The position numbers were made by a program, and so were the translations under genes. From a virus, in IMG/VR virus record IMGVR_UViG_3300029374_000001, positions 64,001 through 128,000 of that record: DNA of 64,000 bases; one strand, written 5' to 3'. Positions within the stretch are counted from its first letter, which is position 1, and each line of letters begins with the position of its first letter. The notes beneath the pieces are model-generated. The model was not told the DNA's origin, made no database searches, and was given only the letters and a program-made list of their open reading frames with translations. This document shows, in pieces, positions 1-64,000 of the stretch.

Positions 1-3000
1 AACAGTAAACACATCAACATGAGCTTCATCAGGAATATGAATAATAACTTTGTCTCGTTTACATTCTACTTTAGGATTAAGTCCGGTAATCTTATAAATA
101 GACTGACCAGCATCTACAACTTCAATATCAGCGATCTTAGCCAGATCAACTGCGAATCCTAATTTAGGAAGAATCTTAATCTGAGTACCTATCTCTAATT
201 GATCTGAAGTATGATATTCGGTATCGCCAGCTACATTAGTGACTTTAACTTCATCAGCAGATTCATTAGTGACTATGGTTAGCGTTCCTTTGGCAACTGT
301 TACATTGATCATAACCGTTGTCGGAAGCGGATCATTAAATTTATAGATATTATTAAATCCAGTATCAGTAGCTCCTGTTACAGTAAACGAGTAGAATGAG
401 TGATCTAATCCATCTTTCAAATATACACGAATAGAGTGGCTCAAACTACTAAAATTATATGAAGAACTATCTGGAAGCGTTAACTCTATCGCTCCATATT
501 CATCCATTACTTTAAGGAGTTCTGGATGGTTAGAGTCAATCGTAATTGGAGTGCGATCTTCTATTAATATAGTAGGATTACCATCACCGGTTACTTTATA
601 TGTATACTTATTTCCTACATGAGAAATTTGAGTTAAACAATTAATAGTGGGAACAAATTTCGAATCAATAACTTTAACAACAACAATTTCGTCTTTTGCT
701 ATATAATCCGAACTTTCTAATGTATCTGTTTCATTTTCTCTGAATACTTCAGCACTACCAGGAGTACTAATAGTAATCTGTATTTCAAAGACATCATCTT
801 TAAGTGTTGTTGTAAATACGGCACTAGGATGCACCAGTTTATAAGCAACAAAATCACCTTCTGGTCCAACCAATTCAATACCAGAAGATTGATCATCGTC
901 TAATTTTACATACTTATGGAATTTAACGTAGATCTTAGTACCCAATTCAAATTCTGGATTAGTATCTGGGTCAATCGGAGGATCTCCAGGAGTTGTCGAT
1001 TTATACAGAGTAATTTCGCCATCATCAATTCCACAGGTAGCATTAACGGTAATATGAGCTTTCTTCTTTTCCGTCATAACTTTACATTCCGGACCAGTCA
1101 ACACCCAATGTTCCCCATCCTGTGTTGCATTGGTTATGGATGTAATCTCCCAGAGTTCTTGTAATTCTGTTGTCTTGAATATGGCTTTAACCTTTTCGCC
1201 AACATGAATACTCTGATCTGGGAAAACAGATATGATTCTATTACCATCTTCTACAGCCAATACATGTATCTGATCGGTATGCTCTACATCCAATTTAACC
1301 TTATCTGTTTCTGTAGGATATGGAATAGTAATAGAGGTTGCTGTGATATCTGGATTAATCTTAAATGTATATATCGGAAGATGAGTATCTGTTTGTTCTT
1401 CAGTATTAATCAAAGTACAATCTGTGATACTATTGGCTTCATATTTAAAGAATTTCTTTTTTAGCTTAATTTTAAACGTATTTCCTGCTTTGAGGACAGT
1501 ACCATCAGGAAGCACAGATCCATCATCTTTTAATACTTCATAGACAACATCGTTCGGAGTAGGAATATTAACAGTTACATTTACTTCTGCCTTAGAAGCA
1601 ATCGTTGGATCTGGTCCGGTTATAGTAAATACACCGGAATCATAAGTAACATCTTTACATCTATCCAAGTCTACTTTATATTTAGGATCTTTCGGAACAA
1701 ATTTCATTTTTGTTCCAATAGGATAAGCATCGTCCGGATTATATACCTGCAAAGCATTGTCTGGGTCAACAAGATCGAATTCTTCTTCCGTAGAAGATGG
1801 AGACGACTTCAAAATATGTAATACACCTTTGGTCAGAGTAACGGTAATATGTACATCCTCTTCTATAGGATGCTCTGCTTCTCTATATTGACCAGGTCCA
1901 TATTCAATTACACCAGTGGCTGTTATCTCATAACAACGAGGATCAAATTCGTCTTTTAATTCGATACTCAACTGCACATTCATATATTTACGGAATGTGG
2001 TATTATCCGGAAGAGTCAATACTGGTCCTGTAGAATCATCCTTTCTAACAACGATCCAATCTGGATGATTGGAGTCTATAAGGACTGGAGTATGATCATT
2101 GAATGAAATATTTGGGGATCCGCCAGAAAGAACTTTAAATTTATATGTATTATTCTCATGAGAAATCAGTTCTAACTCTGTCACATCAGGAACAATTTTC
2201 GGATCTTCTACTTTAGCTACAATGATTTCATCTTTTTCTACATAATAATGGTTTTCTATAAGTGTAGTTTCATCCGCTCTATAAACATGCCCTATTCCAT
2301 CAGTAGCATTATCTACAGTCAGCATGTAAGTATTAGCTTTTAACTTAGTATAAAGTGTACATCCTTCTCCTTTAAGAGTGTAACAGACGACATCATCTCG
2401 TTCATCCGTATATACTATTAAATTAGAATTATCTGTATCAACTTCTACCCACTTACATAACCGGAAGAAAATACGATCATCTTTTGCAAAATTAATCAGA
2501 TTAATATTAGGTATTACTTCACTTTCTAACCCATCTATGCTTTGATAGAAAACGATTTCTTTGGGATCATTGCCACCCGCTGTATATACAGTAAGACGGA
2601 AAGATTTCTCTACTATAATATTACATGGATCACCAGTAGACTGCCAAATTCCATCACTAACTCTCGATCCATTGAAAACATCTTTGACTTTCCATTCAGA
2701 GAATTCTGGTTTGAAGTCTATTTTAAACTGTTCTCCAGTATGTAAACTATTGTTAGGGAAAGTAGTTATTAGTCTATTACCATCTTCTATAGCGGTGACT
2801 GTCAGCTTATCTGAATTGCCATCTGGAAGTATATTCAGGGTTATCTTTGCACTCTCTGTAGGCGAAGGAATAGTAATGGAATCTTCTACAATATCTTCTT
2901 TAATCGTGAAGGTATATATAGGAATATTGTGTTCGCCATAATATGATGTAGAAGAAAGTGTACAGTCGATTATGCTATCGCTTTCATATTTGCAGAACCT

Positions 3001-5463
3001 ATTAATCATTTTAATTTTGAATGATTGTCCAGATTTCAATACTGTACCATCTGTAATAGGAGTATCATCTGCTTGAAGAACAGTATATTTAGTATCATCA
3101 GGGCTAGGAATATAAACAGTTACATTTTTAGGCTTAGGCACAGCCTTTACTGTAGGATTAGCACCTGTAATTTTATAAATATATGTACGGTTATTTACCC
3201 CATTTTCTACAAATTCGGTATTAGTGACTTTGATAGCATAGTCTTCGGGATGTTCTATAGTATAATCATAGGTTACTCTGAATTTTTCTCCTATATGAAG
3301 AATATCTTCTGGGAAATCGGTCTCTATAGTGGATATTGTAATAATACCTGGAGTAAGATTATTTAAATGAGCTTTAGGAGTTTCAGCCCATGTCAGTTTT
3401 ACTTCTGTAGCATCTTCACTAACTTTATATATATTTTGATAACCAGGGCTCTCACTTATCGTATCAAGCCCAACTGCTTCAGTTATAGTTATAAATTTAT
3501 TACGATATCTAAATATAATTCGTTCGTCTTCATAGATGAGGTCATTATCCTCAACGCCTCGACCTATACTATCATTGTATACAGCATTATTATATTCATC
3601 AGGACCCGATAATCTGATATGAAGAGGTGGTTTTTTAGGAGCAGTTTTTACATTTACATTCATTCCAATTACTTTGTAATAAGAACCGAAGTTCTGATCT
3701 TCAAGTCCAGTATGTATTATTTTAAAAGCTCTAGTGGTCTCCGTATACCCTTTAATATACATTGTAATTTGATTATCAAGTCGTACATGAGTATTATCTG
3801 GATATGTAGATAACGTAACCTGAGGATACTGTGTAGTGCTAATTACAATTTGATCGGGGTTCTCATTAGTAATAGTAACAAAAGGTGCCGCTTTTGTAGC
3901 TACTGTAGGATTAAGACCAGTAACTTTATATGTATTTATATTAGGATCAACAAGTTCTAAATCTACAAATCTATCCTGATCAATTATAAAGTTATCTTTA
4001 GGAATGACTCTAATTATCTTATCTAATGCGAGTATGGCTCCATCTGGATATTTTTTATTAACCTCAGCAGGATCATATACTCCACATTCTTCTTCTGTAA
4101 CTCCTGGAGCAGATTTCAATATATGTAACTTATAGTCGGTTACTTCTGTTACATTAATGATACATTCAGGAGAAGTTGCGTAATAATAATCTTCGCCCAT
4201 GTGTACCGCATTTTGGACACTTTCGATTTTATATCCAGTAACACCGTAATTACCCTTAAAAGAAATTTTAACAACTTCGAACTGACTAAACCAGGTAGGA
4301 TCTGATGGAAGTGAGTCTGCAGTTACATGATTTATGTGCGATTCTACCGTCACTTTATCATTATACTTATTTGCGTTAGTTTTAAATACAGTACTAGGTG
4401 TAGGCTGCGGAGGTTTTAATACAATTGTAGTTAAATCCTCTTCTTCATTAATCCTGACATTATAATCTTTTCGCAAGTCATAAGGATCGTCGTCGGTATT
4501 CCAAAAAGTCTGGCTAACCAGTGTAGTATGTTCGGGCATGTCTTTTAAATCGACATTATCGCGTGCTAATCGTATTTTGATTATACTACCAACTGGCAAC
4601 ATGTCATTATTGCTAATAAGACCTCCGTCAGCAACACGATATTCAACATTATAATTTGACGGATCTTGTATTACAATTTTAACTTTACCAGCATATTTTA
4701 TATTGAAAAAAGGATTATTATCTGTTATTCTATATAAATTTGCCGATTTGTCCACTAATTCTATAAACTGTGAATTATCTGGATCAAACGCATAATTTTC
4801 ATTCATTGTTGCATGGAAGAAATTATGCTTATAGAATACAACATCTCCCGTATGAACAACTTTATTATTATCATACGGATTTGTAATTACAATATTAGCC
4901 TTTGAATTGTTTACTATAGTAAACGGAGTTTTAGGATCTTGGTCTATACTTGTTAACTCCACTTTCTGGTAGTTTAATTGTATTTCACCATAATCTGTAA
5001 TTGTTTTAGCCTTTGTCCAAGTAATAGAGTCGGGCTCGTGTGCTTCTGTATCATATCTTTGTATGTTAGACGACGCGGTTGGGGCAAAATGAATTTTATC
5101 TCCTATGTGGAGAATAGTACTCGGCGTTACTTCTTGATTATTCGCAGTTTCGACTCGTTCTTTTACGCCATTTATGGTAAGTTCTACTCTTGGGGTAGCT
5201 TCGTCTTTTCTTTTCCACCCAATCACCAAGTCCTTGTTTTTGTCGATTTGATAAACACTGAGATTTGGTTCTATTTCTTTTACTTTTGTTAAGCAGTTAT
5301 TATAAAAATATAGTTCTTCTTGATCATTACCAATCCATCTGATGACTATTTTTTCGTTATTAATAGTATCTTCTTCATGAATTTGCGTATCATCATAGGG
5401 GGGGTATTGAAAAAGCTTATAATGAGAATTGTCTCCAAAAGCTTTTTTAATTATTTTTGACAT
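1..5463 (-). CDS. giant repetitive fibre/adhesin-like structural protein, N-terminal ~1820 aa (3'-partial: C-terminus lies beyond window start)
   Basis: Continuous minus-strand frame from ATG at 5463 (GAGGTGA SD-like about 8 nt upstream) to position 1 without stops. It is missing from the ORF track only because its stop is off-window. Hand translation shows at least 3 tandem ~520-aa modules (module starts near 3150, 1590 and 70) with motifs Y-K-I-T-G-x-N-P-x-V / N-V-T-V-x-I-P / E-D-G-N-R also found in the two other giant proteins. Confidence 0.7.
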   Translation of the reverse strand, partial: MSKIIKKAFGDNSHYKLFQYPPYDDTQIHEEDTINNEKIVIRWIGNDQEELYFYNNCLTKVKEIEPNLSVYQIDKNKDLVIGWKRKDEATPRVELTINGVKERVETANNQEVTPSTILHIGDKIHFAPTASSNIQRYDTEAHEPDSITWTKAKTITDYGEIQLNYQKVELTSIDQDPKTPFTIVNNSKANIVITNPYDNNKVVHTGDVVFYKHNFFHATMNENYAFDPDNSQFIELVDKSANLYRITDNNPFFNIKYAGKVKIVIQDPSNYNVEYRVADGGLISNNDMLPVGSIIKIRLARDNVDLKDMPEHTTLVSQTFWNTDDDPYDLRKDYNVRINEEEDLTTIVLKPPQPTPSTVFKTNANKYNDKVTVESHINHVTADSLPSDPTWFSQFEVVKISFKGNYGVTGYKIESVQNAVHMGEDYYYATSPECIINVTEVTDYKLHILKSAPGVTEEECGVYDPAEVNKKYPDGAILALDKIIRVIPKDNFIIDQDRFVDLELVDPNINTYKVTGLNPTVATKAAPFVTITNENPDQIVISTTQYPQVTLSTYPDNTHVRLDNQITMYIKGYTETTRAFKIIHTGLEDQNFGSYYKVIGMNVNVKTAPKKPPLHIRLSGPDEYNNAVYNDSIGRGVEDNDLIYEDERIIFRYRNKFITITEAVGLDTISESPGYQNIYKVSEDATEVKLTWAETPKAHLNNLTPGIITISTIETDFPEDILHIGEKFRVTYDYTIEHPEDYAIKVTNTEFVENGVNNRTYIYKITGANPTVKAVPKPKNVTVYIPSPDDTKYTVLQADDTPITDGTVLKSGQSFKIKMINRFCKYESDSIIDCTLSSTSYYGEHNIPIYTFTIKEDIVEDSITIPSPTESAKITLNILPDGNSDKLTVTAIEDGNRLITTFPNNSLHTGEQFKIDFKPEFSEWKVKDVFNGSRVSDGIWQSTGDPCNIIVEKSFRLTVYTAGGNDPKEIVFYQSIDGLESEVIPNINLINFAKDDRIFFRLCKWVEVDTDNSNLIVYTDERDDVVCYTLKGEGCTLYTKLKANTYMLTVDNATDGIGHVYRADETTLIENHYYVEKDEIIVAKVEDPKIVPDVTELELISHENNTYKFKVLSGGSPNISFNDHTPVLIDSNHPDWIVVRKDDSTGPVLTLPDNTTFRKYMNVQLSIELKDEFDPRCYEITATGVIEYGPGQYREAEHPIEEDVHITVTLTKGVLHILKSSPSSTEEEFDLVDPDNALQVYNPDDAYPIGTKMKFVPKDPKYKVDLDRCKDVTYDSGVFTITGPDPTIASKAEVNVTVNIPTPNDVVYEVLKDDGSVLPDGTVLKAGNTFKIKLKKKFFKYEANSITDCTLINTEEQTDTHLPIYTFKINPDITATSITIPYPTETDKVKLDVEHTDQIHVLAVEDGNRIISVFPDQSIHVGEKVKAIFKTTELQELWEITSITNATQDGEHWVLTGPECKVMTEKKKAHITVNATCGIDDGEITLYKSTTPGDPPIDPDTNPEFELGTKIYVKFHKYVKLDDDQSSGIELVGPEGDFVAYKLVHPSAVFTTTLKDDVFEIQITISTPGSAEVFRENETDTLESSDYIAKDEIVVVKVIDSKFVPTINCLTQISHVGNKYTYKVTGDGNPTILIEDRTPITIDSNHPELLKVMDEYGAIELTLPDSSSYNFSSLSHSIRVYLKDGLDHSFYSFTVTGATDTGFNNIYKFNDPLPTTVMINVTVAKGTLTIVTNESADEVKVTNVAGDTEYHTSDQLEIGTQIKILPKLGFAVDLAKIADIEVVDAGQSIYKITGLNPKVECKRDKVIIHIPDEAHVDVFTV

Positions 5464-5482
5464 TAGCACATCACCTCTTTTA

Positions 5483-5656
5483 TTACTCGTAAGGACCAAA
5501 TGCCTCTTCTATTGTAGCATATGCTTCTTCTATTTTTTGTTTAAGTTTAGCATATGCTTCATTGTCCTTATAAACTATATCATCAAACCACTCTTGCATA
5601 GATGGAGATAATTGATCATATCTTACTCTTCGAATTTCTTTTTCTTCGTTAGTCAT
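5483..5656 (-). CDS. hypothetical small acidic protein
   Basis: Part of ORF 5483..5671. ATG at 5656 with GGAG 9 nt upstream; immediately downstream of the tail-collar fibre gene. Confidence 0.4.
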   Translation of the reverse strand: MTNEEKEIRRVRYDQLSPSMQEWFDDIVYKDNEAYAKLKQKIEEAYATIEEAFGPYE

Positions 5657-5671
5657 ACTGATCATCTCCAA

Positions 5672-6598
5672 TTATGAAGAACGATACCATGCATAAATAG
5701 GTACTCGTAATGGAGCTATTTCAAATTCTTTTCCTTCTCCTGCGCTATCTGTAGTAAAGGTATGAGCATGTTGCCCAGCATTATCTACAGAAAAATCCAC
5801 ATCGCCCCACCAATCATCACCACCAAAAGGACATATTTCTGGTTTATTAATACCAGCAGAGGTATCTGGGTCAAATTTGGCGTGTAAAGTATGACTATGA
5901 ATTCCATCCGCAGAAGTACTGCCGGTATGAGAATGGGCCGGCATATTGGCCGCATTCAGTTTAACTTTGTTCGATCCTTCTCTAACAGTAGAAGCATTGA
6001 TGTCGCCCATATCGGCTCCAGTAGCATACAGATAAGCTCCTTTAATCTGTACCCATATTCCATAACCAATTACATTGGCTGGATTGCCTGGTTTAGTTGT
6101 CATATAGATACTGCCAATTGGATAAGCAGATTCTTCTGTCAATAGTTTCTTAAATGGTTGATTGTTGACTTTTATATCACTATTTCCGCCACGAACTCTA
6201 ATGTCGCCACCATTCTGATCTATCCAGATCTGTGTAGATTCATTAGAACTTGTTCCTGGCTCTCCATAGGGTATATTCAATAATTGCCCGTATTGCTTAG
6301 GCTGTTTATTGATCTTTCCATCAATAGAGTAATTAATAATACAAAATCCTAATTTATTCCAACCTTGATTAGATGTATCGGCCGGGACATAGTTGGTTGG
6401 ATATCTATGTAATGCCTGCCAGATTTTATCTTTCTGGATATAGTTGTCTAATGTTTGATCTAATTTTCCATCAATTTTTTGCAGCTTGTCAATTAAGACA
6501 AGCAGATCTGATAGTTTCACTTTGTTTTTCAATAGAGCTTGTAATGAGGGTGATAAATCCTCATAAATAAGTTTATTTTCTTTATCAAATCCTGCCAT
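5672..6598 (-). CDS. tail fibre protein with phage tail-collar-like domain
   Basis: ATG at 6598 preceded by AAAGGAGG with 6-nt spacing. C-terminal region has NMPAHSHTGS...GIHSHTLH, matching the tail-collar domain signature (EMPSHTH-type His-rich motif), plus a glycine-rich segment upstream. Confidence 0.65.
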   Translation of the reverse strand: MAGFDKENKLIYEDLSPSLQALLKNKVKLSDLLVLIDKLQKIDGKLDQTLDNYIQKDKIWQALHRYPTNYVPADTSNQGWNKLGFCIINYSIDGKINKQPKQYGQLLNIPYGEPGTSSNESTQIWIDQNGGDIRVRGGNSDIKVNNQPFKKLLTEESAYPIGSIYMTTKPGNPANVIGYGIWVQIKGAYLYATGADMGDINASTVREGSNKVKLNAANMPAHSHTGSTSADGIHSHTLHAKFDPDTSAGINKPEICPFGGDDWWGDVDFSVDNAGQHAHTFTTDSAGEGKEFEIAPLRVPIYAWYRSS

Positions 6599-6740
6599 AG
6601 GATACCTCCTTTTTGAGCGTATTTCAATAGCTTTAGCTTCGATTACTACTATGTTAGTATGGGCACTTTTGCACTTGACATAGTAGTAATCCGGCATATA
6701 GATGCCGTTATAATTTTGAGAAAGGGGGTATATTATTGAA

Positions 6741-7757
6741 ATGACAGAAATTCGTAAACTTAAATCGTTAACCAAAAGAACCTGTAAAAAACGGCTAAAA
6801 TTGCCATTAAATATTTTAATGGTTATTATACCAATTATCTGCTTATATTTTACGGTCGTTCTTACCTTTGATAACTTAGATTCTATTAAAAAAGATATCG
6901 GATATAATGTAGATCGTATGCAGCATAGCAAAGCAGAAAATATAGAATATATCTTGCATAATCGAATCAATCAAGGCAAGATGCAAAATGAGTTTATTTC
7001 TAGTGCGATTAAACTTCATTTGACTGATGAGAATAAGAGATTATTGGCAGACTCCATTAACCGTAATGAAACAGATATTATATCCCAAGACTTGACCCGT
7101 ATATTAAGTCGTATTACCATATACGATATGAAAATAACAAAAATGTTTAATATAAATTTAACGGATCATATCTTGTTTATTTCCAATAAATATGGTATAC
7201 TGGATATAAAAGATATAGGAACTCTATATCCTCATACCGAACTGATCCCTTGGTCTGAGATAGTTAATAATAAGATCAATAAAACATTGGCTCAAAATGC
7301 AATCTTTGAGCTATTATCAAACAGACATAATTTAATTTTTTGGGAATCTGATGTGGCTACACAAAATCGGTTTATTATAGGCATTACTAATCCGAATAAG
7401 TATAGCCTAGAAAGTATTATTCATGCAACCCCAACTAGAGAACTAATCAACTATAATATCCTTGTACCTATTTATGTATCTTTAAATGACAGTCCTGATG
7501 ACTATGATTTTATCATAGTCAGAGAAATCAATGTTTTTTATGCGATTAAGCCGTTCATATATGATATCAATCGGTACGATTTTTTAATAGATGAGTATAA
7601 GTATAATATGAATGCATTGTTATTCTTAACAGCCTTCATAGGAACACTTATTTCGTTGCTCCTGCTTGGATGTATTTTGGTTGGCGTTATGAGTTCTAAT
7701 ATATATATCAGACACACCAAACATCGAACAGGTGGTGATGTACATGCCGCAGAATGA
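6741..7757 (+). CDS. membrane protein (one N-terminal and one C-terminal TM segment), hypothetical
   Basis: ORF track; AAAGGGGGT SD upstream of ATG 6741; hydrophobic segments MVIIPIICLYFTVVL and LLFLTAFIGTLISLLLLGCILVGV. Confidence 0.55.
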   Translation: MTEIRKLKSLTKRTCKKRLKLPLNILMVIIPIICLYFTVVLTFDNLDSIKKDIGYNVDRMQHSKAENIEYILHNRINQGKMQNEFISSAIKLHLTDENKRLLADSINRNETDIISQDLTRILSRITIYDMKITKMFNINLTDHILFISNKYGILDIKDIGTLYPHTELIPWSEIVNNKINKTLAQNAIFELLSNRHNLIFWESDVATQNRFIIGITNPNKYSLESIIHATPTRELINYNILVPIYVSLNDSPDDYDFIIVREINVFYAIKPFIYDINRYDFLIDEYKYNMNALLFLTAFIGTLISLLLLGCILVGVMSSNIYIRHTKHRTGGDVHAAE

Positions 7758-8238
7758 CGCAGAATTATGGGAAGAGATATTTACAATTGTCACTATTCTT
7801 ATTTTTGCGTTAATTGGGAGCTTTTTGAAAGGCTATGTATCGAAAGTCATTGACCAAAGAAAATTCAAACTCAGTGAAGTATTCATATCTACTATTATGA
7901 GTACACTGATTTCTTATTATATTGCTTATCCTTTATGTAAACGGTATGAGCTCGGTGTAAAAGCTCTTACTGGTATTATTATTCTGATTGGATTTTTAGG
8001 ATACAATTTAACAGAAACTATTCTAAAAATAGTAAAAGAAATTCATACATTAAAACCAAAAGGTATTATTATAATCATTATCGGATTCTTACTGAAACTG
8101 ATTGGATTAAATATCAATATCAAAGAGCTCATAGAAGAACATAGAAAGAATCCAACTTCTGATGTACATGATAACCATTATACTACAATTAATAATACAT
8201 ATATCCAAACAGACAATCATTCTAAGACTAATAAATAA
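7744..8238 (+). CDS. multi-pass membrane protein, hypothetical
   Basis: ORF 7732..8238 (track start is GTG); the better start is ATG 7744, 6 nt after GGTGGTGA. Start overlaps the stop region of the previous gene. Several TM helices. Confidence 0.5.
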   Translation: MPQNDAELWEEIFTIVTILIFALIGSFLKGYVSKVIDQRKFKLSEVFISTIMSTLISYYIAYPLCKRYELGVKALTGIIILIGFLGYNLTETILKIVKEIHTLKPKGIIIIIIGFLLKLIGLNINIKELIEEHRKNPTSDVHDNHYTTINNTYIQTDNHSKTNK

Positions 8239-8287
8239 TGGTCTCTAAAACATACAGGTAATAGTGACCTATTAAAGGAGGAATATA

Positions 8288-9445
8288 ATGGTGGAATACT
8301 TAAAAACTCTTTGGCTGGTAGATACTAAGCAAAATAAATTAATGGCCTATAAAACAGAAGATATGAGTTTGATTGACTCATATGATTTTCCTGTGTTACC
8401 AGATGTATTGGGTAAATGCCATATTACAGTAACGTCAGACGGTAAATCAGTATATATACTGTCTTGTAATCTGCATAAAATATTTAAGTTTGATATTGCA
8501 TCCGAGAAGTTTACCAAAACTATTAGAGTAGCTGATGGTGCTTCTTACATTTCAGAAGGATATCCGACTTGTGATTCTAATACTGGTGTATATAGCACAC
8601 CATTCTTTGTATCTAATACAGAAGAGAATAGAATATCTATTATTCATGATGATCAAATTCGATATGAAACTATAATATCTAATCAAATTGGTCCTGGAAA
8701 AAGTATTATAGACTCTGACGGAACTGGATATGTATGTGGTACATTACCGGATGGTCATGGTAATGAGATTGCTATACTTAACTCATTCTCTTGTAAATAT
8801 ACCAACTACAAAAATATCTATACAGACTCGGTAAAACCTGTAGATGTTATTGTAGATAATCATAGAAATCTCTATATTCTTAGAGAAGATGGATCTTTGT
8901 TTAAAGTTCATTATAGTACAGCATCGTTAGAGATTGCCTATTGTTCCAATCCAATTAAATTGGTAGAAAAAGCATTAACATTATCTAAAGAGATGGCTTT
9001 TGATAACCAAGACCATATCTGGATTATTGGTTCAGATGAAGAAGGAAATAACTTAGCTAAAGTAGATGTTAAATCTGGAGATCTTCAGAAGTTTAAATTG
9101 CCTATTGATACATTAAATGCAATTACTTGTGATGATTCTGGAAGAATCTTTGTATTAGCTGGGAATACTGTTTACTCTGTAACCAAAGATGGTACAGCAA
9201 CTCCTCATATCATTGGAGAAGAGTTAAACTGTTCTGGAGATATGACAGGATACCGTTTTGCTGTAGTAAATAAGAAGCAAGAAGATATAGATTCTAAATT
9301 AGACTCTATCATTCAGTTTGTAGATTCTTATGAAGCATTGACGGCTTTACCGTCTCCTTCTGAGAATAAATTATATATTACCAAGAAATGTGTATATCGT
9401 TATGTGGAGAACAAGTTTGTTCCCCTGATTACGAAAGAGGGGTGA
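8288..9445 (+). CDS. beta-propeller repeat protein (NHL/YVTN-like blades), hypothetical
   Basis: Strong SD AAAGGAGGAATATA-ATG. Repeated blade-like motifs: SDGKSVYILS, DSDGTGYVCG, DNHRNLYILREDGSLFKV, DHIWIIGSDEEGN, DDSGRIFVLAGNTVYSV. Confidence 0.55.
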   Translation: MVEYLKTLWLVDTKQNKLMAYKTEDMSLIDSYDFPVLPDVLGKCHITVTSDGKSVYILSCNLHKIFKFDIASEKFTKTIRVADGASYISEGYPTCDSNTGVYSTPFFVSNTEENRISIIHDDQIRYETIISNQIGPGKSIIDSDGTGYVCGTLPDGHGNEIAILNSFSCKYTNYKNIYTDSVKPVDVIVDNHRNLYILREDGSLFKVHYSTASLEIAYCSNPIKLVEKALTLSKEMAFDNQDHIWIIGSDEEGNNLAKVDVKSGDLQKFKLPIDTLNAITCDDSGRIFVLAGNTVYSVTKDGTATPHIIGEELNCSGDMTGYRFAVVNKKQEDIDSKLDSIIQFVDSYEALTALPSPSENKLYITKKCVYRYVENKFVPLITKEG

Positions 9446-9452
9446 TCATTAT

Positions 9453-9980
9453 ATGCCAAGTAGTACAACACCAGTCATTTCCATTTGTGATGAGCATGAT
9501 ATAGAAATTACAAGACCTTGGAAAGTTGGAACTCTGGATGTAAACAGCGGATCCAGTCTTCCTGAGTCAGAAACAAAAGTTCTTCATATCTGGAATAATA
9601 GAGGAAACTCTACTGGTACAGCAGCAGATCTGGTAAGTGCCTATATTACTACAAAAAATATATCTGGAGATAACTTGAACGAACAGGTTGTTCTGGATAA
9701 ATGGGTACAAGCCTCCTGTGAAGCTTTATCTCCTGATTTGAATGGAGATGGAATCAAAGATATGACTCCAATTGGCGGAGATGATAAGTTAATGATCTGC
9801 GCCAATGATGGAGCTGCTTCTACAAAAGCTGATTTCAAAATCAGTGGAGCAGAAAATGCTGGTTCTTATGATGCTAATCCCGAGAACGTAGCAAAGATTT
9901 GTTTAAAAGTTGTTCCTAAGATTAATGCATTGAAAGGTCTGCATCAATTTAAGGTACGTGTATCTGGATACTATACTTAA
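9453..9980 (+). CDS. hypothetical protein
   Basis: ORF track; GAGGGGTGA SD 6 nt upstream of ATG 9453. Confidence 0.5.
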   Translation: MPSSTTPVISICDEHDIEITRPWKVGTLDVNSGSSLPESETKVLHIWNNRGNSTGTAADLVSAYITTKNISGDNLNEQVVLDKWVQASCEALSPDLNGDGIKDMTPIGGDDKLMICANDGAASTKADFKISGAENAGSYDANPENVAKICLKVVPKINALKGLHQFKVRVSGYYT

Positions 9981-9997
9981 TATAGAGGGTATAGTAT

Positions 9998-10717
9998 ATG
10001 GATCATAACTTAGACTTGGTGCAAGACATACCATACTATACCAATATTTCGAATAAGCCATTCTTATGGTTTATTCGATACAAGAATGGAATAATTGTAA
10101 GAGAAGTAGATCGTTATACTTATACATCTTTTACATCAGTTCCTAAACAAGATATTCAATATTTTGGACTATATGGGTGTGGCCTGCATCTATATAGTTC
10201 TTTTAGTGATGGGTCTATGTATTTTTATGGATCGGGGTTTGATAAAGAATTCCGGTATTGCAATCAATCCAATATCTCTCAATCTTTATTTCAATCTTCT
10301 CATAATAATCAGTATATACAATTCTCTCCATTTCATCTTAAGGGTTTTGCCTATGATTTAGCTGTAGGAGAAAATATATACAATGATCAAATGATGAAGA
10401 ATACAACTACACAATATTATGCTGGATATAACTGTTATCTTCTGATAGATCAAAAATATCCAGTCAAATTTCAACGATACTTTTCTATCAATATATTCAA
10501 ATATCCAAGATCAATTGGACTGCTATCTAAGATACAACCAATTGATGGAGTGGAATATCCAGACATAGATTTCTTCTTTCTATTCTCAGAAACGATAGAA
10601 AAGAATTATAACTATCAATCGAATTGCAATGCAGTACATCCAGATTATAGATTCCCTCAGATTAATCTTAAAAGTATGAATAAAACTTTTACACATAAAT
10701 GTGTACTTAGATTTTAA
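9998..10717 (+). CDS. hypothetical protein (aromatic-rich)
   Basis: ORF track; SD AGAGGGT upstream of ATG. Confidence 0.5.
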   Translation: MDHNLDLVQDIPYYTNISNKPFLWFIRYKNGIIVREVDRYTYTSFTSVPKQDIQYFGLYGCGLHLYSSFSDGSMYFYGSGFDKEFRYCNQSNISQSLFQSSHNNQYIQFSPFHLKGFAYDLAVGENIYNDQMMKNTTTQYYAGYNCYLLIDQKYPVKFQRYFSINIFKYPRSIGLLSKIQPIDGVEYPDIDFFFLFSETIEKNYNYQSNCNAVHPDYRFPQINLKSMNKTFTHKCVLRF

Positions 10718-10735
10718 ACTACTTAGAAGAAGGGT

Positions 10736-11035
10736 ATGATAATTATGGAACTTTCAATTCACACAATGGAATCTAAGATATCGATTACATTGTTCACATG
10801 TATGCTGATCTTAGCCGGCTTACTGGGAATCTACTATAACTTTACATACAAACACACAATAACTGCTCTTGATAATGAGATAAACAACTCCAGAACAAGT
10901 ATTACCAGATACTTAAAGGAGAGCATCAACAATCAGAATGCTTTGGTTACTAGCTTCTATGACAAAAAAGAATTTCAAGAGAAAGCAAATACAGTCATAT
11001 ACTCTATGGTCACTCCAACAGGGTTTACCAATTAA
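10736..11035 (+). CDS. small membrane protein, hypothetical
   Basis: ORF track; TM segment ITLFTCMLILAGLLGIYY; last gene of the plus-strand block. Confidence 0.45.
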   Translation: MIIMELSIHTMESKISITLFTCMLILAGLLGIYYNFTYKHTITALDNEINNSRTSITRYLKESINNQNALVTSFYDKKEFQEKANTVIYSMVTPTGFTN

Positions 11036-11047
11036 CACAAATAATAT

Positions 11048-11071
11048 CCACTGGGTCATATGACCCAGTGG
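11048..11071. terminator. perfect 24-nt palindromic hairpin (CCACTGGGTCAT|ATGACCCAGTGG) between convergent genes, putative bidirectional terminator
   Basis: Read directly from sequence; lies between the 3' ends of 10736..11035(+) and 11084..12421(-). Confidence 0.5.
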
Positions 11072-11083
11072 AATTCATAATGC

Positions 11084-12421
11084 TTATACCATATTATTAT
11101 TGTCTTCTACTCTCTTAGAATATCCTTTTTGTGTATTGATTGCATAGTTATTGATAAACTCTAAGTCTACATAGAAAACCAATTGAGATGACTGTTCTTT
11201 TAATACTTCTAACGTTTTGATTGTATACGTATTCCAATCAATCTCTATAGGAACCTCTTTAGAACCATTGAATAGTTTAATATCCATAAACGATGCTGGA
11301 GATATAAAGATCGACTTAGTATACTCTGCAATCTTAAATAACGAGTTCTTTATAGCTGTAGTTTCTATAACTTCTCTAAACATAATTTCTGATAATTCAT
11401 GTCTATTGTATTCATCATTATCTTCAGTATATGTAGTTTCCATATACCGATTCCATCCAGAAGCATTCTTCATAGGAATGGGTCCTGTATATAGGTTATA
11501 AATTGTACATTGAAGAGTATTATCAATTAATCCAAAATCATGTTTATCTTTCGCATAGTAGGCATAGAACTTAGGAGCAGAAAAAAGAAGTTCTACTTGC
11601 GTAGATACAACAAAGTTATTATCTGTTTGTCCTTCTCGTTCTCCATCATCCAAATCAACCTCTGCACAACGGAAGTGAGTATATACATTTGTCATCTTTA
11701 AGAAATACTCGTATTCTCCCTTAGTTCCTCTGAATTTACATACAATAGGAAGTCTGGAGTGTTTATTCATGAATGCTAAGAATGCACAATTATCTGCTAC
11801 ATTTGTTCCAATGATTTCAAATCCAGCATCTCTGGCTATTTGCAGCATAAGTGCTCTTGGAATCTGAAAATCTATATCAGCAAATCTAGTTTCTGTGGCT
11901 TGTGAACGAAAAGCCATCTGCATGAACTTATAGAGATCTACTCCTGTATTATAAGATGATACTTTAATACGTACAGCAAACTCTACTCGAATCTGTTCTA
12001 ATTCTACGCTAAGCATATTCTTATTAATCGGATTTACAAAGAAACAGTCTTTAAATCTGGTTCTGTTATTGTAGATATTCCGACCATATAAATATAGATC
12101 TGTGTTCTCTCTATTAAAGCTATAGTCTAACTGCGGTTTAATGGCCAATGCTGGTTTATTCTTTCTTAAGTTATCAATCATATCTTTGCTTAAGAAATCT
12201 CTCAATATATTTCTGCCAGCAATATACTCAGACTTAAAAAAGTCTGGTTGGAATTTATTCTTAACCCATTTTCTAAAGTATTCGGTGCATACGGAATAAG
12301 AAGAAGATACGGAAGGAATACACAATGATACAGCATACTCTTTCTTAAATTCTCTTATTTCAGTTAAAGGAGATTGATATAATCCTACTAAGAACTTAGG
12401 ATTGTCTTTATTATATCCCAA
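11084..12421 (-). CDS. hypothetical protein (445 aa)
   Basis: Long ORF with coding-like composition. No recognisable motif. Confidence 0.55.
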   Translation of the reverse strand: MGYNKDNPKFLVGLYQSPLTEIREFKKEYAVSLCIPSVSSSYSVCTEYFRKWVKNKFQPDFFKSEYIAGRNILRDFLSKDMIDNLRKNKPALAIKPQLDYSFNRENTDLYLYGRNIYNNRTRFKDCFFVNPINKNMLSVELEQIRVEFAVRIKVSSYNTGVDLYKFMQMAFRSQATETRFADIDFQIPRALMLQIARDAGFEIIGTNVADNCAFLAFMNKHSRLPIVCKFRGTKGEYEYFLKMTNVYTHFRCAEVDLDDGEREGQTDNNFVVSTQVELLFSAPKFYAYYAKDKHDFGLIDNTLQCTIYNLYTGPIPMKNASGWNRYMETTYTEDNDEYNRHELSEIMFREVIETTAIKNSLFKIAEYTKSIFISPASFMDIKLFNGSKEVPIEIDWNTYTIKTLEVLKEQSSQLVFYVDLEFINNYAINTQKGYSKRVEDNNNMV

Positions 12422-12488
12422 TTTATATGAGCTCCTTTCTATATTATAGAATTTAATAGTATGTCAAAGTTGTCAAAGACACAAAAAA

Positions 12489-12513
12489 TAAAGAGGTCAT
12501 TAAGACCTCTTTA
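12489..12513 (-). terminator. rho-independent terminator hairpin (AAGAGGTC-ATTAA-GACCTCTT) followed by a U-run on the minus strand
   Basis: Stem-loop directly 3' of gene 12527..13129. The minus-strand downstream sequence is ATTTTTTGTG. Confidence 0.55.
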
Positions 12514-12526
12514 TTTATAAGAAGAT

Positions 12527-13129
12527 TTATTTCTTCTTACCAGTTGTACCACCAGCATCTTCCAATGCATAGGGAGTCAGCAGCGCAACAAATAGATCGT
12601 TGTTATTGACCCCAATAGCAGCTTCGCCATCGGCTTCGATATGATCAATATTGATACGGAATTTACCAGCTTCCGGAATATCTCTGTAGGTAAAGACTGC
12701 TTCGACATATGGTTTGTCTGAATTATACTTAGACTTCATAATACCAGAGAAATATACTTTCTTGATATTATCCTTCTTAGTAGATTCGACTTTCCATTTA
12801 ATCTTATCAAAAGATCCATCGATCGCTTCACCCCAAGTTACTTTCGGGTTAGAACTTACTTTCAGACTGCGGATGTTTTCTACTTCCGCAGGATCTCCAA
12901 AGATCGCTGCCAATGCAATAAAGATAAATACAATCCCAGTAAAGATCTTAGTATACTTACTGCCTACAATTCTTCTGATCAGACTGGGGTTCTGTATTGC
13001 TTCTTCAGAAGCGGGCTGAGCTTCTGTATTCTGTACCGGAGGCGTTGCTTCTGCCGGCTTATTTGGATTTTCTTCTTTTGCTGCTTCAATAGCTGCCTTT
13101 GCAGCATCTTTCATTTTTTCTATATTCAT
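12527..13129 (-). CDS. membrane-anchored protein (N-terminal Ala/Glu/Pro-rich linker, single TM, C-terminal globular domain)
   Basis: ORF track; TM segment IFTGIVFIFIALAAIFG. Most distal member of the membrane-anchored paralogue cluster. Confidence 0.55.
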   Translation of the reverse strand: MNIEKMKDAAKAAIEAAKEENPNKPAEATPPVQNTEAQPASEEAIQNPSLIRRIVGSKYTKIFTGIVFIFIALAAIFGDPAEVENIRSLKVSSNPKVTWGEAIDGSFDKIKWKVESTKKDNIKKVYFSGIMKSKYNSDKPYVEAVFTYRDIPEAGKFRINIDHIEADGEAAIGVNNNDLFVALLTPYALEDAGGTTGKKK

Positions 13130-13156
13130 TTTATGTACTCCTTTTGAAATTAATAC

Positions 13157-13279
13157 TTATTTTAACTTAAATAATTTGGAAATAGTATCTCGGAAATTTG
13201 ATTGAATATATTTTCCAAGATAGCCAAGAGTAAAGATAGTGAGCAATGCTACGAATAATGCACTAAGTTGCTTTTTCAT
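13157..13279 (-). CDS. 40-aa membrane peptide (MKKQLSALFVALLTIFTLGYLGKYIQSNFRDTISKLFKLK), mini-member of the paralogue family
   Basis: Hand-translated codon by codon. GYLGKY resembles the family motif GYLYGDKIA. Below the ORF-track size cutoff. Confidence 0.3.
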   Translation of the reverse strand: MKKQLSALFVALLTIFTLGYLGKYIQSNFRDTISKLFKLK

Positions 13280-13294
13280 ATTCAACAACTCCTT

Positions 13295-13813
13295 TTAGTA
13301 GTTATCGCTACGATCCAATGCATAAGATGCTTTTTTCTGCATGTCTAGCCAATATTTCTCGGCATCCATCGTTCCCATTGTTTTATTCTGAGAAGGAATT
13401 TCGATGTATTTAATTGGATAATACATAGGATTATCTTTCTTAAATACATACCGCATCATTGGCTGTTTTTCTGCAGCCAGCTGGAAAACGCCTTCAACTA
13501 CAATATCACCATTTTCTTTGGCGTAGTATTCCAAAGTCTGTCCGAACAACTTTTGCAAAATCTGCATAGTTGTATATGGACGGCTGTTTTTAAATGCTAC
13601 GCCAAGGCTCATAAATGCATCCAAATCTGGGCTCTGTTTAATCTTTTTCTCTACAGCCGGTTCATCTTTTTTACTAACAGTTTCTTCTACCTGAGCCTTG
13701 GGTTTATGAATATCAATACCAATCTTATTGGCAATTTTGTCTCCATAAAGATATCCTGCTCCTACAATAGCTATTGCTATCATTGCGCCACTAATCATTG
13801 TTTCCTTTTTCAT
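13295..13813 (-). CDS. N-terminally membrane-anchored protein, paralogue family member
   Basis: N-terminus MISGAMIAIAIVGAGYLYGDKIANKIGIDIHKP is conserved with the products of 13838..14473 and 14493..15095. Confidence 0.6.
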   Translation of the reverse strand: MKKETMISGAMIAIAIVGAGYLYGDKIANKIGIDIHKPKAQVEETVSKKDEPAVEKKIKQSPDLDAFMSLGVAFKNSRPYTTMQILQKLFGQTLEYYAKENGDIVVEGVFQLAAEKQPMMRYVFKKDNPMYYPIKYIEIPSQNKTMGTMDAEKYWLDMQKKASYALDRSDNY

Positions 13814-13837
13814 AATAATATCTCTCCTTTTTAATAA

Positions 13838-14473
13838 TCAATTACCACTTAATGCCTGGGCTCCGCCTTCTAATACAGTTGTCCACAATATCTGTGATTC
13901 AGACCGAGAAGCGCGCCGATTGCTTGTAATAGATTCTACATATTTAACAGAGAAAGCACCATTACCATCGACTTGGAATACAAAGTATACTCTATCTTTA
14001 TCTCCTGCTAATACAGCGATACCTTCCAATACAATATCACCATTAGGAATTCCATAGCAGAACCAAGTTCTTCCAAATACTTTATTCACAATATCAATGA
14101 CCTTATAACTACGTCCTCCATTGGAATAAATTGTGTTAAGAAAAACATTTCTGTTTGGATCCATTGTGTTTTTCTCGTTATCGCTAAGATCGCGAATCAA
14201 TCGTCCTTCCATAGAATAGTTATTTGCAGGTCTACTGTTTCCCCCAGTAGTTAGACTGGGACCAGCATTTACATTAGATTGTACTGGTTCGTTCTTAACT
14301 TCTGTTATCTTAGACGCAGTCTTGTCTTCTTTTTTATCGACAGATTCTTCTACTTGTACATCTGGTTTATGACCAATTCCTAATGTATTGGCGATTTTAT
14401 CGCTGTATACATATCCTGCTGCTAAGATAGCAGCAGCTAATAAACCACCATTAATCAACAATTTCTTATCCAT
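13838..14473 (-). CDS. N-terminally membrane-anchored protein, paralogue family member
   Basis: N-terminus LLINGGLLAAAILAAGYVYSDKIANTLGIGHKPD. Confidence 0.6.
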   Translation of the reverse strand: MDKKLLINGGLLAAAILAAGYVYSDKIANTLGIGHKPDVQVEESVDKKEDKTASKITEVKNEPVQSNVNAGPSLTTGGNSRPANNYSMEGRLIRDLSDNEKNTMDPNRNVFLNTIYSNGGRSYKVIDIVNKVFGRTWFCYGIPNGDIVLEGIAVLAGDKDRVYFVFQVDGNGAFSVKYVESITSNRRASRSESQILWTTVLEGGAQALSGN

Positions 14474-14492
14474 AACTCTTCTCCTTTTGAAA

Positions 14493-15095
14493 TTAATACT
14501 TATTCAAATCAAGTTCTTTATCCCATGCTTCATAGGATGTTTTGACAATATAATCCCAGCTTCTCTGGGCTGCTTCCGCTTCTACAACAATACCTTTGGA
14601 AGGAACTTCTTTACGTTTTACTTTAAAGTTATCCTCTCCTACTTTTTCGAATACATAGTAAACGGTTGGTTTGTTGTTATCCATACTTAATGGATCTGGC
14701 CCTTCTATAACATATTCTCCATTAGGAGTTAAATAGAAAGTCCCAGGCTTCTTGCCAAAAGCCTTATCTGCTAATGCACAATAGTCTAACGCCATCTTAT
14801 TCTTACTGGGAGAATAACGAACGCATCTAAGTTCATTGATTTTTCTACTATATGCATCTCTTTTCATATTGGGGATGTCTTTAATCCACTTATAATCTGA
14901 ACCAACTTTTCCGCCTTCTTCTTTCTTTTCCTCTTTCTTAGGCTCATCCTTTTTAGCAGTTTCTACTACTTTTGTTGTCTCAGATTTATGGAGATCAATA
15001 CCAACTTTACTAGCTATCTTATCCCCATAAAGATATCCAGCAGCAACGATAGCGATAACTATCATTAGAATGCTAACAATATTTCCTCTTTTCAT
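14493..15095 (-). CDS. N-terminally membrane-anchored protein, paralogue family member
   Basis: N-terminus IVSILMIVIAIVAAGYLYGDKIASKVGIDLHKS followed by a Lys/Glu-rich linker. Confidence 0.6.
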   Translation of the reverse strand: MKRGNIVSILMIVIAIVAAGYLYGDKIASKVGIDLHKSETTKVVETAKKDEPKKEEKKEEGGKVGSDYKWIKDIPNMKRDAYSRKINELRCVRYSPSKNKMALDYCALADKAFGKKPGTFYLTPNGEYVIEGPDPLSMDNNKPTVYYVFEKVGEDNFKVKRKEVPSKGIVVEAEAAQRSWDYIVKTSYEAWDKELDLNKY

Positions 15096-15113
15096 CTTTT
15101 GACTTCTCCTCCC

Positions 15114-15230
15114 TTAGTCATCAAATTTATGATTCCAACCAATAAATTTTGTTATCTTATCTTGATAAAGATAAGCACAACAACAAATAAAACCTATAAT
15201 ACAAATAAATAAACCAGCATCTACTTTCAT
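15114..15230 (-). CDS. 38-aa membrane peptide (MKVDAGLFICIIGFICCCAYLYQDKITKFIGWNHKFDD), TM-anchor-only member of the paralogue family
   Basis: Hand-translated codon by codon. AAGGAGG SD 9 nt upstream of ATG 15230. AYLYQDKITKFIGW matches the family motif AGYLYGDKIANKIGI. Confidence 0.35.
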   Translation of the reverse strand: MKVDAGLFICIIGFICCCAYLYQDKITKFIGWNHKFDD

Positions 15231-15304
15231 AATTAATAGCCTCCTTTTGACTATACTATAATCTCTAGTATCATAGAAAATTTGATACTATTATATCTCT
15301 TCAT

Positions 15305-15345
15305 CTCTATATTATATAATTTATAAAAGATTAGATTACAAAAAA
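15305..15345 (-). promoter_or_regulatory. promoter element copy 1 (minus-strand reading TTTTGTAATCTAA-N12-TATATAATATAGA)
   Basis: Invariant 13-mer at 15331..15343 (plus-strand TTAGATTACAAAA). Oriented towards the membrane-paralogue cluster. Confidence 0.5.
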
Positions 15346-15587
15346 GAAAATAACGTATATATAAGAGAGATAAACTATGACCAAATACACGAGCTCATGA
15401 ATAAAGTCCTCCCAGCTTATATTTAACCAAATATTAAATAAAGCTTTACGATTAATAATATAATACTCTCGTACCGTTTAAGTACTATACATATTAATCT
15501 TAGATACTTATAATTCATAACACCCCTTTCAGATACTACAATATGCGGGCATATCGATAATATCTAAAATATAGTTTATCTCTCATC

Positions 15588-15627
15588 CTTATAATATATA
15601 CTTTAAAAGAACTTAGATTACAAAAAT
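15588..15627 (-). promoter_or_regulatory. promoter element copy 2
   Basis: 13-mer at 15613..15625. Minus-strand reading TTTTTGTAATCTAA-GTTCTTTTAAAG-TATATATTATAAGG. Confidence 0.5.
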
Positions 15628-15864
15628 AAAAATAAGAAAGGTGTATATGACTTTAGAAAATAGTATTCCTCTACTTAAAATTTGTTTCTCTTTTTAGCCT
15701 AAAATAAGATACAGTTTGATAATGAGTAGTATAATACTTTCATATCGTTTAAGCACTATACATACTATATTTAAGTATTTGGAGTTCATATTATTCCTTT
15801 CAGATACTATGCGTCCATAAAAGTTTTATCATAATATCGAAAAGTCATATATACCTTTCTTATT

Positions 15865-15904
15865 TCTATAATATATGCTTTCAAAGAACTTAGATTACAA
15901 AATA
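15865..15904 (-). promoter_or_regulatory. promoter element copy 3
   Basis: 13-mer at 15890..15902. Minus-strand reading TTTTGTAATCTAA-GTTCTTTGAAAGC-ATATATTATAGA. Confidence 0.5.
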
Positions 15905-15910
15905 ATATAT

Positions 15911-15932
15911 GAGAAGCTCATATGAGCTTCTC
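15911..15932. terminator. perfect 22-nt palindromic hairpin GAGAAGCTCAT|ATGAGCTTCTC directly 3' of gene 15939..16595
   Basis: Read from sequence. On the minus strand it is followed by the A/T-rich ATATATTATTTTG. Confidence 0.5.
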
Positions 15933-15938
15933 ATATTC

Positions 15939-16595
15939 TTATGACTTTTTATGTTTTACTATTCTTATACTGATACGATTAGCTATCATGGATTGGCATT
16001 CTTTATTGGGATCTATATCCGTTGGCTCTATAGGAATCTTCCATCCAATATAATTATTCCATCTAAGCCTACCGTGGAAAAAAGTTAAATCAGCATAAAT
16101 CTTAAATGGTCTAAATAAAATACATTTAACTGATTTGTCTATATAGATATCTTTAGCTCTGCCATATTGATCTTCTTTATGATAAATATTCTTCATATCG
16201 ACCGGTTTTGCTTTGACTCCAAATACAAACTGAGCCCATCCATATGCACAATTTCTGGTTAACCATGCTACACGATTCAGATAACGTAAAAATCTTTCTT
16301 TTATAGTGAATGTGGCTCCTGGCTTGAGTGTAACGTATTTAACCCATTTACATATCTTAGGATCTAATCTTCTATGTACAGTATACTTCTCATAATAGTT
16401 ATATCTCATCCATTTAGGAGAATAATCTGTACACCAGTCTTCTGCATCACATGTATCATCCCAAGTTTGCCACAAATGTAAGAATCCTTTTAATTCTCCA
16501 CATTCATCACAAAATAGAGCGACAATCGGATTTGTTATATAACAAATCATCATAATAATCAACATACATGGTAAATACACAATATATCTAAGCAT
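15939..16595 (-). CDS. membrane protein (N-terminal TM), Cys/Trp-rich, hypothetical
   Basis: ORF track; GGAGGTG SD 10 nt upstream of ATG 16595. Confidence 0.55.
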   Translation of the reverse strand: MLRYIVYLPCMLIIMMICYITNPIVALFCDECGELKGFLHLWQTWDDTCDAEDWCTDYSPKWMRYNYYEKYTVHRRLDPKICKWVKYVTLKPGATFTIKERFLRYLNRVAWLTRNCAYGWAQFVFGVKAKPVDMKNIYHKEDQYGRAKDIYIDKSVKCILFRPFKIYADLTFFHGRLRWNNYIGWKIPIEPTDIDPNKECQSMIANRISIRIVKHKKS

Positions 16596-16899
16596 TCTCT
16601 ATAACACCTCCATAAAAAATAATTGGTATTATAAGAATGTCACAAAAAAATAATCCAGGTGACCTGACAGTCACCTGATATATTTCTGATTACTCTATGT
16701 GTCTTCAGAATCTCCTGGATTATTTTCTTAAAATTATATCGTTTGTTACTCTTCTATGAGCTATGTTACAATCATTCAACGATATCGGATAAATCTGTTC
16801 CTGTATCCCACATTTCCAGATCCACCTCCTTATTGTCTATACTCTATATAGACTTATAATAAGTATATAAAATATTACCTCTGAATATCTTATATACTC

Positions 16900-16942
16900 A
16901 GAGATATATTATATTATTTCAGAAAAATTAGATTACAAAATA
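16900..16942 (-). promoter_or_regulatory. promoter element copy 4 (upstream of 15939..16595)
   Basis: 13-mer at 16928..16940, with TAATATAATATATC 11 nt downstream on the minus strand. A hairpin CAGGTGAC-CTGACA-GTCACCTG (16646..16670) lies in the leader. Confidence 0.45.
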
Positions 16943-17200
16943 AAAAATAAAGAGAGTCAAAAGGAGTACAACTAAAAGCTCTCTTTATTTTTTCTGCCCT
17001 ATACTTATTAGGCAGCTTGGTGTGTGGAGACGAAGAGGGTATAATATGTACTACGTAGTTAAAATCAGTTTCCTTTTTGAGTTTGTTATAGAAGCCTCTG
17101 AATAGGCTTTAGTTCTCTCCCCCTCGGAAGCAGCTTTTATAACCGTAGTACATACTATTCTTTCTCATCTCGCTGATATAATATATAACTCAAAGAATAT

Positions 17201-17446
17201 TTATCTGGCATACTTTTTCTTCAAAGCAATAATCTTATCCATTTGTGTGGGTGTATACTTGTTTCTGGATAAATAGATCAATGCATTTGAATTAATCAAG
17301 GTATCTTTGAATACATTCATAGAGTTATTGAATTTCCCATCATCTCTGGAAATCATCATAGCATTTCTGGGATCAAATACTTCTTGTGCAGACTTCCAAA
17401 ATTCATCATTGACGATATAAATAATATTAAGTGTATCTCCATCGAA
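17201..17446 (-). CDS. RNA polymerase beta' subunit N-terminal fragment, exon 2 (starts FDGDTLNIIYIV...)
   Basis: Continues beta' homology after the catalytic motif: FDGDT..NAMMIS..NALIYLSR corresponds to E. coli DFDGDQMAVH..ALMMST..LGLYYMTR. Joined to exon 1 it gives AADFDGD. Confidence 0.75.
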   Translation of the reverse strand, partial: FDGDTLNIIYIVNDEFWKSAQEVFDPRNAMMISRDDGKFNNSMNVFKDTLINSNALIYLSRNKYTPTQMDKIIALKKKYAR

Positions 17447-17845
17447 CGTTGTGGTCAAATAGATTCGCTACATCTACCCAGTTCTCTTATGAACTTCTAT
17501 ATACTTTCATATACAGACCAGACTATATCACATCCATAATTGTATGGAGCCTTGCATTTCGAGTACGCTGTACTCTACACCCCGCGACGGGTTAGTCGTT
17601 GAACCTGTTTGAACAGGTGCTGATTGTCCATTTTCTCATTATACCCTTAGCAAATTAGATATATCTCTTTAATAAGTAAGATTTACATATATCTAACTCT
17701 TGTATTTCAGCATAGGTTATCTTATAAATCGTTTCTACTTTCGTAACCATATAGGTTTTGTAAGCTTTAGGAGTTTCCAGCTTTTAACAAGGTTACTCAC
17801 ACATGTTACCATATATGAGGACTTTTGTATTTTCTAAATACGTTA
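17447..17845 (-). ncRNA. group I self-splicing intron (399 nt, no internal ORF) interrupting the beta' gene inside the NADFDGD motif
   Basis: Exon 1 ends ...GCU GAU and the intron begins UAACG (an in-frame UAA, so splice after a U). The intron ends ...CACAACG (omega-G). Internal GUUCAACGACUAAC (R-like, 17589..17602 region) and GAUAUAGUCUGG (S-like) match the conserved group I core elements that pair as P7 (GACUA/UAGUC). The segment is locally GC-rich and structured. Confidence 0.8.
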
Positions 17846-19144
17846 ATCCGCAGCAAATGACGACAATACCTGTAATGGCATACCCATAGTATAATTATCA
17901 TTTATTCCGATACACTTCATAGCTTTGATGGAACCATAATCAATTGTCGGGTTCCTGTTAATAAGTACTGGTATACCACCATCGCTAGTCGCAATGATAT
18001 TTTCAATAATATCTCGGATTCGTTGATCGGGCACAATCTGAGCTTGTTTAAATCTCATATATGCATCATTATACCCAATATTATACGTTCGAACCAAGAT
18101 ATTGATGATTGTTTGTTGTAATAACTCTAAGAGTGTATGATAACTCAATGTGACTTGATTAACTCTTAGGGTTGGATCTGGAACAATAACAGACCGAGAT
18201 GTAAAACTACATCTGCCTCCTATCAGATTTCTTATAATACCTTTCTTACCAGAACAGATATTAACGACTTCTGTGTACAAAGCATTGTATCGATCCTGCA
18301 TATTCCATAGAATAACATTTCTGTATTTAGGAATGTTATACATAGACAACTTATCATTTCTAATCATAGCAGCAATCTTAGCCATCATATTAAAGATCGC
18401 ATTTGTTTCTTCAAAGGTAAATCTGGTTCCTTCTACTTTAAATGGTCGTAAACCTGTAGAATATACTGGTACATTATGAATGAATACTTTTTCTCTATTC
18501 TTCATAATGTCTTTATAGTAGTCTTCTTTCTTACCTTTGAATTTACTATGATAATATTCCATAATCTCATCAAACTTCTGTTCAAATTCAATGAGACCAA
18601 TACCTTTATAGGTATCGTCTAACTTTGTTTTTCTATATTTTCTTTTAGTCTGAGATTGAACTAACTTAGAACTATATTTTTGTATAGGATTTCCATTGGC
18701 ATCCAAATCAATCTCTGGTTGAATGATAGATTCTAATAGCTGTTGCCCTAAATACTTAGATAAAGACTGATAGATATTTGGATGAATGATAGCATACTTT
18801 CCAGTAGGAATCCATCCTGTAATACTGAAGTCTTCTCCAACGAACTTAACTTTAGTTCTACATCTAGGGCAAATCATTCCCTCATTATTTTTGCCCTGTA
18901 ATTCTTTACAATCACAAGAATATCGATCTGCATATGCATCGGGATCTTGTAATGTTTTCATATACTTTTCAGAATAAATCGAGTCGGATCTGGATAACGT
19001 TTTCTTAATATCCAATGGTTCGCTGATAATGAAACCTTTACCAGATTCCATATCTTTTTCTTTTTCTTTGTCTAAATCAATTCTCTCCAATCTTGTTGTA
19101 AATTTACATCCTTCTGGATATTTTACATTTAGATTGATTTCCAT
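17846..19144 (-). CDS. RNA polymerase beta' subunit N-terminal fragment, exon 1 (433 aa; Zn-ribbon and NRNPT.DYGS motif; ends ...SSFAAD)
   Basis: YSCDCKELQGKNNEGMICPRCRTKV corresponds to the beta' N-terminal zinc ribbon CxC..CxxC. LINRNPTIDYGSI corresponds to NR(Q/A)P(S/T)LH(R/K)xSI. The C-terminal AAD completes (N)ADFDGD with exon 2. Confidence 0.8.
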
Positions 19145-19222
19145 CCATACTCCTCCTTTTTGATAAAAATAAAAATGAGAAGACTGTAATTAGCCTTCTC
19201 ATAGCTATAATATATGGTTGAA

Positions 19223-19594
19223 TTAAGAATTGACATTAACAAAGTCAAACCAGAGTTCATTAGAATTTCCAGTATTGTCTTCCTCTTCTGCAATAATGTA
19301 TACAGGGTCATTATTCACACAGTATACACAATCCAAAACAGATGGTTGATCTTCTCTAGGAATATACACGTTAGCATGTTTCTTAAGAGGATCATCAATG
19401 TCAATCTTAATTCCTCTCTTACCAATATTCAATACGACATTATTGTTTACGTCAACCACTCTGATCAAATCATCAGAGACAATAACTTTCGTACCAAATT
19501 TAGAATTAACGACAATATCTTTATTAGATTCGGTTATTATATCTGGAGGGGTTGTACCCTCCAGATCCATCTTTTTATTTTTTATCTGCTGCAT
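19223..19594 (-). CDS. hypothetical protein
   Basis: Part of ORF 19223..19630. ATG 19594 with AGAAGGA SD 8 nt upstream. Confidence 0.45.
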   Translation of the reverse strand: MQQIKNKKMDLEGTTPPDIITESNKDIVVNSKFGTKVIVSDDLIRVVDVNNNVVLNIGKRGIKIDIDDPLKKHANVYIPREDQPSVLDCVYCVNNDPVYIIAEEEDNTGNSNELWFDFVNVNS

Positions 19595-19811
19595 TTGGTC
19601 TATCCTTCTTATTGGAATAATGAATATCAATATCTACCAAATCAGTTCCTTTTCTTTTAGAAACTGTGACTTCTGCGCCTTTATAAATGTCTTTCAGTGC
19701 AGATACAAGGGAATCTGTTATAGACTCCTCATTTTGTTTTTTGCCATTCCCAATCTCCTTAGTTACGGGTGTTTCAGGAATAGTAATTACGTCTTTTTTC
19801 TTATTCATCAT
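19575..19811 (-). CDS. hypothetical small basic protein
   Basis: ORF track; overlaps the neighbouring gene start by 20 nt. Confidence 0.35.
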   Translation of the reverse strand: MMNKKKDVITIPETPVTKEIGNGKKQNEESITDSLVSALKDIYKGAEVTVSKRKGTDLVDIDIHYSNKKDRPNAADKK

Positions 19812-20223
19812 AATTCTCCTTTAAATATTCTTCAAATAATGCTTGATCTTGGAAGCATTCGTCAGGCATCTTTTTAAAGATTTCTGGTACTGGAATATCT
19901 AATACTACATCTGAAGTGATACAGCTTCGAATGCTGATATGATCTTTATCGGAATATGGATCATATTCTGCATAGTAATAGCTTCCTTTATAATAAAATT
20001 GAGTATAATAATTCTCGGGATTAGAATAGAAATCATAAGCAAAACTCTTAAAATCTGTTTGAACTGAATTGGAATCTACCAAATCATGCTTCTTATTATA
20101 CTCTTCTACATATTCGTTAAACTTTCTCATATCTGTTAAGATATCATGTGGAATTGTTTTAAGTTCTTTTGGGGCTTTAATGGTACAAACAACTTCATGG
20201 TGTCCATCTTCGCAAATATCCAA
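19801..20223 (-). CDS. hypothetical protein (Tyr-rich)
   Basis: ORF track. Confidence 0.45.
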   Translation of the reverse strand: MDICEDGHHEVVCTIKAPKELKTIPHDILTDMRKFNEYVEEYNKKHDLVDSNSVQTDFKSFAYDFYSNPENYYTQFYYKGSYYYAEYDPYSDKDHISIRSCITSDVVLDIPVPEIFKKMPDECFQDQALFEEYLKENYDE

Positions 20224-20298
20224 ATAGTTATTATCTTCGTTATTCCAATGAGCGCACCATAGTTTATTATTATACCAATATGCAGTATGGAATCTTCT

Positions 20299-20802
20299 CT
20301 AATCACTAAACCAATTCTTTGCCAATAACTTAATTCCTTCTTCAGGAGTTTTGATCAATGCGTCATTAATATCTGAAATCATATTGATCGATATATTTCT
20401 GAGACTCATTGTATCGTCCATAGAAGTTTGAGTGTCATTGTTAACGATATCCATGGTACAATCATTCATAGATTCAATATCTATTTTATCATCATGAATA
20501 AATACAATTTCATCAAAGTTATCTGTACTAATCCGTATCTTACCATTCTTCTGGATGTTAATTATCTTTCCATCTCCAAAATCTACAGATACACCATCCA
20601 AAACAGGTTCAAACTTATTATTTGTTGTTTTAGGTACATAATCAAGTAAGATGTCTTCAGAATGTTTAGTCTTACCAGATTCAATATAATCATATATCTT
20701 ATGAATAGCTTCATCTTCTGTATCAGCAAAAACCTTATATCTCAAAGGCCTCTCTACCGCATCAACTTTATAAATTTTATTTATTTTGAATTGATCTTCC
20801 AT
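20299..20802 (-). CDS. hypothetical acidic protein
   Basis: ORF track; start overlaps the upstream gene end (translational coupling). Confidence 0.5.
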   Translation of the reverse strand: MEDQFKINKIYKVDAVERPLRYKVFADTEDEAIHKIYDYIESGKTKHSEDILLDYVPKTTNNKFEPVLDGVSVDFGDGKIINIQKNGKIRISTDNFDEIVFIHDDKIDIESMNDCTMDIVNNDTQTSMDDTMSLRNISINMISDINDALIKTPEEGIKLLAKNWFSD

Positions 20803-21170
20803 TTTTGAATCTCCTTATACTTAGTATCTCCATGCCTATAAATATAATATACGAATGCACACATCATACTTTTAGTAGGAATCTTCATTTGTTTACAAAT
20901 ATCAATGAACTTCTTCTGATCAAGATCTGTATCTAAAGGATTCACCAATACTTTCACTAAATTGACGGGATTATATTTAACAAACGCCTTATAAGATTTA
21001 TAGATTTCATCTATCTCTTCTATTGGTGTTCGGCATACTGCCCGTATAATATCTGTCAATAAAAATCCCGGTTGTCTCTGTATTTTGCCTATATAGATAT
21101 CAATCACTTTATCTAATATATCCATATCTACAGAGACATATTCCGGTATCTTATAAAGATTTCGAAGCAT
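20781..21170 (-). CDS. hypothetical protein
   Basis: ORF track; ATGA start/stop overlap with 21170..21745. Confidence 0.5.
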   Translation of the reverse strand: MLRNLYKIPEYVSVDMDILDKVIDIYIGKIQRQPGFLLTDIIRAVCRTPIEEIDEIYKSYKAFVKYNPVNLVKVLVNPLDTDLDQKKFIDICKQMKIPTKSMMCAFVYYIYRHGDTKYKEIQKWKINSK

Positions 21171-21745
21171 TATTCACCATCCCCATTAGTTGATTGATTT
21201 GGTTTCTGATGACGCATAGCATTCATTTTCAGCTTAATAAGCTCATTGGTAGTTTCTTTAGATTTCAAAGTATCTACCAAATGAGAAACAGCATTTGAAG
21301 CATCTGCTAATATGCGTTCTGTTGCTGTTTCCGGTTCTTTCTTAGGTAGTTCTTTACCACCGACATCATGCGAAGTAATACGCAAAACCCTATCCGAGAT
21401 TATTTCCCGTCCATCTCCATCTGCTATCGCAATTTCGATATTATCATTTGGAATAATAGCCCATTTCCGATTATAAGGAAGTCTTATAGTCATACGATCA
21501 TCAGAAACAATAGCCTCATAAATAAAGACTTGAATAGTTGGTAAATCAATATGATTCATTTGATCTGCTTTTTCTCTTTGTAAATTTGTGAATAAATCTT
21601 CTGTAACACTAGTTTTATATGGATTTGGAGTATCATTCCAATAATCAATAGCTGCTCTTTTAGCTTCTTCTACTCCAGTTGCGTTTCTTACATTTAAAAC
21701 TTCTCTTGTAGGAATTTTAACTAAACAAGATATAGATATCTCCAT
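21170..21745 (-). CDS. hypothetical protein
   Basis: ORF track. Confidence 0.5.
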   Translation of the reverse strand: MEISISCLVKIPTREVLNVRNATGVEEAKRAAIDYWNDTPNPYKTSVTEDLFTNLQREKADQMNHIDLPTIQVFIYEAIVSDDRMTIRLPYNRKWAIIPNDNIEIAIADGDGREIISDRVLRITSHDVGGKELPKKEPETATERILADASNAVSHLVDTLKSKETTNELIKLKMNAMRHQKPNQSTNGDGE

Positions 21746-21747
21746 GA

Positions 21748-22098
21748 TTATTTCTCCTTCTGTTCTAATACATACTTATCTACACTACCATCCGGTTTCT
21801 TAACCAGTACTTTATCCGGCAATATAACTACCTTTGGATCCTCTGCTCCTCCAATAATAGTAGAAGATTCTCCCACTAATAAAATACCATCTATATCCCA
21901 ACCCAAATCAAATACAACATGATCACCCCATTCTTGACCATATTCTACAGAAGCTTTCTTTTTAGCTTCTTCAATATTTTTTGCTTCTACTGTGAATCTA
22001 TGTAATTTAGATTCTGTTACTTCGACTTCATATACTCCATAATATTTGGATTCATATTCTTTTACAGCCTGTTCCATTTCATCATTAATGTTTTCCAT
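21748..22098 (-). CDS. hypothetical protein
   Basis: ORF track; 2-nt gap to the downstream gene. Confidence 0.5.
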   Translation of the reverse strand: MENINDEMEQAVKEYESKYYGVYEVEVTESKLHRFTVEAKNIEEAKKKASVEYGQEWGDHVVFDLGWDIDGILLVGESSTIIGGAEDPKVVILPDKVLVKKPDGSVDKYVLEQKEK

Positions 22099-22201
22099 AA
22101 TATTCTCTCCTTTTGTTTAAAACAAATATAAATATATAGATACTACCTATATAATATATAATTTCAATAGAATATATCCATAGCCAATATTGGCTATGGA
22201 T

Positions 22202-22450
22202 CTATCTCTTCATATATGGGAATATTCTATTTCCTATAGCATGATTAAATACATAAGCATATACTTGATCATCTTCTTGTAAAGGAATATTGACTTGTAT
22301 AGCTCTTGGACCTTTCATTAAAAACTCATCGCTATTTAATTTTCGTCCATTTAATTCTACTTCCATAATCCGTATATATTTCTGATGTATATAGGATTGA
22401 TCTATAAAGAATTCATTATTGATTCCTCTGGTTAATCTAAGTCGGTACAT
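22202..22450 (-). CDS. hypothetical small protein
   Basis: ORF track; overlaps 22432..23067 by 19 nt. Confidence 0.4.
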   Translation of the reverse strand: MYRLRLTRGINNEFFIDQSYIHQKYIRIMEVELNGRKLNSDEFLMKGPRAIQVNIPLQEDDQVYAYVFNHAIGNRIFPYMKR

Positions 22451-23067
22451 GATTTTACCTTTCTATTACTCATTACAATATCACAATTTAATGGAGAAAA
22501 TACTTCTTTGATATTTCTTCTCATAACTCGACAGCGATTGGTATAATTCGGATTGGATAAAATAAATTTCTCAAATTCCAAATAATTATCTTTCCATTCT
22601 TTACACATATCTGATTTAGGAATAGATCGATATAATAACGATACATGTTTATTCTTCCAAATATTATGATGTTTATGAGTTGTGCCATGATGGCATTCAT
22701 TATTATTTCTTTCTTTTTTGGCTTTACGACGCATTTCAGCAATTCTTGTATTTGGATATATGAATCCACATTTAATACATTTAAAGTCATATAGACGGTC
22801 ATTATATGTATTACGTCCGCATTCTCTTATAATCATATATCGATCTTCAATAACTTCTCCTATTCTATTTATACTAGAACGTATTCTATGATTACATTCA
22901 TTAGTGCATTTACAAATATACAGAAGTCTTTTATAAGTACAAATATTTATATACCCACATTTAATGCATCTAAACTTATATATGTTTTCATTAGTTGTTT
23001 GATCTATGGATACTATAGATTCTACCAGATATCTGTTATCAACAATTCCTCCTACATTAATTTCCAT
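22432..23067 (-). CDS. duplicated zinc-ribbon protein (two F[RK]CIKCG[YF]I CxxC repeats plus a His-rich segment), possibly a nucleic-acid-binding or nuclease-like protein
   Basis: Two ~45-aa internal repeats, each with CxxC...C.C; ECHHGTTHKHH segment. Function not assignable from sequence alone. Confidence 0.5.
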   Translation of the reverse strand: MEINVGGIVDNRYLVESIVSIDQTTNENIYKFRCIKCGYINICTYKRLLYICKCTNECNHRIRSSINRIGEVIEDRYMIIRECGRNTYNDRLYDFKCIKCGFIYPNTRIAEMRRKAKKERNNNECHHGTTHKHHNIWKNKHVSLLYRSIPKSDMCKEWKDNYLEFEKFILSNPNYTNRCRVMRRNIKEVFSPLNCDIVMSNRKVKSCTDLD

Positions 23068-23184
23068 TCCACTGTTCCTCCTATTAATTATTTTTAATTA
23101 TATGTATAATATATAATTAAAAGTTATAACAGATGTGTTTAAACACATCTGTTATAATATAAATAATTAATATATGAGTAAACA

Positions 23185-24438
23185 TTATTTTAAATTAAAT
23201 GCTTTATTTATATCTATATCATGTAGCTTAACAGTGGAATCATGAAAGGCCTTTAGGCTCAAAACTTTTAGTGTACTAGCAACCTGAGGTGCGGCTGTTC
23301 CGATGTTCTCATATCCTGCTCTATAAAACAAATTACCAGCACACGCATTACAGATTTGGTTATTGGTGTGATATTCACATAAAGAAGCAAATCTAAACTT
23401 TACTTTCTTATTCAGATATTTATCTAAATTTTCTGAAGTTAGTTCTACTAGTTTGTTTCCTTCTACTATATAAGAATACATCATCATATCCGCATACTGT
23501 TTGGTTAAAGTGATTTCTATTGTTCTTGAAGTCCCACAATCAGAGCCTTTTGGGGCTAGTGTTAAGTGCTGGAAGGCTCTAAGAAATAACTTCTCCCAGT
23601 ATCCACCTTTAGGGGTCTTTTTAGCTCTAGAATAAGGCCCTGCTGCTAATGAACGAGCCATAGCAGAATAATCTTCTTTTGATACGCCATCCATATAGTT
23701 AGATTTAACTACGGTATATCCTTTAGTAGGATCGGGATCTTTCATAGCGCCCTTCATTACAAAGATATTCTTAAAGTTATTAGAGAAAGATCCTTTAGCT
23801 TTAGAGTCATACATATCCATAGATACATCATTCTTTAGTTCTTGTTTAGCATAGTCTAATAATTCTTTCTCTATCTTATCTGCGGCATACATATTCTTCA
23901 TAGGATCAGCTAATTCATCTTTATATTGTTTGAAAAGCTGATCCTTCTTCTTATTGATCTTAGCAGACATATTCAGCATATTTGTAGTAAATCCAGAACA
24001 TAGGATATTACAATATGGCTGGAACTTCTGCTGTCTCATTAAATATCTCTTCAATACTTCTACAGCGATCTTATCTTCCATTAAAGCAAAAGACAACTTC
24101 TTATTTATATCACCCAATACATCATCATCAATTGGTTTATTGATATAATGGAAAAGATCAAACAAGTCTTGTTCTATGAATGTCTTATTCCACCACCATC
24201 TTCCTACTGTGGTAGTAAAAGAATTCTTATTCTTCTTATTTCCAGGACCATAAGAATTTGGTGGAATAGTAATGATATCATAGGTATGAAATCTAGGTTC
24301 TTTTCCATCTAGTGTGCCAAATGTTTCCATCATAGCAGATAGAGATTCTAATTGTAATTGTGATAGATTAAGAAAATAATCAATATCTTCTTTTTTCTTT
24401 ATAATCTTAGGAATTCTGACATTTGTTTTAGTAGCCAT
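23185..24438 (-). CDS. RNA polymerase beta' subunit middle fragment (F-loop, bridge helix, first half of trigger loop)
   Basis: [56 protein letters not shown] aligns to E. coli beta' [63 protein letters not shown] corresponds to DDCGTHEGI, and [18 protein letters not shown]..FH to the trigger-loop segment GEPGTQLTMRTFH. The gene ends within the trigger loop. Confidence 0.75.
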   Translation of the reverse strand: [417 protein letters not shown]

Positions 24439-24562
24439 TTAGACATAGTCCTCCTATAATAAATTTCTGATTTATTAATAGAATGTAAATGAACTGAGAA
24501 AATATCCCAGACTCTATATAGAGTCTGGGATATAATACAATATATTCTGTATTAACTTTTAG

Positions 24563-25462
24563 TTACAAGTAGACTGAATAGCGAACACTGATTGAGAGCC
24601 GAGTATCAATAAGAGGCAAATTAGCCATATTCAATCTTGTTACAGGTCTGATGTTCTCATATGTATACTCTTTAATTCCTCCAGCCAATGTACGTCCTGT
24701 AGCATGAGGATAAGCAACACATAAAGACATAGAGTTTACTCTGGCATCATTCAGTCCCGTACCATAGAAAAAGAAGTCTCTGCAATCGTCTTTAGAGATA
24801 GACATCTGCATAGATACAATCGTTTCTACTTCTGTATCTGTAGACTCCTGTGTAGTATATACATTTGCATCTATAGGAGTACCGTCTGTAAACTGTTGCG
24901 TAAAGGTAGGAACAGAATCAAACTTCTTAAAGTAGTATGCAATACGTCCATCAGAATTGGCATTTTTCTTTCTACCAAAATATGTACCAGCTTTTGTATA
25001 ATCTCTCTGTACAGCTGTCAAATCAGAATCGGCTGTAGTAAACCGGAAGGGAATAATACCACCGTATGTATCATCATAGTCTGGTTTAATCCAGGATGCA
25101 TAACGAGCCGCAAAGACCTGCGAGTTTTCTCTACCGCATCCATCGGTTCCTACACAGAAGAGATACACTTTTTCAGGAGTTTTAGATACATTAGAAGGTT
25201 GTTCATCATCTAACGCTAAAGCTGAATTGTAAGTAGGAGTTTTTTCAGGTTCATCAATATCAAACAAAGCTCTGGCAATAAATCCACCGCCAACCAATGT
25301 CATGATGTTATGCTGTCTAAAGAGTTCTTCTCCTGTATCGGTATAATAGGCTACCACTTCTGTTTTAAATTTAGAATGGGTAGCCAATTTATCTTTAATT
25401 ATAGACGATATATCTTCATTAGATATACCCACTTTATCAGAAAGATGTATAAGTTTATTCAT
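24563..25462 (-). CDS. hypothetical protein (299 aa)
   Basis: ORF track; AAGGAGA SD upstream. Confidence 0.5.
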   Translation of the reverse strand: MNKLIHLSDKVGISNEDISSIIKDKLATHSKFKTEVVAYYTDTGEELFRQHNIMTLVGGGFIARALFDIDEPEKTPTYNSALALDDEQPSNVSKTPEKVYLFCVGTDGCGRENSQVFAARYASWIKPDYDDTYGGIIPFRFTTADSDLTAVQRDYTKAGTYFGRKKNANSDGRIAYYFKKFDSVPTFTQQFTDGTPIDANVYTTQESTDTEVETIVSMQMSISKDDCRDFFFYGTGLNDARVNSMSLCVAYPHATGRTLAGGIKEYTYENIRPVTRLNMANLPLIDTRLSISVRYSVYL

Positions 25463-25491
25463 TATTATATAAATCTCCTTTCAGAAATTGA

Positions 25492-28400
25492 TCAGGTCCT
25501 ATATACAGCATATAGAGAAACATCCAGAATTCCATTATTAATCATAATCATAAAGAATCCAGAAGCTTCTACTTGCGCCGGTGTATAATCAACCGCATTA
25601 TTGAATGTCCATCCAAAGAAATGCTTTCCGGCTGGAGCATCCGTAACCGATGGAATGGGTGAAGATAATAATAACGTTCCATTTTTATCAAATGCAATTC
25701 TACCAATAGTTTCTCCATGATTATTTATGAATTTGCAATATCCTTTTATTTTGCTTTGTACAGATACCGTACCATCTCCAGGTCTATTGATTGTATAATA
25801 CTCCATAGGTTCTATTTTAGAAGCATGATTTAACCAATGGGGTTCTGTTTGATACTGTAGAACAAGATCATTAGGAACTAATATCTTGCATGTAGCCGGA
25901 ATATGCGATTCGTCTGATGTTAAATTAAATTTAAAGATTGTGGATTCTATAATCAAATATTTTAATGAAATACATCCGTCAAATATATGATTAGTCAATG
26001 CCAATTTTGTCAGTGTATCAAAACTGCCAATATCTATAACTTTTATAGAAGAGCAACGATTAAATAATTCATAAGCCATATCATCTATTATAATATTCCA
26101 TTTGCTTAAATCGATAGATGTTAATTTTTCACAACCTTCAAACAAATTTTCAATTCTTTTTGCATTTGTAGTAGAATTCCAAGCTGGTAGATTGACTTTA
26201 ACCAAATTTTTGCATTTTTTAAATAAGTATGCAATACTTATTAATTTATCGCCGATATTCCATGATGATAAATCTAATGATGTAACCGATTCGCATCCAC
26301 TAAATACTCCATTAGCGCTAATAAGTTCATTTGTATTAACCATTTTTAAAATAGGATTAATGACAGACGAAGATAACAATTTACAATTATAAAATGTATA
26401 ATCCATACCTGTAACTTTAATTGAATTTAACGAGTTTGGAATATCTATAGATGTTAATTTTATACATCCACTAAATGTGCTCTCAAAATAAACAGTAAAT
26501 GTACTCGGTATAATTGGTAATTTAGCGGATACTAATTCAATGCAATCGGAGAACGAATTATACATATCTATATGCGATACCAATCCAATATGGGATATAT
26601 CTATATTTGTTAATTTATAACAATCTTTAAATATATGTGATAAATCACCATACGTATTACTTAAATTCATCGCATGTATGACATGCACAATTTGATCTGT
26701 TGGAAGATTTTTGCATCCATTAAATAACGTAGCTATCCTGTGCATAGAATTATTATTTCCAAAATTAGATGGTATTTTTATTTCTGTTAAATTTTCATTG
26801 TCTTGAAACATTCCTGAAATTTTAGCAATATTTGTTAAATTTAACATAGATAAATCTATTTTATTTATTTTTTTACAATATCTAAACATACTGTATGCTG
26901 TATTTACATTTTTAGTATTAAAAGACGCAGAAAACTTAATTGACGTAAGATTTTTACACCCCTCAAATAATCCTGAAGTATTTGTTAGCTTATCTGATGT
27001 TGTTATATGAGATAAATCTATCGATTCCAAAGATTCACAATTACCAAACATGCGTTGTATAGTTATAGCATTTGAAAGATTTAACCATGTTAAATCTATA
27101 TTACTCAAATGCGTACAATATGACGCAAAATATGAAAAAATTTCAACATATTTTGTATCTATATTTAATCTAGGAATAGAATTTAATTTTGTATCATATG
27201 ATGTATATTCTAACTCATTCTTAGGATGTGCCGCAAACATACACATCATATTATTAGCCAATAATCCAGAATTCAAATAGGCTAATTTATCCGCTGGAAT
27301 AGTTGTAGCATTTGCATAGTTAAAAATATTATCATATGCCCATCCGCTTAAATTCGCAGTTATATCCTTTAACTTCTTAAATACGACTTCACTATTTGCG
27401 GACGCCATAATCTGAACAGATCGATTATTGACAGGAATCCATTGCATAGGAACACTCGGGGTAGCTTCTATCCAATCATTGCTTATATTATCTGGTTTCT
27501 TATATCGTTCATCTTTAGGAGAAATTGCTACAAATATTTTACCATTACTGGTTATCTTGCAATCAATTCCTTCTGTACTTCCTATAGAATTCATTGTTTC
27601 AACTGCAAGTGTTCCGTCCGGTTTGGTGTATTGTATAGTTAAAATTCCTTGGAAACTATTTAATTTCTTAATTCTAATCGTTTTGGCCAATACAGCAGCA
27701 CTTACTTTAATCTTTACGTTGTCTCTAACGGTATATGTATTATTAGCATTTTTATGAGCACCACTAACTGTTGCGTCTCCTGGGCTATAATTACTAGGAT
27801 CGTCTGTAGATAGCTTATATCTAATAATATCATCATAATAAATATCATTTGGATATAAAGTAGTAATTTCTGTATATATATCAGAAGATGTACCATTACC
27901 ATTAATATTTACATAGAGTTTATTATGAGATTGTAATTCTGCTTCTAATTTGTATTTTCTCTTAGATGCAGGGTCAGATTTTATTGTACACGGTCCAGTA
28001 ATCTTATATGCTTTCTTACCAGCAATTGTAACTTCCGTATAAGATCCTGTGATCTTATATTTCCCAGCTGCCCAAATTTTCTTATCTTTAGGAACTACAG
28101 AGATATAGATAACTTCTTGATATTCAATATCAAAATTATCGGTATATACGACACCATTCTTATCTGTAATTTTGATAAATTGTTTGTCAGCATCCGTATT
28201 GATCAAGGTAATTCGTTCTTTTTCTAAAGTGGCTGGAGTAACAATACATTCCATATCTCCTGCAGAGAATTTAAATCCACCGGGCCCATCGCTATGAGGA
28301 CCAGAATAAGATACTTTACCTACTACATAATGAGCATCCGGAACCAAATCAACTCTAACCAATGTCATACGTGGAATATTGAAGAAATGAATACTTCCAT

Positions 28401-31400
28401 CTACAGGAACAACATCCGTTAGAATATGAACCAAATCTTCTCCATGTAAGAACTTGATGCCCTGATGTTTATAGATCGTATCCTTTTCTGTTGTATCTAT
28501 CTTAAACCGATATTGATGAACAGTAGCTGGAGTCGCTGTTACTGTCAGATCAGAATGTACACTAAACAATGGTTGATGGCCAGATTTCTGTACAGCTGAT
28601 CCTGTAATATGATGATTTCCGGGATCATATCCTTCATCGGCTCTTATTGGAATCAAAATAATCGCACCATCTGGTACATCTAAAGAATCTGTATAATAGT
28701 TACCTAAGTATACAACAGTAATTGTTTCATGAGGTTGCTGAACAATTGTTATATGTCTCATAATAGGAGCAGCATCAGTAACATATAATGAGCAATCACT
28801 CTTAATGGTATATGTACCATCTACATGATCAATAACATCTCCATCAAAATAGATATTTCCTGCTGTATATCCGGCATCCGCCGTTACCGATGCACTAATT
28901 GTATCGCCATGTGTTACGGTAACTGATTGTCCGGGATTATAAGTAATTCCTTTATAAACAACCTTAACCGTCTGGTGTTGATACTGAGGAACAGAGATAA
29001 CATACTTCTTAAGTTCATTAGCGGATGCTGTCAATGTAACATCGCCCGTTACATAAAACCGTCCAGATTCTATAAGATCATATACACCCGTTATATTTAC
29101 AGTATTTGTTGTATACCCAGTATCTGCACTATAAAAATAATCAATATGATCTCTATAATAGGCATCAAACGATGTGCTAAGAATATTGTTATTATTAACT
29201 CGGCATACTACATGACCATGTGGGGCATGTACTAAGGTAATATGATATTTCTTTCGAGTAGCCTTAGTGGCTCTAATCATACAATCTCCAATAAGATTAT
29301 ATTTATTACCAATTTCCAGCATCATTTCAGGAGCGGGAATAATTGAACCCGCATTAAATCCTGTATCTGCACTAATTTCTACCCATATAGGAGAATTGTA
29401 TGCTGTATATGCAGAACCGTTTGTAATCTGTCTAAGAACTCCATTATAGTAATACGTTACTTTAATGGTCTGATGATCTGAAGGAACAATAGAGAATTTA
29501 AATTTCTTAATATCTACTACAGCTGTACTCTGAATATTTACATCTCCAGTAATTACCCATCCGCTGTCAGTCTTTGTAAATCCTCCAGTAACGGTATAAT
29601 TATTAGAGTTATCTATAGTATATCCAGCTTCTGGAACTACTTTAATTGATGTAATAGTAGAATTGTATGGGAACGTTTTATTTACACTATACGTATTTCC
29701 ATTAACCACATACTCAATCTTCTGATGAGGTTTAGTCTGTAAAGTAATTTGATAATTCTTAGGTGTAGCCGCAGTAGCAGATAATATCGTTGTATCTGTA
29801 ACGATTATAGTAGGCTGAGGTACATGTCCAGGATTATAGTGTTCATTAGTCGATACAACTTCTACTGTAATGGTATCACCATTCTTAACTATGAAATCTG
29901 TATAATATTTCTTACCATTATACGTTACAACCAACTTCTGATTGGGATACTCTGGAACAACTACTTTACACTTAGCTAATTTAACTGGAGTAGCTTGCAA
30001 TGTAATGGTATGATCTACAGTAATCTCTGCATTCTCGGGAACATTTAGCGTACCTTTGATATACTTATCGGAATCTGCTAAAGTTAATGTAGCTTTAATT
30101 TTAGCTCCCTTGGGAACTACAATACTTTTAGTTGTCTTCATTCCGTTATACTCCACAGTAATTGTCTGATTAGGAGATTGTATAATATGAACCACGCAAT
30201 GAGTAATCTTATTTTCTTCATCCAAATGATTCAAGAAGAACCATTCAAATTCTTCTGGTTTCAAATTGAAATGTCTAAAGTTAGTTGCTTTAACATTGGG
30301 AGTTAAAGACAATTGTGTATACAATGGTTCATCTTTATGAGGATGAGCCAAATCAATCATAATCTGTGGTTGTGTTTCATCCAACTCATGATAGTGAGTA
30401 TACCAATCACAAAAACGTTCTGTTTTCTTATCTCCATCTAAGAAGTCTGTTAATAATATACCAGAGTCTATTTTAACTTCATCAGATGCATAGAACTGTA
30501 TATCATTATAAGCAGTTCCATTTAACTTTTCAGTAGATTCTGCTTGAGAAGTTTTATAGTTTAATACTGGTCTTAATCTTCCAGGTACATATCCTTTATC
30601 CACTTCTAGCTTAGAAGTATAAGAACTTCCATAAGGCACTTCTACAGGAGAATTAGCAGATGTATATGTATTAGCCCCTACAGTAACAGATACTTTCTGA
30701 TGAGCATAAGAAGGAATATAAAACTTTACTTTCTTCTGAGATACAGAAGATACTGTTAAAGTTAACGTTAATGTAGATAAATCAAAACAAGGAGATCCAG
30801 AATGAATTGTATATGGCTTATTCACATCATGATCTTTAATTGCTCCTGGAATATAACCAGGCTTTGTCAATTTTGCTTCTACAAAGTATTCTGTATCATA
30901 AGGGACTGTATATGTCTTATCTGCTGTAGTAGAAGAAGAGTATACACCATGAGTAGATACAAAAGATATAATTTGATTAGTCGTCTTAGGAATCTTAATT
31001 GTACATGTTTTAGGAACAGCTTCTTCTTTTGCATAGATATATTTATTCTTAAAGATCTTATGCTTCTTATTGTCTATATTCTTTAATACAGACTTTGTAT
31101 ATCCTTCTTCTCCAACTAGATCTACAGAATATTGTGAATTTATTTTTAATGTAACTACTTCTTTTTTCTTTAGTACTTCATCCACTTCTCCAGCTCTATT
31201 ATATGTAGTCACCTGGATATACTGATGATTATATTGCTTCAATACCAAATGAGCAACAGAAGAAGTAGCAGGTGATGCATATATAGTTGTATTCGAGTCT
31301 AATACTCCAGATTCTTTATTTAATCGTCCGGCAGTATATTCTTCAGAGTCTGCTTGAATAGATGCTCTATATTTTGTAGACTTAGGAAGCTTAGTAGATG

Positions 31401-31434
31401 TAGTTAGATCTATATGCTCTGCCACTATATTCAC
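25492..31434 (-). CDS. giant fibre/adhesin-like protein (1980 aa): N-terminal and central Ig-like ~90-aa repeat modules, C-terminal BspA-type leucine-rich-repeat domain
   Basis: C-terminal third holds many repeats of the type IDLS.L..T.IS.MF..C..L..I.LP.SF...N (BspA-like LRR). The upstream part holds repeated modules ending GY.PG.LN and starting T.K.Y.I.L...PHQ.I.V.YNG. GTG start at 31434 sits directly after AAGGAGA, so the exact start is uncertain. Confidence 0.8.
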   Translation of the reverse strand: MNIVAEHIDLTTSTKLPKSTKYRASIQADSEEYTAGRLNKESGVLDSNTTIYASPATSSVAHLVLKQYNHQYIQVTTYNRAGEVDEVLKKKEVVTLKINSQYSVDLVGEEGYTKSVLKNIDNKKHKIFKNKYIYAKEEAVPKTCTIKIPKTTNQIISFVSTHGVYSSSTTADKTYTVPYDTEYFVEAKLTKPGYIPGAIKDHDVNKPYTIHSGSPCFDLSTLTLTLTVSSVSQKKVKFYIPSYAHQKVSVTVGANTYTSANSPVEVPYGSSYTSKLEVDKGYVPGRLRPVLNYKTSQAESTEKLNGTAYNDIQFYASDEVKIDSGILLTDFLDGDKKTERFCDWYTHYHELDETQPQIMIDLAHPHKDEPLYTQLSLTPNVKATNFRHFNLKPEEFEWFFLNHLDEENKITHCVVHIIQSPNQTITVEYNGMKTTKSIVVPKGAKIKATLTLADSDKYIKGTLNVPENAEITVDHTITLQATPVKLAKCKVVVPEYPNQKLVVTYNGKKYYTDFIVKNGDTITVEVVSTNEHYNPGHVPQPTIIVTDTTILSATAATPKNYQITLQTKPHQKIEYVVNGNTYSVNKTFPYNSTITSIKVVPEAGYTIDNSNNYTVTGGFTKTDSGWVITGDVNIQSTAVVDIKKFKFSIVPSDHQTIKVTYYYNGVLRQITNGSAYTAYNSPIWVEISADTGFNAGSIIPAPEMMLEIGNKYNLIGDCMIRATKATRKKYHITLVHAPHGHVVCRVNNNNILSTSFDAYYRDHIDYFYSADTGYTTNTVNITGVYDLIESGRFYVTGDVTLTASANELKKYVISVPQYQHQTVKVVYKGITYNPGQSVTVTHGDTISASVTADAGYTAGNIYFDGDVIDHVDGTYTIKSDCSLYVTDAAPIMRHITIVQQPHETITVVYLGNYYTDSLDVPDGAIILIPIRADEGYDPGNHHITGSAVQKSGHQPLFSVHSDLTVTATPATVHQYRFKIDTTEKDTIYKHQGIKFLHGEDLVHILTDVVPVDGSIHFFNIPRMTLVRVDLVPDAHYVVGKVSYSGPHSDGPGGFKFSAGDMECIVTPATLEKERITLINTDADKQFIKITDKNGVVYTDNFDIEYQEVIYISVVPKDKKIWAAGKYKITGSYTEVTIAGKKAYKITGPCTIKSDPASKRKYKLEAELQSHNKLYVNINGNGTSSDIYTEITTLYPNDIYYDDIIRYKLSTDDPSNYSPGDATVSGAHKNANNTYTVRDNVKIKVSAAVLAKTIRIKKLNSFQGILTIQYTKPDGTLAVETMNSIGSTEGIDCKITSNGKIFVAISPKDERYKKPDNISNDWIEATPSVPMQWIPVNNRSVQIMASANSEVVFKKLKDITANLSGWAYDNIFNYANATTIPADKLAYLNSGLLANNMMCMFAAHPKNELEYTSYDTKLNSIPRLNIDTKYVEIFSYFASYCTHLSNIDLTWLNLSNAITIQRMFGNCESLESIDLSHITTSDKLTNTSGLFEGCKNLTSIKFSASFNTKNVNTAYSMFRYCKKINKIDLSMLNLTNIAKISGMFQDNENLTEIKIPSNFGNNNSMHRIATLFNGCKNLPTDQIVHVIHAMNLSNTYGDLSHIFKDCYKLTNIDISHIGLVSHIDMYNSFSDCIELVSAKLPIIPSTFTVYFESTFSGCIKLTSIDIPNSLNSIKVTGMDYTFYNCKLLSSSVINPILKMVNTNELISANGVFSGCESVTSLDLSSWNIGDKLISIAYLFKKCKNLVKVNLPAWNSTTNAKRIENLFEGCEKLTSIDLSKWNIIIDDMAYELFNRCSSIKVIDIGSFDTLTKLALTNHIFDGCISLKYLIIESTIFKFNLTSDESHIPATCKILVPNDLVLQYQTEPHWLNHASKIEPMEYYTINRPGDGTVSVQSKIKGYCKFINNHGETIGRIAFDKNGTLLLSSPIPSVTDAPAGKHFFGWTFNNAVDYTPAQVEASGFFMIMINNGILDVSLYAVYRT

Positions 31435-31537
31435 TCTCCTTATATAAAGAATTATTGAAATTACTAAAGTGTTTCAAAGCTAAAGAATGTTTATTTCCCA
31501 AGAGCATTATAGCTCTTGGGAAATAATTGATAGCATA

Positions 31538-32032
31538 TTAGTATTTCAGCAAATCTGCAATCTTAACATCTTCTCCCCAAACTTCTTGGAGATCTTCTAA
31601 AGTTAACGGAATAAAATCTTCTTTCTTCAGATAACCACTCATATCTAGTTTCTGAGTACCCAAGATTTCCCAATTATTATCTACAAAAATATATTCTGTA
31701 AATAAGTTATTGAGATGAGCATCTGGTCCTTTGAGCAAATATATTGTGTCTGTAGAAATATTTTCTGTAGGAAGCATATCTACCACTTTGAAAGAAAGCT
31801 TCGGAATTGTAGAAACTTTAGAATCTACATATGTTTTAATTCCTTCAGAAGTTACAGGATTCTTGCTGGATTCTGTCGGAACAGCATCAAATATAAGTTT
31901 ATCCTGTTTAGCTTCTAAATCTTCTTTTTTAACAAAATGATTCATAATTGTATCCAGTGTAGATTTAATATATGCTTTAATAATTTTAATATGAGCATTC
32001 AAAAGAACTTTATCAATTGTATAAGATTTCAT
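31538..32032 (-). CDS. small fibre-associated protein, paralogue of 33824..34114
   Basis: Shares the motif KQDKLIFDAVPTESSKNPVTSEGIKTY (compare KQNALSFDEAPTDNSDNPVKSKGIKAY in the paralogue). ATG 32032 with AAAGGAGA SD. Sits immediately upstream of an LRR fibre gene. Confidence 0.5.
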   Translation of the reverse strand: MKSYTIDKVLLNAHIKIIKAYIKSTLDTIMNHFVKKEDLEAKQDKLIFDAVPTESSKNPVTSEGIKTYVDSKVSTIPKLSFKVVDMLPTENISTDTIYLLKGPDAHLNNLFTEYIFVDNNWEILGTQKLDMSGYLKKEDFIPLTLEDLQEVWGEDVKIADLLKY

Positions 32033-32057
32033 TATATATAATTCTCCTTTATAAAAA

Positions 32058-33803
32058 TTAATCAAAATTTAATTTATAATCTGTTGGTTTAATATCAGAA
32101 GCTTCTATAACTTTGTATTCTAATTTAGTAACTTCAAATTCATGGAAATAATTGATCTGTTTAAAGGCTGGTAGAAGAGTTTCCGTACCATTTTTACATA
32201 CACCACACTGCGGTGCTTGAGAAGTTAAAATGGTATGAATAGAATAACTATTACCATTTGCTATCATTAGCATACATGCATGGTCGTATGTTCCGCTATT
32301 TATTAACGCCCACAATTGAGGGAATGATGTTCGCATTTGAGCACTATTCATAAAGAATACTTTAAGCATGTCCATTTGATCTTTAGATATTTTAATTACG
32401 CCAGCATCTCTATGATTCATGAGCACCAACGGAATTTCTAATTCATTAAACGTGTGATTATCTGCTTGATATGATGATGTGCCGGTTATTCTTAATTTAA
32501 TATATTTTCCATTTAATTCTTCCGTATCTAATCCAGTATATAGTGTATCATCGCTTAAAGTTAATGGTTTCCATTCACTTACAATTTCATTTTTTTTTAC
32601 ATCTACTGTACCATCACCAGGTTTAGTAATCGTATAATTAGAAATCAAATCAATTTCAATATGATATTGAGTATACTGAGTTTGATCAATCTGAGATTTA
32701 ATAGAATCTAATTTAGCCTGATCTCCAGGAATAAGAATCGTTACTGTATCAGTATTTTCAAATCTGCTAAACCAATTTACAAATCGGGAATTGGTTAATA
32801 ATTCCGTATTTTCGCTATTAAATACAATATATTTAAGTTTTGGACATTTGCAAATAGTATCACCATGCATACGATTAATGTCGATAATAAACGACCCACT
32901 TAAATCTAAAACTTCCAAATTATTACAATAATTAAGCATCCGATCATAAGATTCTAATAACGATACATTAAACGTAGACATATCAATAGATTTTAATGAA
33001 CTACAACCATCAAACATATCATCTATTTCTTTTACTTTAGACGTATTTAATCCAGACAAATCAATTTTTTCTAGCATACTACATCCACCAAACATATTCC
33101 TCATAGATACCACATCAGATGTATCTACTACTATTTTTGGAATAGTAGTTAATTGCCTACAAGATTGAAACATATTATTCATGGTCGGGTCAAGACCTTC
33201 GTATTTACCTATGGCTTTAATTGTTGGATTTGTAATAATATTTTTGGTAGTTTTAGTTAATTCTGTAAGATTCGAAAATTCATCTGGGTACCAATCACTC
33301 ATATAGTCCTCAAAAGAGATTCTTGTTGCTTTTGTACCTGGAGTAACTTCTGTAATATGAATATCTCCACCAATTAAATAATCGTTAATATAATTATTAT
33401 CTTTATCCATAGTTATATCGTCAAACATACCAGCATCAGAATGTAGTTTTGCAGACCCCACGTTATATCCTTCCATAGGTTTAAGTTCAATAATAAAACC
33501 AATCAGCCCATTACTGGCATACAAATGATCCGCGTTATCGATTGATTTATAAGGTGATGTATCTATTCCGCCACCATCCAACTGATATTTAATATACTGA
33601 CCATGCATATTTGCTTGATCTGTAATAATGCTATACTGTTTATTTCTCAGACTTTTTAAATCAACATCACCACCGCTACTAATACTTCTAATCTTAGCCG
33701 GCATATCTTTAGGCATAATCAGATCAGTTGTACTTGTCTTTTCTCTAATAGCGTCGCCGATGTTTGTTAAAGTCTGCTCTTTAATTAAAGCTAATTCACT
33801 CAT
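32058..33803 (-). CDS. fibre protein with BspA-type leucine-rich repeats (581 aa)
   Basis: AAAGGAGA SD 9 nt upstream of ATG 33803. Repeats of the type IDLSGLNTSKVKEIDDMFDGCSSLKSIDMSTFNVS. Confidence 0.75.
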   Translation of the reverse strand: MSELALIKEQTLTNIGDAIREKTSTTDLIMPKDMPAKIRSISSGGDVDLKSLRNKQYSIITDQANMHGQYIKYQLDGGGIDTSPYKSIDNADHLYASNGLIGFIIELKPMEGYNVGSAKLHSDAGMFDDITMDKDNNYINDYLIGGDIHITEVTPGTKATRISFEDYMSDWYPDEFSNLTELTKTTKNIITNPTIKAIGKYEGLDPTMNNMFQSCRQLTTIPKIVVDTSDVVSMRNMFGGCSMLEKIDLSGLNTSKVKEIDDMFDGCSSLKSIDMSTFNVSLLESYDRMLNYCNNLEVLDLSGSFIIDINRMHGDTICKCPKLKYIVFNSENTELLTNSRFVNWFSRFENTDTVTILIPGDQAKLDSIKSQIDQTQYTQYHIEIDLISNYTITKPGDGTVDVKKNEIVSEWKPLTLSDDTLYTGLDTEELNGKYIKLRITGTSSYQADNHTFNELEIPLVLMNHRDAGVIKISKDQMDMLKVFFMNSAQMRTSFPQLWALINSGTYDHACMLMIANGNSYSIHTILTSQAPQCGVCKNGTETLLPAFKQINYFHEFEVTKLEYKVIEASDIKPTDYKLNFD

Positions 33804-33823
33804 TGACCATAATCTCCTTTGAA

Positions 33824-34114
33824 TTAATAACCATGCTCTTCAGCATTTTTAATAGTCGCCAAAACGGCTGCAATTTTAGAATCTATTTCAGACCTACTAT
33901 ATGTATATGCTTTGATTCCCTTAGACTTTACAGGATTATCTGAGTTATCTGTAGGAGCTTCATCAAATGATAATGCATTCTGTTTTCCATTTAATAGTCC
34001 ATTAACTTCTGTTTTACTATACACTTCAGATAACTTATTTTTTACATATGTTTTAATTAAACGAACTCGTTCTTTCTCGAGTTCCTTACGTACCAAATAA
34101 TATTTTTCGGCCAT
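33824..34114 (-). CDS. small fibre-associated protein, paralogue of 31538..32032
   Basis: AAGGAGGA SD 7 nt upstream of ATG 34114; shared motif as above. Confidence 0.5.
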   Translation of the reverse strand: MAEKYYLVRKELEKERVRLIKTYVKNKLSEVYSKTEVNGLLNGKQNALSFDEAPTDNSDNPVKSKGIKAYTYSRSEIDSKIAAVLATIKNAEEHGY

Positions 34115-34222
34115 AAATAGTTCCTCCTTAAAATTACAACCAATTTTGATTTACTTTGATGTTGAACATCCAATTTATATATCCATCCCTAATATAGGGA
34201 TGGATATATAACTATAAATTTA

Positions 34223-37200
34223 TTAAATTTCTATTGCAGTACTTACTGTAATCGTCATATCTTTTAGTATATATCCAGTTTGATCCACATTCAGGATGCC
34301 TGCTTTATATCCTGGATCGGGTGTAACTGTAATAGTATATGGTGTTCCAGAGTCTGCCATAAATACAGTATCATAATCTGTAGAATTGCATTGTACAACA
34401 ATCGTCTGATTTGGCTGCTGTACAATTCTTACCATATAGCTTCTAAGTTCAGCATCTGTAGCACTTAGAGTAATATCAGATGTGATATTATTCACTTCAT
34501 TCATATTGATCATACCAGCAACATAATGATCATTGATCGGTTCTACACGAGCTGTTATATTAGCATGTACAGGAACTCTGAAGTTATCTGTGTATTCTTC
34601 ACCATTATAAGTGGCTACAATCTTCTGATGATCATATTTTGTAATCTTAATCAAAGGTTTATTGATGATTGCTGCTGTTGCTTCAATATCAATATCATCA
34701 GATACTATCAACGTATTAGATACATTCAGATTGCCTGGTCTATAATCTACTGATGTAGAAACTATAGATACAGTCAACTGGCTTCCATATGGTGCCATAA
34801 ATGAATTGGTATAATTGATATTGTTGTAACGTACTGTAATGGTCTGACGTGGTGATTGATGAATTCTGATATTAAACTTCTTGTAGGTTGCTGGTTCCGC
34901 TGTAATATTGATAGACTGAGTGATCGGATTAACCATATCAAAGCTAATTGTACCAGATTTACTAATATTAGGTTCTCCTGGCTGATATCCATGATCTCCA
35001 ATAACCTTAATATAATATCTGCTGCCATTCAGTATATTGGCTAATTCTTTAGTTTCTCCAGCCAATGCAGTGCCACTTACGCTACCAGCTGTAAACGTAA
35101 TTGATTCATGCTGCGGAGCTGTAAGACGTACAATATATTTGTTTGGCTTAGCTTCCATAGCAGTAATTTCCGTATCAGAAGTAATAACAAATGTCGGTTT
35201 GACTGGTCTTCCTGCACTATATCCTAATTCAGGAATTACTTTAACTTGTACCTTGCTATAGATAGTAGTTGTAAATTCTGTCGTATAATCATGACCATCA
35301 TGATAAGCATGAATTGTCTGATTAGGCGTCTGAATAATCTTAACTTTATATTTTCTTATAGCTGCTGGTGTTGTAGTAACCATAAAGATTCTACCAGGCA
35401 ATAAAGTTACATTGTTCATTTTACCCCTACTCGGTACATTTAAAGTTCCTGGCTTATACGCTGTAGCGGATGTAACCGAAATAATATAAGAAGCATCCAT
35501 CGGTACGGTTTCTTCTACAGTTGTTCCAGAGGTAGCAATGACGATCTTATCATCATAAATAAACCGAATTGTTTCATTCTCTGGAGCTACCAAACGTACT
35601 GTACATGTTTCTATAATAACTGGTTTAGCTGAAATCTTATAGCTCTTATCAATAGTGATATGCTCTTCTTTCTTATTAATCTCTACATCATTAACGATTA
35701 ACGTTGTATCTGTATGATATCCGGGATCTACGGTTACTTTGAAAGTAACCAAAGTTCCTGTAATAACTTCGAAAGAGCTATCTACACCCAAGACTTCATC
35801 ATCATGAGTAGCTGTAATATGCACATGTTTAGGACAGCTTACATAGACATATTCCATCTCTGGAACAGCATCCGTGGCATAGACTTCCATGTCTTCATCT
35901 TGAGCATATCCATATCTTCTATTTAATCTTCCTGGAGTATAACCCGGAACTTTATCTAAGAAAGCATAAAATTCTTCTCCATATTTCAAAGTAAAAGTAA
36001 TATACTCTTCTGTAGCTATAGCTGGTCTATCTAAAGTATATCTATAGAGCTTATTGTCTTTTAAATCTTTAGATTTAAATCCCGTAGGATGATTAGCATC
36101 TATTGGTATAAACCGGAAAGATTCATAAGACTTATCATCTTCCATAGTGAATCCTTGCCATGTGGTAGCTCCAGCATCTGTCTTATAAGTATACCAGTAA
36201 GTCACCAATTTCTTATTAGTAAATTGATCTGCTTTTCTAGCATTGATTTCACCAAATGATACATTGGTTGTGTATACTTGTCCAGTAGATGTATATACTT
36301 GTCCAGTAGATGTATATACAGTAATAATCTGATTCTTAGGAACTTTTACTTTAACTTTAATTGTATTGGTTGTAGGTAAGTTATGAGCTTTAGCATATGG
36401 AATATATTTAGGATTAATAGAATCTTCTATTGTTCTATGCTGTTCTATATACTCCTTAAATCCAAGATGATCATAATAATGAGTACTTACATCCATCGTT
36501 GTGGTTTCTCTGAATCTGCTAATGTATTCATGCTTATTCAATCTAACCATCGTATCTGCACAGTCTATATATTTCAGAGTATTCATATATGGATCAGTAG
36601 CATCGAAGATAATATAGTCACTCTTAGAACGTAATACAATCTTATAGGACTTGAAGAATGTAATAATGGTAAACAGCATATCCAAGAAGAAATTACCAGA
36701 GATTCCTGGTAAATGATCAAAGATATTTCTGAATAAATCAGAATTGATATATTCTTCCAGAATATATACAATATCCGAAATACGTTCAACAATCTTCTCA
36801 TTTCTCATTGTCTTATCGGAAATATTCTTAATCTGCATATAGTCAGTATACAATTCATGATCTTTATACTTTAAGAATTCTGATAAACTATTGGCAATAC
36901 GAGTTTTTCCATCTACCTTAATCTTATAGTAGTCAAAGGTTTGTCTATAAGTCATTAAAGAATCAAATAATTTCTTCCAGATCTTATAGATATCTACATT
37001 CTGAGATCTAAACATATTTGCCACAATAAACAGGTAGATGTCTTTATTAGAAACTTTCTTTTTACCTGTTCTAAACATGTCTGCAATTTCATTCATAGAT
37101 TCGAAGACATTATTTTCTCCAGGCTTAATATCAAATTTCCATACTTTCTTAGTTCTATTTTTAGGCAATCCTTCTGCTTTATTAGCAGAATAGATAAAGG

Positions 37201-40200
37201 TTGTATCAAAATTGTCTGGGTCTCTTCTTTGTTCCCAGATCCATTCTTTTAATTTACCCATATCTGCTTTAAAGTTAAATCCTCTTACATAGAGAATCTT
37301 ACCTAAAGTATTAATGATCGTATCTTCTACTCCAGAATACAAATAAGACAATGCATTCATATAAGTAAACAAATAAGCCACATTAAAACTCTTATAAGGT
37401 ACGATAGAAGGAACTTGTACTTTCAACTTATCTTCTTTGAAGACATCGTCAAAGAAAATATTGTAGAAATAGCAAATATTGAAAGTCATCTCGGCAATAT
37501 CAAACACATAGTTTAATCCAAAATACTTAGTTCTTTCATAATTAAACTTTTTAGCTAAGATTTCTCTCTTAATCTTCTGATGATAAGCTGCGGTATCGTC
37601 ACTATATCCTACACCATCCCAGAAAGAATCTTCTATAGTTACGGTATCATAAGATAAGACATTTGTTTTCTTGATAATATTCTTATTAAAATACTCATCC
37701 TCAATAGGAACACCAATAAACTTCATATCTATATCTTTGGTATAGTCTTCTTCTATCGTATCGAATACAAATCGCTCATTCTGTAGATAAACAAAATGGA
37801 AGATGATCTTTTTATCTTCATTATGCTTGCCTACATCTCTGAATGTGAAATATCCAGAAATGATATCATACTCATTACCAGGAATTAAAGTTCCGTCACT
37901 ATACGTTACATAGGTATACCACCCATTTTCTTCAAACTTATCGAATGGATATGGAACTTTAATCTGCAAATCATTATTAACATCATTGACTGCAATAGGA
38001 TTGCTGTGCTTAATATAAACAGCCGTTTCATTAACATCTTCGTATCTGTTATTATAAACCCAAATAATATTAATGGTATCATCTTTCTTAACAACATCTC
38101 CACCAGTCAGTGTTAGTTTAGTATTAGTCAATTTATAATCATTCGATAATAGATCTGAATTATGGAAAACTAATGCAGACTGTCCAGTTTCTACATAATT
38201 GATAAACGGAGCGGTAATATCAAATTCTGTCTGTCCTAACTTGTCAGCCACTACATGAGTTTGCTTTAGCTCAATCATATCTTTAGAGTAATTATTCATT
38301 ACATAAGTAATATTAACAGATTGATTCTTATATGGTCTCTTACTTGGATTAATAATGCTAATCAATCCAGTATTAGAGACAGTATAATCTACATCTTTTC
38401 TTAAATAATTACCCAAGATATCTACAATAATTGCATTTTTATTTTCAAAGAAATTAGATTCTGGAAGATTAGCTTGGAATTGTCTATTCTTCACTCTATC
38501 TTCATAAACAGGAACAATCTTTTCAGAAGAAATTCTAATATTAGAATTATCTGGACCACCTACATAAGTGACAACCATCTTCTGTCCTTTATGTAACCCA
38601 ATAGCCTGATCTCTAATCGTTAATGTATCATTATAGATATCATATAAATCGGAGCTCAGCATATTTGGCTGGTTTCTTAGTGTTACATAGGCTTTATAGC
38701 CAATCTTAAAGAAATTCTTAAAAGGAGGATGTAGTTTAAATGTAACTTGGAAACCTGTATTAGCTGTAAATGTTTCTGTAGAATCTACAATTTGAATATT
38801 ATTAATGACTGAAGTATGGGAATAAATAAAGTAAGGAACGATTTTCTTGTTCTTATATTTAGCCACATTAGTAAACTTAATCAACCCAGGTTTATCTGTT
38901 CGATTCAATATATAATCAGACTCTGGAATAATAGTAGGTCTGATATCAGTTGTCATCAGAATAACATCATTTTCTTTTTCAAAATATTTTAAGAAAGGAA
39001 TTTGGTTATTGATCTGACATTCTCCAGAACCTGTAACGACAGTAGGAGAACCCAATTTAAACTGTGATAATATTCCTTCTCCCCAGATATACGCAATGGT
39101 GGCTTCATTGCTAGCATTAAAATTGCTTTTCAAAGTGATAGTTGAATTGGCTGCATCTATCGTATATTTATCTTCGGGTACTGGAGTATTGTCAATTATC
39201 AACAAAATTTTATTTTCATCAGCAAAATAAGTTGGATTGAATCTTTTATAAGCATTTAGAGTCATCTTACCAGAAGTAGAAATAATACACTTTTCTACTT
39301 TGGTATGAATAGCATGCTTTGTATCTATATATGGCTTAACAAATTCTGTATTATAATAGAAGTCAATATCAATTGTTGCATTATTTAATCCAGATTTCTT
39401 AAATGTAATCTTTCCATTATTAATAGTATAATCATCACCCCATTTTAAAGGAGCATTCTTATACCATAAGAGCATCTGATTTGTATTCGAAGTAAAGTTA
39501 GTAATCTTAACTCCTTTAAACATTGGATAGGGAATTGGATATTCTTTACCAGTCATTACATTTTTAATAGACTGATGTTCACCTTTAATAATAGAATTCA
39601 GATTAGAAGACTTCTTCTGCATCTGATTATATATTAAATCTCCCCATCGATCTATATTACGATCTCTAAGTATAAAGTATTTGAATACTTGTATATTTTC
39701 TGCTCCAAATAGATCGATAATATTTAACATACCCTGTGCACAAGATTTATACCGAATCAGACTATTAATATTCTTACACATGCGCCACTGATATTTCAGA
39801 GGAATTGTATTATAATACGGAATACCATACATCTCGAAAATATACTGGACAAAACGTTTATCAAATATATCTCTCTTAATAATATCTTCATGCACATTGG
39901 CTAATATATCGGTAATGGTCATAATCATGATCATCATGCCCATAAAATTGGTATAATAGTCAGAACCAATTTTCAAAGCTTCGCTGTACAAAGTACTCAT
40001 TACATATAATCTGTTTTCTTCATACTTTGTTTCAAACTTTTCAGATACAACCCCATTATCATCAATCTTAGGAATATAAAGCAACTGATATTCATAAGCT
40101 TTTCTAACTTTATATGGAGTTAATCCACAAGCAATATAATCTAAATAATCCGCATCTGGGTAATCTATTTTAATCTGGTCAAGAATACCTTTATGCTCAA

Positions 40201-40903
40201 GATATAAAATCTGTTGATGAGATAACTCATGTACATACGTAATGCCTTCATTGTTAATAAACTCCTGTATTCCATTCACATCAAAATATTCATAGTCCAT
40301 AATCGGAATACCATAGTCTCCGATATTAGGAAGACCACAGAGTTTACGATAGTAGTTATTCTGTTCATTATAATCTCTAATGAATTTCTTAGCAGCTGCT
40401 TGTGTGGCACTGTCTCGTAAGCTGTAATAAGCAATAACTTTATTATCAGCATATTCTTTTACTTTGTAATCTCTGAATGCTTCTGCTTTAGAGCCTGTAG
40501 TAACTCTAAATGTATCTCCTATTTTATGAACTTTATTTACTTCATCCGGAAGCTTATACCCTATAATATGATCATGAGCATCTTTCACAGGATCCATAAA
40601 AATAGATTCTTTAACATCTGGTATATTATTGCGGTCTTCTATACATTTACCAATTCTGGAATCTCCAACCATACCGATGCTTTTTAAGATTTCTTCATCA
40701 TAATCAAACAATTCAAATATAGCATTGCCCTCAATGCAGGCAATTAATGCATCCCCATTGAGCATACTCTGTTTAGTTTCATTTTGTAATGCTTCTTCTT
40801 CATTCTTAATGACAGAGTTGAATGCCAATAACTTGGAATAATACAACAGATAATCTATAGCCGGATTAGCCGTATATGTCTTATTTATCGTTAGATTACT
40901 CAC
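34223..40903 (-). CDS. giant virion structural/fibre protein (2226 aa) with C-terminal Ig-like repeat modules shared with the other giant proteins
   Basis: GTG start at 40903 with AAAGGAG SD 10 nt upstream. C-terminal ~700 aa consist of repeats (K/R).Y.(V/I).(I/L)...P.(H/N)Q.I.V.YN...Y.......G..........GY.PG.LNV. Contains a 21-bp perfect tandem duplication at 36275..36316. Confidence 0.8.
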   Translation of the reverse strand: MSNLTINKTYTANPAIDYLLYYSKLLAFNSVIKNEEEALQNETKQSMLNGDALIACIEGNAIFELFDYDEEILKSIGMVGDSRIGKCIEDRNNIPDVKESIFMDPVKDAHDHIIGYKLPDEVNKVHKIGDTFRVTTGSKAEAFRDYKVKEYADNKVIAYYSLRDSATQAAAKKFIRDYNEQNNYYRKLCGLPNIGDYGIPIMDYEYFDVNGIQEFINNEGITYVHELSHQQILYLEHKGILDQIKIDYPDADYLDYIACGLTPYKVRKAYEYQLLYIPKIDDNGVVSEKFETKYEENRLYVMSTLYSEALKIGSDYYTNFMGMMIMIMTITDILANVHEDIIKRDIFDKRFVQYIFEMYGIPYYNTIPLKYQWRMCKNINSLIRYKSCAQGMLNIIDLFGAENIQVFKYFILRDRNIDRWGDLIYNQMQKKSSNLNSIIKGEHQSIKNVMTGKEYPIPYPMFKGVKITNFTSNTNQMLLWYKNAPLKWGDDYTINNGKITFKKSGLNNATIDIDFYYNTEFVKPYIDTKHAIHTKVEKCIISTSGKMTLNAYKRFNPTYFADENKILLIIDNTPVPEDKYTIDAANSTITLKSNFNASNEATIAYIWGEGILSQFKLGSPTVVTGSGECQINNQIPFLKYFEKENDVILMTTDIRPTIIPESDYILNRTDKPGLIKFTNVAKYKNKKIVPYFIYSHTSVINNIQIVDSTETFTANTGFQVTFKLHPPFKNFFKIGYKAYVTLRNQPNMLSSDLYDIYNDTLTIRDQAIGLHKGQKMVVTYVGGPDNSNIRISSEKIVPVYEDRVKNRQFQANLPESNFFENKNAIIVDILGNYLRKDVDYTVSNTGLISIINPSKRPYKNQSVNITYVMNNYSKDMIELKQTHVVADKLGQTEFDITAPFINYVETGQSALVFHNSDLLSNDYKLTNTKLTLTGGDVVKKDDTINIIWVYNNRYEDVNETAVYIKHSNPIAVNDVNNDLQIKVPYPFDKFEENGWYTYVTYSDGTLIPGNEYDIISGYFTFRDVGKHNEDKKIIFHFVYLQNERFVFDTIEEDYTKDIDMKFIGVPIEDEYFNKNIIKKTNVLSYDTVTIEDSFWDGVGYSDDTAAYHQKIKREILAKKFNYERTKYFGLNYVFDIAEMTFNICYFYNIFFDDVFKEDKLKVQVPSIVPYKSFNVAYLFTYMNALSYLYSGVEDTIINTLGKILYVRGFNFKADMGKLKEWIWEQRRDPDNFDTTFIYSANKAEGLPKNRTKKVWKFDIKPGENNVFESMNEIADMFRTGKKKVSNKDIYLFIVANMFRSQNVDIYKIWKKLFDSLMTYRQTFDYYKIKVDGKTRIANSLSEFLKYKDHELYTDYMQIKNISDKTMRNEKIVERISDIVYILEEYINSDLFRNIFDHLPGISGNFFLDMLFTIITFFKSYKIVLRSKSDYIIFDATDPYMNTLKYIDCADTMVRLNKHEYISRFRETTTMDVSTHYYDHLGFKEYIEQHRTIEDSINPKYIPYAKAHNLPTTNTIKVKVKVPKNQIITVYTSTGQVYTSTGQVYTTNVSFGEINARKADQFTNKKLVTYWYTYKTDAGATTWQGFTMEDDKSYESFRFIPIDANHPTGFKSKDLKDNKLYRYTLDRPAIATEEYITFTLKYGEEFYAFLDKVPGYTPGRLNRRYGYAQDEDMEVYATDAVPEMEYVYVSCPKHVHITATHDDEVLGVDSSFEVITGTLVTFKVTVDPGYHTDTTLIVNDVEINKKEEHITIDKSYKISAKPVIIETCTVRLVAPENETIRFIYDDKIVIATSGTTVEETVPMDASYIISVTSATAYKPGTLNVPSRGKMNNVTLLPGRIFMVTTTPAAIRKYKVKIIQTPNQTIHAYHDGHDYTTEFTTTIYSKVQVKVIPELGYSAGRPVKPTFVITSDTEITAMEAKPNKYIVRLTAPQHESITFTAGSVSGTALAGETKELANILNGSRYYIKVIGDHGYQPGEPNISKSGTISFDMVNPITQSINITAEPATYKKFNIRIHQSPRQTITVRYNNINYTNSFMAPYGSQLTVSIVSTSVDYRPGNLNVSNTLIVSDDIDIEATAAIINKPLIKITKYDHQKIVATYNGEEYTDNFRVPVHANITARVEPINDHYVAGMINMNEVNNITSDITLSATDAELRSYMVRIVQQPNQTIVVQCNSTDYDTVFMADSGTPYTITVTPDPGYKAGILNVDQTGYILKDMTITVSTAIEI

Positions 40904-41018
40904 TTAGAATGCTCCTTTCCTTACCCTTTGGATTATATTATTACTATGTAGTCAACCTCAAATTCTCATATTTATATTGATTCTAAGCCGTCATCTTAGG
41001 ACATTATATTAAATTATA

Positions 41019-41750
41019 ATGAAAGGAATATATGGAAATATGAACTCGAATATAGAATCGATTCTAGTAGAAAAAGAATTTCCTAACGTATTCTCATACG
41101 GCGGATTTAATCCTACCTTAGAATCTCCATCCTCTCCATTTTCCATATCATTTGCTCAAACAAAAGAAACTCTACAAGATGTAGATGTATATAGAAACTT
41201 TTTATATTCAGCGATTACCAGAGTAAGAACTTCTAATTTTTATAGACACTATAAAGCTCATCTGATTCAGATGGGTGTTAATCGCTGTCAATTGCATCCT
41301 CATATTACCGTTTCTTCTGATGGAGAAGATGATGTGGCTACTATAGAATTACATCACCATGTTTTGACTATATTTGATATAGCCTTAGTGATTACAGAAC
41401 ACATCTTAAATACATATGGATCTTTATCCAGTTTTGATTTATCAGAATTAATCAAAATGGAACATATGAATCATAATGTTGGTACAGTTATGCTGTGTAA
41501 AACATGCCATCAATTATATCATAACAATGAAAACTTTAAAGTTCCCTCTACATTAGGATTTGGTAAATGGTGGGAATTATTACAGAAATATAAATATGGG
41601 ATCACTAGAGATTTGGCTATTAAGATTTATTACATGTTAAAGAATGATCTTAAGAACGCTGATGATCGAGATCAAAAAATAAAAGAAATGTTAAAGATCA
41701 GAGACCAGATCATAGATTGGTCTTCTTATAATGAAACTTACTTTAATTAA
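41019..41750 (+). CDS. hypothetical protein with HNH-nuclease-like motif (IELHHHV...N...LCKTCHQLYH)
   Basis: ORF track; AAAGGAATAT SD-like upstream. The His-His...Asn...CxxC-His arrangement resembles an HNH core but lacks the first Cys pair. Confidence 0.4.
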   Translation: MKGIYGNMNSNIESILVEKEFPNVFSYGGFNPTLESPSSPFSISFAQTKETLQDVDVYRNFLYSAITRVRTSNFYRHYKAHLIQMGVNRCQLHPHITVSSDGEDDVATIELHHHVLTIFDIALVITEHILNTYGSLSSFDLSELIKMEHMNHNVGTVMLCKTCHQLYHNNENFKVPSTLGFGKWWELLQKYKYGITRDLAIKIYYMLKNDLKNADDRDQKIKEMLKIRDQIIDWSSYNETYFN

Positions 41751-41836
41751 ATGAGAATCTCAGTACTATATAGTACTGAGATCTTGTTTGTAATATAGTC
41801 CTATACATCTCTATAATATATAAGGAGGTTTTATAT

Positions 41837-42505
41837 ATGAAACATTCTCTTGGATATAATTGGTTTTATAGGCATTGGTTTGCTATGAAAGAATGGTTTA
41901 AATTACAAATTCCAAAGTGTAAACAATTCTTAGCTTCTATGAAAAACTTAATAGACAATTTCATTGAAATATACAAAGCATACTCTTACGTCATTTTATT
42001 GTGGGTGTGGTGTATATCTGTACTGGTAAGTCCCGAAAACGTCTTATTTTCATCTTGTATGATCCTAATCGTGGCTCTACTAACGCTTTTAAATCATCAT
42101 TTTTCGTTTAAAGAAGAAAAGTTCTATTTAACCACAGATTTTTCTAAATCCATTCAAGAATTAGATGCATTAATTGCAGAATGTATTCAAGAATATTTAG
42201 TGATGAATGGAATGGGTTCCAAAACATTCTTTACTTCTAAAGAAGAAGATATGCTTCGTGATGAAACAACCAATATGGTGAGTGCCAAAATGAGCAAACC
42301 ATTATATGCTAAACTTTGTGCTTCTTATAATAAAGAAATTATTTACAACGTAATAGGTTCCAGAATATATATGATCATTATGAGATTTGTTACAGAGACC
42401 AATACAAAATCATCTGATAAAAATAAACCCAATCCAAATGTTCCCAGCCCACAACAAAATATTATCGATCAAATCAATAATGGCATCAATATAGATAACT
42501 TATAA
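41837..42505 (+). CDS. membrane protein, hypothetical
   Basis: ORF track; AAGGAGG SD; TM segments ILLWVWCISVLV and MILIVALLTLL. Confidence 0.5.
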   Translation: MKHSLGYNWFYRHWFAMKEWFKLQIPKCKQFLASMKNLIDNFIEIYKAYSYVILLWVWCISVLVSPENVLFSSCMILIVALLTLLNHHFSFKEEKFYLTTDFSKSIQELDALIAECIQEYLVMNGMGSKTFFTSKEEDMLRDETTNMVSAKMSKPLYAKLCASYNKEIIYNVIGSRIYMIIMRFVTETNTKSSDKNKPNPNVPSPQQNIIDQINNGINIDNL

Positions 42506-42547
42506 GAGATTCCCATAGAGCATATGCTCTATGGGATATTCTATTGA

Positions 42548-43657
42548 TTATTCTGCATTACTTAATTTCTGATACAATTTATCAATACATGTATACAATG
42601 ATTTGAATAATTGTAATCTGGCTCCAGACGCATTCTGTAATCCTCCATAGTTTAGCATATAGAGATTATTATTCAAAGTATAGATAAAGAAGATATCATT
42701 ATAATCTGCAATAGACATAGTCATAGATAGTTTATACAGCATATAGATAAATGCTTTTCCCAGAATATCTTTATATGGAGTATATTTATCTTTCTGAGAT
42801 ATAATCATACGTTCAATATATTCTGGTATATGGTCTGCACAGGTAATGTTATTCTTTTCTTTGCCCGGTTCTAATCTATATCTAATAAATGTATTGATAT
42901 TTTCTAAAGATCTTTTGTATCTGACTTCATTGGTACAATTCTTAACCAATTGGTGGATATTATCAAAATGATCAATAAGATCAATTAATCTGGTTAAGAA
43001 TAAAGTATCTTTATAAGTCATTCTAGTTTCTATTTTCTTATCAGAAGTTAATATTCTTCCTTCATCTTCTGGCATAAGAATATATTCTGATACTTCTTCT
43101 GTATCTTCATTATATCCATACATTTTGTTATTGCTGTCAAAATAATGCTTAGATATCTGATCTGGATATGTTTTCTGTGATACTCTGGATACTTCTTCAT
43201 TGAAACGTTCTTGTTCCATATCCATATACATATTGTATGCTTTATAAATCAATTCTTTTTTAGCAATTTCAATACCAGATTCTTTTTGCTGTGTATTATC
43301 AGAATGAAGCAGATCTACGGTATCTTGTTCTAAATATTTGATATAATTATTAACGTTGAATTCTATTTTAGTGCTAGGATCATCTTCCTTTTCTACAGCC
43401 AATTGCTTTCCTATATTATAGAGGGTAATTTGATCTTCTGTTAATTTTGTTTTATCTTCTTCTGTCAGATCAGGAATATTAAAATTATTCAGATCTTCTT
43501 CAGAAATACTATCCTGAATCAGCTTATCTATTTCTTCATCAGTAGATAATTCTTCTTGTATTTTTTCTTTATCTTTTTCAAACTCTTCAATGAGTTCATC
43601 TAATTTTTCATTATTCTGTTGAATGACTGCTTCTTTTGATTTCTGTACATCATTCAT
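42548..43657 (-). CDS. hypothetical acidic protein (369 aa)
   Basis: ORF track. Confidence 0.5.
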   Translation of the reverse strand: MNDVQKSKEAVIQQNNEKLDELIEEFEKDKEKIQEELSTDEEIDKLIQDSISEEDLNNFNIPDLTEEDKTKLTEDQITLYNIGKQLAVEKEDDPSTKIEFNVNNYIKYLEQDTVDLLHSDNTQQKESGIEIAKKELIYKAYNMYMDMEQERFNEEVSRVSQKTYPDQISKHYFDSNNKMYGYNEDTEEVSEYILMPEDEGRILTSDKKIETRMTYKDTLFLTRLIDLIDHFDNIHQLVKNCTNEVRYKRSLENINTFIRYRLEPGKEKNNITCADHIPEYIERMIISQKDKYTPYKDILGKAFIYMLYKLSMTMSIADYNDIFFIYTLNNNLYMLNYGGLQNASGARLQLFKSLYTCIDKLYQKLSNAE

Positions 43658-43660
43658 AGT

Positions 43661-44455
43661 TTATTCTTCTCCTTTAACATATTGAGGATTGGTGTTATAA
43701 ATAACATTGTTTTTCTGTATTTCCAACTTAATGGCTGTAGAGAGAGAAGGATAAATCAAATCATTTTTAAGCAAAGGTTGTATCAGTACTTCAAATAAGT
43801 TAATATCTGGTTCAATATGCTGCATTAAATAATTCATTTCCATAATTTCTTGTGTAGAAGTATAGATATAAGACAATGTGGTCGCTGTATTAAAATCCAA
43901 TGCCGAAATAAATTTAATACATTGATCCAAATTCGCATTGATGATTGCCAACTGTTGATCTTCATAATGCTCTTTATTATATACTGTACTGATATCTTTA
44001 GACTTCTTTAACTTTGATAAATTTAATGCATTGTAGATATATTCTTTCTGACTGATAATAAAGTTGTATAAGAATCGGAATACATAATTATTATAATTTG
44101 TAATAAACAAATCAAATACAACTGTAGCCAAATAGAAAATATCCGTATCTGCTTCGTAAAAGAATTTAACTCCAGAATTTCTACTAATTCTGGATAAGAT
44201 CTCTTTATATGTATTGAGTCTGCATAACTTAATATTTTCTACATCTCCAGGATATCTATTTAATAAATCCCGGAAACCAATTTCTAATTCAGTAACAAAG
44301 TTATGCTTCGGTATTGTGCTAAATGAGTCAAAACGCTGTCTCATGAGATCGTCTGTTACATCAAATACGAAGTCAGTATTGAAGTTAGATAAAATAGTAG
44401 TGATTTCTCCTCCTGCTTCTAAATAATAAGCTTTATCAATTCCACTTGTTTGCAT
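43661..44455 (-). CDS. hypothetical protein (264 aa)
   Basis: ORF track; 3-nt gap to the downstream gene. Confidence 0.5.
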   Translation of the reverse strand: MQTSGIDKAYYLEAGGEITTILSNFNTDFVFDVTDDLMRQRFDSFSTIPKHNFVTELEIGFRDLLNRYPGDVENIKLCRLNTYKEILSRISRNSGVKFFYEADTDIFYLATVVFDLFITNYNNYVFRFLYNFIISQKEYIYNALNLSKLKKSKDISTVYNKEHYEDQQLAIINANLDQCIKFISALDFNTATTLSYIYTSTQEIMEMNYLMQHIEPDINLFEVLIQPLLKNDLIYPSLSTAIKLEIQKNNVIYNTNPQYVKGEE

Positions 44456-44614
44456 ATGTAATTTTCCTCCGGTAGTTTCCTACCTCCCATTATATAGTAG
44501 TACCATATTCAATCAAAAATAAAAAATAAAACAGTGCAGTAAGAGTCATTGAAACGACTCCCACATACTATCTCTTTGGAAGATCACTATGAGTCATATG
44601 ACTCATAGTGTATT

Positions 44615-45454
44615 CTATCCAAAATATTTACTAGAAAATAATTGATACAATTTAACCAATACTTCATAGTTATATCCAATATCGATACTATAGACATCTT
44701 CTGTTTCCGATACACTCTGTAATCCATATTCTGTGTTCAAATGATGAACAGACAATAAAACTCTATACTTAGAAGAAGCGTTGAATTCTCTATAATACCC
44801 AATGGGCAATTCTCGATTTCTATACTTCTTCATAAAGTCTTTCAATTCAAATAAAACATAAGTGATATCAGAATGCTCTGCCATATATAACAGATTAGAT
44901 AAAAACTTTATCATATATTGATTATGAAGATCTTGATTAGACTTAGAGATTCCTTTGACAACTAAGAAGTCTTCTTCTTTCATAAATCCTATAGACTTCT
45001 TACCATATAATAGAACTAAATTATTTAGTCCTAAATTATAATAAGAGGTATACATATTCTTTAATAAGAATTGTACTTCTCCAAATCTCGTATGAGATAA
45101 ATGCTTATCCAATACAAAGACAGAATCCTTTCTTGTCATTAAAATATTATGAGAATCTATTTGATTAGACTCTATAATATTCTTTCTAGCTTGTAAGAAT
45201 CCATGATCCAATACTTCCAATAACTTCGCTGCACGAGATGATTTTCCCTTTTCTAATAATCTTCCAACCATAATTTCTCTATCTTGCTTGGAAGATTTTA
45301 ATAACAGATTGAAAATTTGATCGGATATTTCTTTGGCTTCATGTAAGATACTAATATTCGCATGCTCTATATCATACTCATAGATATATCTCCCAATAAC
45401 CAAACCAATAGAAGATGTATAGTTGGTATATTCATAGATAGCTTTATCTCCCAT
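44615..45454 (-). CDS. hypothetical protein (279 aa)
   Basis: ORF track. Confidence 0.5.
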   Translation of the reverse strand: MGDKAIYEYTNYTSSIGLVIGRYIYEYDIEHANISILHEAKEISDQIFNLLLKSSKQDREIMVGRLLEKGKSSRAAKLLEVLDHGFLQARKNIIESNQIDSHNILMTRKDSVFVLDKHLSHTRFGEVQFLLKNMYTSYYNLGLNNLVLLYGKKSIGFMKEEDFLVVKGISKSNQDLHNQYMIKFLSNLLYMAEHSDITYVLFELKDFMKKYRNRELPIGYYREFNASSKYRVLLSVHHLNTEYGLQSVSETEDVYSIDIGYNYEVLVKLYQLFSSKYFG

Positions 45455-45968
45455 TGGACATATCCTCTATTTCATCCATATTGTTCACAATCATTTGCGG
45501 ATCCATCGTTTCCATAATATACCATCTCTTATCTGCATAAAAGATCGGATAATACATAGCTGGCAATTCATCATGAACTTTTGTATTCACTAAATCATCC
45601 ACATCGTATACAATAGTACATCTATAGCCATATCGGCTATAGATGTAAGCGATTATACATTCTACGACATTCGATGCAAATGTATTCTGAAGATCGGTTA
45701 ATATAACTACATCTGGATTATAGTAATTATCCATCATGATATCCATAATTGCCATATGAGCACCATATGTATTCATATATCCCATATAAGATCTTCTGAA
45801 TTGTTCCATATCTTGCTCAATATAAAATTTTTGTATATCTGGTGGAGGTAATATATCCGAGTCTATTGATGATCCTATGGAGATTGTTGATAAGAAAGAC
45901 CTATAGAAATACTTATCTGTATTATCTCTCACATACCTCCACAATGATTGATCTGCAAAATATATCAT
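45444..45968 (-). CDS. hypothetical protein (174 aa)
   Basis: ORF track; overlaps both neighbours (operon-like coupling). Confidence 0.5.
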   Translation of the reverse strand: MIYFADQSLWRYVRDNTDKYFYRSFLSTISIGSSIDSDILPPPDIQKFYIEQDMEQFRRSYMGYMNTYGAHMAIMDIMMDNYYNPDVVILTDLQNTFASNVVECIIAYIYSRYGYRCTIVYDVDDLVNTKVHDELPAMYYPIFYADKRWYIMETMDPQMIVNNMDEIEDMSNGR

Positions 45969-46747
45969 TTCTTTTGTTCTCCCATTTGTACAAATGGCGA
46001 TTTCAATTCTTGATTATTCTGTTGTTGTTCTCGTTTACGGAAAGCAATATCTCTTGCTTTCTTAATATAAACAGCCATAGCCTGCGCTACATGTTCCGGA
46101 GCAATATTGATATAAGATGGGAAGTTTAATAATCCTCGAATAATATCGTCGTTCATATTTCCTTCCCTATAGATTTTATCAATCGTAAATTGACTGGGCA
46201 TAAGACCATCCGGATAATTCATAACAAATATATCAAATGGTGCATTACCCATATCATACATCAATTCGATCATCGCTCCCAATTGATATACGGTTGGCAT
46301 AGGCAATCCAGATTGTGGAATACTGATTTGTCCTATACGTAATCCATAATTGGATTGGATATATCCGAACAATACCCGACTAAAATCAAAACTGATTTCT
46401 TCATCTGGTGGAATAAAGAATAACAAATGTTTCCCATAAAATACAGCAGCTAAGATAGCCGATAGATTCTGAGCTACTACATAATCTGCATACAAATATT
46501 GATTATAGATATTTTCTGCATCTAATAATCTTCCATCTATATATGCACTGACAGAATCAAATGGTGGTAATAATACCGACATAAAAGATACCCTGTCAGG
46601 AAGTCTGTAATTTCCTGTACTGGGATCCATAATCTCATATCTTCTTCGATCATCGTCTATAATGATAATATTAAAATTAGGATTTGCTTGAGCCATATAC
46701 AGCTCTTCATAATTAGAGGTAAAGTATGTAGCTCCCCACATAGACAT
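45965..46747 (-). CDS. hypothetical protein
   Basis: Part of ORF 45965..46834. Start chosen at ATG 46747 after AAAGGAGAGGA; the upstream part of the ORF (track starts at 46834) has no SD. Confidence 0.45.
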   Translation of the reverse strand: MSMWGATYFTSNYEELYMAQANPNFNIIIIDDDRRRYEIMDPSTGNYRLPDRVSFMSVLLPPFDSVSAYIDGRLLDAENIYNQYLYADYVVAQNLSAILAAVFYGKHLLFFIPPDEEISFDFSRVLFGYIQSNYGLRIGQISIPQSGLPMPTVYQLGAMIELMYDMGNAPFDIFVMNYPDGLMPSQFTIDKIYREGNMNDDIIRGLLNFPSYINIAPEHVAQAMAVYIKKARDIAFRKREQQQNNQELKSPFVQMGEQKK

Positions 46748-46848
46748 TCCTCTCCTTTCATAATAATCATATTTAACACTCATCATTATAATATATAACA
46801 AAAAAGAAATTTGAGGATGGTTTAATATCCTCAAATTTCTCTTACTGT

Positions 46849-48555
46849 TTAGAACTCAGTGGACTTAGGTTTACTCTTAGTAGCAATAATATCTTGAGCC
46901 ATATCTGCTACAATCGGAGCTCCCAGGGTATTTGGATTATCAAAGGAAACTTTGCTGATATCTACAGTCTCTTGTTCATCAGGATTTTTGACAGGAATGT
47001 CTTCTCCCTCATGAGCCTGCGGATTCCATTCTTCTGAATTGGCAATATCTAATAAAGCATTTGCCAGCTCATCATTTCCTTTTTCAACGTCTTCTTTCTT
47101 TTCTTTTTTCTCAAATTCCTGAGATTTCTTAAGCTCTGCAAAGTAAGATCTGACTGCTTTCTGGAAAGTTCCATACATGGCATCTTCATTTACTTGCGGG
47201 AATGCTTTACTGATATACATATTAGTTATGTATGATCTCAGTTCATAGACGAACACTTTTCCATTAGGAACTTCAAACTCTTCGTCAATCTTGCGATCAT
47301 ACTGAATCTTATCGGCTGCAGGAAGCTTTCTTCTTTCGGAAGTCGGATTGCAAATAACCTTGATATCAATATAATCTGTCCAGTGATCTTGCATATATTC
47401 CGCAATATATTCTTCCATCATAATCGGAATACGGAAGGGATCAAAATTGAGTTCATTCCCAAGCTGCATCATAATGGGTTTCAGACGATCATCGATCAAT
47501 CTGAAATGTCTGAATCCTGGATTGCTTTCCAGCTTTGTATTGGGATTAGGAGATATACTCTTACGAGTTGGTGTTCTGCTATCTCCCATATACATACGAG
47601 GTGCCGGATTGTTTATAGGCTTTGGCTTTTCAGTTTTTACTCGTTCAATGATTTCTTCTTTGGCCACATAGTCTACCGATGCATTCGGACTAATAGGTCT
47701 GGTGTACTTCTTGTTACCGATGCTTACTTCTACAACGATTTCATCTCTGTTTTTTCTCATGACGCTTTTACCTCTCCTCTTAAATTTAAATACTTCAATA
47801 TGAGTGCCAACATCTTTTGCCGCATATCTCTGACCACATTTCTCACAATGTATGAAATTGAAACCATCTTCATAGACCAATTTACCATCACAAGGTTTGT
47901 GATCTTGTGTATACTTAATACAACGCATGCGACTCTTATTGATTCTATATAAATACGGATAATCCAATAGAACTGGGCCAAAGTTATGCCTCACTCCCCA
48001 ATTCATAAAGAAATCCGTACCAATATCTTCTAATACAAAACCCTTATTGACTAAATACGTAATTGTGTCATAAATCATAGATGCATTCTTGAGAAAGTCT
48101 TCCCTATTCATAATCGGTTTGACTCTCTCCGATAATGCAATCGTTCCACATGGTGTAACGTCGAATGTTTTAGGAACATACGGTCGTAAATACTTCTGAT
48201 TCTTGAATTCATCCAGATTATCCTTAATACCTACGCTATCAAGTCCAATCTTCAATAGAAAACTCGGATCATCTTTATGCGTATATATAACCCTATTTGT
48301 TCCTGCATACGATCGAATGAATCCTCTTGGATTCATAATCTGATCATAGATTGCCATACGTTCTTCAGCGGTTCCCTCACTATATGGAGGATATGTAGCT
48401 AACCGCCATAGAATATACTTATCTTCTTTAGTCAGATATGTATCGATGGGTGTATGTTTCATCTGCAGAAAGATCTGCAGATACGGATTGTTATATCCTA
48501 TACCAGAATCTTCAGCATAGGATATAACGGACGCAGACTTTCTTGTTTCCATCAT
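46849..48555 (-). CDS. hypothetical protein with internal Cys4 zinc-ribbon (CIKYTQDHKPCDGK...CEKCGQRY)
   Basis: ORF track; start ATG overlaps the stop of 48552..51155 (ATGATGG). Confidence 0.55.
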   Translation of the reverse strand: MMETRKSASVISYAEDSGIGYNNPYLQIFLQMKHTPIDTYLTKEDKYILWRLATYPPYSEGTAEERMAIYDQIMNPRGFIRSYAGTNRVIYTHKDDPSFLLKIGLDSVGIKDNLDEFKNQKYLRPYVPKTFDVTPCGTIALSERVKPIMNREDFLKNASMIYDTITYLVNKGFVLEDIGTDFFMNWGVRHNFGPVLLDYPYLYRINKSRMRCIKYTQDHKPCDGKLVYEDGFNFIHCEKCGQRYAAKDVGTHIEVFKFKRRGKSVMRKNRDEIVVEVSIGNKKYTRPISPNASVDYVAKEEIIERVKTEKPKPINNPAPRMYMGDSRTPTRKSISPNPNTKLESNPGFRHFRLIDDRLKPIMMQLGNELNFDPFRIPIMMEEYIAEYMQDHWTDYIDIKVICNPTSERRKLPAADKIQYDRKIDEEFEVPNGKVFVYELRSYITNMYISKAFPQVNEDAMYGTFQKAVRSYFAELKKSQEFEKKEKKEDVEKGNDELANALLDIANSEEWNPQAHEGEDIPVKNPDEQETVDISKVSFDNPNTLGAPIVADMAQDIIATKSKPKSTEF

Positions 48556-51155
48556 AGTATGGTCGGCCTCCTTACCCGTTTAAAGATCCTATCAATAAAC
48601 TTTTGTCTTCTTTCCTGTGTTTCATCATCAGGACATAGAATACCAGGTTCATTATAAGGATCGTCGGGATCGGATGGATTATACCATATCTCTGCTGCCG
48701 CAGGATCTAATCCATTAAACTTAACCGAATTCTTTCTACGATATTCCCAACCTGCTTTATATAAATCACTATTCGCATATGATGTATCCGGAGCACATTC
48801 GATATTAATCGGATCTTTTCTGATTTCATCATAATCTCTCATAGAATTTATATAACAAGCCAAGTCGAGTTTCTGCTGAGAAGTCAAATCTGGTCTGGAA
48901 ATAGCTCCTCCTGTGATTTGATTCATCCATGCATAATGATTAGCCATTGTTCTTTCTAGTACTTGCTGTCTGGTTAGAGTACTTGCAAAGAACTGATTAG
49001 TTTTGATCTCAGCCAATCTCGCCATACGATTAACATAAGCTGTCTCATAATCTTCTTCTTCCATATGGTTATGGCTTCCAAATGGAGAATTCCACCAATT
49101 AAAGAAAATTTCTTCGACTTCATTTAAATGATACTTCTGTCTAAAGAAACTCTTATAAATACAATAGTCCGCTAGACGAATCTGATTCTTCTCGTCTAAC
49201 CGACCAACCATCTTATTGATCAATCCATGAAGTTCATCATCTTTTCTTGGAATGATCTCTAAGTTATACAGATCTTTCAGATAAGCAATCTGTTCTTTCC
49301 CAGTCTTATCGAAAGGTATATGAGAGTAAACCTTCTTACAGCATTCTGGCAAAGTATCTATGACTTTATCCAAGACTCCTTTGATTTCTCCAGGAGCTGC
49401 TGGCTTAGGAACAGCCACAATCGTATGATTGGTATTATTGAACACAGTTGATTTATAGATTGCTAATGGATCAGCTTCTCTATACTGGAACAATTGAATC
49501 ATGCATTCTTCTTGTAGTACTTCCCAAGTTTTCAGATCCAATACATCTCTAAGATATCCAACAACATCAGCTACATATGTATTATATCTGGACAATTCTG
49601 TAGACAGATTAAAAGTATCATCCTTTTCAATCTGCTTTACACAATTCATAACCATATTTACATATTCTCCATCAGGTGTATTTCCCTGTGGAGGCAGTGA
49701 TGTCTTTTCCAATCGGTAATGAATCTCTTGGTGATCAAGATATCTTCCCAATTTGGAATCATAAATAGAATAGTGAGTATATCCATCATCATCCGTTTTG
49801 CTACGGATGAGTTCGTAATCTACTCCATCTTTCAAGATGTCTCGTCTCTTTGGTCTACGTGATTTTCTAAATTCATAATCCTTCTTCTTAAGCTCTTCTG
49901 CTTTATTCCACTCTTCTTCATTATGGCAGACATAAACAACAGGAAGCTCTCGACGTCGGATTTCTCTCTTTGTTGGATTCAGATATCTGGATCCATCATC
50001 ATAATATGTAGTTGGCAGACCATATCGATCAGGAACTCCTCCCATACCACTATATCCATAGCCTGGAATATATTCTGGCATAGCAGGCATACCCATTTGT
50101 CGATAATAGTCTTGATAATTACTTGCCCCATACACTCCCAGAATACTGCTGTTTCTTTGTTGTTCAGCAATCTCCTGTGGAGTGACTTCTCTATAATTTG
50201 TCTCTTTATTAAATGGACGACCCATCATAGCATCTCTTTGTACTTGATAGAGTCGTTGATTGTTCGCTAGTGCGGACTGAGTCTCATCTACTTCAAATAT
50301 GCTGTTTTGTAATCTATTCAGTTTTCTTGCATTGGTTCCAGGAGTGACTTCAGATTGTCTGCGTCTTTGTCTTTCTTCCATACTTCTTAGATTTCGACGT
50401 TCTTCTCTGTCTCTCTCCTGATATAGAATCTCTCTTTCTTGGTCTGATAGAAGATTTCCCTCAGAGTCTACCATACCCAAGTTCATAAGAGTTTCTAATT
50501 GTAACGGATCGAAGCGACCTTTAGCATCTTTGATCTTTTGTTCACGAACACGAGCGATTCTATCCAGTTCTTTTTCTCCTGCTTTATCTCGCTCATATTT
50601 CTGGTCATCATGTTCTTCCCCAGATATTTCATCTTTAACTCCGATATATTCGGACTTAGGACGAACATATTTCTCCCAATAAGGAGCTGCCATTGTGACC
50701 GGATCATTGATTTCTTTAGTAATCCCAGTATTCACTTTGGTAATCCATTCCCTAAATTTTGGATTCTCAAACTGAATACCCATTGGTCCTCTTTGTTGTA
50801 TATACTGAAGTCCTGGAGTATAATATCTTGCATTACGATTCATATTCCATGCGACTTCATATGGATCATATGGTTTTGGTCTAATCTTGCTTCCGTACCC
50901 TGTGTTTTCCCTATTTTTACGCAATATTCTTTTTTGTGCAATTGTATCATTCGGATGAATGGTTTCAAATGTCAAAGGAGATTTATCTGCTGCTAAATGA
51001 GCATACAAATCATCTTCTTCTTTTTGATAGATTTCTTGCAATTCATAGTTAGCTTGCTCAAAATCATATAAGTTTGTACTTGGTGTATGAAGTTGTTTAC
51101 GTTCTTTTACAATACGCTCAGGTACTGCATTCATTAACATTTCTGCAAAATCCAA
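48552..51155 (-). CDS. hypothetical large protein (867 aa), charged and Tyr-rich
   Basis: ORF track; TTG start at 51155 with GAGGGGGAA SD 6-7 nt upstream. An alternative ATG start lies at 51140. Confidence 0.55.
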   Translation of the reverse strand: MDFAEMLMNAVPERIVKERKQLHTPSTNLYDFEQANYELQEIYQKEEDDLYAHLAADKSPLTFETIHPNDTIAQKRILRKNRENTGYGSKIRPKPYDPYEVAWNMNRNARYYTPGLQYIQQRGPMGIQFENPKFREWITKVNTGITKEINDPVTMAAPYWEKYVRPKSEYIGVKDEISGEEHDDQKYERDKAGEKELDRIARVREQKIKDAKGRFDPLQLETLMNLGMVDSEGNLLSDQEREILYQERDREERRNLRSMEERQRRRQSEVTPGTNARKLNRLQNSIFEVDETQSALANNQRLYQVQRDAMMGRPFNKETNYREVTPQEIAEQQRNSSILGVYGASNYQDYYRQMGMPAMPEYIPGYGYSGMGGVPDRYGLPTTYYDDGSRYLNPTKREIRRRELPVVYVCHNEEEWNKAEELKKKDYEFRKSRRPKRRDILKDGVDYELIRSKTDDDGYTHYSIYDSKLGRYLDHQEIHYRLEKTSLPPQGNTPDGEYVNMVMNCVKQIEKDDTFNLSTELSRYNTYVADVVGYLRDVLDLKTWEVLQEECMIQLFQYREADPLAIYKSTVFNNTNHTIVAVPKPAAPGEIKGVLDKVIDTLPECCKKVYSHIPFDKTGKEQIAYLKDLYNLEIIPRKDDELHGLINKMVGRLDEKNQIRLADYCIYKSFFRQKYHLNEVEEIFFNWWNSPFGSHNHMEEEDYETAYVNRMARLAEIKTNQFFASTLTRQQVLERTMANHYAWMNQITGGAISRPDLTSQQKLDLACYINSMRDYDEIRKDPINIECAPDTSYANSDLYKAGWEYRRKNSVKFNGLDPAAAEIWYNPSDPDDPYNEPGILCPDDETQERRQKFIDRIFKRVRRPTIL

Positions 51156-51184
51156 GTTTATTCCCCCTCACGATTTTACAATTC

Positions 51185-51907
51185 TTAGTCTTTGTTGATG
51201 AGCCGTGCATACTTACACATCACATCACTGGTTAAGAATCCCATGAATTGAAAATTTAAATGCGCATATTTCTCTTTGTCAAACTTTAGGCTGTCAAAGA
51301 CAACCTTTTTCAAATTATCCCTCGTCATATTATCGACAAACGTATTATAGTATGCCAGATAACATGCTATTTTCTGATCAATTGTACAATGGTTAATAAT
51401 ACTGAACTTATTAATCATATGAGTCAATTCTTTCGGTCTGCTCATATGAACATGAGCTTTGGTATGATATAGATTAATCGGAAGATCATTATCTACGATC
51501 ATACGCACAGCCGTTACAAACAGTTCTTTGTTAAGTATACCTTGGTTGGAGAATATCTTCACTTCACTATAGAATGATTGCGTCGAATTATTACTCCACC
51601 AATTGAATATCCACTTTCTTAATCCCAATATAGAAATCTCAGAATCTGAGAACAAATTGATTTGTGGCATATCCATGTTTTTCAAATTAAGCTGTCTCTT
51701 AATTTCAATAAGTGCACCCAGTGCCATAATAATAGCATACATTTCTCCGTAGTTTGAAGTTGTGTTATAGAAAATTCTATTGACAGATTTGATAATTTTA
51801 TTTTTATATACTATTGCATATCCTGGGGAACTTACTGTTCGATTATCGCTCTTTGTTGTACTGGCGTCAGTAAATACATCGAGCGAACCATCTAAGTTAA
51901 GTTCCAT
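51185..51907 (-). CDS. ribonuclease H (RNase H1-like)
   Basis: Canonical catalytic-residue pattern: D in VFTDAS, E in NYGEMYAI, D in LFSDSE, YHTKAH...; AAAGGAGA SD. Confidence 0.7.
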   Translation of the reverse strand: MELNLDGSLDVFTDASTTKSDNRTVSSPGYAIVYKNKIIKSVNRIFYNTTSNYGEMYAIIMALGALIEIKRQLNLKNMDMPQINLFSDSEISILGLRKWIFNWWSNNSTQSFYSEVKIFSNQGILNKELFVTAVRMIVDNDLPINLYHTKAHVHMSRPKELTHMINKFSIINHCTIDQKIACYLAYYNTFVDNMTRDNLKKVVFDSLKFDKEKYAHLNFQFMGFLTSDVMCKYARLINKD

Positions 51908-51912
51908 TTACA

Positions 51913-52287
51913 TTATTTCTCCTTTCCTTCCTCTCTGGATAATAATATATCTTTATAGGTGGATTTATCCAGGTCTTCTTTCTTTAAAATATCTCCAAAC
52001 GCGTTCATCAATAGCGTTTGGTTGCTTTGTATTGCTACAAAATCATCCTCAGACATTGTAGCTAATTGATTTTTTATTAATGCGCTCATAATCATCAAAA
52101 ATTCATTAACGTCGTGAATAGAATGGAAGTAGCCGCCATAAGCAGCTACTTCATTTAAATCTATTTTATTATCTTTAACGTTTTCTTGATTCTTGATGAA
52201 AATAGCAGCTCGTAACTTAGGATTACAATCTTTGCATGTTTTCATAATTTCCATAGCAATAGATCCTAATAAAGCTCTATTTTTCAT
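51913..52287 (-). CDS. hypothetical protein
   Basis: Part of ORF 51913..52326. Start at ATG 52287 with AAAGGAGAAGATTAT SD. Confidence 0.45.
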   Translation of the reverse strand: MKNRALLGSIAMEIMKTCKDCNPKLRAAIFIKNQENVKDNKIDLNEVAAYGGYFHSIHDVNEFLMIMSALIKNQLATMSEDDFVAIQSNQTLLMNAFGDILKKEDLDKSTYKDILLSREEGKEK

Positions 52288-52300
52288 ATAATCTTCTCCT

Positions 52301-52486
52301 TTATATGGTCTCTTCTTTTTTACCATAATAATACTGCACCCATAGATACTGTTCTAAGGGCCATTTTTTAATTTTCTTTATTTTATTATATTTTTGCATA
52401 ATCTCGTTAGTAATTCTAAAATTTACAGTTTCTCCTGTTTTTGAATTAGTCAGAGTGAGCTCCTTTAAGAGTTTGTCTTTCTTCAT
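52301..52486 (-). CDS. hypothetical small basic protein
   Basis: ORF track; weak SD. Confidence 0.3.
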   Translation of the reverse strand: MKKDKLLKELTLTNSKTGETVNFRITNEIMQKYNKIKKIKKWPLEQYLWVQYYYGKKEETI

Positions 52487-52573
52487 TCAATAATACATCC
52501 TTTCTTGTAATAAATTTTCATGAATTACTCATTATTATAATATCTAATTAAAATTCAATTTGCAAAAGCATTG

Positions 52574-52597
52574 CCCATGAGCTATATAGCTCATGGG
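52574..52597. terminator. perfect 24-nt palindromic hairpin CCCATGAGCTAT|ATAGCTCATGGG, followed by CTTTTT on the plus strand
   Basis: Read from sequence; intergenic, beyond the 3' end of the minus-strand unit ending at 52837. Confidence 0.45.
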
Positions 52598-52836
52598 ATA
52601 CTTTTTAAGGAGTTAAAAAAAATGACGAGGTTTTGCATGAAAATGAAAAAGTGTAAGGAGAGAATTAAGTTGATTGATATATACAATAGAATTCGATCAA
52701 AAGAATATAATAGACAACGGGAAGCAAGCTAGGGAATCGCTTGAATTTAGATTATAGTTCTTTTGTTCTATGTATATATCAATCCTGAGCATATAAAACG
52801 TGTGAGGGAGGATTATATGCATCACTATAATGTTAT

Positions 52837-53358
52837 TTACTTTTCAAATGTTATATGCGAATTTATCAATTCATTATAATGCTTGTTGGATTCAATCATT
52901 GTATTTTCATAAGGAATGATAAATTTAATCTCTCCTTCTATTTCATCATAGATTGCTGTAGCAGTAGATACATGAACAGTCGATTTACTCATATTGGCTA
53001 AAGTATTCATAATATCATATGCCTTGGTATATTCTTCATCTATAAGTTTATTATAAAAAATATAAGCATTATGAACTTTATTATGGTCAAATACTTGGAA
53101 GCATCCGATATTCTTCATCTTACCCTGTTCTATAATCAGATTACTAAGCTCTTTTGTTATATAAAACTCAGGAACATGATCTTTTACATTCTTTGATGTA
53201 AAATTGGCGACATTAAAATCAATAAGAAGATTAATAACACGATTAAATGCAGCAGATATAGTTATATTGATAATAGACAAATCATCTATACAGCTTCCAT
53301 CTTTAATATTAATTGTTTTACAGAATTTTTCATCACAGATTCCATTGATTAGATTCAT
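52837..53358 (-). CDS. hypothetical protein
   Basis: Part of ORF 52837..53439. Start at ATG 53358 with GGAAGGTGA SD 7 nt upstream. Confidence 0.5.
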   Translation of the reverse strand: MNLINGICDEKFCKTINIKDGSCIDDLSIINITISAAFNRVINLLIDFNVANFTSKNVKDHVPEFYITKELSNLIIEQGKMKNIGCFQVFDHNKVHNAYIFYNKLIDEEYTKAYDIMNTLANMSKSTVHVSTATAIYDEIEGEIKFIIPYENTMIESNKHYNELINSHITFEK

Positions 53359-53430
53359 TATAGGTTCACCTTCCTGAGAGATAAAATAGATAGTATTACT
53401 ATGAAGTTTAAAAAATAATAAAAAATAAAA

Positions 53431-53449
53431 GAGAGTCATTAAGACTCTC
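53431..53449 (-). terminator. rho-independent terminator (GAGAGTC-ATTAA-GACTCTC) with a long U-run on the minus strand
   Basis: Directly 3' of the small gene 53458..53610. Same GTCATTAAGAC loop core as the 12489..12513 terminator. Confidence 0.55.
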
Positions 53450-53457
53450 AGATATTT

Positions 53458-53610
53458 TTACCACTGAATATCATTGATTGTACACATCACGATAACCAGC
53501 AGCATAAGTGGATATGCATACACATTTTTAATCTGTGTCTTACCATTCTCATCTTCATAGAACGGTTTCCACCATTTCCAAGATTTTCTACGATAATATT
53601 TTTCGTCCAT
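53458..53610 (-). CDS. 50-aa protein (MDEKYYRRKSWKWWKPFYEDENGKTQIKNVYAYPLMLLVIVMCTINDIQW), C-terminal TM
   Basis: Hand-translated codon by codon; AAAGGAG SD 10 nt upstream; followed by the terminator. Confidence 0.35.
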   Translation of the reverse strand: MDEKYYRRKSWKWWKPFYEDENGKTQIKNVYAYPLMLLVIVMCTINDIQW

Positions 53611-53640
53611 TTTAAATTCGCTCCTTTTGAAATAATAAAA

Positions 53641-53826
53641 TTATCCGACTTTCCAATTCTTTCTTAACTTAGTTATTTCTTCTCTTAAAGAAATAGCTTT
53701 AGCTGACATAGGGTGAGCATGAAGCCGATTAATCAGTTTCAAATATTCATCCTCTTTGGAATGAATATAATCTTCCATCTCGGCTTTAACTGATAATACC
53801 GGAACACCTTCTCTAATGACTAACAT
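53641..53826 (-). CDS. hypothetical small protein
   Basis: Part of ORF 53641..53859. Start at ATG 53826, 7 nt after GGAAGGAGA. Confidence 0.4.
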   Translation of the reverse strand: MLVIREGVPVLSVKAEMEDYIHSKEDEYLKLINRLHAHPMSAKAISLREEITKLRKNWKVG

Positions 53827-53890
53827 TGCCATTCTCCTTCCTGATACTTTCCGTATCATAGAAAATATATAGATTAATATTTACTTTCAC

Positions 53891-53929
53891 TCATATAGTA
53901 TATAAGTTAAAATAAATTAGATTACAAAT
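53891..53929 (-). promoter_or_regulatory. promoter element copy 5
   Basis: Plus-strand TTAGATTACAAA at 53916..53927, with TATATACTATATG 12 nt downstream on the minus strand. Upstream of gene 53641..53826. Confidence 0.45.
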
Positions 53930-54006
53930 TTAGATTTCGTATAACTAGTTAGTAAGAAATCATGTAGTTTAGCTGCGAATGATTTCTTAGAGATATACTT
54001 ATCGTA

Positions 54007-54186
54007 CTATGATAAGAGTATATCTTGTGCTTTGACAAGATTACTTAACAAGGTAATCTTGAAAGCGAGAATACACTCGTGATTATCTGGCGTATCTTTA
54101 ATCAATTTTAGATTTTCTAAAGCATCTTTCAGATATCCAGAAAACCAAAGAGCATATTCTTTGGAATTAATGTCTTTAGTAATCAT
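54007..54186 (-). CDS. 59-aa hypothetical protein (MITKDINSKEYALWFSGYLKDALENLKLIKDTPDNHECILAFKITLLSNLVKAQDILLS)
   Basis: Hand-translated codon by codon; AAAGGAGA SD 7 nt upstream of ATG 54186. Below the track size cutoff. Confidence 0.35.
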   Translation of the reverse strand: MITKDINSKEYALWFSGYLKDALENLKLIKDTPDNHECILAFKITLLSNLVKAQDILLS

Positions 54187-54290
54187 ACGTATTCTCCTTT
54201 CGAGGCTTATAAGATTACACAGCTATAAAATCTTATAAGTCATATATTTGATATGGGAGAGATAGCCGGTAACTATCTCTTCCCTCTATC

Positions 54291-54333
54291 AAATATATAA
54301 TATATGATTTAGAAAATCTTAGATTACAAAAAA
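54291..54333 (-). promoter_or_regulatory. promoter element copy 6
   Basis: Plus-strand TTAGATTACAAAA at 54319..54331. Followed on the minus strand by the hairpin TTTGATA-TGGGAGAGATAG-CCGGTAA-CTATCTCTTCCC-TC-TATCAAA (54247..54298) in the leader. Confidence 0.45.
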
Positions 54334-54343
54334 CAAAAGTGTA

Positions 54344-54371
54344 TTCCCATAGACCATATGGTCTATGGGAA
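54344..54371 (-). terminator. perfect 28-nt palindromic hairpin TTCCCATAGACCAT|ATGGTCTATGGGAA, followed on the minus strand by ACTTTTGTTTTTTG
   Basis: Directly 3' of gene 54386..54907 and immediately upstream of promoter copy 6. Confidence 0.55.
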
Positions 54372-54385
54372 TTATTTGTAAATTA

Positions 54386-54907
54386 TTATTTCAACCAGCT
54401 AGGAGCTGGAGCAAATACTTTAACACTTTCATATGCTTTCACATATGTTCTTCCGGAACTATAGATCTTAGTTCCATCTTTCTTTACTTCAACAACCTGT
54501 GGGAATGTTCTTTCTCCAGCAGGAATTTCTTTAAGAGCCACCGATACATTAGACTTTTCTCTTCCACCAAGAGGAAGTTTACGTCCTGTATGGATATAGG
54601 TATTAATAAATTCTTTGCTGAATTCGATCAAAGCTTCTGCTTCACTTTTTTTGAATTCATGTTCTCTCATTAAGCTCTGTGCTTCTGCCATTGGGATCTT
54701 TGCCGCCGAACTCATGACAGATGCACACATTTCTCTAATTTTAGTAGATGGGTTATATGTAGATTCTTTACCACTTACCCCATATAGGTCTACTTTGTAG
54801 GTTGTGTCATTCATCATTGCACGCATAACTCTAATTTCATCCTTATGAGATGTTGTGCAAGTTGTTCCTTTATTGATGATTTTTAACAACTCTGCTACTT
54901 TCTCCAT
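54386..54907 (-). CDS. hypothetical protein (173 aa)
   Basis: ORF track. Confidence 0.5.
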   Translation of the reverse strand: MEKVAELLKIINKGTTCTTSHKDEIRVMRAMMNDTTYKVDLYGVSGKESTYNPSTKIREMCASVMSSAAKIPMAEAQSLMREHEFKKSEAEALIEFSKEFINTYIHTGRKLPLGGREKSNVSVALKEIPAGERTFPQVVEVKKDGTKIYSSGRTYVKAYESVKVFAPAPSWLK

Positions 54908-55174
54908 TTATAAAATCCTCCTAACTTTATAAACACAAATCATAGAATTATGATTTAGTTTTATCTAATTTAGTTTTTGCCATATCATCAACGATGGTAA
55001 TAGCATTCATTAGTTTTCTCTTTGTATGGATATATCTATATAGATAATCTTTTAATTCTTCTCTGGAGTATTTAGAAATTGTCTCTAAGAATTCTTCTTT
55101 TTTCATAGTTATCACCTATCCTATTACTATCTAAGTTCGTTGAGATATAACTTTTAAATTCTCAAAACGACAGC

Positions 55175-55203
55175 TTACAATGTAGTTATCGAACACTTAT
55201 ATA
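55175..55203 (+). promoter_or_regulatory. sigma70/sigmaA-like promoter TTACAA-N17-TATATA upstream of the beta-subunit gene
   Basis: -35-like hexamer at 55175..55180, 17-nt spacer, -10-like hexamer at 55198..55203, about 40 nt upstream of ATG 55243. Same TTGTAA-N17-TATATA architecture as the minus-strand elements but without the full 13-mer. Confidence 0.4.
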
Positions 55204-55242
55204 AATTTTCATATTATTTTCAAATGAAAGGATATGTGCTAT

Positions 55243-58200
55243 ATGGCAACATCTATTGAAAAACTTGTTCCTCTTCGTTTGATGAAGACCAAACTTAAAT
55301 ACCCTACAGATCTTAAAGATCGTTATAAGGGTAGTGTTGTCTTCTTACTGACAAAATCTATAGATGGTTCTATAGACTTCTTAAATACCAATCAGTTCTT
55401 AGTGAATAATAAAACATTCTTGTCTTATTATATAGAGAAAGACTATACGTTTTATTTAGAATCTGCCGAAGAACCAAGAGATCATATGGTTGATTCTGTA
55501 TTAGAATCCTCTATGGGAGAACTCAATACTCAATATAATAATATATATGTGAAATCTGATTCAGCTACCTCTTTCTATCCAGATGCAGCACAATTGATTG
55601 CTATGAATGAAGATTTCGGAATCAATCAAAATTATCCCAATATATTTAGACGATTCTTATATAACGAACGCATCAAAAATCAAAAAGAAGCTATGACTCT
55701 TTATAAGAAGATCAAAGCTTCTATTGATTGGATTAAGTATACATACATTAATCTTTCTATCTATAAAAGAAAGAACTTAATTGTCGATTGGTCATATTAT
55801 GCAAATCTGTTCTTTAAGAATAATGAATTATATATCAGAGATAAAGGAATTGATCTGTTACATCATATGATGACAAGATATCTGAATGATGCTAGATTAA
55901 CTAATGAAGGATATAGCAGAAAGACAGTTATTATTCCAGTCAACGAATGGTGCAATGGAATCGAAGATAAAGTATTATTTGACTTTACTAAAAATATCAA
56001 TCCATTCTCTATGATCTTCCGTTTAACCAAACAAAAGAAAATATTCCCAAATGAATGGGAAGGAATTGATTTTATCGTTTGCTCTAAGAATGCTTATTTC
56101 AAAATAGACTTAAATAATTTCAGCATCAAAGAACTGGTTAGGTTTGTATACTTAACCAAGAAGTTAATTGCTAATGAAATTGCCGATGCAGATACAACGG
56201 ATGATGAAGAAACCATTGTAACTTCCGGATTAACCCAGAATAAAGAATTGTCTGGTAAAGATACAGAATATGTAACAGTCAAAGTTTCTGATGATGAAAA
56301 GAAAGAAGAAATTGTTGACGTTGCTCCAGAGCATAAAGAACCTATCGTTAACCCTGATGAAGACTGGTTAAAATCTGTCGTTGCTGATTTAGATGAGAAT
56401 TCTAAAGATACAGTCAAGATCAATGAAGCTAGACAAAAACGTATGGAAGAATTAGACAAGACATACGATAATACAGAAATTCATGGTAAGAAAGTTAAAA
56501 CAATCTTAGAGAACTACTATACCAAAGACAGATCTTTGAAGTCCGAACCTATTCCGATTGACTCTATCAATGAAGAATGGAAAAATATATCTTCATTAAA
56601 CTTAGAGAAGTCATACGATATTGATGAAGATATTGTTGCTATTCTTAAATCATTCCGATATAAATCCAGACCATTATCTATTGTATCTATGAAGATGGAA
56701 GATACTTCGACCAATATGGACTATGTCAATACATTGACTGTAGTAATGGAAGATGCTTATGGAACCAGATCCACTATTAAATTGGATATTCCTAAGTTTA
56801 TCAATCATCGGTTTATGAAACTAAGAGGAAACTTAAAAACTATTGCTGGTCAGTTAATCTTAATGCCTATCATTAAAACAGATGAAGATACAGCACAGAT
56901 TGTTACCTCTTATCATAAGATCTTTATTTACAGAATCAATCCATCCAATGGTTCTAAATCAACCAAAGGGGTATCTAAGCTAACCAAAGCTCTAAGTAAA
57001 CTAAATACAATAACTTCTAAATTGGAAGTATTTGAAGGAGATAATAGTTTTATCTGTTCTAAATATGAATTGCCAATCGAATATAGAGATTTGGCTGGTT
57101 TGTATTCCAGAATCAATTTAGGAGATGGAAGTTATGTGACGTTTGATTATGATAAAGCATTACAGCTTCCTACTGATAATAAGTATGATCAAGCAAAGCA
57201 TATTATATTTGGCTTTGATAATAAAACTAAGAAAGCAGTATATGGAGATAAAGAAAGATTATCTTTTGATATTGGAAATTTCTTAGCTTCTAAAGATAAA
57301 GCTTTTGGCGATCTCTATGTAAGTACAGTACCGTCTAATAAACTTTCTTATTCTGAAGCATCTATTATGAATACGGATATTCCTGTAATTATTTTGATGG
57401 CTTTCAGTGAAGGTTTACAGAAAGCGATGGATAAATCTAAGATTAAATATCGCTTCTCTGAAAAGAGACCAAAAGCAACAGATACAGAATCTGTTATTCG
57501 TTTTTCTGATGGATACATCATATACAATGATGAACACCCAGAAGATTCTCTATTAATGACTGGATTGACTAAGTGTGATTTGAGTTCCTATTCTATTAAA
57601 GATATTAATAGCAAATCTATGTGGTTAGATATCTTGGATGACTTTGGCGGACGTATCAAAGCAGATGGTTTAGATAACTTCTATGATTGCGAATTTGACC
57701 CTATGTCTATTGATATCTGTAAGAGAAAGAAGATTCCCTATGATTATATAGAAGCTTTAGCCTATGCTAATAAACTCTTAGCTTCTACGGAATATAACAA
57801 GCATGCTGATATTTCTGGAAATAGAATTAGAACTAATGAAATCTTAGCAGGATACTTATATCAAGTATTGGCTAATGCCTATGGAGATTATGCCAGCAAG
57901 TCTAAGAGAGTGGGTAAAGGAGTTAAACTCTCTATTAAACAATCTGCGTTAATAGATGCTCTTATGAAAGATCCCGGATTCTCCGATTTATCTGTGTCTT
58001 CTCCTTTATTAGAAGCAGAAGCTGCTACATCTGCATCGTTTAAAGGATTGTCTGGTATGAATGCGGATAGAGCATATACCTTAGATAAACGAGTATATGA
58101 TGAATCTATGCTTGGTATTCTGGGAGCATCTACAGGGTTTGCAGGTAATGTTGGTATTACCAGACCAATGACTATCAATGCGTCTATTCAGAATAGCAGA

Positions 58201-59535
58201 GGATTAATGGATCCTAAAAGGCCAAAAGATCTGAATACATTAAATACGTTAACTATATATGAAGCATTGACTCCTTATGCTACTACCCATGATGATCCTA
58301 TTCGTACAGCTATGGGATTTGTTCAGACAGTTAAACACCAGATGAGAGTTAAATCTTCTTCTCCCAGTTTAATTACATATGGCATGGATGAAGCTCTTCC
58401 TTACTTTACAACCGATATATTCTCCCATAAATTCAAAGGAGTTAAAGGCAAAGTATTAGACGTCAATGATGAATTTATTATTTATGAAACTATTGATGAA
58501 GATGGAAATAAATCAAAAGAATTTGTTGATTTGTCCGATCATACAATGAAGAACTCAGATGGTGGTTTCTATGTCACAGTTAAATTAAAGCCACAGGTTA
58601 AGAAGGGTCAAACTCTAAAGAAGAATGATATCTTAGCCTATGACCCAACTTCATATTCTCCCACTGTAGCTTCTGATAAGAATTCTAAAAATATTGCTTA
58701 TAATGCTGGTACATTAGCAAAGATCGCTATTATGTGTACTGATGAAGCATATGAAGATTCTTCTATTATCAATACAAGATTAGTAGATGCATTAACTTCA
58801 TTCTATGTAGTAGAAAAATTGTGTTCTTTAGATGCACACTCTAATGTATTCTCTTTAGCAGAAATTGGTAAACCTATTCAAGAAGGATCTCCTTTAATTG
58901 TATTCCAGAATGCATTTGAAGAAGAAGATGCTAATAAACTTCTTAAGAATATCAATGATGAAGAATTAGATGCTATTACAGATTTTGGTCGTATTCAAGT
59001 TCATTCTAAATTAACTGGTATATTACAAGATATCAAGATTAGAAGAACATGTGAACTTTCCGATCTGTCTCCATCATTAAAGAAGATTGTTACTCAATAT
59101 GAAAACGGTATTAAAGCTAAAAAGAAAAAGCTCTTATCTGCTGGAGTAAATCCAATAGAAGTAGAATCTATGTTAGAATCTACAGAAAAGATGCTTCCTG
59201 AGGGTAAACTGAAAAACACACCAAATGGTGTTATGTTTGAATTCTATATCAAATGTAGAGATAAAATGGGTGTAGGAGATAAGTTAACCTATAATACAGC
59301 CATCAAAGGTGTTGTTAAGGATATTATACCAGATGGTAAAGATCCTTATACAGATTTCAGAAAGAATGAACCTATTGATGCTTTATTAACTTCTGCATCC
59401 GTTAATGCTCGTATGGTTCCCTCTGTTATGATCTCTGGGGCTTTGAATAAAGTCTTAATTGAATTATCTAGACAATGTAAAGAAAAGTTAGGTATTCAGT
59501 GGACTAACTTAGAAAACAAAAACAATTTAGATTAA
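55243..59535 (+). CDS. RNA polymerase beta subunit, highly divergent (1430 aa)
   Basis: [29 protein letters not shown] corresponds to beta ..[41 protein letters not shown] corresponds to GDKLAGRHGNKGVISKI.P. Start chosen at ATG 55243 (MATSIEKL). Confidence 0.7.
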   Translation: [1430 protein letters not shown]

Positions 59536-59573
59536 TACATTCTAATAACCAACTGAAGATAGCGAGTTTCTTA

Positions 59574-59599
59574 GGGTATACGGAATATTCCGTATACCC
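59574..59599 (+). terminator. perfect 26-nt palindromic hairpin GGGTATACGGAAT|ATTCCGTATACCC, 40 nt after the beta gene stop
   Basis: Read from sequence; no clear U-run. Confidence 0.45.
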
Positions 59600-59803
59600 A
59601 TTCGCTCGTCAAAAGGCCGCATTTCATTTCTAACATATTAGTAAAGGCTTTTGTATCTCTGATCATACCCGTCCATATATGATTATATACAATTGTCTAA
59701 AATTTCATAAATTTCCTCTTCTTGAAAATTTGTTTTCTCCTTATAATTCACTGTACTTTCTCCGGTACAGTGAATTATACCGCCAATATTACAATAAAAG
59801 ATC

Positions 59804-59825
59804 CCATAGCTCCTATGAGCTATGG
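59804..59825 (-). terminator. hairpin CCATAGCTC-CTAT-GAGCTATGG, followed on the minus strand by GATCTTTTATTG
   Basis: 3' end of the minus-strand small-membrane-peptide block 59830..60300. Confidence 0.45.
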
Positions 59826-59981
59826 AACTTATCTATTTAACAAGTACGATAATTGCTCCTACAATAAATACAGAGCATATTAATCCTGCCATATATTCTG
59901 GCATAACAACACCTAAGATTACATTCATAAATATAGATACCAGAATAACCACTACACATAGTAATATCTTTATGATATTTC

Positions 59982-60167
59982 CTATTCCCATAATTTACCA
60001 CCACACTTCATGATATCATAAAATGCATACAATGAGCTAACTAAGTAAACGACAAATAAACATCCTGCAATTCCATATCTGTCATACGTTAAGCAATATG
60101 CAGAACAACTTCCGCATATGATGGACAATAGAATGCAAAGTATGCTAACCAATATTCTACAATGCAT
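59982..60167 (-). CDS. small Cys-rich membrane protein (61 aa)
   Basis: ORF track; hydrophobic. Neighbouring tiny hydrophobic minus-strand ORFs (e.g. MPEYMAGLICSVFIVGAIIVLVK near 59833..59904) suggest a cluster of membrane peptides. Confidence 0.35.
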   Translation of the reverse strand: MHCRILVSILCILLSIICGSCSAYCLTYDRYGIAGCLFVVYLVSSLYAFYDIMKCGGKLWE

Positions 60168-60376
60168 AATTTATAACCTCCTAACCTATCCAGTTATAAA
60201 GTATATATAACAATAATCCGAAGATCATACAAGCACAGTATTCATTCGTATATTTATTATTCATCATAATAAAAATCTCCTTATGATTACATAGAAATAT
60301 TCAGAGCAATATAGTGTTCGGATATTGTCTACAAGAAAATGGACGGGCTATAAGGGTTATAAAAAATAAAAAAATA

Positions 60377-60408
60377 AAGAGCTTTTAAAAGCTCTTTATT
60401 TTTTTATT
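60377..60408. terminator. bidirectional rho-independent terminator AAAGAGC-TTTTAAAA-GCTCTTT flanked by an A-run and a T-run
   Basis: Read from sequence; stem-loop plus ATTTTTTTATT; adjacent to the stop of gene 60407..60601. Confidence 0.6.
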
Positions 60409-60601
60409 AGCGAAACAGATCAATTACAACAAATAGAGATATAATTGCTGCTTTCAAACCAAGAACAATACATGCTGCCCAATCGCCAAGTTTACATAAA
60501 ACATTAATACCCTGTTTATGAGCTTGATCATAGAAATGAACACACCAATCCAGATCAATCAATACGATTGCAATTAATACAAAATACTGCCACCATTTCA
60601 T
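60407..60601 (-). CDS. small membrane protein (MKWWQYFVLIAIVLIDLDW...)
   Basis: Part of ORF 60407..60631. ATG 60601 with AAAAGGAGGA SD 8 nt upstream. Confidence 0.5.
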   Translation of the reverse strand: MKWWQYFVLIAIVLIDLDWCVHFYDQAHKQGINVLCKLGDWAACIVLGLKAAIISLFVVIDLFR

Positions 60602-60663
60602 TTTTAAGTCCTCCTTTTGACTTGTTACCATTAGATGATATGATTTATCATTTCTTATTCATC

Positions 60664-60703
60664 TCTATAATATATAATTTATCAAAAGTTAGATTACAAA
60701 ATG
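60664..60703 (-). promoter_or_regulatory. promoter element copy 7
   Basis: Plus-strand TTAGATTACAAAA at 60689..60701. Minus-strand reading TTTTGTAATCTAA-CTTTTGATAAAT-TATATATTATAGAG, about 60 nt upstream of ATG 60601. Confidence 0.5.
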
Positions 60704-60724
60704 TCTATAATACCCACCTTTATA

Positions 60725-60835
60725 TTATTTAAAGAGCATATCTTCTAATAAAACACCATTGATAATATCATATGCCATAATAGCCCACATAATAGCTAAG
60801 ATGGCTACAAAGATATAACTCATCTTCTTTTTCAT
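60725..60835 (-). CDS. 36-aa membrane peptide (MKKKMSYIFVAILAIMWAIMAYDIINGVLLEDMLFK)
   Basis: Hand-translated codon by codon. Below the track cutoff. Confidence 0.3.
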   Translation of the reverse strand: MKKKMSYIFVAILAIMWAIMAYDIINGVLLEDMLFK

Positions 60836-60864
60836 TGTATGTACTCCTTTTATGAAATTCTATG

Positions 60865-61734
60865 TTAAAAAGTATTTGTTTCTGTCATGATATTTTCTAT
60901 ATGAATCTTTAGACTATTTGTCGATTCATCATAGGTAAAATAAAATAGATATCCATTTCTGGTAAAGAATTTAAAATTTTCTATATGCGCATGAGCGATA
61001 TGAACGTCATTAAAATCCTTCACATCAGATTCTCTTAATTTAAAATGAGAAAAAAGCTCTCTAATTCTTTCGAAATCTTCCTTAGTTGTAAATCTTTCGA
61101 TAATATGCATCCCAAACCCCTTATATCCAATAGGTTTGAACACCCCATCATCGTCAAATTCGATTCTATACACTTCTCCCGTGTACTTATACGTGGGCAG
61201 CACAGATTTCTCTATTAAATCGTAAAAATGGTGAATTTCGGAATGATCATTACTATGAAGAAGTTCATCTAAAAGATCGGACGTTAATATATCATATGAG
61301 TTTATCACAACTTCATTCATGATATTTTCCAATAAATCGTCAGACTTTACGAAATGAAAATCTTCATCAAAGTTTCCATTTTCTATATTTCTTTCTTTTT
61401 CTATATAAGGCGGAATGGTGTAAAACTCCATTTCATTTTCGGAATCATATAAAATATCCCAAGTTCTATTACTATAAATGGCCGTTATGACTATACTAAA
61501 CTCTTCTTTATATTTCTCATATCCATTCATTAATGTAAAAAAGTCCGGAATGCTATAAGAAAAAAGTACAATATGATCTTCTTTATGATTTTCGGAACGA
61601 AAGATATCTTCTAATTTATTCATAAGATCAAAATATGTAACGCATATATCATATACTTTTCCAAGTCTATTAAGAACTAACTTATTATTTTCAAAAAATT
61701 TCGGTAATACAAAAAGCTCAATCTTAGTCATCAT
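60865..61734 (-). CDS. hypothetical acidic protein (289 aa)
   Basis: ORF track. Confidence 0.5.
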   Translation of the reverse strand: MMTKIELFVLPKFFENNKLVLNRLGKVYDICVTYFDLMNKLEDIFRSENHKEDHIVLFSYSIPDFFTLMNGYEKYKEEFSIVITAIYSNRTWDILYDSENEMEFYTIPPYIEKERNIENGNFDEDFHFVKSDDLLENIMNEVVINSYDILTSDLLDELLHSNDHSEIHHFYDLIEKSVLPTYKYTGEVYRIEFDDDGVFKPIGYKGFGMHIIERFTTKEDFERIRELFSHFKLRESDVKDFNDVHIAHAHIENFKFFTRNGYLFYFTYDESTNSLKIHIENIMTETNTF

Positions 61735-62382
61735 AGTTCTCCTTTTATAAAAAACGCAAGATAATCATTCTAAAAAACTTAGAATGATTATTCAAGTGTC
61801 ATCATATCTTCCAAGATTAAAAAAACGCCATATGATTTCTCCATAAATTATAAAGGAGTTTTATATATTTATCATTCGCAATATTCAAAAATTTTCAAAA
61901 AATTCGGAAAGGCGATAATCTTCCTATAATTTTTCGGAACATTTTAAACTTTCAAAAACTTCGAATACCTAGCTAACGCCTTTACGAAGTATATGGGGCT
62001 ATCGCCCATATACTTCTAAAACATATCTCTTATATCTTTTAATTTTATTCTTTATTACAGCGCTCCGCTCCCTCTTCGTAGTTGGATAGCGGAACGCTTA
62101 TATTAAATGGAACTCTATATGCTTTCTTTATAATTTTTATAATAATTTTAAAATTCCAAGTAATTCTTTTAAAACTTGGAATAATTACTACTTCTATTTA
62201 TCTTGGAAAATATATACTAACTTCGTTATTTCTGTTGGAATAAGAATACATTCCTGATTTTTAAATAATTTCTTCAGTTTTTCTTTTTTTTTTAATTTAT
62301 TGGTAAATTTTAAACTATCATTTTAATTTTAAAATTGATACAACATATTTGTAATTTTGAAAATTTTGCTAAAGACTATAAT

Positions 62383-62620
62383 GGCCATAAGACCTCTATA
62401 GGCTCAACGGAATACCACGTACATTAAATACCGAATCACTCGCCTACGGCTAATCACAGATAAAGCTCAGCATCGCGCAATCCGCTTCCCTGCTCCTTGT
62501 CGCTCTGCCATATGGTTTCGTTCCGGACTTCCCCTGAAACATATCCTCGCTGCCTCGCTCGGATACCCGTCCTACACTCAACTACCCTCCGGGGGAGGGG
62601 GTTTTTAGGGGGAGGGGGGA
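62383..62620 (+). other. GC-rich, pyrimidine-biased non-coding island ending in a G-quadruplex-capable G5-A-G5-TTTTTA-G5-A-G6 tract and a CCCTCC-GGG-GGAGGG hairpin with T-run
   Basis: Read from sequence. Composition contrasts sharply with the flanking AT-rich DNA. The only ORF here (minus 62454..62651) is low-complexity and lacks an SD. Confidence 0.4.
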
Positions 62621-62755
62621 AATTTTTTAAAATTAAAATATAACTAAACATATTTTAAGTCGATTTTTGATAATTTTTGAAAAATATACGCAAATTGACA
62701 TCTGAGTATAGACTCAGATGTGATTTCTATTGTTAAAAGGAGGAATTGATAGTAT

Positions 62756-63526
62756 ATGAAAAGCTTGTTGATAGGATTTGAGGGATTAGATGCCAGCTAT
62801 AAACATACTAATGCGGAAGCATTGTATGATCATTTAACAGATGTATATGATAAAGCCATTCGAGCAGATCATTTAAAAATAGAATTGGTTTCTTTTCCAA
62901 GATATAAACATGCCTCCTCTTGGTTTGTCAGAGAATATTTAAATGGTCATTACAATCGTTTTATGATGGATTATGATCAGGTTATATTTCCCAGGCAGTC
63001 TAAGTTGAAACAAGTATCTATGTTTTTCTTGGCAGATATGATTGACTGGTATAGTGATGCATTAAGACGAGGGTTATTTATTAAGAATCATATTATTATC
63101 TTTGATCGCTATATATATTCTATGATGTATTACTTAATTCCAGAGATCTATGCTAAGAAAGAACATCATTATCAAAACTACTTCGAACGATACTTACATA
63201 CCATCAGAGAGAATCCAATGTATGAAGTATTGCCTAAGGTAGATATCTTACTAAAGATGATTACTTCTCCTGATGCTATAGAAAAAGGAATTAATAAAAG
63301 AGGAAGAACCAAAGATAGATATGAAAAGAACCTACAGTATCTGAAAGACGTCAATACATTCTTCAATGGATTAGATTTAAAAGAAGATCTGAATAATACC
63401 AACTATAAAGGATTGAAACACCAATTCGAAATCGATACGGTAGATAAAGATCCAGAAACTATATTTAACGATATATTAAAGAAGATCAATCCAATAGTCA
63501 ATCGATTTGATAAACGAAAGTGGTGA
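62756..63526 (+). CDS. thymidylate kinase family protein (dNMP kinase) with degenerate P-loop
   Basis: LIGFEGLDASYKHT corresponds to IVIEGLEGAGKTT (Gly residues of GxxGxGK replaced by A/S/Y). IIIFDRYIYS is the DR(Y/H) motif. LKMITSPDAIEKGINKRGRTKDRYE corresponds to the LID [22 protein letters not shown]. Very strong SD AAAAGGAGGAATTGATAGTAT-ATG. Confidence 0.6.
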   Translation: MKSLLIGFEGLDASYKHTNAEALYDHLTDVYDKAIRADHLKIELVSFPRYKHASSWFVREYLNGHYNRFMMDYDQVIFPRQSKLKQVSMFFLADMIDWYSDALRRGLFIKNHIIIFDRYIYSMMYYLIPEIYAKKEHHYQNYFERYLHTIRENPMYEVLPKVDILLKMITSPDAIEKGINKRGRTKDRYEKNLQYLKDVNTFFNGLDLKEDLNNTNYKGLKHQFEIDTVDKDPETIFNDILKKINPIVNRFDKRKW

Positions 63527-63532
63527 TAAAAT

Positions 63533-64000
63533 ATGGAAGAACAAGATAGACCTTGTATAGGATTAATATTTGATGCAAGTTTTTTAATATGGGATGTATT
63601 AATTCCTATGGGAATTATTTATACGATATTAAACAGAAATCGGAATGCTAAGTTTGTATATGGTGGATTACCAAGACTCTGTATGCATGTAGAAGATTAT
63701 GCACAAAGTTTAAATATTCCAAAAGATCGATTGATTAAATTAGAGATGGATACATGTGTTAAGAGACATCTGCTTACTCAAACAAAAGAAGCAGAATGGT
63801 TTTCCCAATTATTGGCTTATCATCCTGGAAGAATATATTGCTTTAGAGATAATACACATTCTAATGCAACAGGTGTAATGGTTATGCATGCTGTACGTCA
63901 GAATATTCCTGTTATAGAGATAGACAATCATGGTAATAAGAGACAAATAACTAAAAATGCTCCCAGCGATCTTAATATTATTTATGCTCGTAAAGCAGGA
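63533..64000 (+). CDS. hypothetical protein, 5' part (ORF runs off the window end)
   Basis: ATG 63533 after GTGGTGA; open frame to position 64000 (MEEQDRPCIGLIFDASFLIWDVLIPMG...); not in track because incomplete. Confidence 0.45.
   Translation, partial: MEEQDRPCIGLIFDASFLIWDVLIPMGIIYTILNRNRNAKFVYGGLPRLCMHVEDYAQSLNIPKDRLIKLEMDTCVKRHLLTQTKEAEWFSQLLAYHPGRIYCFRDNTHSNATGVMVMHAVRQNIPVIEIDNHGNKRQITKNAPSDLNIIYARKAG

Follow-up and report, generated by a model that had tools for sequence, protein, structure and literature searches.

A conserved upstream element in candidate early promoters of an uncultured AR9-like jumbo phage

What reads a 13-base word that recurs, in a single orientation, ahead of small minus-strand genes of a phage? 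The question is raised by a 64,000-nucleotide stretch of viral DNA, referred to herein as the window, which represents a new low-GC jumbo phage, itself uncultured, whose genes for virion and non-virion RNA polymerases (vRNAP and nvRNAP) resemble those of AR9. We propose, as a reading that on balance is probable, that the seven sites concerned are early promoters of a jumbo phage with AR9-type vRNAP and nvRNAP and that the 13-mer is the upstream element of a pre-early subclass. For the question of how jumbo-phage vRNAPs find their promoters, a strictly spaced second element would offer a concrete target that can be mutated in vitro.

Copies, geometry and conservation of the motif

The 13-mer motif is real. 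Its exact form, TTAGATTACAAAA, occurs six times in the window, always on the plus strand (15331, 15613, 15890, 16928, 54319, and 60689), against a chance expectation of 0.02 from shuffled sequences, none of 100 of which reached six. Seven invariant copies had been claimed in the initial annotation; six are exact, but the seventh, which starts at 53917 rather than 53916 and covers 53917-53929, reads TTAGATTACAAAT with one mismatch to the 13-mer, and what stays invariant in all seven is the minus-strand 12-mer TTTGTAATCTAA. On that strand the unit consists of TTTTGTAATCTAA (−41 to −29), 12 nt, (T/C/A)ATATA(T/A/C)TATA (−16 to −6), 5 nt, and a G at +1, the latter being present in six of the seven copies and replaced by A in the copy at 15890. 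The distance between the 13-mer and the AT-rich element, given earlier as 12-13 nt, is strictly fixed at 12 nt in every copy, and the spacer and flanks vary around the unchanged 12-mer. That the copies are always intergenic was borne out, with all seven outside ORFs of at least 50 aa in a window whose intergenic fraction is 0.152 (P ∼2e-6), as was their position 5′ of minus-strand genes with leaders of 50-200 nt: each precedes a minus-strand ORF with a Shine-Dalgarno site, and the leaders, counted from the conserved G, are 56-104 nt long. The sites, with the genes that they would drive, are as follows.

15302..15343 (−): P15331, 13-mer TTTTGTAATCTAA at 15331-15343 (−41 to −29), then core TATATAATATA; predicted start G 15302; downstream, a 38-aa hydrophobic ORF (15114-15230), then 14493-15095
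15584..15625 (−): P15613, predicted start G 15584; 66-nt leader to a 31-aa ORF (15423-15518)
15861..15902 (−): P15890, predicted start A 15861, the sole copy without G; terminator hairpin 15907-15936 adjoining; 31-aa ORF (15694-15789) paralogous to the one at 15423-15518
16899..16940 (−): P16928, predicted start G 16899; followed by a hairpin at the 5′ end (16876-16906), the 13-aa ORF 16772-16813, which has a strong RBS, the terminator-like hairpin 16655-16678, and a DUF7338 gene (15939-16595)
53888..53929 (−): P53917, the variant copy, ATTTGTAATCTAA with core TATATACTATA; predicted start G 53888; ∼63-aa ORF (53641-53832, the start chosen being the one with an RBS)
54290..54331 (−): P54319, predicted start G 54290; palindromic terminator hairpin 54344-54371 directly upstream, 5′ hairpin 54250-54290 beginning at +1; 59-aa ORF (54007-54186) from a paralogous family of small proteins
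60660..60701 (−): P60689, predicted start G 60660; ∼64-aa membrane-like ORF (60407-60601)

A 277-283-bp tandem array comprises three of the copies together with paralogous 31-aa ORFs, and a terminator hairpin adjoins two of the seven copies in the window, as well as most of those in relatives. The predicted transcripts are unusually structured from +1 to +45 (mean z −2.8), with a 5′ hairpin that begins within nt 1-3 in 45% of cases. The first ORFs behind 13-mer promoters are ORFans with a median length of 57 aa, versus 120 aa behind promoters that have the AT-rich core only (p = 0.011), and searches of the small ORFs behind promoters against PHROGs and Pfam returned no families, only a sub-threshold CrgA-like match at 60407-60601. 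Rfam searches of the whole window at the gathering threshold and of 15000-18000 at an E-value threshold gave nothing credible, the leaders and a putative intron matching no known RNA family there, and a tRNA scan found none.

The same pattern is present in 50 loci from IMG/VR contigs of the same phage family, including contigs of 260 and 216 kb that are ∼92-98% identical to the window where aligned and others that are 76-84% identical. The 67-71 instances in these relatives fall into 38 flank-distinct groups, and every exact 12-mer among them has the core at the same spacing, such that ATATA(T/A/C)TATA lies at −15 to −6 in all seven window copies and in the 67-71 copies from relatives. Positions that were not forced by the search are also conserved among the flank-distinct groups (A−6 in 38/38, T−1 in 35/38, and G+1 in 36/38), and the flanks vary. 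Over ∼70 instances the orientation of the 13-mer, which is non-palindromic, never changes, nor does its distance from the core. Between relatives the length of the tandem array differs by a single unit (4 copies versus 3), many of their copies share a longer cassette (hairpin, promoter, 5′ hairpin, and RBS), and duplication or gene conversion affecting promoter cassettes may explain part of the uniformity of the 13-mer.

Candidate core-only promoters and RNA polymerase genes

Because the AT-rich core also occurs without the 13-mer at other intergenic sites, the 13-mer is not the promoter itself but an accessory element, placed upstream, that sets a promoter subclass apart. About half of the recognizable early-type promoters in the window carry it, and those with the core only are listed here.

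19200..19215 (−): core-only promoter ATATATTATAGCTATG, without the 13-mer, directly 5′ of the nvRNAP beta′ N-terminal homologue 17843-19144
51935..51950 (−): core-only promoter 5′ of the RNase H homologue 51185-51907
22144..22159 (−): core-only promoter behind terminator hairpin 22176-22201, 5′ of 21748-22098
23099..23114 (−): core-only promoter behind terminator hairpin 23124-23157, 5′ of 22432-23067
46781..46796 (−): core-only promoter behind a hairpin and T-run, 5′ of a gene in 45965-46834
17171..17186 (−): core-only promoter followed by ∼220 nt without an ORF (17171 to ∼16950), ending just before P16928

A further match to the core, at 41806-41821, sits in the 5′ leader of a gene that runs the other way and was taken as a chance match.

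Genes for separate virion and non-virion multisubunit RNAPs are represented by homologues of both types, the 64 kb showing part of the subunit sets. Thus, 55234-59535 is homologous to AR9 g189 (vRNAP beta), 23185-24438 to g264 (vRNAP), and 17843-19144 to g270 (nvRNAP beta′), while 51185-51907 is homologous to g241 (RNase H). The RNAP subunits are only ∼30-36% identical to those of AR9, and a megablast search of 14000-20000 against cultured phages gave no match. The TTACAA-N17-TATATA element reported on the plus strand before the beta gene is indeed present (55175-55203, ahead of the 1433-aa RNAP gene), but its supposed kinship to the 13-mer motif is less likely. It more likely represents a different promoter class, because it contains the AR9 late-promoter consensus AACA-N6-TA (55192-55203) and the gene is homologous to AR9 g189, a late vRNAP gene. 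Late-type matches to AACA-(6N)-TA/G, a motif too short for statistics, lie before presumptive virion genes at 31462-31473 (−), 34152-34163 (−), and 55192-55203 (+), and none of the 13-mer sites conforms to this consensus.

Early transcription in AR9 and a proposed second promoter element

In the Bacillus phage AR9/PBS1 the virion RNAP early promoter has been mapped as AAATATATATTAT-(6N)-G+1, with 39 early promoters in Table S2 and 41 in the text; the start sites are mapped, and early transcription does not depend on protein synthesis (Lavysh et al., 2017; PMC5312081). The AT-rich half of the unit described here agrees in register with AR9 positions −19 to −7, sharing 12 of the 13 bases and differing at −17 (T here, A in AR9), and in both phages a conserved G lies 6 nt after TATTAT as the start, as read from the sequence here and as mapped in AR9. 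The promoters bearing the 13-mer are most likely of the early class and read by the phage's own injected RNA polymerase, and from this comparison we infer both vRNAP dependence and a start site at the conserved G. The earlier suggestion of a phage-specific factor or phage RNAP, rather than an ordinary host promoter, draws its support from comparison, that is, from the AR9 core register and the RNAP homologues, and of the early or middle class proposed at the same time, early is the most likely by analogy with AR9, on which the temporal assignment depends.

The published AR9 consensus lacks an upstream element. Our reanalysis of the published data shows, however, that 10 of the 39 early promoters of Table S2 carry CGTATTAAA, CGTAT(T/C)(A/G)AA, at −38 to −30. 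The median 5′/20′ FPKM ratio of AR9 first genes is 1.16 with this element versus 0.21 without it (Mann-Whitney p = 1.6e-5), and 6 of 10 first genes with the element peak at 5 min versus none of 28 without. All eight published AR9 "pre-early" genes sit behind element-bearing promoters, the transcripts from which drop after 5 min whereas other early transcripts keep rising. The correlation comes from a single published RNA-seq table with three time points, reanalyzed here, and could stem from missing late promoters or differing RNA stability instead of the element. By this analogy we infer pre-early timing for the 13-mer subclass.

A scan of viral contigs, in which the comparison rests on internal properties (G+1 with A−6, multiple matches per locus, and contig size), found TGTAA at −38 in 16 of the 238 core-plus-G sites listed and at any other offset at most twice. 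Among the matches listed, 14 of 73 in contigs of at least 140 kb had TGTAA at −38 versus 2 of 165 in smaller ones, and in a spacing control (N18 versus N16 for TGTAAAA) the signal was lost, again among the matches listed. Staphylococcus jumbo phages were suggested by short queries run with blastn against cultured phages, but in a 21-kb sample of one of these, MarsHill, the core was present and no TGTAA was seen at −38, and the extension of the upstream element to this group was therefore dropped. No relevant paper came up in a text search of the literature for the sequences of the two elements, nor was a description of the upstream G−37 T−36 A−35 block found in the searchable literature, the published early consensus for jumbo-phage vRNAPs being a single AT-rich block near −10 (PMC7598289, PMC13282480). 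We suggest tentatively, as an idea that falls somewhat short of probable, that this block (TGTAA in many uncultured jumbo phages, CGTATTAAA in AR9, and TTTTGTAATCTAA here) might be a general second promoter element for sigma-less AR9-like vRNAPs that marks an immediate-early ("pre-early") subclass. If so, the injected polymerase complex would contain a specificity determinant that, in the manner of sigma, recognizes DNA at two separate places; no homologue of sigma is known for vRNAPs (PMC7598289, PMC13282480).

In the proposed mechanism, the core ATATA(T/A/C)TATA at −15 to −6, followed by a start at the G that lies 6 nt beyond TATTAT, would be recognized by the injected vRNAP as in AR9, and TTTTGTAATCTAA at −41 to −29 would be a second element, fixed in distance and orientation, that marks a subclass of early promoters. 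If AR9 is a guide, this subclass would fire first ("pre-early"), and it would express short insulated units, each consisting of a terminator hairpin, promoter, 5′-terminal hairpin, and small ORFan or membrane-like protein. We favor the hypothesis that the upstream element is touched directly by the vRNAP complex or by a virion-borne specificity factor, a two-point recognition like that of −35/−10. The element is invariant in the phage family, shares its position with that of AR9, and is tied in AR9 to the earliest transcripts; it could also account for the "pre-early" kinetics left open by the AR9 study. The bipartite pattern may serve as a cheap marker for immediate-early (host-takeover or anti-defense) genes in uncultured jumbo phages, which are tiny ORFans missed by annotation.

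Alternative readings and known systems

The embedded TTGTAA-N17-TATATA had been said to fit a sigmaA-type −35/−10 geometry, and the sites might be strong host sigma-A (sigma-70 family) early promoters transcribed by host RNAP until the phage enzymes take charge. Early use of host RNAP does occur in some jumbo phages, TTGTAA agrees with TTGACA at 4 of 6 positions with TATATA 17 bp downstream, and TATTAT at −12 to −7 is a near-consensus −10 hexamer rightly placed relative to the conserved G. The fit is superficial, however, as the hexamer at 17 bp (TATATA, CATATA, or AATATA) always lacks the invariant final T and the TATTAT in register with the G is 21 bp from TTGTAA, so that the two readings are mutually exclusive. 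A sigma-70 scanner applied to 11000-24000 placed none of the four 13-mer copies there among its best 60 of 63 sites, and such sites are not enriched in this region (63 found versus 74.8 expected). Moreover, the invariant ATCTAA, A−15, T−14, A−13, A−6, and T−1 fall outside sigma-A contacts, the register is that of AR9 vRNAP promoters, AR9 early transcription proceeds without host-dependent steps, and TGTAA at −38 is confined, among the matches listed, to jumbo-sized contigs and is not general to AT-rich phages. We regard host transcription of these sites as very improbable. A Bacteroidetes-type −33/−7 promoter was ruled out, as TAnnTTTG is absent and strong Shine-Dalgarno sites are in use in this phage.

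A self-sufficient vRNAP core promoter could instead be accompanied by an operator, with the 13-mer bound by a separate phage regulator and not contacted by RNAP, the regulator being either an early repressor that shuts off pre-early units or a virion-borne MotA-style activator. Thirteen invariant bases are typical for a dedicated DNA-binding protein, the core does occur without the 13-mer, and the fall of element-bearing AR9 transcripts after 5 min, while others rise, resembles active shut-off. We nevertheless consider an operator unlikely: a non-palindromic element in one orientation at one exact distance from the core, over ∼70 instances and in other phages, fits a contact of the initiation complex better, an activator made after infection fails to explain the earliest timing, and no candidate regulator was found. 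It is scarcely credible that the 13-mer has no function of its own and is kept mainly because it belongs to a terminator-promoter cassette that was duplicated or gene-converted recently and that mediates recombination. The tandem array with its paralogous ORFs, the one-unit difference between relatives, and the longer cassette common to many of their copies all speak for such a history, but the 12-mer is invariant where spacer and flanks differ among the window copies, it is unchanged in relatives only 76-84% identical, and TGTAA at the same position in unrelated contigs, with GTA in AR9, points to selection on the sequence itself.

Terminator-promoter cassettes are known in T4-like phages as PeSL, in which a stem-loop terminator is fused to a host sigma-70 early promoter, the cassette is repeated between small variable genes, and whole-unit indels between close relatives are associated with it (PMC2839356, PMC4122927). 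The present arrangement may resemble PeSL in these respects, although the promoter here is of the jumbo-phage vRNAP type and a recombination role is backed by one copy-number difference only. The early promoters of phiKZ and 201phi2-1 have AT-rich motifs centered near −10 that are read by an injected vRNAP (PMC11512511; reviewed in PMC7598289), and in 201phi2-1 conservation is reported to reach the −20 and −30 regions (PMC11512511). The promoters described here are likewise AT-rich and centered near −10, but the sequences are different, those phages are Gram-negative, nucleus-forming, and distantly related, and their conservation was described for the whole early class and not as a discrete subclass block at −41 to −29. 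At T4 middle promoters a phage-specific upstream box, the MotA box, takes the place of the −35 element. Our unit resembles both these and sigma-70/sigma-A promoters in outline, with two blocks at a fixed distance 5′ of the start and an AT-rich, −10-like downstream block, yet its 13-mer is unlike the MotA box in sequence, and neither its spacing (21 bp to the hexamer in register with the conserved G) nor its conserved bases agree with sigma-A.

With AR9 the likeness extends to intergenic promoter sites that have the same orientation as short early operons, and to homologous vRNAP and nvRNAP subunits. The AR9 genes g270 and g241 have early promoters (PMC5312081), and the orthologous nvRNAP beta′ and RNase H genes carry a core-type promoter in both phages. 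The upstream elements differ more, since that of the present phage is longer (12-13 invariant bases) and the two have only 5 of 9 positions in common, namely G−37, T−36, A−35, T−33, and A−30.

The upstream element and its conservation

An exact-match search recovered the 13-mer TTAGATTACAAAA six times in the window, on the plus strand only (15331, 15613, 15890, 16928, 54319 and 60689), against 0.02 copies expected from dinucleotide-preserving shuffles of the window. The initial annotation had counted seven invariant copies; six are exact, but the seventh starts at 53917 rather than 53916 and carries one mismatch (TTAGATTACAAAT). What is invariant in all seven is the minus-strand 12-mer TTTGTAATCTAA. 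On that strand the 12-mer is followed by exactly 13 nt, ATATA(T/A/C)TATA, 5 nt and a G, the last in six of the seven copies, and a multiple alignment of the seven shows conservation confined to the 12-mer, core and G blocks, with variable flanks. The intergenic placement upstream of minus-strand genes described earlier is borne out, as no copy overlaps an ORF of at least 50 aa (intergenic fraction 0.152, P ~2e-6) and downstream of all seven lies an ORF on the minus strand that has a Shine-Dalgarno site, 56-104 nt from the conserved G.

An IMG/VR pattern scan, with all exact matches reported, placed the bipartite motif at 50 loci, including 260-kb and 216-kb contigs that are ~92-98% identical to the window within aligned parts, along with HMP-derived fragments and relatives at 76-84% identity. 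The samples holding these contigs include HMP 7000000238 and 7000000431 and 3300045988. The 260-kb contig (IMGVR_UViG_3300045988_113656) has 13 copies in the exact-match scan, 11 of them on one strand. With up to one mismatch allowed, the core stands at the exact spacing in 67 of 80 unique 12-mer occurrences; the remaining 13 are all one-mismatch words, and every exact 12-mer has the core. At positions not forced by the search, scored in 38 flank-distinct groups, A-6 is present in 38, G+1 in 36 and T-1 in 35, and T-24, T-23 and A-19 are likewise conserved.

An AR9-like phage and its probable early promoter core

The window has a GC content of ~32%, and megablast of 14000-20000 gave no nucleotide match to cultured phages. 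RNA-polymerase beta/beta'-like proteins are encoded in it, and its 1433-aa protein is closest (~30% identity, tblastn) to those of AR9/PBS1, phiR1-37 and Staphylococcus S6-type jumbo phages. Local tblastn against Bacillus phage AR9, a phage with uracil in its DNA, assigned the following genes.

55234-59535, plus strand: g189 homologue, virion RNA polymerase (vRNAP) beta
23185-24438, minus strand: g264 homologue, vRNAP subunit
17843-19144, minus strand: g270 homologue, N-terminus of non-virion RNA polymerase (nvRNAP) beta'
51185-51907, minus strand: g241 homologue, RNase H

Together, the polymerase homologues and AR9 assignments point to a new AR9-like jumbo phage, deep-branching and equipped with two RNA polymerases of its own.

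The nvRNAP beta' N-terminal homologue (17201-19144, minus strand) is split into ORFs of 433 and 85 aa, ~384 nt apart, with matches to successive stretches of a single PHROG profile. Between relatives the length of segment 17446-17952 ranges from ~0.46 to 1.1 kb, and the break is close to the position of the AR9 g270 group I intron with its HNH gene; a search for an intron model at the split (17201-19144) gave no Rfam match. The virion genes of a lengthy minus-strand stretch are interrupted at 41019-42505 by two plus-strand ORFs (243 and 222 aa), perhaps a mobile insertion; the first of them has a weak HNH-endonuclease PHROG match. A core-like ATATATTATAGAGATG at 41806-41821, on the opposite strand between the two ORFs, was set aside as probably a chance match.

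dRNA-seq and primer extension have located the early promoters of AR9, which need no protein synthesis to be active and share the consensus AAATATATATTAT-(6N)-G+1 (PMC5312081). Numbered from the conserved G, the window motif reads A-19 A-18 T-17 T-16 A-15 T-14 A-13 T-12 A-11 T-10 T-9 A-8 T-7, which agrees with that consensus at 12 of 13 positions in identical register. Judged by sequence, the AT-rich half is thus a predicted AR9-type early promoter. At other window sites the core stands alone, lacking the 13-mer; most of these sites follow a terminator hairpin and a T-run.

19200, minus strand: core-only site before the nvRNAP beta' homologue
51935, minus strand: core-only site before the RNase H homologue
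22144, 23099, 46781 and 17171, minus strand: core without 13-mer

In AR9, early promoters precede g270 and g241 (PMC5312081); since the homologues of both carry the core here, the promoter type appears to be kept at orthologous genes. Because the core occurs without the 13-mer and orthologous genes keep this promoter type, the core would be the promoter proper, to which the 13-mer, at -41..-29, adds an upstream element in a subclass.

The upstream block in AR9 and other phages

We extracted all annotated AR9 early promoters and compared them with Table S2, which lists 39 where the paper's text counts 41 (PMC5312081). Ten contain CGTAT(T/C)(A/G)AA, exactly 10 nt upstream of AAATATATATTAT at -38..-30 (as CGTATTAAA at P048, P120 and P169), namely those of g047, g048, g069, g108, g120, g169, g190, g234, g253 and g292, the last spanning the ends of the AR9 record.

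AR9 element, examples (KU878088, scan loci L051-L056): 39437-39445, 39689-39697, 56740-56748, 85555-85563, 139387-139395, 201678-201686, 213831-213839
AR9 element, further examples (KU878088): 94758, minus strand; record start, minus strand

The AR9 element and the 13-mer have G-37, T-36, A-35, T-33 and A-30 in common. As a measure of timing we divided the 5-min by the 20-min FPKM value of the first gene behind each promoter, as given in Table S4 (PMC5312081). The median ratio is 1.16 for the ten element-bearing promoters and 0.21 for 28 others (Mann-Whitney p=1.6e-5), and a 5-min peak is seen for 6 of 10 versus 0 of 28 (Fisher p=7.6e-5). The eight genes that the authors called 'pre-early' (g048, g109, g111, g120, g169, g235, g289 and g292), for which they propose no motif (PMC5312081), all lie in operons behind element-bearing promoters. 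A full-text literature search with the element sequences found nothing relevant. We regard this correlation of element and earliness, a reanalysis of a single three-time-point dataset, as a lead.

A scan with the core pattern alone gave at least 119 loci from unrelated contigs. Among the matches listed TGTAA begins at -38 in 16 of 238 core+G sites, with at most 2 at any other offset, and GTA begins at -37 in 24 of 238 against a background of ~3-4; the TGTAA/-38 cases are concentrated in contigs of 140 kb or more (14 of 73 sites, versus 2 of 165 in smaller ones, p=1.7e-6). Their similarity to the window's family was weak at most. Spacing was tested by a direct scan for TGTAAAA-N16-ATATATTAT with an N18 control. 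Among the matches listed, A-6 and G+1 are both present at 32 of 127 N16 sites and 12 of 120 N18 sites (p=0.0014), multiple-hit loci number five and zero, respectively, and the N16 set has a long shared consensus.

In a second group of jumbo-sized contigs (L091, L099, L115, L158, L163, L235, L238, L240, L241 and others) the long bipartite consensus TGTAAAA(a/g)gnta..aTTTCAATTATATATTATAnnnnTG has the geometry of the window motif with a different upstream word. The 21 kb sampled from Staphylococcus phage MarsHill contain the core, for example before the nvRNAP beta gene, and TGTAA at -38 was not found there.

Predicted transcripts, recognition and known systems

Predicted structure at +1 to +45 exceeds that of shuffles (mean z -2.8), 37% of these segments reaching -10 kcal/mol or lower versus 7% of random 45-mers, and in 45% a hairpin starts within the first three nucleotides of the predicted transcript. 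At many loci a T-run often comes after such a hairpin from the predicted +1, giving the look of an intrinsic terminator ~30 nt beyond the start (e.g. 19175-19202, minus strand); these hairpins may stabilise the 5' end, or be attenuators ignored by the phage polymerase. Palindromic terminator hairpins also adjoin 13-mer promoters.

15907-15936: palindromic terminator hairpin
54344-54371: palindromic terminator hairpin

First ORFs are shorter behind 13-mer promoters (median 57 aa) than behind core-only promoters (120 aa; p=0.011), and those behind 13-mer promoters have no family matches in PHROGs or Pfam. One group of paralogous 57-60-aa proteins, at 54007-54186 (minus strand) and in L005, L010, L016, L022 and L023, is found at several genome positions, each copy being served by a separate 13-mer promoter and a 5' hairpin; the C-terminus is ...NLVK(T/I/A)QD(I/Y/T)(I/L)LE(S/A) in most copies and ...NLVKAQDILLS in the window, and the family has no database matches. 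The ~245-nt unit from P16928 (16655-16899, minus strand) has as its sole ORF one of 13 aa with a strong RBS (16772-16813) and ends at a terminator-like hairpin (16655-16678), while ~220 nt behind the core-only promoter at 17171 (16950-17171, minus strand) are ORF-free with long-range complementary segments; these two units may correspond to small RNAs or to leader peptides. At 15302-15936 units of a promoter and a paralogous 31-aa ORF form a tandem array (277-283 bp period, three window copies). The array region has four 13-mers in the window and L029 and three in L017 and L030, a whole-unit indel bordered by promoter repeats and reminiscent of PeSL-mediated shuffling.

Such a PeSL-like arrangement may promote gain and loss of units but leaves the invariance of the 12-mer unexplained. 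Reading of the 13-mer promoters by host sigma-A is unlikely. The TTGTAA-N17-TATATA geometry first proposed does have the 17-bp spacing, but the hexamer at that distance lacks its final T, the in-register TATTAT lies 21 bp from TTGTAA, and none of the four 13-mer copies in 11000-24000 is among the best 60 of 63 sites of a sigma-70 scanner. It is plausible that a separate regulator, especially a shut-off repressor, binds the 13-mer, and the AR9 kinetics can be cited in its support. We nevertheless think it more likely that the 13-mer is recognised within the initiation complex of the phage, because the putative element is non-palindromic, lies at a fixed distance in a single orientation, is positionally conserved across phages and is restricted to jumbo-sized contigs. 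Most likely, then, this is a bipartite promoter read by the injected vRNAP, in which the AT-rich core would serve melting and the start at G, and the upstream block would provide a second, phase-locked contact marking an immediate-early subclass.

The AR9 late-promoter consensus AACA-N6-TA, too short a motif for statistics, occurs in short spacers 31-50 nt upstream of three presumptive virion genes, the minus-strand sites directly after terminator hairpins.

31462-31473, minus strand: before the 1980-aa protein
34152-34163, minus strand: before a 96-aa ORF preceding the 2226-aa virion protein
55192-55203, plus strand: before the vRNAP beta homologue

A discrete, subclass-specific block of 12-13 nt at -41..-29 is described nowhere in the literature searched. 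In reviews the early promoters of jumbo phages are given as AT-rich motifs, ~10 nt long and near -10 (PMC7598289), and for phiKZ and 201phi2-1 conservation is reported at -10, -20 and -30 (PMC11512511). The terminator-promoter-hairpin arrangement of the window phage is similar to that of T4-type PeSL cassettes.

Follow-up and report, generated by a model that had tools for sequence, protein, structure and literature searches.

At mitochondrial CSB II, a G-quadruplex stops the polymerase, and the transcript, anchored in an R-loop, serves as the primer for DNA synthesis (PMC4176368; PMC3488243). The late promoters of phage AR9 follow the consensus A-11ACA-(6N)-TA/G+1, and AR9-type polymerases recognise their promoters in the template strand and can accept single-stranded DNA as well (PMC7598289). 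In this work, we analysed a 64-kb stretch of DNA (hereafter the window) from an uncultured jumbo phage with a genome of about 260 kb, represented by contigs of 259.5-260.7 kb. An island at positions 62383-62620 of the window resembles these systems in some respects and is, as far as can be judged from sequence, most likely a small-RNA unit of the phage whose G-quadruplex end is unusual and under selection. Two further kinds of element invite comparison, namely intrinsic (Rho-independent) sRNA terminators and the C-rich sRNAs of the RsaE/RoxS type in Firmicutes, whose UCCC motifs pair with Shine-Dalgarno sequences.

The likeness to CSB II begins with the letters themselves, as the phage core GGGGGAGGGGG followed by T's is nearly identical to GGGGGAGGGGGGGTTTG (PMC4176368; PMC3488243). 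The pattern G5AG5-7 followed by T's is found on the non-template strand downstream of a virus-type-polymerase promoter, which in the phage is a predicted one, and a G-quadruplex is predicted beside a U-run. However, the phage unit is doubled, so that its four G5 tracts would allow an intramolecular five-tier G-quadruplex, its module overlaps a classical hairpin terminator, and its polymerase would be a multisubunit jumbo-phage enzyme, the link to replication being drawn here by analogy. As in intrinsic terminators of sRNAs, a GC-rich stem-loop followed by a U-run closes a short non-coding unit with its own predicted promoter, but the 3' arm of the phage stem lies within a conserved array of four G tracts that should out-compete the hairpin. 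The late promoters read by the AR9/PBS1 non-virion RNA polymerase are resembled by a box that fits their consensus and lies at 5'-UTR distance from genes, although the conserved phage box is longer (ACAT-N4-GTAAT) and some lineages have T at -11; moreover, AR9 needs uracil at -11/-10, whereas this phage encodes ThyX and its DNA may contain thymine. With the RsaE/RoxS type, the predicted short non-coding RNA shares pyrimidine/C-rich motifs (CUCCUU, UCCCC) and a terminator, and the phage uses AGGAGG ribosome-binding sites; the difference is that Rfam gives no match of sequence or structure and that no perfectly matching target of at least 14 nt lies in the window.

The phage carries a single-chain RNA polymerase beta-like gene at 55234-59535 (phrog_3148), whose nearest cultured relatives, at about 30% amino acid identity, are the Bacillus PBS1/AR9-type phages, to which the clade's enzyme is most similar, together with Staphylococcus S6-type phages, Listeria LPJP1, and Yersinia phiR1-37; by protein similarity, the clade is distantly related to AR9/PBS1. 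The island lies within a 1-kb gap that separates two divergent genes. On its left is a 289-aa gene with no assigned function (60865-61734, minus strand), and on its right is a dNK/thymidylate-kinase-like gene (62756-63526, plus strand), which is the first gene of an operon that includes ThyX.

The preliminary description of this DNA had pointed to a GC-rich, strand-asymmetric island in AT-rich surroundings, and a composition scan of the whole window confirms it. GC content is 54.6% across 62383-62620 and 52.4% in the body of the island (62383-62590); in a 120-nt scan its highest GC value is 0.61, where the window averages 0.32 (sd 0.049), and the island is the sole stretch above 0.5 in the 64 kb. 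The plus strand had also been called strongly pyrimidine-rich, which is slightly overstated: the bias exists, but the body is 60% pyrimidine and the asymmetry is really an excess of C over G (C/G = 2.21), with 75 C in 208 nt, the maximum of the window and 5.7 sd over the mean (36.6, sd 6.7). Of nine runs of at least five G or C in the window, four fall within 62591-62619.

The island is found at the equivalent place in three lineages: the window type (L001-L006, L015, L016, L028, L034, and L035), the L007 type (left contigs L007, L008, and L017, joined to right contigs L022 and L023 through an 11-nt overlap), and the L025 type. The L007 type is 88% identical to the window in RNA polymerase beta at the amino acid level, and the L025 type is 40% identical in the kinase. 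Compared with L007, the island's 3' half in the window (62488-62577) is 85-88% identical, about as conserved as the RNA polymerase beta gene, against 65-75% in the neighbouring 289-aa gene and 40-60% in the remaining intergenic region, a contrast that, in this pairwise comparison, shows purifying selection on the 3' half. The body of L025 shares the GC-rich, C-over-G composition but cannot be aligned to that of the window, which makes covariation over three lineages impossible. Three further lineages (L011, L040, and L041) have units with the box and the G tracts but no GC-rich body. The clade that carries the unit is narrow, as L031-L033, with 54-63% identity in RNA polymerase beta, have neither the island nor the G-quadruplex motif.

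The island is thus real, conserved, and non-coding, and it belongs to no described RNA family. Rfam 15 gave no match at the gathering level in the window or in eight related loci, and at E<=10 the three lineages (window, L007, and L025) yielded merely unrelated, mutually inconsistent weak matches, so that the idea of a riboswitch or other known RNA class, raised in the preliminary description, is not borne out; its remark that no tRNA or tmRNA features were seen by eye agrees with ARAGORN, which found no such genes over the whole window. A small protein-coding gene was also considered and rejected, as a start codon with a ribosome-binding site, a synonymous bias, and conservation were all lacking. 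The open plus-strand frame across the G tracts has no SD/ATG and no peptide similarity to L025, and its differences are nearly all non-synonymous, as judged by eye without a formal count. The minus-strand open reading frame at 62454..62651 does exist, but it was rightly suspected to be spurious, since indels of 1 nt and 2 nt break it in the relative with 88% amino acid identity. Homologues revealing a degraded coding remnant had been named beforehand as grounds for giving up the island as a functional element, and the homologues show the opposite.

The most conserved part of the unit, by comparison of the lineages, is the G-tract module at its end. On the plus strand, 62591..62619 reads G5-A-G5-TTTTTA-G5-A-G6 and is followed by AAATTTTTT with a T-run at 62623-62628; with at least four runs of at least three G and loops of 1-7 nt, it is a canonical G-quadruplex motif and the sole one in the 64-kb window, even by a looser G3 definition, where 0.025 would be expected from shuffles. 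It overlaps a GC hairpin (CCCTCC-GGG-GGAGGG, 62585..62599, plus strand) with T5 behind it (62602-62606), and the terminator scan called 62585-62599 followed by GGTTTTTA terminator-like on the plus strand. The overlap of a quadruplex motif with a terminator-like hairpin that the preliminary description proposed therefore stands, and so do the alternative pairings of CCCTCC with the GGAGGG copies. A GC-rich stem-loop followed directly by a U-run, the form of an intrinsic terminator, is present in the window and has an equivalent in the L007 lineage. The L025 hairpin (CCTTCC...GGAAGG) has a compensatory C>T with G>A, and 5 nt separate this covarying stem from its U4. In both L025 and the L007 lineage, the U-run is not directly 3' of the last structure; beyond the module, five lineages (the window, L025, L011, L040, and L041) have U-rich sequence, the L007 lineage being the exception.

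The G tracts read G5 T G5 T4A G5 A G5 in the L007 type (the end of L007 joined to the start of L022), G5 AA G5 TA G4 T4A G5 A G6 in L025, G6 T G4 TTCGTAA G4 TA G6 in L011, and G5 AT G5 TTCTA G5 TA G8 in L040, which L041 resembles. All six lineages thus retain four or five runs of at least four G while the bases that interrupt them vary (A, T, AA, TA, AT), and this drift points to the capacity to form a quadruplex as the selected feature, rather than a particular pairing of the GGAGG/CCUCC kind or the hairpin alone. RNA G-quadruplexes are reported to be depleted in bacteria, and to our knowledge, G runs almost never arise by chance in AT-rich phage genomes, so that a five-tier G-quadruplex kept across six diverged lineages likewise points to selection on the quadruplex. 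ViennaRNA with a G-quadruplex term gives -51.6 kcal/mol for the plus-strand quadruplex and -16.8 kcal/mol for the hairpin; on this model the quadruplex is predicted to be far more stable and would be expected to form in the RNA. The two folds are mutually exclusive in the window and the L007 lineage, whereas the fifth tract of L025 lets hairpin and quadruplex coexist. A degenerate scan of IMG/VR for four G tracts returned, among the matches listed, mostly poly-G artefacts at contig ends and GC-rich phages.

Upstream of the island, on the plus strand, lies a promoter-type box, AACATATTTGTAAT (62342..62355), which fits A(-11)ACA-6N-TA(+1) and predicts a start at about 62353. Across lineages, the 14-nt box has the form (A/T)ACAT(A/T)TTTGTAAT; it is identical in L007 and reads TAACATAAATTTAAT in L025. 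The AR9 late consensus is matched by AACA TATTTG T A in the window (62342-62353) and in L007, and by AACA TAAATT T A in L025, while the boxes of L011 and L040 have TACA at -11..-8. In each of six lineages, the G tracts are preceded by the box, taken in the G-rich orientation, at a distance of 248 nt in the window, 251 nt in the L007 lineage, about 207 nt in L025, 91 nt in L011, and 76 nt in both L040 and L041, and the whole unit of box and G tracts is inverted relative to the RNA polymerase beta and kinase genes in the last three. Elsewhere in the window, too, the extended motif is associated with genes: ACAT-N4-GTAA occurs in six copies, of which three sit 38-63 nt upstream of same-strand start codons (P=3.8e-4), and the box is found 45-60 nt upstream of a giant lysozyme/M23 gene in L009, L031, and L032. 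The loose AR9 consensus AACA-6N-T[AG] was also tried as a general promoter of the phage and rejected, because only the extended box, and not the loose form, is enriched upstream of genes. We infer that the box acts as a promoter. Because box, variable body, G-tract module, and U-rich run (the last in five of the six lineages) are ordered together, they behave as one portable unit, and this order, applied to the window, implies plus-strand transcription from about 62353 to 62600-62630.

Hence our favoured reading, which we hold tentatively and at slightly less than even chances, takes the island to be a self-contained non-coding unit of phage transcription, read on the plus strand and ending in a hairpin/G-quadruplex with U-runs. 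A non-coding transcript of about 255-275 nt (62353..62628) is predicted from the box upstream and the terminator-like end downstream; it is C-rich and G-poor up to 62590 and has no conserved ORF. Transcription would start near 62353 at the AR9 'late'-type box AACA-6N-TA (62342-62355) and would yield a C-rich, G-poor RNA of that length with conserved hairpin domains at 62469-62509 and 62515-82. Its 3' end would be the module of four G5 tracts with two alternative folds, either the GC hairpin with U5 behind it, in the classical form of an intrinsic terminator, or a highly stable G-quadruplex with the second U-run behind it, and this module would presumably halt the polymerase and cap the 3' end of the RNA. 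More weakly, the pyrimidine-rich body, with its motifs of the CUCCUU/UCCC type, may pair with G-rich targets such as ribosome-binding sites; such targets are speculative, and a search of the window for antisense targets of the plus-strand RNA found no perfect match of at least 14 nt. Among the candidates that the preliminary description had listed, a non-coding RNA is the best supported, in view of purifying selection, compensatory stems, the absence of a conserved ORF, the box, and the terminator-like end; the conservation, the lack of coding potential, the compensatory stems, and the linkage of box and module in six lineages are computational observations.

The helices deserve closer description, as they bear on the choice of strand. 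A 5'-proximal hairpin (CTATAA.GGCC/GGTC.TATAG, 62378..62399) is predicted on the alignment; L007 retains it, with three of its cells broken and one pair changed on both sides. In helix B, which is a 12-pair hairpin (62469..62509), every cell is paired in five distinct sequences, and one compensatory change leads from G-C to A-U. Helix A is a long irregular hairpin (62515..62582) with a conserved 2x2 internal loop and a tip hairpin at 62541-62566, whose loop varies (GC, GT, AT); it has three consecutive compensatory pairs, GTT at 62515-17 and AAC at 62580-82 becoming ACA and TGT in L007. Six two-sided pair changes fall on the predicted helices, including these three consecutive pairs, the one in helix B, and one in the terminator hairpin, against 0/500 shuffles and 0-2 in slid controls; 94% of the helix cells are paired, and the stem substitutions disrupt no pair. 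The covariation comes effectively from a single independent comparison with one divergent lineage, so that it is suggestive rather than conclusive support for the helices.

As to the strand, the minimum free energy z-scores are -2.7, -3.6, and -3.3 on the minus strand of the three lineages and +0.2 to -1.2 on the plus strand, the 2x2 internal loop of helix A is a tandem G.A/A.G in the minus sense only, and several G.U pairs are available in the minus sense only. These three features are in conflict with the plus-strand reading and would fit a structured RNA transcribed from the minus strand, from 62645 down to about 62370, that acts through a C-rich 5' end: two C5UC5 tracts, of which one would lie free in a short AU-closed loop and the other would be paired with GGAGGG, followed by a purine-rich folded body. 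Such an RNA would also account for the short AU/GC stems that close the second G5AG5 tract (a C-rich loop in the minus sense) in all three lineages, and for a sigma-70-like TTCAAA-18-TAAAAT upstream at 62681-62652, with a similar TTCAAA...TAGAAT in the L007 lineage. We consider it unlikely, however, because no phage-type box was found on the minus strand and the terminator scan calls no terminator there, because the tracts keep their run lengths although the bases between the runs differ (A, T, AA, TA), which argues that the G runs are selected and not a C-rich pairing sequence, and because it is only in the G-rich orientation that box, module, and U-run (the last except in the L007 lineage) line up as a unit in six lineages. 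Moreover, the minimum-energy fold of the plus strand contains the same Watson-Crick helices, so that structure alone cannot decide the strand. We gave the transcription signals more weight than the folding bias, and a plus-strand unit, at somewhat under an even chance, remains our preference over the unlikely minus-strand RNA. A speculative way of reconciling the two would be that an AR9-type polymerase reads the structured minus strand as its template.

The resemblance to CSB II suggests, by analogy, another role for the same signals, in which the element would work as DNA and belong to a replication origin: a transcript from the box would form a G-quadruplex, in RNA or as an RNA:DNA hybrid, that stops the polymerase, and the resulting R-loop would prime synthesis. 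The island lies where gene polarity switches and where the cumulative GC skew reaches its minimum within the window, a phage RNase H gene is nearby, short conserved repeats (TTGGAATA-like) occur in the surrounding non-coding DNA of four lineages, L011 has many direct repeats there, and a hybrid would be stabilised where transcription crosses a GC-rich segment of otherwise AT-rich DNA. All the same, we consider an origin rather unlikely. Hybrids of pyrimidine RNA with purine DNA are the kind least prone to form R-loops, and RNA made in the orientation of the G tracts is C-rich; units of the L011 type lack the GC-rich body, the skew is equally explained by the polarity switch alone, and the resemblance to CSB II is one of sequence only. 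A more specific version, quite unlikely in our view and again drawn by analogy, is that the unit of box and G-quadruplex is the clade's replication-priming element, at which the phage's multisubunit RNA polymerase, having initiated at the box, would be halted by a G-quadruplex, in RNA or as an RNA:DNA hybrid, at the twin G5NG5 tracts; the anchored transcript would then act as primer, making the unit a phage counterpart of CSB II. Such priming might make use of the AR9-type polymerase's reading of a structured single-stranded template, which would reconcile the plus-strand signals with the minus-strand folding bias.

Returning to the plus-strand transcription unit, its position raises the question of whether it belongs to the gene downstream, as a long 5' leader or attenuator of the nucleotide-metabolism operon (the kinase-like gene and ThyX) in which the choice between hairpin and G-quadruplex would set read-through. 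In three lineages the unit is co-oriented with this operon and lies 130-160 nt upstream of it, and the mutual exclusion of the two folds in the window and the L007 lineage would suit an attenuator. The inverted units contradict a leader, because in L011, L040, and L041 the box and G tracts point away from the kinase gene, at a distance of 1-1.4 kb. Against it also stand the absence of a riboswitch match in Rfam and two elements between the unit and the kinase gene. The first is a second, imperfect box-like motif, AACATATTTTAAGT (62647..62660, plus strand), which precedes the kinase operon, is outside the unit proper, and has equivalents in the L007 lineage and L025. The second is a perfect 10-bp hairpin, ACATCTGAGT-ATAG-ACTCAGATGT (62698..62721, plus strand), in the 5' region of the dNK/thymidylate-kinase-like gene, which is kept in the L007 lineage and L025. 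We therefore regard a leader as improbable.

A physical genome end or packaging site, foreign or mobile DNA, and a decayed gene, for the last of which there is no coding signal, are largely refuted and very improbable. The idea of a genome end (cos or pac) came from the clustering of contig ends, since at least ten contigs from several assemblies begin or end inside or within about 40 nt of the G tracts, and from the 11-nt overlap of the left and right contigs of the L007 type. It was rejected, as was the packaging signal of the preliminary description, because the site is spanned by full-length contigs of 259.5-260.7 kb and by one of 215.8 kb, lies internally at differing coordinates (about 146, 161, and 222 kb in three spanning contigs with known coordinate), and has broken ends that are ragged over about 40 nt. 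The lengths of the homopolymers vary by one base between near-identical genomes, and the simplest explanation of the clustered contig ends is sequencing or assembly dropout at a hairpin that can form a G-quadruplex; as a sign that the quadruplex folds, such breaks would be indirect at best. As for mobile DNA, the island of the window lineage lies between the arms of a perfect 15-nt inverted repeat, but this repeat is absent from the L007 lineage, and a MITE or other mobile element was rejected since the repeat is not conserved and the island is single-copy in each phage contig. Horizontal acquisition, which had also been suggested, is opposed by the searches: BLAST of the island with its 9-kb surroundings matched no GenBank phage and the island matched no plasmid, while exact 19-21-mers in IMG/VR, JGI metagenomes, and GTDB genomes (one 19-mer in the latter two scans) found only the same phage clade and chance matches, so that no copy was seen outside this clade wherever it was searched for.

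If the small-RNA unit is real, its G runs have been kept in spite of drifting loop bases and a flip of orientation, and it would give a naturally occurring example of a phage transcription unit with a switch between G-quadruplex and hairpin at its end. It would also offer a defined pair of promoter and terminator for the multisubunit RNA polymerases of AR9-like jumbo phages, which are poorly understood. Because the site repeatedly breaks metagenomic assemblies, such elements would be under-represented in contig collections. Two side observations may be added. Two of the samples with this phage carry Human Microbiome Project labels, and the source metagenomes include HMP SAMN00035909 and SAMN00035168. 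The open plus-strand frame across the G tracts reads ...GFLGGGGK and is in this respect reminiscent of a protein of L099 with (GGGGFL)n repeats.

Contig termini recur at window 62568-62606, within or beside the four G tracts of the island's G-quadruplex motif, in several metagenomic assemblies, the contigs concerned being L005, L006, L007, L008, L015, L017, L022, L023, L026 and L027. The left and right contigs of the L007 lineage share an overlap of just 11 nt (GTGGGGGTTTT), and the site is crossed by several full-length or near-full-length contigs. The breaks are likely due to sequencing or assembly dropout at the G-quadruplex or hairpin. The homopolymers of the module (62591-62628) also differ in length: relative to six related contigs of the window-type lineage (L003, L004, L016, L028, L034 and L035), its G, T and A runs vary by one base, although identity across the rest of these genomes is about 98%. 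The difference is due to true variation in length or to homopolymer error.

In three lineages that carry the box and G tracts as an inverted unit without the GC-rich body (L011 10990-11110, L040 1410-1500 and L041 about 1005-1095), the four C/G tracts are flanked by perfect mirror-repeat purine/pyrimidine arms, each of which is hairpin-capable as well. These arms confer H-DNA or triplex potential, which the window lineage lacks. Other GC-rich, hairpin-rich non-coding islands occur in more distant relatives at the equivalent position, 5' of the kinase/ThyX genes (L042 2106-2348, L032 14590-14760 and L040 1929-2075), and these gave no Rfam hit and contain no G-quadruplex motif.

Hairpins also lie next to the flanking genes. 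A perfect 10-bp hairpin, ACATCTGAGT-ATAG-ACTCAGATGT (62698-62721), lies about 35 nt 5' of the start of the kinase gene and is near-identical in the L007 lineage and in the third island lineage, L025, despite 40% amino acid divergence. This hairpin may serve as an operator or belong to the 5'-UTR as a functional element. Directly 5' of the divergent 289-aa gene there is a 13-bp hairpin (ATAATCATTCTAA/TTAGAATGATTAT, 61761-61791), of which L007 has a counterpart. A smaller second GC-richer patch (61960-62100), comprising a 12-bp hairpin at 61981-62021 and a AGCGCTCCGCT/AGCGGAACGCT inverted repeat, is only partially conserved in L007. Short motifs in the spacer at 62083-62097 and 62175-62243 are kept across lineages. 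One of them is TTGG(A)TAGCG, and the rest are repeats resembling TTGGAA(T/A)A, of which there are three or four and which L007, L025 and L011 have too; these motifs could be iterons or operators.

The box ACAT-N4-GTAA(T) matches the AR9 late-promoter consensus and is present at window 6654(-), 6678(+), 8250(+), 34162(-), 59633(+) and 62343(+), with three of these six copies located 38-63 nt 5' of start codons, as well as in L009 at 4586(-), L031 at 5635(-) and L032 at 5468(-), where its distance from the start of the giant lysozyme/M23 gene is 45-60 nt. It is probably a promoter type of this phage clade itself.

The conserved island 12-mer GCTCTGCCATAT (62502-62513) is exactly complementary to two sites within minus-strand genes, at window 16167(-) and 44886(-), which is unremarkable, as chance alone predicts about two 12-mer matches overall. 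Among the matches listed, twin G5NG5 modules separated by a short AT spacer from a second twin are present in the non-coding DNA of AT-rich viral contigs that are unrelated (L059, L124, L125 and L135; IMG/VR, 31-39% GC), whereas in L099 a similar repeat is coding instead and yields a glycine-rich (GGGGFL)n peptide.
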